Assembly (NCBI GenBank): GCA_002794465.1
Contig: MTSL01000174.1
Coordinates: 4,602-36,601, forward strand
Origin: Paramicrosporidium saccamoebae KSL3
Taxonomy: Eukaryota; Fungi; Cryptomycota
Reading direction: 5' to 3'
Length of the DNA stretch: 32,000 nucleotides
Positions 1 through 32,000 of this stretch are shown here, one piece after another (the stretch's first letter is position 1; each line of letters opens with the position of its first letter). The position numbers and the translations under genes are program-made. The notes under the pieces are model-generated. The model was not told where the DNA came from, did no database searches, and worked only from the letters and a program-made list of their open reading frames with translations.

Positions 1-1929
1 CAGTGGTTAATGTGCGGCATTAGCTGATCGTCCAAATAAAAGTTGAAATCCAAACCAATGGAGCGCAGACTGGAACATTGGCGACGCGCGATGGAGACAC
101 AATCGCCAATCAGACGGAAATCAATGTCATTTCCCTTGAACACTTGTTTGACAATCATGTTGACATAATGATTAATTTCCAGCTTGACCCAAAACACAAA
201 CCCTATTCCGTCAGATACCACGGCAAGACTACCGGCAGTCATAGTGTGATCCTTGAACGACGACACGTACCAATCGGCAGAGGCGCTAATGCTGCTAAAA
301 GTGGCAAATCCAATATCATTCACCGTCTTGGCCACGTCCCCCACATACCGCAAATGTCTACAAAAGATAATGTGCCATTGGTGTCACGATACTTTGTGCG
401 CTCTTTGATAAAATCACTGCGAGCTGCCAGAAACTTTTCGCGAGCCTCGTCAGGGAATCCAAGCACAACCAATCGTTGGATATGCTTTGACATGGCCTCT
501 TTTCCGATAATCAGATCAGAAATTTCATGATAGAGATAGTTTGCCAGCTTGGTTACTTGGTTCTGCAATCGCTGATTCAAAATGTGTAGAGATGAGGCTC
601 GTGGATCCATCTGAGCAATTTCATACTTGATTTTGTCGACAATCTCCACTGCCTTATCGTAGTGGCATTTGTCAGTGTCTTCGTTCAGTTCATCCAACAG
701 TCCCAGCATACCGCCAAACTTTTCAGGCGAAACATCGGGAAAGGGAGCGTCCATAGACTTTTTAACGACTGAAGATATGTTGGACGGACGACGACGGTGG
801 GATCCGGCCGTGTCCTTGGGAGACTTGACACGCACGGGGACTGGGCTTGGAGACGAGGGCGCCGGCGGCAAATCAGTCTGGGCTTGCTGGGTTTTTCTTA
901 TTTGCTGCAGCCAAAGCCGTTTTCCTGCAACATTTTCAGTCATTAAAATGACTTTTTCTCCTCCACGCACCACCTCGATTGCGTTTGAGAGATCTACACC
1001 AATCATGGACAGGTGAAAGGGTTTACGTTTTGAATCGGGAAGATCAGTAATGGCAACTTCATTAATAAGCCACAATCTTTCAATCGACAATTTTTTTGAC
1101 GATCCCCCGCCAAGAGGTAATCGTGTCTTTTTGGCTGAGGCCATGGCAATTGAGTCATTAAAAAGGTACAGGGTGATGGATTTGGGGCTTGATGATCCTA
1201 CAATTTCGGTAATCCCACTTCCTTCAAAAACTACAAATCTCTCCAGCGTCATGTATTTCTAAGCTCATATTAACAATGGGTGGGGAGAGTACTTCAAAAT
1301 CAGTGATAGTCTCCACTAGGGACAGCATCTTTTGCCGTCTCCCTTCAATATCTGCATCACTAGTTGTTTTGGAAGGTACAACCTGCTGTTGTTGCTGCAC
1401 GGTAATTTCCGCGGGTTCTTCCTCCTCTTCCTGTTCCTGTGTCTCTTCTACAAACATTACCAACCATCCACTCGGCCATACCAAAGGAGACGAAATCAGC
1501 AACACCGGCAGAGCTAACCAAGGCGTTGGCCGCCGACCTCAATGCGCTCTGGATCCCCCTCAGCTCATTTAATCCACCCTCAAACTCCATGATACCCTTT
1601 CCCACCTCCAGAAATTCGCCATGGTTCTTCCACACAGCCCTCTGCAACTCTGACACACTCTTCTCACATGCCGCTGTCAGACTCCGTAGGGCACCCTGTA
1701 CTGCCTCGTCAGTGTCCGCTTCCATCGTGCTCTTTAGATAGACCTCGGGGCGGTAATTCTCGGCGGCGAAGCTGGCCACGTCGAGACGAAGCGAAGCCCG
1801 CCGGTTGGCGAGGGCTTGACGACGGTTTCCATGGTCTGTGCCAGCAGCAAAGGAAACGGGCGGTTTAGCACCCGTGGGAGAGTGGGCAGGACTTTTTCTA
1901 GATGTCTTGAATGATTGTGGACTGTCCAT
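1..1929 (-). CDS. EXO84: Exocyst complex component Exo84 (3' end runs off the left edge of the window)
   Basis: N-terminal Vps51-like segment (LDVASFAAENYRPEVYL...LQRAVWKNHGEFLEVGKGI), a PH-like middle (LYLFNDSIAMA) and a helical C-terminus (IQRLVVLGFPDEAREKFLAAR...SADWYVSSF...GFVFWVK). Exons joined by hand with consistent phases: 1929-1482, 1447-1293, 1258-1027, 993-393, 357-233, 202-<1. Introns of 34, 34, 33, 35 and 30 nt, all GTA...TAG. Confidence 0.88.
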
Positions 1930-2398
1930 CCAATTGAATTTAGTTGGTTAACAGATTTGCTGGCCCAAGAGTCTATGGCATGATTTCATTCTATGCATTG
2001 ATGTTACGCGGCAATGTCAAAATGTTTATTTCTCGGGTGAATATCATGGCCGCAGTTATAGTTCAAGGGCCAGTCACTAATCCAAACTCAGTCACTCGCT
2101 CCTCTGCTATAGGAGTCTATCACTACAATTATCGTCTCTAATGTATGAACAGTTTTGTATCCAATATGTTAGAAATTATTCCCAGGTTGTGACAATCTCA
2201 CGAAGAATATTGTCAAGTAATTCGGGCTGCGACTATCACTCAATGGTGGCTGCGGTAACCATCACATCTACCCGCACTCATGATAATAGTAACTGTCTTG
2301 TATTTGCAAAGATTTCCATACCAAATCCAGTATTCTGATACCGTGGATAGCTAGCAATGTGTCATCCAATAAATATTGAAGCCGCGGTTGCAATTATA

Positions 2399-3298
2399 AT
2401 GTCAGCCACTGCAAGCACGCCCACCACGCCCACAACACCCACCACGCCTGCAGCTCTAACAGAAATCGGCTCATTGGAAGCCGCACTTGACCTCCTCCGT
2501 CGTCTTCCCCCACAGAACATTTCCACAAACCTGCTGCGGCTCCTTCGCCTGCTCCCCCACCATACCGCGTCTCTCCTAAACACTGTCGACCTGCCCACCA
2601 AGCCCGCAGTTTGTCCTGTCACGTCGCGCGAATACCTCGTTTGCGACTATAATCGCGACGGCGACAGTTACCGGTCTCCATGGAGCGGCGATTATGACCC
2701 ACCGACTGAGGGGCTGAAGCCGTCTGAAGAGCGTCGCAAACTGGAGGTCGTTGCAAATGAGGCTTTTGATACGTACAGGAGCCTTTATTACGAAGGGGGC
2801 GTGTCTAGTGTATATGTGTGGGATGTGCCAGAGGGCGGCTTTATGGCCGCCGTGCTGATTAAAAAGGAGACAGAGGCAGAAGGTCTGCGGGGCGGACAAT
2901 GGGACGCAATCCACGTCATCGAGGTTAGTGTTGCTGACAACAATGCAACTTATAAGCTCACCACCACGGTCATTCTGCATTTGGATTCTGTGGTGCCAAA
3001 ATTGGACGAATTCATGCTCGCCGGAAGCATCACTCGCCAAAGTGAGCAGACTATCCCGTTGAGCACTTCTTCCAACTCGGAGCATGTCGCCAACATGGGA
3101 CGACTTGTGGAGGAGATGGAATCGCGGATGCGTAACAATCTTCAGGAGATTTACTTTGGAAAGACGCACGATTTGGTCAATGAAATTAGACCAGTGATGC
3201 CGGCAGGATTCCTGAGACAGCAGGCTGACTTGCAGCGAGAGATGGCTGGCCGTCTCGCCGGGTCTTTGAATCTTCGATCAAGCAGAACTGAGGGCTGA
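2399..3298 (+). CDS. CAP2: F-actin capping protein subunit beta
   Basis: Family motifs AALDLLRRLPPQ, YLVCDYNRDGDSYRSPWS, AFDTYRSLYYEGGVSSVY, WDAIHV and HVANMGRLVEEME. Single exon. ATG 2399 chosen over 2357; short TP-repeat N-terminal extension. Confidence 0.96.
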   Translation: MSATASTPTTPTTPTTPAALTEIGSLEAALDLLRRLPPQNISTNLLRLLRLLPHHTASLLNTVDLPTKPAVCPVTSREYLVCDYNRDGDSYRSPWSGDYDPPTEGLKPSEERRKLEVVANEAFDTYRSLYYEGGVSSVYVWDVPEGGFMAAVLIKKETEAEGLRGGQWDAIHVIEVSVADNNATYKLTTTVILHLDSVVPKLDEFMLAGSITRQSEQTIPLSTSSNSEHVANMGRLVEEMESRMRNNLQEIYFGKTHDLVNEIRPVMPAGFLRQQADLQREMAGRLAGSLNLRSSRTEG

Positions 3299-3323
3299 AG
3301 CTGTGCAAGTAACGGACAGGTTA

Positions 3324-3533
3324 TATAAAATACTGTAATATTATGGGACTAACAGAGCTAATATGGCTACTAATTTTGTGGATTGACCCGGATTCACATG
3401 CTTCCCAAGGGCTTTGATTAAGCAAAACTATAAGGACGAGTTTATAAAATAGTGTAATATTGTGGAACTAACAGAGCCAATGTGGCTATCGATTTTATAA
3501 ATTGACGCGGGTTCACATGCGCTCTAGGGGCTT
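3324..3533. repeat. Diverged tandem duplication of the ArgRS last codons plus 3' flank (91 bp copies at 3324-3414 and 3443-3533, offset 119)
   Basis: Ungapped manual alignment gives 73/91 identity; 15 of 18 mismatches are transitions. Confidence 0.9.
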
Positions 3534-5282
3534 CAGACCGAGAAGTACCAGGCCATTTCCAAGAGTATATCGTGCAGACACATACAATGCCATGCGTGCC
3601 TTGGCCAATTCCTCCTTCTGTCCCATGACCCATAATCGATCCAATGCCGTGGACACTACTCTACTCAGACCCATCAGATACGCAACAATATTGCAGGGCT
3701 CCATGCTGAGACGTGCCTCTTGCACAATCTCTGGATATTGGGCGATCATGAGAGCAAGATCGACAGCTTCTTTCTCATTAAGCAACGAATAATCTATGGG
3801 ACCGGTAATATCGATGCCGCTCTTGCGCTGGATGGAGCAGAGACGGGCGTGAGCATATTGCAGGTACGGACCTGTGTCGCCCTCAAACTTGGTGACACGT
3901 TCTATTTTGAATTCATAGTCTTTAATTCGACGTGCAGACATGTCTTGGATGACAATAGCAGAGACGGCCAGCGTGTCGGCAACCTCTTCGGGGTTCTCAA
4001 TCTGAGCATACTTTTCAGGATTCTCCTTCATCACAGCGTGCATCACATCGCGAGCATCATCCAAAATGTCTTCCAGGAAGACAACCTGTCCCTTGCGAGT
4101 CTTCATGCCAAGCACCATACCAAAGTTAACATGAAGCACATTATCAGCCCATGGCTTTTCCATCATTTCAAGAATACGGATCAGCTGTTTCATGTGATGA
4201 TCCTGCTGCATCGCAATCACGTAAATGCTCTTGGCCAGGTCGTACGTCTCAAAACGATACTGAGCAGCGGCAATATCACGGGTCAAGTAGAGAGTGGTTC
4301 CGTCCTTCTTTACCACAATTGCCTTTCCCAAACCGTCAGCCTCCAAATCCACAATTTGGGCTCCCTGCGATTCTTGCACAATTTTCTTATCCTTCAGCTC
4401 TTGGATACGGTCCACCATCAGCTTTTCAAAATGTGACTCGCCAGAGTATACGTCAAATGAAACGTTCAGACGAGAGTAAATTTCTTTGTATTTGACAATA
4501 CTCAGGTCACAGAAACGGCGCCACAGCTTTAGTGTCTCTTCATCGCCACCTTCCATCTTTTTAAAGTATGCACGTGCCTCGTCGTCAATAGCGGGATCTG
4601 TCTCAATTTCCTTATTGATACGTACATAGACGTCGAATAAATGTCGAATGGGCTCCTTTACCAGCTCTTCCTCTGATCCATAACGGAGAAAACCCACTGC
4701 AAGCAACCCATACTGTTTGCCCCAATCTCCGAGATAGTTCATGCTGATCGTCTCAAATCCATTGGCGCGGTAGAGATGCGTCAGGAAATTTCCAATGACG
4801 GTGCTACGCAAATGACCCGCATGGAAAGGCTTTGCAATGTTTGGAGAACTGTATTCAACCAAAACTTTACGACCAGCTCCAATAGTGTTGCAGCCATATT
4901 TTTCTTTCTTTGCCAATGCATCACTGATGACCTCTTTTAGGACGTGGGCTGTATCCACGGCAAAATTTAAAAAGGGACCGACAGCGGTTACAGCTTTGAA
5001 TATCTCATCACGAGGAAAACGCTTCGCAAGGTCCTGCGCCAATGCCGCCGGATTTCCAGGCAGTCTCAATTGCGGTAATGGGAGGGAAAACTGTCCATGC
5101 TCCTCTTTCTTGGGTTTCTCAAGCATCAGGAATATTTTATCGGCAGGCTGCTCTAACAACTTTGATAGACGGCCAGCAAGGTCCTGGCGAAGGCTATTCA
5201 GAATGTATGTCGTGGGCCATACTCTATTGTCTACAGTGACCATAGATACCTCGCTGGTAGGTGTGAGAATGTTTGATGTCAT
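3513..5282 (-). CDS. RARS: Arginyl-tRNA synthetase (class I)
   Basis: 589 aa single ORF with VEYSSPNIAKPFHAGHLRS (HIGH motif), NYLGDWGKQYG, KKDGTTLYLTRD, EGDTGPYLQYAHARLCSI and the KPLERM C-terminus typical of ArgRS. Confidence 0.98.
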   Translation of the reverse strand: MTSNILTPTSEVSMVTVDNRVWPTTYILNSLRQDLAGRLSKLLEQPADKIFLMLEKPKKEEHGQFSLPLPQLRLPGNPAALAQDLAKRFPRDEIFKAVTAVGPFLNFAVDTAHVLKEVISDALAKKEKYGCNTIGAGRKVLVEYSSPNIAKPFHAGHLRSTVIGNFLTHLYRANGFETISMNYLGDWGKQYGLLAVGFLRYGSEEELVKEPIRHLFDVYVRINKEIETDPAIDDEARAYFKKMEGGDEETLKLWRRFCDLSIVKYKEIYSRLNVSFDVYSGESHFEKLMVDRIQELKDKKIVQESQGAQIVDLEADGLGKAIVVKKDGTTLYLTRDIAAAQYRFETYDLAKSIYVIAMQQDHHMKQLIRILEMMEKPWADNVLHVNFGMVLGMKTRKGQVVFLEDILDDARDVMHAVMKENPEKYAQIENPEEVADTLAVSAIVIQDMSARRIKDYEFKIERVTKFEGDTGPYLQYAHARLCSIQRKSGIDITGPIDYSLLNEKEAVDLALMIAQYPEIVQEARLSMEPCNIVAYLMGLSRVVSTALDRLWVMGQKEELAKARMALYVSARYTLGNGLVLLGLKPLERM

Positions 5283-5382
5283 TAGTCGTCTTATTGGTCG
5301 CAGTAATACTGCCAGTCTTATGAAACGCAGAGTGAGTCACCCCGGCCATGACTCATAATTACGTGGACAAGTGATTTTTATT

Positions 5383-6753
5383 TTATGCTTGGAATTGGCC
5401 GTACTTGGACACTATTTTGTTGTATAGCATCGGGTCATTCCTTTGTAAAGAAGCCGGATCCTCGGAAAGGCATACGAACAAAGCCGTCGACCCGGCCCCA
5501 ATGACCTGTAAAGCCACCATGGGAATTAGCATGCCTAGTAGGAACATGGACAAAGACAAAAGGACTGACAGCCCCATGGTCTCTCGATAAATCAAATAGG
5601 ACAGTAAGAATGACACGAATCCACAACAAAATCCGATAGCTAGGCTCAGCATTGAGGTCGTGGTGCCTGTCAAATTATCATTCACAATGGCGTCGACCCC
5701 GTGCCTCTTGATCAGCTCCCACGTATCCCGCGATGCCTGCACAAACGACTTGCCGTATATGGCAATCTGTGTGTACGCATAGTAGTTGAAATATGCTACC
5801 AGGCTCTCAACCCACTCGAGGATGCAGTCAACGACTGCGCCAGCGATACTGTTCTTTTCCGTTGCCGATTTGAGGACGATGCGGAGTAGTTGTATTAGGG
5901 CGACTATCAATGACCCCAAACAGACGCTACCAAAGGAGTATGTGACGGCTCTACTGAAAGCACCAGAAGTGGCCTTGTCGGCACGCTGTCCACGAGGAGT
6001 GAAGTAATGCGTCGCAAATACTCCAGCAATAGTGGTTTGAAGAACGTTGGCAAGGACTTGTGATGACCAGAGGAATGAGAAGAGCACAAAAAACAGCAGT
6101 GCTCCATGCAGTGCGTCGTCATATTCGTTGTATAAGGCCGCTGCGGCGCTGAAAGTGACTGAGAACCACGAGGCGTAAACAATCGAGACAACCAAGACTC
6201 CCGCTACCACTGTGTAGATGGAAGGGTACATCTCAATACAGTCCATGACCTGCTTCAGGATCAATGCCGAGAAGGCAAACCTGGATCGGACCCAGAAGTA
6301 GACAATTGTAAGCATGACTGCAATGAACAGAAACGTACCACAAGCCATATAGCCAAAGATATTTGGACGCAAAATCGCGGCTAGCACGCCAAAAAGCGCT
6401 GTCAGGACGATATTCGCAATCATTGAGACATGTATCATCATTTCTGCCCTTGTACGCAGCATAAGCATGCTAATGGCGGTGAGGAGACCAGAAGTAAACA
6501 CCATTCCCACTAACTGTGCTATCAAAAATCCGAGTAAACCATCGGGCAAGTCGAGGTGCTTTTTAATGACAAATAGGTGCTTGTACGACGCACGAATGGC
6601 GTATAATGAGCATGTCGCAAACCATGCAAGGTGGAGGTAGAAGAGAATTGCACACCAAAGGTCTTGCCATTTTGGGTTGGTGGGGCTCACTTGCTTGGCG
6701 GGGACAGTCGCGGGGACAGGAGAAGGGACTCCAACTGTGGGAATGGAAGACAT
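5383..6753 (-). CDS. Choline transporter-like (CTL/SLC44, PNS1-type) multi-pass membrane protein, paralogue A
   Basis: About 10 hydrophobic segments; WQDLWCAILF, YSFGSVCLGSLIVA, YFNYYAYTQIAIYGKSF, DAIVNDNL. ATG at 6753 in a strong Kozak-like context (gccacgATG); 456 aa. Confidence 0.9.
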   Translation of the reverse strand: MSSIPTVGVPSPVPATVPAKQVSPTNPKWQDLWCAILFYLHLAWFATCSLYAIRASYKHLFVIKKHLDLPDGLLGFLIAQLVGMVFTSGLLTAISMLMLRTRAEMMIHVSMIANIVLTALFGVLAAILRPNIFGYMACGTFLFIAVMLTIVYFWVRSRFAFSALILKQVMDCIEMYPSIYTVVAGVLVVSIVYASWFSVTFSAAAALYNEYDDALHGALLFFVLFSFLWSSQVLANVLQTTIAGVFATHYFTPRGQRADKATSGAFSRAVTYSFGSVCLGSLIVALIQLLRIVLKSATEKNSIAGAVVDCILEWVESLVAYFNYYAYTQIAIYGKSFVQASRDTWELIKRHGVDAIVNDNLTGTTTSMLSLAIGFCCGFVSFLLSYLIYRETMGLSVLLSLSMFLLGMLIPMVALQVIGAGSTALFVCLSEDPASLQRNDPMLYNKIVSKYGQFQA

Positions 6754-7127
6754 CGTGGCGGTACTTACCGACACCCTGGTTGGATCCTTTCTGTATGCCA
6801 GAGCTCTGGTTATTGGTTCGCCACGCGCCACGAACCAATCCGCTATGCACAAGACAATAATTTGACCGTTCTTTAACAAAGCTCTGGCGTAAGGACTCTT
6901 GTAAGCAAGTTATTGATAAGGTTGGCCCAGATAGCGATCCCACAACTCTGAGGATGGTGGCCTATGCGCAATAAATATGCCTTTAATAAAGCTCATTCGC
7001 TTATCAACAAACTCTTCTACCTACGTACAGAGACTACCATCGTAAACGCTTAACAAAAGAGTTATTTTTGTAGAGTTTCCACTACGCATCACATTAGTTT
7101 GGCAAGCTCATTTATTCTTGGGACTAT

Positions 7128-8504
7128 TTAGAACGTAATCATCGAGTATTTTTCCATGATTGCATTATACAGGTGCGGTTTGGATCGTTGCAATGCCTCT
7201 GGATCCTCGGCCAAACAGACAAAGGTTGTCGTAGCGCCAGCGCCGATAACTTCAAAGGCTACGGCTGGGATGATGATAGATAAAAGTCCAAAGACGACGG
7301 CGATCACGAGCGATTCATCCCATGGTTTGGCATATATCAGGGTAGAAATTATATATACCACTAACCCGCTGGCAATCCCGATGGTAAAGGAGGAAATTCC
7401 CAGACAGGTCCCTATCAGATCGTCGTTGACAATGGCATCTACACCTCGGCTCTTGACAAGATTCCAGGTATCCTTTGCGGCCTGAATGTATGGCTTACCA
7501 TAAATGGCAATCTGCGTGTAAGCAAAGTAATTGAAGTATTCCACCAAGCCTTGCAAAAGACCTAGGATGCAGTCGACCACGGCACCGGCAATACTGTCCC
7601 GATTTGTGGCCATTTGTAGTAGGAAACGGATCGTCTGGATAATTGCCACAATCAGGGATCCAAAGCAAATGCTACCAAACGAGTATGTGGTAGCTCTACG
7701 GAGGGAGCTGGCAACGGGATTGATGATGGCTTGGCCAGTCCCGTGCAGAAAATAGTATGTTGCATAGACACCGGCAATACTAGTCTGCGCAGTGTTTGTA
7801 AGCACCTGTGAGGTCCAGAAGAGCGAAAATGCAGAGTAAATCATCATAGCCTGCGCATATGGGTCCTTGGTCCTATCATGGAGCACGCCGAGAGCCCCGA
7901 AGGTCGAGGCAAAGTATGCCATGTAGATGACAGAGATGACTACAGAGCTGCTGGTCACTAACAACATGCTGGGATAGGCCTTTAAACAATCCAGAACGGT
8001 CTGCAACAGTATTGCTGAGAAGGGGATGCGATTCCGAAATGCGAAATAAAACACAATGGTTATCACCGCCATGATGCTCAGAATCACACCTGGTAGGATG
8101 GCACCTGCCACAAACGCCCATACCGCTATCCCCACACTCAGTACGCAATTCATGATGAATGCGGTGTGTAGCATCGTCTCTGGGGCGCTCTTCATGAATC
8201 CCAAGGTCAACACGGTTAGTCCAACAGCAGTGGCAGCTGCACTTGCAAAGCTGATCAAAAAATAGCGCAGCATGTTGCCGTCTATTTCTATTCCGCCGGG
8301 TTTCTCAGTAATCGGGACATTGCGTACCTGGATGAATGCATAAACAGAGACGGCGATGAACCCAATAAAATGTGCATAGAACAAGACGGCTGCCCATAGG
8401 TCGCGCCATTGAGGTATGGGAAACATATTGTCATGCTTATTACCCGTCTGCTTCTTATCGAGGGGAGGCACAAAGCGCTCACTCGGAGAGGCAGCACCGT
8501 TCAT
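7128..8504 (-). CDS. Choline transporter-like (CTL/SLC44, PNS1-type) multi-pass membrane protein, paralogue B
   Basis: WRDLWAAVLF, YSFGSICFGSLIVA, YFNYFAYTQIAIYGKPY, DAIVNDDL; collinear with paralogue A. First in-frame ATG at 8504; 458 aa. Confidence 0.92.
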   Translation of the reverse strand: MNGAASPSERFVPPLDKKQTGNKHDNMFPIPQWRDLWAAVLFYAHFIGFIAVSVYAFIQVRNVPITEKPGGIEIDGNMLRYFLISFASAAATAVGLTVLTLGFMKSAPETMLHTAFIMNCVLSVGIAVWAFVAGAILPGVILSIMAVITIVFYFAFRNRIPFSAILLQTVLDCLKAYPSMLLVTSSSVVISVIYMAYFASTFGALGVLHDRTKDPYAQAMMIYSAFSLFWTSQVLTNTAQTSIAGVYATYYFLHGTGQAIINPVASSLRRATTYSFGSICFGSLIVAIIQTIRFLLQMATNRDSIAGAVVDCILGLLQGLVEYFNYFAYTQIAIYGKPYIQAAKDTWNLVKSRGVDAIVNDDLIGTCLGISSFTIGIASGLVVYIISTLIYAKPWDESLVIAVVFGLLSIIIPAVAFEVIGAGATTTFVCLAEDPEALQRSKPHLYNAIMEKYSMITF

Positions 8505-9132
8505 CCTTGTCAACAACAGAAACTCCGAGCCAGGAGTTATGCAGACAAGGGAAGACGATGATTGGCTGCTGTTGAAACTCTTTGAATTTAGTTGGTCTCC
8601 ACTATTCTGACTTCCAATTATATTCGCTATTTGGACACTAAGAAAGTGTATGAGAGGTTAATGAATGAGTCAGTTTTATTAAAGGCGCCTTTATAGGCCA
8701 CCATTCTCAATATTAGTAGATTGTCGTGATGCGTGGTGTGGCGTGAGAATTGTCGCATAGTTGGGAATGTGACGTAGAGGATTGATTGCCATGGTCTTTG
8801 GAATAATCGATGAAAGCTAATGAAAGTTATATCTTTACCAACGTGGGATTGCTACGTTATTTGTGAGACTATAATTAGGCTGTTGGATTAACAGTGAACA
8901 AGTTCCCGCATGACTTGATCCGTGGTATTATCCCACACTACACGACACTATAGCATGGGTAAAGCGCCAATCTTTCTGCTTCCGTGTCTAGCCTCTGACA
9001 CCTCGTTCCACATTTGCTCGCATAATAAACACCCAGCTAGTTATCTCGTTACTTTTTATATGCGGATGCTGCTTAAAGGGGTCTTTTAACTCCACGAAAT
9101 ATAAGTATTTATCAAACAATTACCTGCATTGA

Positions 9133-11851
9133 ATGCCATGCATTTTAAAGGTTCATGTGGAGGCGGCTCGCGGCCTTCCCGCCATGGACAGTACATCTGA
9201 AGTGGCCGACGCCTATGTTGAGATTCGCTTTTCCGACTCTCTCCAGCGCACCTCTGTCTGTCGAAAGACGCTCAACCCGGTGTGGCGTGAAGATTTTCGT
9301 TTTGAAGTTCCTGACGATACGCTCCTGCAGGATGCGCCGCTGGAGCTAAAAGTGTTTGATTTTGATGCGATTACAGCGGACGATTCGGTGGGGATGGTGA
9401 CAGTAGACTTGAATCCGCTAGTTTCCTTGGAGGGCCCAAGCCAGATGGCGGGATGGTTCCCTATTTACGACACTATCCGAGGAGCGAGGGGGGAGTTGTG
9501 GGTACAAGTAAAGGTAGAATTCTTTGAAAATACCAATCCATTCAAAGAGTCTTCAGCTGGAATCCATTTGTTCAGTAGCTCCGGCATACCCGTACCTTAT
9601 ACCGTACGGCAACACGCTATGATTTGATTTTGCTTAGAATGCAATAATTGTGGGACTGGTGGACGAGGTCATTACGGAAATTGATCCCGACTATCACTGG
9701 TCCGATTCATTCCGCACCTCCCGTTCCTCTAATGAAGCTTCGCAGCGCATTCTGAGTCAAATGAGCTGTCGATTGCGCCGTCAGATGGGCAGAAAAGCGT
9801 TGGAGATGGGGGGCAATTCCATTCTTGCCTACTCACAATGGATCGATATTGAGCCGTATTCTCAGACCATAACCTTTCGTGGACTGGGCACTGCTGCGAT
9901 TATGCAACAGTCCGAGCAAGACAGCGATTCCAAAGACGCGATGGATGAGGAGATTCCACTCAAGCTGCATTCAAAGGGGATCGAATTGGCAACCATTAGC
10001 AAACTTCCGCCTGGGTGCATTTCAGGGATAGGAGGCGTGGTATCTGCAAAGAGCGTGAAATTGTTGTCTGATGAGACCGATTACAGTGACGCTATTACCC
10101 GCGATCGGTGGTTGTCAGAACTGAGAGATGAGATTAGATTACATGCCCGCAATCTTGGCTGTAATATCGTCCTCGGCTATCGCGAAAACATTTCAATTCA
10201 CGAGGATTTGTACATTTTGGCTGCAGAGGGGACCGCATGTAGAATCCGGGGAAGAGAGATGCGTCGTCATCAGTTGCGTGATGATCGTTCCTCAGAGGAT
10301 GAGACTTTAGTTTCTGAAAAGGCCGAAAGAGTAAAACGTGTAGTCAAGCGACTCAAGGAGTGTGCCTTTTGTCATCTACCCAGACGAAAGGCAATACAGA
10401 GAACTGTCATGGCCAACTCTTCGACTTGTAATATTTGTAGAAAAATGCTAGTCCCAGAAATGTTGCTAGCCACCACTGAACTTACCTCGGATGTTGAAGT
10501 TTTTAGAGATCAGCGTCTGGTTGAAAGTTTTGTTTGTAGGCCACTAAGGAGGAAGAAAGACGGCGAGCCCACTGCCGCTACAGTCAGCTTGAATCTTCCA
10601 TTTGTAGAGTATGACTTGTACCGACAGTTGCAATTTAAGCTTCGCTACTATGGATTTAATGCTGTCTTTGGATTGAGGTATCAAATACTGGCGAGTGACA
10701 CTATGATTGTCGCATTGGCCAGCGGAACAGGCGCATGTTTGGCTGCTCTCCCTGAGCCGCAGGCTTTACAAATATCCCGTAACATTGACATTCGCGATGC
10801 AGAAGACGAGCAAATCTTTAGCTTCCAGGAACGGGTGGCCAAGGCATCCTCTTCTACATACGACATTATCCATGAAATGTATTCTGACCGCTTCCAGTCG
10901 ACATCTTCGGAGAGTTCATCAGATGCAGAGGACTCTCCCAGCTCTTCATCAAGCTCGAGTTCTTCGGAGGGTGATTTATCTGACGATCAGTCTGTTGTAC
11001 AAATTGATGATGAAGCTGACGAGGACTTGTTGTTGACTCTGGTTGAGCCTAACATTTCCACTGCCGTCTTGGCAGGAACATTGGATACCCAGCCATCAGT
11101 GGATCCATCCCTGTCACCCTGCTCCTCTCTCCACCAAATATCCCATTTTGTGTGTCAATTCCGTCGAGTCAATATTGCCAAAGAGAACCATCATCCAAAT
11201 TCAGCTCTGTCAACGCAATTCAGCCGCCACTATGAAGAAATGATTGCTCAGCTCGATGGTTTGTTTACGGGGACGCCACGGATCCACTGCATTCGACATC
11301 AACTGAATTTGGTCCGCAGTGTTGAATTGCAAATTGTGACTATTGCCACGGTATTTGGAACGGTCAATGTCCCTGTGGCATCCAGCAAGGACTTGCTTGA
11401 GCCGATCACATTCGACTGGGCGGAACAGGATGTCATCTCCAGTGACTCGGACGACGAAGATGCGGTTCCCACCCGTCCTGGTACGGATACTTCTCCAACT
11501 GTTGTCCCGCCCGCTTCAATTTCCTTCACGACCGGCACCCACACCCCCAGCTCTGTCCTCGTCGACAACTGCGGCACCATCGCCGTACAGCTGTTTAAAG
11601 AAATCTATTCGCACGAAAGCGCTGGCGGCTTCCCTGGGTTCGTAAACTCTACCATCTCTGATGCATTCTCCATCACAAGAGCATATGCCGCCTCGCTAGG
11701 CGGAAACGCAGTGACAGCGGTTGCATTTAAGCCAGCGGCATTTTATGAAAATTTCAAAAATCAGATGCATGTAGTAATGTCTTTGACAGCGGACGTGGTG
11801 GAGGTGGAACATGACCGAGAAACGGCTTGGTCCTTGTTACAATCAATTTAG
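9133..11851 (+). CDS. C2CD5: C2 domain-containing protein 5-like (C2 domain plus repeated YbjQ/UPF0145-like segments)
   Basis: N-terminal C2 domain (LKVHVEAARGLPAMD...DAYVEIRF...TLNPVW...DFRFEV). A 34-nt intron at 9604-9637 joins in frame to GLVDEVITEIDPDYHWSDSFRTSRSSNEASQR. Four G(G/C/F)N(S/I/A)(I/V) helix-strand repeats; about 894 aa. Confidence 0.85.
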
Positions 11852-12190
11852 AACAATTAACGCTATAACGTCTGATTGCAGCCCAGACAAAGTGATGGTG
11901 CTTACTTAGGACCGGCATGTATTGGCAGAGTTTTTGTTGAGAATTGCGAGAGTCCATCCCCAGGCTCGAGATGGATAACGAGTCTTTCATTGAGCTAGAA
12001 TTTATTTTTATTAAAGACGTCATTATGGGATGTGATTTCTTAAACGCGACAGCGCCGCGTGTCACCTCACTCTTAATCCCATGGCCTTTAATGCTTGTTA
12101 TAGCAGCGTTGATCGGCCGATACGACATTTAATTTTCATTAGAATAATTTAAATCAATTGCATATTTGCCTTGCCGGGATTCAAATTTTA

Positions 12191-12427
12191 ATGAACTGTC
12201 TTGGTCTACTGTTAATACTTGTCATTTATGGCCATTGTTCAACGTTACCTGGAGAGAATGACGAGGCAACAACTACTATTGACTTGGGGCAAGGTGACTC
12301 TGAAGAGTTGCCGGCCTCAACGGGCGCTATCTCATGGATTCTCTCTTTGATGACTTGCAATAATAAGAATCCCCATCGCACAAAGACATATGAAGAACTA
12401 CTTGATGCACTCTCAAATGCCGTATAG
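12191..12427 (+). CDS. Small orphan protein with a putative signal peptide (78 aa)
   Basis: ATG 12191; MNCLGLLLILVIYGHCS is a hydrophobic leader, followed by an acidic mature part. No recognisable family. Confidence 0.55.
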   Translation: MNCLGLLLILVIYGHCSTLPGENDEATTTIDLGQGDSEELPASTGAISWILSLMTCNNKNPHRTKTYEELLDALSNAV

Positions 12428-12788
12428 CATGGAATAGACTTATTAAGTCGTGTTTTGTAATCCAACACTTTTTGTTACATGTACGTTATTGCCCAAGTCT
12501 GGATTGCCGGTATAAATTACTGTTTACGGTTAGGCGGGAGGGTATCTCGTGTTCAACTGCAAATTCATAAGGACAATGGAAAGTGGGGCTTTTGGACAAA
12601 ACATTTCATTTTTGTTAGACTTGCTCAACTTTGACAAAGACTTGGCCATGTCAAACTGGCCACAGTTAGTGTACATTCTTTCGACACTGTTGGATCACTA
12701 ATCCAAGCTTGATTGTATATGTAGATTTTTATGCACATTAGTTAATGATTAAATGCAATTTTACAACTCCTGACATTGATCCTATTGA

Positions 12789-13388
12789 ATGTGGTCACAA
12801 ATTCTCTTCATACTACCTGTCGTTGTGGCTTCGTACATTTCGAATGTACCGAATTGTAGATACGGCAGTACACCAGAGCTTCCTGTCCCAGTCCCCACTC
12901 CGAACTCTAGAGTGCCGAATTTATCGGGGTCCAGACGTAGTACTAGACCGTATCTTTCCTCAAACTCTATGCCGAGATCCGAACATGGCAATACATTGAA
13001 TACTATTATCCCCACCACCATTTCAAGCTCCACGCATAGCACTAGCGCGAATTCTACTGTCTCAAACCCCATTCCACGTTCTACGCGCAGTACCAGAGTG
13101 AGTGCTGTTGTCCCAGAGGCCTTTATGAACACTAAATCATCAGCCTGCCCATACTCGAGAAATTTATACACCAAAAACCCGCCAGGTTACCAACGCCCGA
13201 GCCTTTCAAATGCTGAATACAACCAGAAGCTGGATGCTATCGACCGCAACATTATGCTTATTGATACGCAGCTAGCCCTCGCTGTAACAACTGATTCTGG
13301 ACATATGGTAGATAGGCAACAGGAGCTGATCCATTGTCTCGAATTCCTGTGTCGTGAGCGGCTTAGGGTGGTTGCTGCAGGCTACTAA
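12789..13388 (+). CDS. Orphan protein with a putative signal peptide, S/T/P-rich middle and helical C-terminus (199 aa)
   Basis: MWSQILFILPVVVA leader; low-complexity Ser/Thr/Pro/Arg region; heptad-like YNQKLDAIDRNIMLIDTQL...RQQELIHCLEFLCRERL. Confidence 0.7.
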   Translation: MWSQILFILPVVVASYISNVPNCRYGSTPELPVPVPTPNSRVPNLSGSRRSTRPYLSSNSMPRSEHGNTLNTIIPTTISSSTHSTSANSTVSNPIPRSTRSTRVSAVVPEAFMNTKSSACPYSRNLYTKNPPGYQRPSLSNAEYNQKLDAIDRNIMLIDTQLALAVTTDSGHMVDRQQELIHCLEFLCRERLRVVAAGY

Positions 13389-13518
13389 CATTTGAATAAG
13401 GGACGATGCTCAAGTAATAGAATCCACGGAACCCAATAAACGCTCACCTCGTGCCAATTAAACCATATTTGGGAGGGGCCCGTCCTATTTTGGGCGGCAA
13501 AATACATTGGAACACGCC

Positions 13519-13791
13519 ATGCGGCATGCAATTCTATTATTAATACTAGTCAGTCTTGTTGCTGCTAGCCGACACCGCCGTCCGACCCCGCCATCAGCCT
13601 TCAAAATGGCAATGGTCCGCAAATACATGGTGGTCAATCCTGGCGATCATTTACGCAACCCAGAAACAACGCAAAAGTATCTGAGGGAGCTTTTGAGATT
13701 AGTTAACGAAGGAAAAGCATACCTTGAACCCGAGGAAGAGCGTTATTTGCGTTCCTGGTTTGAAGACGACGATTGCTGTATCACTTTTTAA
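13519..13791 (+). CDS. Small orphan protein with a putative signal peptide (90 aa)
   Basis: ATG 13519; MRHAILLLILVSLVAA is a textbook n/h/c leader, followed by SRHRRPTPPS and a charged helical domain. Confidence 0.7.
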   Translation: MRHAILLLILVSLVAASRHRRPTPPSAFKMAMVRKYMVVNPGDHLRNPETTQKYLRELLRLVNEGKAYLEPEEERYLRSWFEDDDCCITF

Positions 13792-13826
13792 ATAAACCTG
13801 GGGTTGTTCAGGCCTGGGTGACCAGG

Positions 13827-14372
13827 ATGCGGGATGAGGCCAAGAATGGCGACTTTGCACCCGTTCAACTGGACAGCGCATTCAGCGAATCTGACGGCTT
13901 CTACGCACACTACAAGTCCATCCCCGCTGGTCAGCGAAAACTTGTGCTTGTTCGACTGCCCTGCAACATACCGACAAGCGCCATGAAAGACGTGTCGTTG
14001 CGTGCGTCAAAGAAACGTGCTATGGGCGAGTTTGAACATGACGGCGGACGATACGAAGTTCGATGCACAGGCGAAACGCCTGCTGCCGCACTTGTTGTTC
14101 CGGGGAAAAAGGGTTGTCACATCAGTATATATACTACAAGCGCTAATTTTGCAGATTCCGAGTTCCACGAGGTCTGGAGTGCAATACGTGTGAAAAACGA
14201 CAACGCCGAGGAGCAAGGCACTGAGCTGGATTTTGACGGTGACGTTGGTGGCAGTGAGGCGCTGATGGTGCAACCAAAAGGACTACGAACAAATCTGCGA
14301 GCCACTGATTTCTCCACTGTAATCAATAGGAAACGCAAGGCAGCCAGTCCTGCCAAGAAGAATAAAAAGTAA
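13827..14372 (+). CDS. RPA34: Probable RNA polymerase I subunit RPA34/A34.5 (PAF49-like)
   Basis: Recognised from memory by the RKLVLVRLP-x-N strand motif, the QPKGLR motif near the C-terminus and the Lys-rich tail RKRKAASPAKKNKK. Probable in-frame 30-nt intron at 14125-14154 (GTATAT...GCTAAT...GCAG). Confidence 0.6.
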   Translation: MRDEAKNGDFAPVQLDSAFSESDGFYAHYKSIPAGQRKLVLVRLPCNIPTSAMKDVSLRASKKRAMGEFEHDGGRYEVRCTGETPAAALVVPGKKGCHISIYTTSANFADSEFHEVWSAIRVKNDNAEEQGTELDFDGDVGGSEALMVQPKGLRTNLRATDFSTVINRKRKAASPAKKNKK

Positions 14373-14375
14373 CAC

Positions 14376-14529
14376 TAGACTGGCAATAAGCTAAGAGTAG
14401 GCTGATAATAGACTAGTAATAGACTGGTGATAGACTAGTAATAGATTGGTGATAGACTGATAATAGACCGGTAGTAGACTGATAATAGGCTGATAATAGA
14501 TTGACAATAGACTGAAAACAGACTGATAA
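14376..14529. repeat. 11-bp minisatellite, 14 copies, consensus TAGACTGATAA
   Basis: Exact 11-nt register without indels from 14376 (tagactggcaa) to 14519-14529 (cagactgataa); substitutions vary between units. Confidence 0.95.
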
Positions 14530-14559
14530 AGAGGATGTATTAATGCTTCGAGGATCAAT

Positions 14560-15046
14560 TTACTCGTAGACCATAGGGCTAATGGCCATGGTGTAGGAGC
14601 ACACGCCATTGGGGAACCAAAGGGCAATCTCCTTCTCGGCACTCTCCACACTGTCGGAGCCATGGCACACATTGCGTCCCAAATCAATTCCGTAGTCGCC
14701 ACGGACGCTGCCGGGAGCACTTGCCAATGGGTTGGTCTCGCCGAGCATCTTGCGGCCAGTCTTGACGACATCCTTTCCCATAAAGACCATGGCCAGGACG
14801 GGTCCTGATGCCATGAAATCGCAAAGTCCATTGAAGAAGGGCTTTGAGGAGAGGTCGGCGTAATGCTTCTCTAGATGCGCACGTCCGGGCTGCATCAACT
14901 GCGCAGCAAGCAACTGGTATCCACGCTTCTCAAAACGGGCCATGATTTCACCAGCCTATGATTAGTGCGCCATGGATGGATGCTACCAGTCCGCGTTGGA
15001 CGCCGTCGGGCTTAATCATAAGGAAGGTACGTTCGGTGTTGGACAT
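14560..15046 (-). CDS. NDK1: Nucleoside diphosphate kinase
   Basis: [20 protein letters not shown], then a 31-nt intron (14956-14986, with CACTAAT branch), then [12 protein letters not shown]...[10 protein letters not shown] (catalytic His); 151 aa. Confidence 0.98.
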
Positions 15047-15343
15047 GTCTTTGGAAGGAGTGTAGAGACAAAAAAATGTTTTTTTTGTGATAATATATCT
15101 ACGGACCAGGGATAAGGGTCTTATTATGTTCTCGTTATTATGAAATAATTAGTTGGGGATACGTGGTGGACCAAATGCAAAAAAGAGTCAGAGACCAATA
15201 ATGGAAACAGGCAGATTGGCACTACAATGCTATGTTAGCACACTGACACTATGCTGATGGCCAGTTCTCTTTCGCCTACTTGTATTGACAACAATCGCTC
15301 CCACCCCACATCACTATTACCACACAACGTCATTAGAGCCACG

Positions 15344-15455
15344 CAACACAATAACTAAACAAAATTATAACTAAACAACATTATAACAACACAACATTAT
15401 AACTAAGCAACATTATAACTGCACGACGTTATAACTGCGCAGCGTTATAACCTTA
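15344..15455. repeat. 16-bp tandem repeat, 7 copies, core TTATAAC, in the NDK/MUT divergent intergenic region
   Basis: Units caacacaataactaaa, caaaattataactaaa, caacattataacaaca, caacattataactaag, caacattataactgca, cgacgttataactgcg, cagcgttataacctta. Confidence 0.93.
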
Positions 15456-15504
15456 CAATTACTAAAAGTCACATATTTAGGGATCAGATAGACGGACCAA
15501 TCGC

Positions 15505-17774
15505 ATGAGGCATGCATTGCGGAGCATAAAAAGGTCTCAATTTGTAGCCCAAAAGAGCACCTTGGCCTTAAATCCGGCATGGTCCGAGTTGGTGGCGAAA
15601 GAGTTAAAGGGAAAGAAGGCTGATGAGTTGGCCCGGAAGACGGCCGAGGTAATGGCGGCCATGTTGGTTAATTGATAAGGGAATCACCATCAAGCCACTC
15701 TACACAAAGGACGACACTAAGAAGATAGCCGATGAGCTTCCTGGACAGTTCCCGTACACCCGCGGCCCATATGCTTCCATGTACACCCACCGTCCATGGA
15801 CCATCCGTCAATATGCGGGGTTCAGCACGGTGGAGGAAAGCAATGCATTCTATAAGAAGAATCTGGCAGCCGGGCAGCAGGGACTGAGTGTGGCTTTTGA
15901 TCTTGCCACTCATCGGGGCTACGACTCGGACCATCCTCGTGTGACTGGTGATGTAGGGATGGCGGGGGTTGCAATTGACAGTATCGAAGACATGAAGATC
16001 CTCTTTGACGGAATCCCGTTGGATCGAATGTCTGTGTCAATGACAATGAACGGAGCTGTGCTGCCCGTAATGGCCATGTACATTGGAGCCGCCATCGAAC
16101 AGGGAGTAAAGACGGAACAACTGGCCGGCACCATACAAAACGACATTCTGAAGGAATTCATGGTCCGAAACACCTTTATCTATCCTCCCGAGCCGTCGAT
16201 GCGCATCATTTCCGATGTCTTTTCCTACACGGCCAAGGTATGGCGAGACTTTATGCTCATGCCGCGTAGAATATGCCGAAATTCCATTCCATCTCCATCT
16301 CAGGCTATCATATGCAGGAAGCTGGCGCCGATGTTGTTCTTGAACTCGGATTCACCATTGCCAATGGTTTAGAGTACATTCGGACCGGTTTGGCAGCGGG
16401 TCTGGCTGTGGATGAATTTGCTCCACGTCTGTCATTCTTTTGGGGGATTGGCATGAATTTCTACATGGAAATTGCCAAAATGCGGGCAGCACGCAAATTA
16501 TGGGCAGAGTTGGTGAAGGAAAAGTTCAAGCCGAAGAATGCAAAGTCGGTACAGCTTCGGACCCATTGTCAAACGTCGGGATGGTCGCTGACTGAAAAGG
16601 ATCCATACAACAATGTGATTCGAACAACAATCGAGGCCATGGCAGCCGTGTTTGGTGGAACACAGAGTCTTCATACTAATTCGCTCGACGAAGCTGTGGC
16701 TCTGCCTACCGAGTTTAGTGCCCGGATTGCCCGAAACACCCAGCTGGTTTTACAATGTGAGACGGGAATCACTCATGCAGTTGATCCCTGGGGTGGGTCG
16801 TACTTGATCGAGTCGCTGACTAAGGACGTCTATGATGCAGCTAAAGCCTTGATTGAGGAAGTGGAGGCGATGGGAGGAATGGCCAAGGCAGTCGCATCGG
16901 GGATGCCCAAACTTCGGATCGAAGAGGCAGCAACACGGAGACAGGCCTTGATAGACTCTGGACAAGAAGTCATTGTAGGTGTGAACCGATACCAATCTGA
17001 CAGCAAGGACAATGTCCAAGTACGGCCATTTCCGTTCTCACAATGTAGGTGCTGTCGGTCGATAATGCCACAGTTTTGAAGAAACAGGCAGCAAGACTGA
17101 AAAAGATAAAATCTTCTCGAGACGAAAAGGCGACTGCAAAATGTCTTGCTGCTCTGACAAATGCGGCAAAGACAGGAAAGGGAAATCTATTGGAATTGTC
17201 TGTAAATGCTGCATTGGCCCGGTGTACTTTGGGCGAAATATCCAACGCTCTTGAAGATGTGTGGGGTCGACATCAAGCAAGCAGCACTGTCGTCTCTGGT
17301 GCCTACAAGTCGGCCTATGGCGATTCCGCCGCCATTGATGCCACGATTCGTCGTGCTAGCGAGTTTATGGAACGCCATGGTCGTCGTCCTCGCATTCTCG
17401 TTGCAAAACTGGGCCAGGATGGCCATGATCGCGGCGCCAAGGTAATTGCCAGCAGTTTTGCCGATTTGGGCTTTGATGTGGATATCGGCCCTCTTTTCCA
17501 GACTCCCGAAGAGGTATTGCGACAGGCATTGGACTCGGATGTACATGTGATTGGGGTGAGCACATTAGCAGCAGCGCATCGGACGCTTGTTCCCGAGCTC
17601 ATCCGACTGCTAAAAAAGAACAAAGCAGGCCATATAGCAGTAATCTGCGGCGGTGTCATTCCGGAAAAGGACTACAAGGATCTGTACAACCAAGGCGTCG
17701 CTGCCATATTTGGGCCCGGCACGCCCATTCCCGAATCGGCCCTCAAGATTATTGATCTCATTGATAATTGTTGA
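15505..17774 (+). CDS. MMUT: Methylmalonyl-CoA mutase, adenosylcobalamin-dependent, with mitochondrial presequence
   Basis: [50 protein letters not shown] and the B12-binding DxHxxG motif ([10 protein letters not shown]). Arg-rich acid-free leader [13 protein letters not shown]. Introns 15649-15679 (31 nt), 16238-16269 (32 nt) and 17020-17048 (29 nt); 725 aa. Confidence 0.98.
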
Positions 17775-18001
17775 TATGCATTATTAATATTGATTGTTAA
17801 CATGGATCGTTAATGTGTACTACTAGCAGGAATCGTTATTATTGGCAAGTATTGTTGATATGCATTGTTGTGGGGATCGTTATTGGTATTTACTGTTATT
17901 AGTATCTACTGGTGACATGTATCGCTATTATACATTGTTGGTCTGTGCTGTTGACTCTGAATCAAGACTTTGGGAGCATAATAAATGTTTAAACTTTACC
18001 A

Positions 18002-18262
18002 ATGTTGACGGTGGAAGACGAAATTAGGACACTACAAAGTTTGCGGGATACTATCACTTTGGGTGAGGGGCCTGCGCAGATATCAACACACATACCCACC
18101 TTGGCCACTTCCCTGTCCATCCCAGAGGACACTCTCACCGAATACCTCTTGCAGCTGTACCCTGAACGACCGCGACGCGGCAAACGGGTAACTGCCAAGC
18201 GCGAGGAAGAGAGTGTAGAATCTTCGCCAGTTAAGCGTCCACGTCGCACTCCAAGACGCTAA
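18002..18262 (+). CDS. Orphan 86-aa protein with a helical N-terminal part and a basic NLS-like tail
   Basis: ATG-initiated ORF with protein-like composition; tail RPRRGKR...SPVKRPRRTPRR. No family recognised. Confidence 0.5.
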   Translation: MLTVEDEIRTLQSLRDTITLGEGPAQISTHIPTLATSLSIPEDTLTEYLLQLYPERPRRGKRVTAKREEESVESSPVKRPRRTPRR

Positions 18263-18289
18263 CTATGGTGACACGTTCTGCAAGCATGG

Positions 18290-18776
18290 TATATAACGTT
18301 GTATTAGCAAGTATTTTCTAAAGGTCATTTCAGTGCCACTCTGGTCGTCTTGCTAGTATATGTTGTATTAGTGTCGCGCAGTGGGGACAATACCACGGAC
18401 CTTGTCAGGCAGGAAGGGACGAGATGGAACGAGAGGAGAATTTATTCAGTCAATCCAACGACCCATTTATAGTCTCACAAATAATGTAATAGCCCCCAAA
18501 TGATAAAGATCTCATTATCTTTCATCGATTGTCCTGATTATCTCTTCTCCAAACTAGGGAATCATTTCCAAATACTCGACTAATCAGTCCTCTATATCAC
18601 ATTAGCAACTCGTAGGAGTATGCTAAACCATAGGTGGGGCGTCAATCTTGTCTCACCTATTCCTCCTTCCACGTTCGGCCTTCCGCGTTTGGCCTACCAC
18701 GTATCACTCACTCAGCTAACTATTTCACATTTGATTCACCATTTATATAAAGTTGTATTAGCAAGTATTCTCTAAA
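18290..18776. repeat. Pair of 33-bp direct repeats (18290-18322 and 18744-18776) starting with TATATAA
   Basis: tatataacgttgtattagcaagtattttctaaa versus tatataaagttgtattagcaagtattctctaaa, 31/33 identical; partial third copy at 18357-18371. Confidence 0.9.
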
Positions 18777-18837
18777 AGATCAACCATGTGTCATGATGAT
18801 TGTCCCCGTTCGTATGTATTTTCGTCATGTTAAAAGA

Positions 18838-20706
18838 TCAATTCAGTGTCACTTTTGCAAATCCCTCGCGGAACGATTCCAAGCTGGAATGCTTTTGCAA
18901 TGCCTCTTGTAGTTCCGGTCGCACCTTCAAAACATTAACTTCCTTATCGGGACGGTAATGCATGAATGCCCAAAATTTTTCCAATCCATAGAGGAATCCC
19001 GCACGATAGTCGGCGAGGGCCAGTTGTTGGAAATCAATGTATATTTCGGAACGGAATTTGCGTTCCAGACCGTAACTGTAGAAGCGGAAGAGACATTCTA
19101 GGCCGTAGCGGTAGCCATATGTGGCGTCTTCAGTGGCCATGCCTCGGAATTCGTCATACATGCGACGGTTGAAATGGTCGCGGAGAAAGTGGGACCAGAA
19201 ACGGTACAGTGTGTTCATTTCATGGGAGCGCCCAATGCCAAGACGAAGCCGCTCGTTGATGGCGCGGTCATGGTAGCGTTTGTATTTGTGCATTTCAAAG
19301 CCATTCTCACGTAGCAGCTCGTGGGATGGATGCTCGGCAATCAAGACAGACCGAGTCTCCTCCACCGGTGCCAAGGCTGCGCTTCCTTCAATGGAGGCGG
19401 CCACCTGAGCCCGTCTTTGCATACGAATACGATCCCACACGGGATGGCGAGGGGCAGCACCCAACACCCATCCGACGGCATGGTCAAATTCTTCCTTAGC
19501 TGGAACAGCCGGAGCCGGCACGAATACGATAGATTTTTTCCGTGAGGGCAAAGCAGATTCCTTGAGGAATTCTTCGGCAACTGCAGTTTTGAGTTGTTCA
19601 AAGACTTCGCGACTGACTACTCCCACCTTTGGCTCAGCCTTGACAACCTCAGTCGCTTCTTGGAAATGATCCATTCCGTCATTGATAGCCTCGGAAATTT
19701 CCTGAGAGGAAATGTTCCTGTCATAGTGAATAATATTCCGCTCTCTAATGCGACGTCTTAATAGCTTATGTTGAGGAGCGAAAATGACAATGCTGTCAAC
19801 ATCATCGTCCTCCAGCTCGGACAAGTCAGAATCTCCCTTTTTCGCAACAGCAGCCGCCTTTAATTCGCGCAAATGTTCATAATCCTCTGCGTGGTGGCGG
19901 TCGGAATGCTCAACCGACATTGCTTCACGGGCAGCTTCCGGGATGACCCATTGTTGCCAATCTCCTTTCCTACGAATGCACGTCTCAACCACTTCCACAG
20001 TCTCGCTTCCAATCAGCGACTCCAACACAATGTATGGATCATTACATATGGACTTCATGCGATTAAACTGCAAAATCGACTCAATCTCCACCCAGCCCTC
20101 ATTGTCCATTTTCAGACGAAGATGCACATCACGACACAAATTTTCTACGCTCAAATAATATTCAAGCTGAGCCCGGGCAGCCAACATTGTTTGGAGACGG
20201 CTCACAGAGACAATACTTTTCTCGGGACGTGGAGTGACGGAGGAGGAGCGTGAGGGAGACTCCTTGGTGGGAGAATTCCTCTTGGATTTCCGGGGAGCGG
20301 CGCGACGACCCTTTGAAGAGGGACTCGCCATGGCCGAATTTGCAGACCTTCGCTCCTTTGAGGAAGAGCGACTAGAAAAGGCAACGGACGCTACTTCAGG
20401 GAGCACCTCTCCGAGTGGCACCCATTGCTTCCGATTCCTCTTTTCTTTAGCCTCGCCTGCATCATGTTGCTGCTCATCCGGCGTCTCGGCTACAATGACA
20501 ACGGGCTCCACTTTCATTATGGGCTTCCACGGTCCACAGGCCGGCGACTCGACCCGCGAAACGCGCTCCTGTAAATCCGGCGACTCGGCCCCCAAAGTGC
20601 ATTCTTGTAAATCCGGTGACTCGACACACGAAACGTTCTCCTGCGACTCGACACACGGAATGCTCTCCTGCGACTCTGAACTTTTCACCACCTCCAAGAT
20701 ACTCAT
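18838..20706 (-). CDS. LARP1: La-related protein 1 (La motif plus DM15 repeats)
   Basis: La motif [27 protein letters not shown] and DM15 region [12 protein letters not shown]...[25 protein letters not shown]...[15 protein letters not shown]...[12 protein letters not shown] 20706; 622 aa. Confidence 0.93.
20543..20676. repeat. Coding minisatellite in the LARP1 N-terminus (36, 36, 27 and 27 nt units)
   Basis: GACTC anchors at 20546, 20582, 20618, 20645 and 20672, encoding [45 protein letters not shown]. Confidence 0.88.
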
Positions 20707-20785
20707 CTTTGTTGTCCCGGCACTTGGAACACGCACAAATGAAAACGCGCACCCTGGTCGGGTTTTTCTTGTTGACAATTAAGGC

Positions 20786-21994
20786 ATGAATGGGATAGCA
20801 GTCAATGGAGCGGCAGAATTGGCGCAGCTGCGAGAAGAACGACGCCATTTGCAGGGGGAGAGGGAGGTGCTGTTGAGGGAACATTACCCGTTGATCTTGG
20901 ACACTTTGTCGATAGCTGATGAATTGGCCAAGCGGGTGAGAGAATTGCGTACCACCCTGAACACCTTCACCGGGGAGACCCTCCCACAGTTGGAAGCCCT
21001 CACAACCTTTGACCATGTTGAAAATAACATTGTGAGGCCCCATCGCGAGCGAAGTGAACGACTGCGTCAAAACATGAAGGAGGAACAGAAGCAGAGACAG
21101 AAATTGCTAGTGGAACGTTCGATCCAGCTGCTGCAATCAAATGTGTCGTTGAGCACCTGTCTGAGAGTGGTAAGCACACTGAAACAGCAGCGAGAGTTTA
21201 TTGAAGAGCCGACAAAGTTAGAACGCGTCTTTTTGGATGCGAGGAGACGACACTTGACAGTGATCATTGAGGAGAGTGTCATTAAGAAGAAGGACTTGAT
21301 GGACAATATCAAGCTGTTTGAGGCACTGGTAAAGGCGATGAGGGAGCCAGTTCTGGATGTTGTGACCCAATACAGGGCGGCGTTCTCTGACCTTTATCCA
21401 CTGAGCCGGTTTCTTGTGGCGCGGATCGACTGGTTCCTAGTGTCCATTGAGGCGCTAATCAAGAATGCGCGCAACACGTTGGTTCTGGCCTCTTTTTGGA
21501 ACCAACTGGTCCTGCTGAATGCTGCCTATGTCGGCATCGGTGCCTCTTTTCTTCCACTGGTTGAGCCTGTCTTTGTCCAGCAGGCCATGCAACTGATCAA
21601 CGCCTCGGCGTCCGCCAGCTGGCAATACTTTCAGGCCAAGGGGACGGAGGTGTCCTTTCGACGGCCATCCAACAGTCTCAAAGTCCCAGCCTCTGCGGGA
21701 AAGGATATTATCCCACCCATGGAGATTACCGAGTTTCCATGGCTGGCTTTGATGATAAACTGTTTTGTCGATGTCTATGAGCAGATTCAGGTGTTTGCCA
21801 TCCCTCCCATGAAGAAGCCCATAAGCAGTGTGATAGATAAGCAATTGACTTTGTTCACCAACTACTTTGAGAATCGGTGCCGAAACGAGCCAGAGGAATC
21901 TGTGCTCGCCTTCAAGCAGTGTCTGGACACTGTTGCACGGCCCTTTGTCGAGGCGACCCTTGAAGGCTATTTTGCGGCCATCTCATCTGTATAA
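20786..21994 (+). CDS. COG8: Conserved oligomeric Golgi complex subunit 8 (Dor1-like), shortened
   Basis: LSTCLRVVSTL, VFLDARRRHL, VLDVVTQYRAAF, VGIGASF and PPMEITEFPWLA match COG8 blocks (LPACLRVI, FLQAR, FDIITQYRAIF, RVGADF, PPMVLLDFPPLA) as I recall them; 402 aa. Confidence 0.8.
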   Translation: MNGIAVNGAAELAQLREERRHLQGEREVLLREHYPLILDTLSIADELAKRVRELRTTLNTFTGETLPQLEALTTFDHVENNIVRPHRERSERLRQNMKEEQKQRQKLLVERSIQLLQSNVSLSTCLRVVSTLKQQREFIEEPTKLERVFLDARRRHLTVIIEESVIKKKDLMDNIKLFEALVKAMREPVLDVVTQYRAAFSDLYPLSRFLVARIDWFLVSIEALIKNARNTLVLASFWNQLVLLNAAYVGIGASFLPLVEPVFVQQAMQLINASASASWQYFQAKGTEVSFRRPSNSLKVPASAGKDIIPPMEITEFPWLALMINCFVDVYEQIQVFAIPPMKKPISSVIDKQLTLFTNYFENRCRNEPEESVLAFKQCLDTVARPFVEATLEGYFAAISSV

Positions 21995-22120
21995 ATTAAG
22001 CAACCAAATTTCCTTTTATGTAGCACATTAACCTCAAAACGGCGATAGCTCTGCCCCCAACCAATAATACGGTTGCATCTTTAGTGGCTGTCCAACAGAG
22101 CGGCACTGGGGACGACGATT

Positions 22121-23336
22121 ATGCTCGAGCAGCGCGAGCAGCAAGAAGAGGGGGTGACGGTGCCCTCCGCATCCACAACACTAAAGGAAGGATATCTCCG
22201 AAAACAGGCACATAATTTTGGACGTGACTGGGGACGAAGATACTTTGTGTTGTCCCCCACTCATCTCTCCTACTACCGCCATCATACTGTACCACAAAAG
22301 ACATTGTAATGTGTAGGATCCGACGCCACGATGCACCATTGAATTGATCTCGGCAAGTGTCAAGTCGGCGGTCGGGGAAAAGTATCAATTGCGACGCTTC
22401 CGACTGCTGACGCCGGCGCGGGAGTATTTATTGGAGGCGGAGAGTGAGGAGGATGCACAGGAATGGAGCAGCACAATACATGCGACAATCATTTCTGCCA
22501 TTATGGGTGGATCACAGCAGGTTCCAGAGGGATTAGGCGGACTGGTCTGCGGCGGACGGATGTTGGTGGAGATGATTACAGCAATTGACGGGAACAATGT
22601 CTGTGCAGACTGTGGGACGACTAATCCAACGTGGGTTTCCATCAACCTGGGGATTGTGCTGTGCATTGATTGTTCGGGGATTCACCGCAGTCTGGGCTGC
22701 CAGATATCCAAGGTGCGGTCGTTGGAATACGATACATTTATGCCCGAGACCATTGATGTAGTCAAGGCCCTGGGAAACCGCATTATCAATGCATTTTGGG
22801 GTGCCGAGCTGTCCAATCCGCCCAAGATGAACAGTTCTGCGGAGCGATGCACTTTTATTGAGGAAAAATATCTCCATCGCGTCTATACAGGCGACAAGAC
22901 CAGTCTGCGTCGGCTCTCTCCAGTGGCTACCTCCAGGACGCCGTTTACTTCCCCCGAACTCTCTCTATTCTCATCTGTCCAGACACCATATCTTCCCTCC
23001 ACAGCCGCGCTTCTCTTTCATCACGGCGTGTCGCCCCTCACCATTCACCATATAACCCGCACCAGCGCCTTGCATTGCGCGGCTGCTGCGAACCAGCTCC
23101 TCCAAGTGCATCTCTTGCTCCTGAATGGCGCAGAGGTAGTTGGACGAGATGGGGAGGGGAGGACGGCAGCCGAGGTAGCGTTGCGGTGTGGCAATGAAAA
23201 GGTTGCCGAACATTTGGTCAAGTTTATGGGGATGCAGGCGCGGGGATTGAAGCGGACAGGCTCTGTGCGGTCAGGCGGAATAATTCAATCCAATGCAGCT
23301 GTTGCGCAACGGATACGAAAAGGTTTGATGCAATGA
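22121..23336 (+). CDS. Arf GTPase-activating protein, PH-ArfGAP-ankyrin architecture (ACAP/centaurin-like, no BAR domain)
   Basis: PH domain (KEGYLRKQ...WGRRYFVL...YLLEAESEEDAQEW) across a 28-nt intron at 22289-22316; zinc finger CADC-x16-CIDC with SGIHRSLG; ankyrin repeat SALHCAA...GRTAAEVA; 395 aa. Confidence 0.92.
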
Positions 23337-23389
23337 TCCTCTGTATAGAAAGCCGTAGTATAATCATGTAGTAAGCATATAAAAAGCTC

Positions 23390-23480
23390 GAGTTAGGGTG
23401 TAGGTAGGGTGAGTTAGGGAGAGAGCAGGGTGAGTTGGGGGAGAGTGGGATGAGTTATGATGGGTTAGTTGAGTTATGGC
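23390..23480 (+). repeat. G-rich degenerate repeat of about 21 bp (GAGTTAGGG...), G-quadruplex-capable
   Basis: Units gagttagggtgtaggtagggt / gagttagggagagagcagggt / gagttgggggagagtgggat / gagttatgatgggttagtt. G3+ tracts start at 23396, 23407, 23417, 23428, 23437 and 23447. Confidence 0.85.
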
Positions 23481-23633
23481 GAGGGAGTTGAGTGAGTTGA
23501 GAATTAAAAGGTCAAATTATGGTGAGAGAGTTGAGAACTAAAGGGTCGAGTGAAAAAATAGATTACTGTTGATCTAACGAGAGAGTAAAATGAAAACCAC
23601 AACATTTGTAGTACTAGACCATACATGATATAT

Positions 23634-24719
23634 TCAAAATGTTTCTAAGGAGACGAACCGCTTAATTAGAGCATCAGAGTCTTGTCCCTCAGGACACACA
23701 TAGAACGGTAAAATGCCCCGCTCAATCTTTGTTACCAATTTCCCCAGCAACTCGCCTATATTTCGACTCTTTTTCACTTCCACCAGCCGTTCGTCATACC
23801 AAAATACTCTCAACTTTTTGATATTGCGGTATTTGCCTTGTACATCCCATTCCGGCGGCTCCGTAAACACCATTTGTAGTAGCTCTTCGATTGTGCTGCT
23901 CTCATCCACGGCCTGAAGAATGTCCGACTGTGCCACTGCGGGATACAGAAGGAGAACAGGCCATAATCGGCGTTTTGTGCGACGATCCCGGAGTACAGTG
24001 GGAAGATTTTTGGGAGATTCAAAGTTGTTGAGGATGGTGGAATCCACTCCAGCAACCACCTCCACCCCACAGGAGCCAATTATACTGCGGATGCGCTCTA
24101 ACTCGGCCTCTTGTGCTTTTCGTTGCAGCTCTTCTGCCGCCAGCTGTGCCTCCAAATGCTCCAACTCTTTCACTGTCTTTTCGTCAACCCGCACTTCCAG
24201 TTCAATTAATCTGCGATGGGAAATGCGTGCGACATCAACCTTTTGCAGGGCAACGGCAGCCTGGAATATCCTCCGATGAGCTTTGATTTCTGATGCAGCA
24301 TTGTCCAACTCCAGTGCCCTTTGGGCGTCACGGATGGCGTCCCCAAAGTTGCCCAGGCCCAAATTTGTTGCCGCCCGGTTGAGATGAAGAATGGCCTCCA
24401 ATGGCCCATCTTCACAACCACAGGCCAGTCCTCTTGTGTAGAATGTCCGCGCATCAACGTATCCAGACGGTCCCAGCTGGAAACATTCGTTTCCTTGGTT
24501 CTTAAAGTTAAGCGCCTGTTCATAGGGCGTTCCCTCATGTAGCATCGCCTGGATGGCCGTCAAGGGAATGTTGGCGTCGGCATCCTGTGGGAGGTCCTGC
24601 ATAAACAACGGAAACTCTTCTATCGGACGTGCATCAAGATCATTTATCTTGCTGCGCACCGCCTCGCGATCCATACCCGCAGCAAGCTCGTCCTGCCCCA
24701 GGTGTTCGTCGTCAGTCAT
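23634..24719 (-). CDS. CNS1: Hsp70/Hsp90 TPR co-chaperone CNS1/TTC4
   Basis: PLFM motif, EGTPYEQALNFKNQGNECF, LHLNRAATNLGLGNFGDAIRD TPRs, C-terminal WPVLLLYP...SD...DESST...PPEWD; 361 aa. Confidence 0.92.
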   Translation of the reverse strand: MTDDEHLGQDELAAGMDREAVRSKINDLDARPIEEFPLFMQDLPQDADANIPLTAIQAMLHEGTPYEQALNFKNQGNECFQLGPSGYVDARTFYTRGLACGCEDGPLEAILHLNRAATNLGLGNFGDAIRDAQRALELDNAASEIKAHRRIFQAAVALQKVDVARISHRRLIELEVRVDEKTVKELEHLEAQLAAEELQRKAQEAELERIRSIIGSCGVEVVAGVDSTILNNFESPKNLPTVLRDRRTKRRLWPVLLLYPAVAQSDILQAVDESSTIEELLQMVFTEPPEWDVQGKYRNIKKLRVFWYDERLVEVKKSRNIGELLGKLVTKIERGILPFYVCPEGQDSDALIKRFVSLETF

Positions 24720-24860
24720 GTCCCTACCCCGGAAAGGAGTCGATCGTTAAGACCCATTTCCAGCACAATTTAAACACATATCTAATACTATGACACTTTA
24801 CCGTTGCACTGTTAGCATGTTGTTGTAAACTGATTCATTGGAAAAGGATAATCTGGGATC

Positions 24861-24916
24861 GAGCTAATGAGTTAATGGGATAATGGGTTAACGGGCTGAC
24901 GAGTTGACGGGGTAGC
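24861..24916. repeat. 8-bp degenerate tandem repeat, 7 copies, upstream of ATG7
   Basis: gagctaat gagttaat gggataat gggttaac gggctgac gagttgac ggggtagc. Confidence 0.8.
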
Positions 24917-24931
24917 CGCGGTGCGATAGTA

Positions 24932-26843
24932 ATGGAGGGACAGTTGCGATTTGCACCATTCACAAGTGCCATTTCAGTGTCGTTTTGGACCTCGCTAGCA
25001 AGGAAAAAAATTAACGAATGGAAGTTGGATGATGGTGACTTGGCTATCTGGGGATACTACGAGGCTGGAGTACAGAACCGTTCGCCCCGTTTACACATTA
25101 CGGAAGAGTGTCTGGAAGGAGGACAGCTCAGTAGTTCCAAGTACATAGAACCCTGTGCTTATGTGTAGTCTGAGCGTGAGGATGAATGGAACGCTGAGAT
25201 TGTACAACACACTGGAAGATTTCAAAGACGTCGACAAGGCCCAAATAATGGCCAATGTCAAGACGCAAGTAACGGCCAATGCCCAAATCACGACCGATAG
25301 CGCACAGTCCCTCCTGGGGTTTGTGATGATTGCATTTGCAGACTTGAAAAAACACAAATACTACTACCACATTCTATATCCCGCCCTCTTTGATCCGCAT
25401 GCAGTTGCTACCTGCATTCGGGAGACAATACCGGGAAATGTCGATTTAAAGCAGATTCGGAGAACGGCAATGGAAAACCGTCGGCCATGGTTCCGTATGA
25501 CCACTGAAGAGTATTCAATGTTGGTATTTGTGGATCCAGGACCTCTTCTGGAGGGAGTGTTGGGATGGCCGGCACGGAACATGATTTGGACGGAATGTCG
25601 GGACAAAACCAAGGTGCTCTGTCTGGCCCAAACCTTGAATGACACTAAGATGTTTTCTATTCAACAGAAATGCGCAAGTGATTCTCCCCAGGTGACGGGA
25701 TGGGAAAAGAACGAAACAGGTGCAGTGGCTCCCACAATAGTGGATCTGGCACCGCTCATGGATCCGCGACGATTGGCCCAAGAGGCAGCAGATCTTAACA
25801 TCCGTTTGATCAAATGGCGTCTGCTCCCCGACCTAGATATTGACCGATTCAAAACGGCCAAAGTGCTGTTGTTTGGGGCTGGGACGTTGGGATGTAATGT
25901 CACGCGTCTGCTATTGGGCTGGGGAGTCCAGAACATTACGTTGGTGGACAATGGCCGCGTTTCCTTTTCCAATCCGCCACGCCAATCGCTCTTCCGCTTC
26001 GAGGATTGTGTAAATGGTGGGCGTCCCAAGGCAGAGACGGCGGCTCTGCGTGCCCTTGAAATTGATCCAAATGCAAAGGTGGTGGGTATTTCCACACATA
26101 TTCCAATGCCCGGACATGTGATCACTGATAAGGCGACAACTCGGAAGGACGTGGAAAAGATTATGAAATTGGTGGATGAACACGACATTCTCTTTCTCCT
26201 GACAGATTCGCGAGAGAGTCGATGGCTTCCGGCGGTCCTCGGCTCAGCTGCCAACAAGACGGTCATTACCATTGCCCTCGGTTTTGATTCATATGTGGCC
26301 ATGCGACACGGCTCCGGGGGTACTAAAGAACGATTGGGCTGCTACTTTTGTCACGACATTAATGCGCCAGGGGACTCGATGAAGAATCGCACGCTTGATC
26401 AGCAATGCACCGTCACTCGTCCGGGTATCTCGTATCTGGCGGCAGCAACCGGGGTGGAATTACTAGCGGCGATCCTGCAACATCCTCTAGGCAATGCGGC
26501 TCCAGCTACCATGACCCCCAATGCCACTGATGCACTTTCTGCCGATACATCATTGCTGGGGGTGATACCGCATCAAGTGCGGGGTTATCTGTCCCATTTC
26601 CAAAACATGCAGCTGATTGGAGAGGCATTTCAATATTGCACCGCCTGTTCGTCATCCATCCAACAAGCCATCCACACCGATGGATGTGATTTCCTTATGA
26701 AGGCTCTCGAAGATCCCTCCACTGCTGCTCTCATTAGTGGTGCCTCCTCCCTCCAAATAGATCCCATCGAAGCAGATCCGATTGACAACGAAAACGACAT
26801 CAATAACGAGAGTGATAATGGGAATGAGTTTTGTCTACTCTAA
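24932..26843 (+). CDS. ATG7: Ubiquitin-like modifier-activating enzyme ATG7
   Basis: N-terminal LRFAPF...FW...K...WKLD; 28-nt intron at 25141-25168; GTLRLYNTLEDFK, GWPARN, GAGTLGC, DNGRVSFSNPPRQSLF and LDQQCTVTRPG (catalytic Cys); 627 aa. Confidence 0.97.
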
Positions 26844-27015
26844 GCCATGTGTGAAAGATGAGAGGAGAGTGTATTCAAGAGTATCTGTGATTCAAAGTAT
26901 GCAAGTAAGAGTGTATTTAATAATATATCCAAGTGTACATTTGTAGACTTGTTAAACGAATCATGATAAGCGAAATCACGAAAGTCGAGTAACATTTACC
27001 CCACTTCATCCCCCC

Positions 27016-27060
27016 CACTCCACTCCACTCCACTCCACTCCACCCAACTCAACCCCACCC
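27016..27060. repeat. (CACTC)5 microsatellite plus C-rich flank
   Basis: Five perfect CACTC units at 27016-27040, then cacccaactcaaccccaccc; preceded by a C-run. Confidence 0.95.
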
Positions 27061-27094
27061 ATATCTAATATACTGATTTTTATCAACAATTTTA

Positions 27095-28543
27095 TCAGCG
27101 TCCACATCCAAACGACGTAGGTGAGGTCGTTGAATTACGGATGTAGGCATCTCGACAGCGGGCTGAGCACAATTCCACTACAAAAGGCACGGCCGGTTCG
27201 TCGGTGGTTTCCCGAAGATCGAGGAATCGTACGGGCGTCCGAAGATATACTCCCTGACACAACGTACATATCCGACCCGTCGTGCCTTCCCATAGCTCCA
27301 TGGCGTGCACCCGCAAATGTGGCGTCAATTGTTTAAAACTCGTTCGTCGCTCCCCTGGAAGACTTTGTCGTGCCAACAATTCCAAAGTGGCCGTGTGTAA
27401 CGACGGGAGAGCTACGCGTTTTGACAGACGTGCCACTACAAATTCGTTTCCAACGCACTTGAGATCACGTAATGACGGACTCAATAGGGCAATGGGCAAT
27501 GAAGCCAGCAGATTCTCCCGCAGGTCCACGCAGGCAAGATTCTTTGGCCTTTGCAGCGGATTCGCCCGGTTTGGAGGCGGCAGATCGGCGATCCGATTAC
27601 TGCGTATATTCAACAGCTCTAATGATGGCAATGCCAGCAGTCCCTCAGGTAGGGCAGTCAACTGATTCGCAGACAGATCAATCTTGGCGAGACTGTCCAT
27701 CGTGGCAAGCCAAGCTCCAACCTCGGTGATGCGATTATTAAAGGCTGTCAGCAGGGTTAGTTCTCTCATTCGACTCAGATCCGGAATGGCCTCCAGACGG
27801 TTGTGTGCCAGCCCCAACTCGCGCATAGCCGTCAGGTTGCCCAGCTCTTTCGGCAGCTCCGTCAGCTGATTATTGCTGACATTCAACCAGACTAAATTTG
27901 TCAGCTGCCCAATCTCAACTGGAAGACTGCTTAGGGCATTTCCACTCAAATCCAGCTTAGTCAGCGTCCGCATTCGGCCAATCTCTGGGGGTAGAGATGT
28001 GATCAGATTGTTAAAAACACCCAACTTGCGCAGCCGACGCAATCGCGTAAATGCCAACGGAAAGGTTGTCAATCGGCAATCGCTGGCCCCCAGAGACGCC
28101 AGCCGCGGCAAATCTCCCAATCGATCGCTAACATGGGCAATCCGATTATGCGTGAAATCCAGCCATACTAGCGCCTTGAGCTCGCCAATGCTATCGGGAA
28201 TGACACCAATCTGATTCGATCCCAGGCCCAATCGCTCCACCCGACCAAATCGTACCAGTTCCTCTGGGAATTCCCGCAGACAATTCTTGCTCAGACAAAT
28301 CTCCGTAACACCCTCCGTCGCTGCCAATGTCCACCATATGGGCAGCTGGGTCAAGTTCTGTCCTGCCAGTTGGATGCACGTCCCTTCCCTCCCCAGAACT
28401 AGCGCTGCAAGCATCTGCGTCCGCTGTTCCGGAGTGAGCGTCGTAGGCAATGCTGCTAGTAGTGCATCGGGGAAGAGGATGGGGAGCGTATGGGAGGGTG
28501 ACTTGGACATGGCTGTGCGCACGGTCGTTTGTGTGTTGCCCAT
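27095..28543 (-). CDS. Leucine-rich repeat protein with putative N-myristoylation site and Cys-rich C-terminal motif
   Basis: About 12-13 LxxLxLxxNxLxxLPxxIGxL repeats. Start at 28543 gives MGNTQT; an upstream in-frame ATG at 28573 is an alternative. C-terminal CxxC...LCSxxC. Confidence 0.85.
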   Translation of the reverse strand: MGNTQTTVRTAMSKSPSHTLPILFPDALLAALPTTLTPEQRTQMLAALVLGREGTCIQLAGQNLTQLPIWWTLAATEGVTEICLSKNCLREFPEELVRFGRVERLGLGSNQIGVIPDSIGELKALVWLDFTHNRIAHVSDRLGDLPRLASLGASDCRLTTFPLAFTRLRRLRKLGVFNNLITSLPPEIGRMRTLTKLDLSGNALSSLPVEIGQLTNLVWLNVSNNQLTELPKELGNLTAMRELGLAHNRLEAIPDLSRMRELTLLTAFNNRITEVGAWLATMDSLAKIDLSANQLTALPEGLLALPSLELLNIRSNRIADLPPPNRANPLQRPKNLACVDLRENLLASLPIALLSPSLRDLKCVGNEFVVARLSKRVALPSLHTATLELLARQSLPGERRTSFKQLTPHLRVHAMELWEGTTGRICTLCQGVYLRTPVRFLDLRETTDEPAVPFVVELCSARCRDAYIRNSTTSPTSFGCGR

Positions 28544-28650
28544 CGGGATGACACTGCTTAGCGACCGTCTCATAGGGCACCATTGGTCCGTTACTATGAC
28601 TACGCTCTAGATAAATGAGGCTTGCATGTCATCATGAGCCTGTAAAAGCA

Positions 28651-28740
28651 CTCAATCATGCTGATGTAATGTTGACATGGGTAGATGCATGATTGAGCCT
28701 ATTCGGGTCGCTGGTTCTTTTATTGGTCAGCTCTCGACCC
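28651..28740. other. Two adjacent inverted repeats in the intergenic region
   Basis: CTCAATCATGC (28651-28661) and GCATGATTGAG (28687-28697) form a perfect 11-bp stem. GGGTCG (28705-28710) and CGACCC (28735-28740) enclose a GCTG/CAGC inner stem. Confidence 0.7.
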
Positions 28741-28815
28741 ATAAACATGAATGTTGTACCGACTAGTATTCCTTTGTGAATTGTCTCTTACTGGCCCGTC
28801 CCCTTGACTCTACTA

Positions 28816-29294
28816 TTAAATATCCCTATACAATGAGTATATTTTCGCGGTTGCACGGGTCAGCTTGTCTCGTTCAGCCTCCGCAGCGTCTCCGCCAAAC
28901 CTCTCTGTCGCCATTCCCCTCCTCCTCAACCGTCCCCGCAGTTCCCCCAATATCCTCAGTTCTCCTCCCAGCGTACCCTCCATCGCCTCCAGACGTGTCA
29001 TGCCAGTCTGTACGCCAAAGGCCCCACCCAGCGAGGCGCCCGACACGGCAGCGCCAGAAGTGACGAGTAGTTTGCAGAGACGACTGCTGTGTTGGCCGAG
29101 ACTCATAATATAGCCCGCTGCGGAGCCAATGATACAGCCTGTGATTGCTAGCAGAGTCATGAACACTGCACGTATGGAATACTGACCGTGATGAGAAAGC
29201 GACGAGCCCGCTGTATTTCGCTTAATTCGTGCTCCGTCAGCTCCATAGTGTCTATCAATGTCTGTTGCGCATCGATGCGTTCCAATATGCTCAT
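28816..29294 (-). CDS. Orphan small membrane protein with two Gly-rich TM helices (about 147 aa)
   Basis: ATG 29294, exon 1 MSILERIDAQQTLIDTMELTEHELSEIQRARRFLITV. A 35-nt intron at 29148-29182 (GTATTC...CTAG) joins in frame to TITGCIIGSAAGYIM...LLVTSGAAVSGASLGGAFGV. The extreme C-terminus may contain a further intron. Confidence 0.7.
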
Positions 29295-29397
29295 CCTCCC
29301 CAAGAATGAGTGAATTCAAAATTTATTTTTAAATCTCGATTCGCTCTAGGGTCGTTATAATTTCTAAAAGGCTAGCCCGCTGGTTGCGTATTAATAG

Positions 29398-30410
<1,013 letters not shown>

Positions 30411-30488
30411 AATAATAAATCTAACCATATTTGTGGAATGGTTATTTAGGGGGGGGTGATGTGGTGAATCAAATATAGAAAGAAGATT

Positions 30489-30634
30489 CCAAGTCCAAGT
30501 CCAAGTCAGAGGCGAGAGGCGAGAGGCGAGAGGGGAGAAATGACAAGATTGACGCTTTACCTACACTTTACCGTCTCCACTTTCCTCCTCTTCCCTCCTC
30601 TTCCCTCCCCTCCCCTACCTTACCTTACCTTACC
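30489..30634. repeat. Block of simple repeats: (CCAAGT)3, (AGAGGCG)3-4, then pyrimidine tract (CTCCTCTTCC)2/(CCCCT)n and (TACCT)n
   Basis: Read directly from 30489-30540 (purine-rich) and 30580-30634 (pyrimidine-rich). Confidence 0.9.
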
Positions 30635-30715
30635 ACGCACCAGGGATTCCCCAATAAAGGGCCGTATTACTAATCTCACAATGTTCATTTTCCCGATTTG
30701 GAGTGCGGCGCGTTC

Positions 30716-31935
30716 ATGTTGAGCGCTATTGATGTGGTCGCAGTGGCCGAGAGTGCGGGCTCGAATATGGTTCTGAATGACGAGAATGCCCGTCGGATTC
30801 CGCTTCGGCTGCCCATTCTGCAAGATTCCGAAGTAGACATTATGAGCTTCTCTGCCGACTTTCTTCCTTTCAGTATCCATCTTAAGGGGCACTGAACGGT
30901 CTAGAACATTCGCATTTTATGGCATTGGAGACGGCTGTGGGACCGGTTTGTGTAACTCTGCGTCGCGGCGATGTATACGCATTTGTTATGGTAAGGACGG
31001 CCCTTGGAACGGACCATCTACGGATACCGATGGACCAAATATCTCGTCCGCACTGGTACGAGCGTCTGTTTAGGAAATGGCCGTCTGTTGAGGAGGTTCT
31101 TAGAAAGGCAAAGCATCCGTTGGCAGCAGCACCATTTATCAGGGTCCGAGACCGAAGTGTTGGGAACAGTTTGATTAAACTGGATGAACGATTGGTCATT
31201 GGTAGCCATAAGATTGGAGTTGTCTATGCCGGTGCTGGCCAGTCCGACCTTGATCAAATGCTCTCTAATAACACCCGTACTCGCCAAGGACCTGTTTAAT
31301 TCTAGATGACGTCTCGGGACAGTTTTGGAGGTTTGTCTCCTTTCTGGGACATTCAATAGAGTTGCGTGGCTGGCATGGCTTTAATGGCGGGCTAGACACG
31401 GTCTACGACCACACGGGAACCACCAGCTATTACACAAAATGGCAGCAGCTAGAGTTCATGTTCCATGTCGGACCCTTAATACCCATCTCCCATGCTGATC
31501 CCCAATACGTATCGGTGGAGGGAGGGCTGACTTGTAGGTGGAGAGGAAACGACACATTGGGAATGACATTGTACTTGTAGTGTTCCGCGACCGAGCCGCA
31601 CCAGCTGTGAATCTGGCCAAAATTTATTCTAGACAGATCCATGGGGTGCTTATTGTCACTCCGACCTCTGCCGATTCCGAGTTTTCCTTCCATCTCGAGA
31701 TTTATCGACACAAGAATATGCCGCACATTCCCTCCTTTGTCGAAGAGCCCAACGTGTATTCCCTCAGCGATCCTGACCATCGATCCATGTTCCTTGCCAA
31801 GTGTACGTCCCCCAACTTGTTAACGGCATAGTGTTATTTACCGAGAGGATTAGCTATAAGACGCCTGATTTCGCAACACTCTTACATCGTACAAGGAGTT
31901 CCATGCTGCGAGAGCTTGTTGTTGAATATTTGTAA
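30716..31935 (+). CDS. Rap1 GTPase-activating protein family (Rap/Ran-GAP domain)
   Basis: HKIGVVY, FLG...L.GWHGFNGGLDT..DHTG, EFMFHV and ERKRHIGNDIVLVVF (Asn thumb), ending LAKLLFTER...HRTRSSML. Exons 30716-30872, 30905-31276, 31306-31508, 31538-31802, 31832-31935; introns of 32, 29, 29 and 29 nt. Start codon uncertain. Confidence 0.9.
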
Positions 31936-31966
31936 ATAAAGCCACGTCAATTTTGAGTGATGATTG

Positions 31967-32000
31967 TGGGTTGGGTTGAGCTGAGCTGAGCTGAGCTGAG
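31967..32000 (+). repeat. Pentamer array (TGGGT)2 then (TGAGC)n, running off the right edge
   Basis: tgggttgggttgagctgagctgagctgagctgag at the window end. Confidence 0.9.

Follow-up and report, generated by a model that had tools for sequence, protein, structure and literature searches.

How introns of about 30 nt are recognized when little more than GTA is conserved at their 5' splice site is the question raised by a 32,000 nt stretch of the Paramicrosporidium saccamoebae KSL3 genome (GCA_002794465.1, contig MTSL01000174.1, positions 4,602 to 36,601 of the forward strand; hereafter the window). P. saccamoebae is an amoeba parasite of the Rozellomycota, sister to Microsporidia. Tiny introns are known from Paramecium, Microsporidia, Rozella, mikrocytids and myxozoans; for P. 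saccamoebae they are not described, and its genome paper nowhere mentions introns.

Nineteen tiny introns in the window

A sequence-only reading of the window had claimed 19 introns of 28–35 nt, and all 19 were located within that size range, although one length (that of the RPA34-like intron) had been misread. They are as follows.

1448..1481, minus strand: EXO84 intron 1, 34 nt, GTATGG...TGTAG; restores frame
1259..1292, minus strand: EXO84 intron 2, 34 nt, GTACTC...CTTAG, TTAAT branch motif; restores frame
994..1026, minus strand: EXO84 intron 3, 33 nt (3n, stop-free), GTAAAC...TGTAG; less certain than any of the others
358..392, minus strand: EXO84 intron 4, 35 nt, GTATCG...TGTAG; restores frame
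203..232, minus strand: EXO84 intron 5, 30 nt (3n, stop-free), GTAGTC...AATAG, CTGAC branch motif
9604..9637, plus strand: C2CD5 intron, 34 nt, GTACGG...CTTAG; its removal links the exons for C2 and YbjQ_2
14125..14154, plus strand: RPA34-like gene intron, 30 nt (3n, stop-free), GTATAT...TGCAG, CTAAT branch motif
14956..14986, minus strand: NDK intron, 31 nt, GTAGCA...CATAG, CTAAT branch motif
15649..15679, plus strand: MMUT intron 1, 31 nt, GTAATG...ATAAG (AAG acceptor)
16238..16269, plus strand: MMUT intron 2, 32 nt, GTATGG...CGTAG; supported by the alignment to human MMUT
17020..17048, plus strand: MMUT intron 3, 29 nt, GTACGG...TGTAG; supported by the alignment to human MMUT
22289..22316, plus strand: ArfGAP intron, 28 nt, GTACCA...TGTAG; PH domain complete after splicing (Pfam E = 1.4e-16)
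25141..25168, plus strand: ATG7 intron, 28 nt, GTACAT...TGTAG; its removal fuses two GenBank genes
29148..29182, minus strand: intron of a conserved small membrane-protein gene (TM orphan), 35 nt, GTATTC...GCTAG; restores frame
29739..29770, plus strand: DIM1 intron, 32 nt, GTAATC...TGTAG
30873..30904, plus strand: RapGAP intron 1, 32 nt, GTATCC...TCTAG; junction gapless against Rap1GAP
31277..31305, plus strand: RapGAP intron 2, 29 nt, GTACTC...TCTAG; restores frame; the alignment to Rap1GAP has an indel of 2 residues close to the junction
31509..31537, plus strand: RapGAP intron 3, 29 nt, GTATCG...TGTAG; junction ...PQYV|ERKRHIGNDIV gapless against Rap1GAP
31803..31831, plus strand: RapGAP intron 4, 29 nt, GTACGT...CATAG; junction gapless against Rap1GAP

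GTA opens every one of the 19, all of which have GT..AG ends; 17 terminate in TAG, one in CAG (RPA34-like) and one in AAG (MMUT-1). A G at +5 is present in only 5/19, the background frequency, and GTAAGT in 0/19, so that our recount reproduces the claimed end counts. Across the 19 introns the six other positions of CAG|GTAAGT match at ~27%, as at random, which upholds the claim of a tiny, uniform GTA...TAG class with no 5' information beyond GTA. Since the window contains 86 GTA..TAG pairs 28–35 nt apart, whereas Markov-1 simulations give 52 +/- 7, the intron pattern exceeds chance.

Frame restoration requires 16 of the 19 introns, in agreement with the earlier statement that most restore conserved frames, and on removing the introns the frames of ten genes are exactly restored. 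The three others (EXO84-3, EXO84-5 and RPA34-like) are 3n without an in-frame stop and hence invisible to frame logic. No gaps interrupt the alignments of spliced MMUT, NDK and DIM1 to homologues of solved structure (707 residues with zero gaps for human MMUT; DIM1 residues 28–318 with human DIMT1 22–312), and the junctions of RapGAP and ATG7 are aligned across, with a gap near one junction each of 2 residues (RapGAP) and 1 residue (ATG7, whose N-terminus matches residues 9–158 of yeast Atg7 collinearly). Pfam backs all gene labels except RPA34; when the spliced proteins were sought by exact match among 15 billion collected proteins, none was present. A 34-nt GTATCA...TTCAG segment upstream in the RPA34-like gene was rejected as its intron, failing the frame test.

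By these sequence criteria we regard the 19 as confirmed introns, and GT/AG ends, branch site and collinear products would place them in the major U2-type GT-AG spliceosomal class. A U12-type assignment, which would call for A/GTATCCTT at the 5' site and for TCCTTAAC as the branch near the 3' end, was rejected, GTATCCTT occurring in 0/19; RapGAP-1 (GTATCCAT) fits 7/8 of the U12-type 5' positions and has no U12-type branch near its 3' end. Three more introns, of 32, 32 and 34 nt and all GTA..TAG, lie in an IMPase gene outside the window, bringing the sample to 22 introns from ~39 kb of one contig and 11 unrelated genes, all 28–35 nt long.

Orthologous introns in related genomes

Introns were compared with those of five related genomes, syntenic relatives found in public read archives. 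Eight shared positions could be compared, and at seven of them the P. saccamoebae introns (28–35 nt) have orthologues of 42–81 nt: 52 and 49 nt at EXO84-4; 47 and 50 nt at EXO84-5, where the relatives' introns shift the frame and carry TACTAAC or TACTAAT; 57 nt in one relative at NDK; 48 nt and 81 nt, each in one relative, at MMUT-1 and MMUT-2; 42 and 48 nt at ATG7; and 52 nt in one relative at the membrane-protein gene, for which the intron of another relative lies 16 codons further downstream and has 34 nt (ORF continuity and this one conserved position being the basis of the membrane-protein gene intron). At the eighth, ArfGAP, the closest relative (85% protein identity) also has 28 nt at the same site, with 24/28 bases identical. 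The longer orthologues at 7/8 positions indicate that the shrinkage is recent.

Five other introns are not present in the relatives, whose unbroken ORFs are collinear with the spliced products. Such collinearity is seen for EXO84 spliced at intron 1, the removal of which fuses two GenBank genes to give a single EXO84 of 885 aa, and for MMUT intron 3; the C2CD5 junction shows no gap against a relative's unbroken ORF, nor does the junction of EXO84 intron 2 (ETITDFE|KYM) against the relatives. The introns inspected in the syntenic relatives measure 38–89 nt. In relatives with introns of 42–89 nt, 18/20 begin with GTA and 17/20 end with TAG, only 10/20 having +5 G. Since these longer introns share the GTA/TAG ends and often lack +5 G, the weak 5' site is older than the shrinkage.

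Probable recognition by three short signals

The branch points had been described as often weak or not visible. To the contrary, TNAY with its A at intron position 21–25 occurs in 18/19 introns but in only 9/69 GTA..TAG decoys (Fisher p = 3e-10, the motif and its range of positions having been picked after the data were seen). The A lies 6–12 nt from the intron 3' end, the acceptor is the first AG downstream of it in 18/19 introns, and its distance from the 5' end varies with an sd of 1.4 vs 2.3 for intron length. In IMPase intron 2, an independent intron, the best motif is at position 18, outside the 21–25 range. The introns, then, carry three signals with a near-constant spacing from 5' end to branch. 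As for length, 13 GTA..TAG pairs at 28–35 nt remain unspliced in the predicted mature sense mRNA and are not depleted, so that the suggestion of length as a ruler by itself does not hold; taken with the positioned branch motif and the first-AG rule, this argues for recognition by three short signals, not by length alone.

We suggest, with a probability of roughly 0.8, that these are ordinary GT-AG introns shrunk near the minimum size of splicing and defined by three short signals. Recognition would occur by intron definition across each intron, through the 5' GUA, a degenerate branch site (yUnAy, its A 21–25 nt from the 5' end) and the first AG, nearly always UAG, 6–12 nt past the branch A. 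The constant spacing may represent a steric floor for uniting the 5' site and the branch, to which genome compaction and deletion bias may have driven the introns, and the 5' site may pair with U1 by only about three base pairs, aided by proteins or U5/U6; alternatively, U1 could be divergent or missing, as reported for E. cuniculi. The canonical U1 5' end is ACUUACCU and the canonical U6 box is ACAGAGA; the window and five further loci were scanned for snRNA genes, and none was found. A model of a floor with deletion bias has been argued for the 16–17 nt introns of Mikrocytos (PMC10245619).

We consider it improbable that the lineage evolved a novel spliceosome that works by intron definition and measures length, with U1 and/or U6 snRNAs altered and length as the main determinant. 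Such a machinery would fit a 5' site without information past GTA, +5 G at background, the very narrow length range and the fact that the related E. cuniculi has no identified U1 (PMC3629993), but it sits poorly with the 13 rightly spaced pairs left unspliced and undepleted, with a positioned branch motif that tells introns from decoys, and with a weak 5' site that pre-dates the shrinkage (+5 G 10/20 in relatives). Equally tentative is a more radical reading, in which the lineage, after its split from relatives that retain introns of 42–89 nt, squeezed essentially all its introns to the ~28-nt floor, keeping just the 5' GUA; the choice of 5' site would be effectively U1-independent and measured back from the branch, and frame-neutral, stop-free introns such as EXO84-3 and RPA34-like would be stretches of coding sequence that became introns recently and, when retained, may still be translated.

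Frame-neutral elements and representativeness

Some of the frame-neutral elements, EXO84-3 foremost and also RPA34-like, might instead be coding insertions or optionally retained segments, which we consider unlikely. As evidence for the introns, the relatives lack exactly the 11 codons of EXO84-3, the ORF of a relative has a gap of 10 residues at the RPA34-like site, and the alignment to yeast Exo84 has one of 8 residues at EXO84-5. In favour of coding insertions or retained segments, the elements are 3n, stop-free and absent from relatives, PH_EXO84 scores slightly higher in Pfam with intron 3 retained than with it removed, 35.1 vs 31.2 bits (which counts against intron 3), and intronization of exonic GTA/TAG segments has been described in Paramecium (PMC11334263). 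However, excision at exact GT..AG boundaries makes the products collinear with the relatives, a rightly placed TNAY occurs in each element (in EXO84-3 as ATGAT, with A at position 24) vs 13% of decoys, and the EXO84-5 position holds an unambiguous frame-shifting intron in relatives. The newly found syntenic relatives support all three as introns.

Somewhat less likely still is that the window is unrepresentative and that introns genome-wide are broader in length or of two classes, short and long, as in Microsporidia. The sample comes from one contig, and at least one intron of 120 bp is reported for this genome, in S23, bearing the internal region that is conserved in the long introns of Microsporidia (PMC6349667), so that the class is not strictly uniform; against this, 22/22 introns over ~39 kb and 11 unrelated genes fall at 28–35 nt, and the alignments of the well-conserved MMUT, NDK and DIM1 run the full length of the proteins and leave no space for extra introns. 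Finally, although the window introns were read from genomic sequence, we give hardly any credence to assembly errors, pseudogene frameshifts or sequences eliminated at the DNA level, given the GT..AG ends, the branch-like motif (18/19), the uniform length, the exact frame repair in ten genes and the presence of introns at 8 positions, 7 of them differing in length, in independently assembled relatives.

Gene models and implications

The GenBank annotation of GCA_002794465.1 often overlooks these tiny introns and is in error at many of their sites; it truncates, splits or mis-splices NDK, ATG7, EXO84, MMUT and DIM1: the NDK model is without exon 1, ATG7 and EXO84 are each two genes, MMUT has 688 aa vs 725 aa and DIM1 285 aa vs 319 aa. 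As P. saccamoebae is a key comparison for microsporidian gene loss, faulty models can distort conclusions on gene content and gene loss. The orthologous introns of P. saccamoebae and its relatives form a graded series (28 -> 42 -> 47–57 -> 81 nt) in which shrinkage of introns to a floor is directly testable inside one clade, and a moderately intron-rich genome with a 5' site of just GUA and a branch at fixed distance is a natural test of minimal splice-site recognition.

Comparison with known systems of tiny introns

In Paramecium, >95% of introns are 20–34 nt with GTA/TAG ends (PMC11334263), and P. saccamoebae resembles it in having a narrow class near 30 nt, GTA/TAG ends and many introns per genome (PMC11334263); tested locally, the window yields a narrow class (28–35 nt, sd 2.3) within the ~20–35 nt, GTA/TAG type. 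The likeness is convergent, since P. saccamoebae is a fungal relative and Paramecium a ciliate. Unlike Paramecium, P. saccamoebae has a 48% GC genome and the standard code. Stop-free 3n introns are depleted in Paramecium; in P. saccamoebae 3/19 introns are 3n, all stop-free, and thus weakly under-represented (binomial p = 0.08, in a small sample with detection biased against such introns).

E. cuniculi, with introns of 22–76 nt, belongs to the sister lineage and is likewise a parasite with a compact genome, its introns being of similar size and having GT-AG ends (PMC3629993). It has only 37 introns, mostly in ribosomal protein genes, and their motifs at the 5' site and the branch are strict, whereas the introns of the window lie in ordinary genes at ~0.75 per kb of coding sequence, and their 5' site conserves just GTA, its other positions being random. 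The introns of Rozella allomycis S23 are ~30 nt and lack the motifs that E. cuniculi conserves at the 5' site and the branch (PMC6349667), and a median intron of 29 bp is reported for one member of a group of early-diverging fungi, Rozella among them (PMC8042348). Both organisms are rozellids with ~30-nt introns, a likeness taken from the published description of Rozella, and the 38–89 nt introns of the P. saccamoebae relatives argue for a shrinkage separate from that of Rozella.

Introns measure 16–17 nt in Mikrocytos and have a median of 22–27 bp in myxobolid myxozoans or Dicyema, and splice-site motifs of myxozoans are reported as reduced (PMC10245619, PMC13644364). In these, in Stentor and in chlorarachniophyte nucleomorphs, as in P. 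saccamoebae, the introns of compact or parasitic genomes have collapsed convergently to a narrow minimum size particular to each lineage, and those other classes are shorter than the ~28-nt floor of P. saccamoebae. Mikrocytos introns are strongly conserved in sequence; those of P. saccamoebae are nearly free apart from three short elements.

Intron set and evidence for splicing

As judged from genomic sequence, the elements analysed here are shown to be genuine GT-AG introns with three short signals and a near-fixed distance from 5' end to branch. All 19 introns of 28–35 nt claimed by the sequence-only reading were found, at the lengths it gave, and its terminal counts proved exact: every intron starts with GTA, 17 end in TAG, one in CAG and one in AAG. 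Equally, +5 G is not conserved, being present in 5 of 19, with GTAAGT in none; the positions of CAG/GTAAGT other than GTA match at about 27 %, that is, at random. Across both strands there are 86 GTA..TAG pairs spaced 28–35 nt, against 52 ± 7 in Markov-1 simulations, a surplus that approximates the number of real introns. This set comes from one contig. The IMPase gene flanking the window supplies three more introns (32, 32 and 34 nt), all GTA..TAG.

Removal of 16 of the 19 introns is required for the reading frame to stay open. Since a dynamic programme joining frames across any GT..AG of 18–150 nt turned the entire window into one ORF, ORF logic alone was inadequate and homology was used instead. 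Spliced MMUT, NDK and DIM1 aligned without gaps to human MMUT (707 residues), solved NDKs (147 residues) and human DIMT1 (291 residues), respectively; RapGAP aligns with Rap1GAP across each of its four junctions, without gaps at three and with a 2-residue indel at the remaining one; the N-terminal exon of ATG7 runs on collinear with yeast Atg7, with one 1-residue gap; and removal of the ArfGAP intron yields a full PH domain. When ten protein models, spliced or alternative, were searched for exact matches among 15 billion proteins, only GenBank's truncated NDK was found, and the collection contains no transcript-derived support for the spliced models.

Three candidates are multiples of three with no in-frame stops, and frame logic is therefore uninformative on them:

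203–232 (−): EXO84-5, 30 nt
994–1026 (−): EXO84-3, 33 nt
14125–14154 (+): intron of the RPA34-like gene, 30 nt

EXO84-5 is firmly an intron because relatives have introns at the same position. The other two are probable introns on comparative grounds: exactly the 11 codons of EXO84-3 are missing from relatives, and a relative's RPA34-like ORF has a 10-residue gap where the 30-nt element sits. Against EXO84-3, keeping the 33 nt in raises the Pfam PH_EXO84 score slightly.

Two further elements were rejected. A 34-nt GTATCA...TTCAG element (13778–13811), upstream of the RPA34-like ORF, failed the frame test, and a 35-nt GTATAA...TGTAG element (21989–22023) lies just after COG8, which in relatives stops where the unspliced ORF does. 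Separately, RapGAP intron 1 (30873–30904) starts GTATCCAT, a 7/8 match to the U12-type 5' consensus GTATCCTT; this is probably coincidence, since no U12-type branch site was found near its 3' end.

A positioned branch element

The sequence-only reading had described branch points as often weak or invisible, which did not hold: TNAY with its A at position 21–25 from the 5' end, a window picked after the data were seen, occurs in 18 of 19 introns, and the stricter YTNAY in 13 of those 18 (CTAAT, TTAAT, CTGAC, TTGAT, CTCAY, TTAAC and similar). The motif separates the introns from decoys, the 69 other GTA..TAG pairs of 28–35 nt in the window. Relaxed TNAY is present in 16 of 17 real GTA..TAG introns versus 9 of 69 decoys (Fisher p = 3e-10), and the strict motif in 12 of 17 versus 2 of 69 (Fisher p = 3e-9), both of these decoys being located in an intergenic tandem repeat. 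The position of the branch A relative to the 5' end is less variable than intron length (sd 1.4 versus 2.3), and the acceptor is the first AG past that A in 18 of 19 introns.

Length cannot be the ruler by itself, given that 13 GTA..TAG pairs of 28–35 nt remain in mature sense mRNA. A test for selection against such cryptic pairs there found none (10.9 expected from other spacings), and only one of the 13 carries the relaxed branch motif; end motifs and length are therefore insufficient. The positioned branch element probably supplies the specificity that they lack. In an independent test on the IMPase gene two of the three introns fit the branch window and one does not. Scanning the flanking DNA for the three-part signature recovered two of the three IMPase introns, and also hit AT-rich intergenic DNA and tandem repeats that are unsupported as introns.

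Orthologous introns in relatives

Protein searches with EXO84 and TTC4 found relatives in read-archive assemblies and one JGI metagenome (SRR21707646, SRR28204431–34, DRR438482, SRR28640814 and JGI 3300042204). Their proteins are 47–85 % identical to those of P. saccamoebae, and gene order is that of the window: helicase, Rad51, ArgRS, CapB, EXO84, CTL, C2CD5, NDK, MMUT, LARP1, COG8, ArfGAP, TTC4, ATG7, LRR. A metagenome scan with RapGAP gave no matches, and one with MMUT gave only full-length homologues at 63–67 % identity and no close relative. Junctions in relatives were scored locally, a greedy whole-gene finder having been dropped for mis-calling in-frame introns in divergent regions.

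Eight P. saccamoebae introns match intron positions in relatives, where seven of the eight are longer.

Lengths of introns at matching positions (P. saccamoebae; relatives)
NDK: 31 nt; 57 nt
EXO84-4: 35 nt; 52, 49 nt
EXO84-5: 30 nt; 47, 50 nt
MMUT-1: 31 nt; 48 nt
MMUT-2: 32 nt; 81 nt
ATG7: 28 nt; 42, 48 nt
Small membrane protein: 35 nt; 52 nt
ArfGAP: 28 nt; 28 nt in the closest relative (85 % protein identity; 24/28 bases identical)

Relatives do not have the EXO84-1, -2, -3, C2CD5 and MMUT-3 introns; their ORFs run without interruption and in exact collinearity with the spliced product of P. saccamoebae. Intron positions vary among the relatives, some having been gained or lost, with extra introns in their EXO84 and MMUT. 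On this comparison, intron shrinkage is confined to P. saccamoebae and the relative closest to it. Relatives' introns (n = 20) are also mostly GTA (18/20) and TAG (17/20), with +5 G in only 10/20; the weak 5' site is therefore a property of the clade, older than the shrinkage.

With regard to mechanism, we suggest that each intron may be recognized across itself, that the near-fixed spacing may be the smallest span allowing 5' site and branch to meet, and that the acceptor would be located by scanning onward from the branch. Compaction with a deletion bias, the explanation put forward for Mikrocytos (PMC10245619), may have brought the introns down to this floor. Rfam searches of the window and five further loci found no snRNA genes, only a tRNA.

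Gene content and annotation

MTSL00000000 is the genome of P. saccamoebae, an intranuclear amoeba parasite sister to Microsporidia (PMC5701793), and position 1 of the window is position 4602 of MTSL01000174.1 (assembly GCA_002794465.1). Genes were called with MAKER, using Rhizopus-trained AUGUSTUS; 'intron', 'splic' and 'snRNA' have zero occurrences in the main text of the genome paper. Pfam backs EXO84, F-actin capping beta, ArgRS, two choline-transporter-like genes, C2CD5, MMUT, LARP1, COG8, ArfGAP, TTC4, ATG7, an LRR protein and DIM1, while NDK and RapGAP were identified from the contig's GenBank gene tables and matches to solved structures. The ArgRS ORF (3513–5282, −), encoded on MTSL01000174.1, has no introns. 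No Pfam match backs the 'RPA34' label; a homologous ORF is present in a syntenic relative.

The GenBank models of GCA_002794465.1 are wrong at many of these intron sites, disagreeing with the homology-supported models at window 1–1929, 14560–15046, 15505–17774, 20786–23336, 24932–26843, 29419–30410 and 30716–31937. Over-long predicted introns shorten MMUT, DIM1 and C2CD5.

GenBank models that differ from the homology-supported models
NDK: 127 aa, exon 1 missing
ATG7: two genes, 78 aa and 553 aa
EXO84: two genes, 189 aa and 662 aa
MMUT: 688 aa versus 725 aa
DIM1: 285 aa versus 319 aa
C2CD5: 862 aa versus 894 aa
COG8: fused with ArfGAP
RapGAP: fused with a downstream short-chain dehydrogenase

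Two ORFs without Pfam matches, of 61 aa (13606–13791) and 199 aa (12789–13388), lie upstream of the RPA34-like ORF, and the GenBank model treats them and that ORF as a single 439-aa gene whose introns total 264 nt. Between Rad51 and helicase, to the left of the window (L001, the P. saccamoebae flank, 18359–19307, +), two ORFs overlap in different frames where GenBank has no gene, which suggests another unannotated intron-containing gene. Just downstream of EXO84, some 0.9 kb to the left of where the window starts, is a tRNA gene (L001 16213–16328) that presumably contains an intron, given its length of about 116 nt; it occupies the same place in relatives.

Several repeats were observed:

3324–3414 and 3443–3533: 91-nt direct repeat, 80 % identity, 119-nt spacing, in the short spacer where the capping-protein and ArgRS genes converge with their 3' ends
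14376–14529: tandem array of an 11/22-nt unit, TAGACTGRTAA, intergenic, between the RPA34-like and NDK genes; gives false GTA..TAG-plus-branch matches
15344–15451: tandem array of a 16-nt unit, ATAACTAAACAACATT, intergenic, upstream of MMUT
27000–27060: CCACT-rich tandem array, intergenic
31960–32000: GCTGA repeat continuing into an assembly gap just beyond the window end

Comparison with known tiny-intron classes

In the literature searched, no paper was found describing this 28–35 nt class for P. saccamoebae. The species also has a reported 120-bp intron in S23 (PMC6349667), so its introns are not strictly uniform. Tiny introns of narrow length range have evolved on many occasions, and the kind of intron is therefore already known: those of Rozella are about 30 nt long and lack conserved motifs (PMC6349667), those of Mikrocytos are 16–17 nt (PMC10245619), and those of myxobolid myxozoans and Dicyema have a median of 22–27 bp and reduced motifs (PMC13644364). 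The introns of E. cuniculi are 22–76 nt long with strict motifs, and its U1 was not identified (PMC3629993); P. saccamoebae, unlike its microsporidian sisters, has many introns and almost no 5' consensus. Its introns resemble those of Paramecium, 20–34 nt long with GTA/TAG ends (PMC11334263), a likeness that is convergence.
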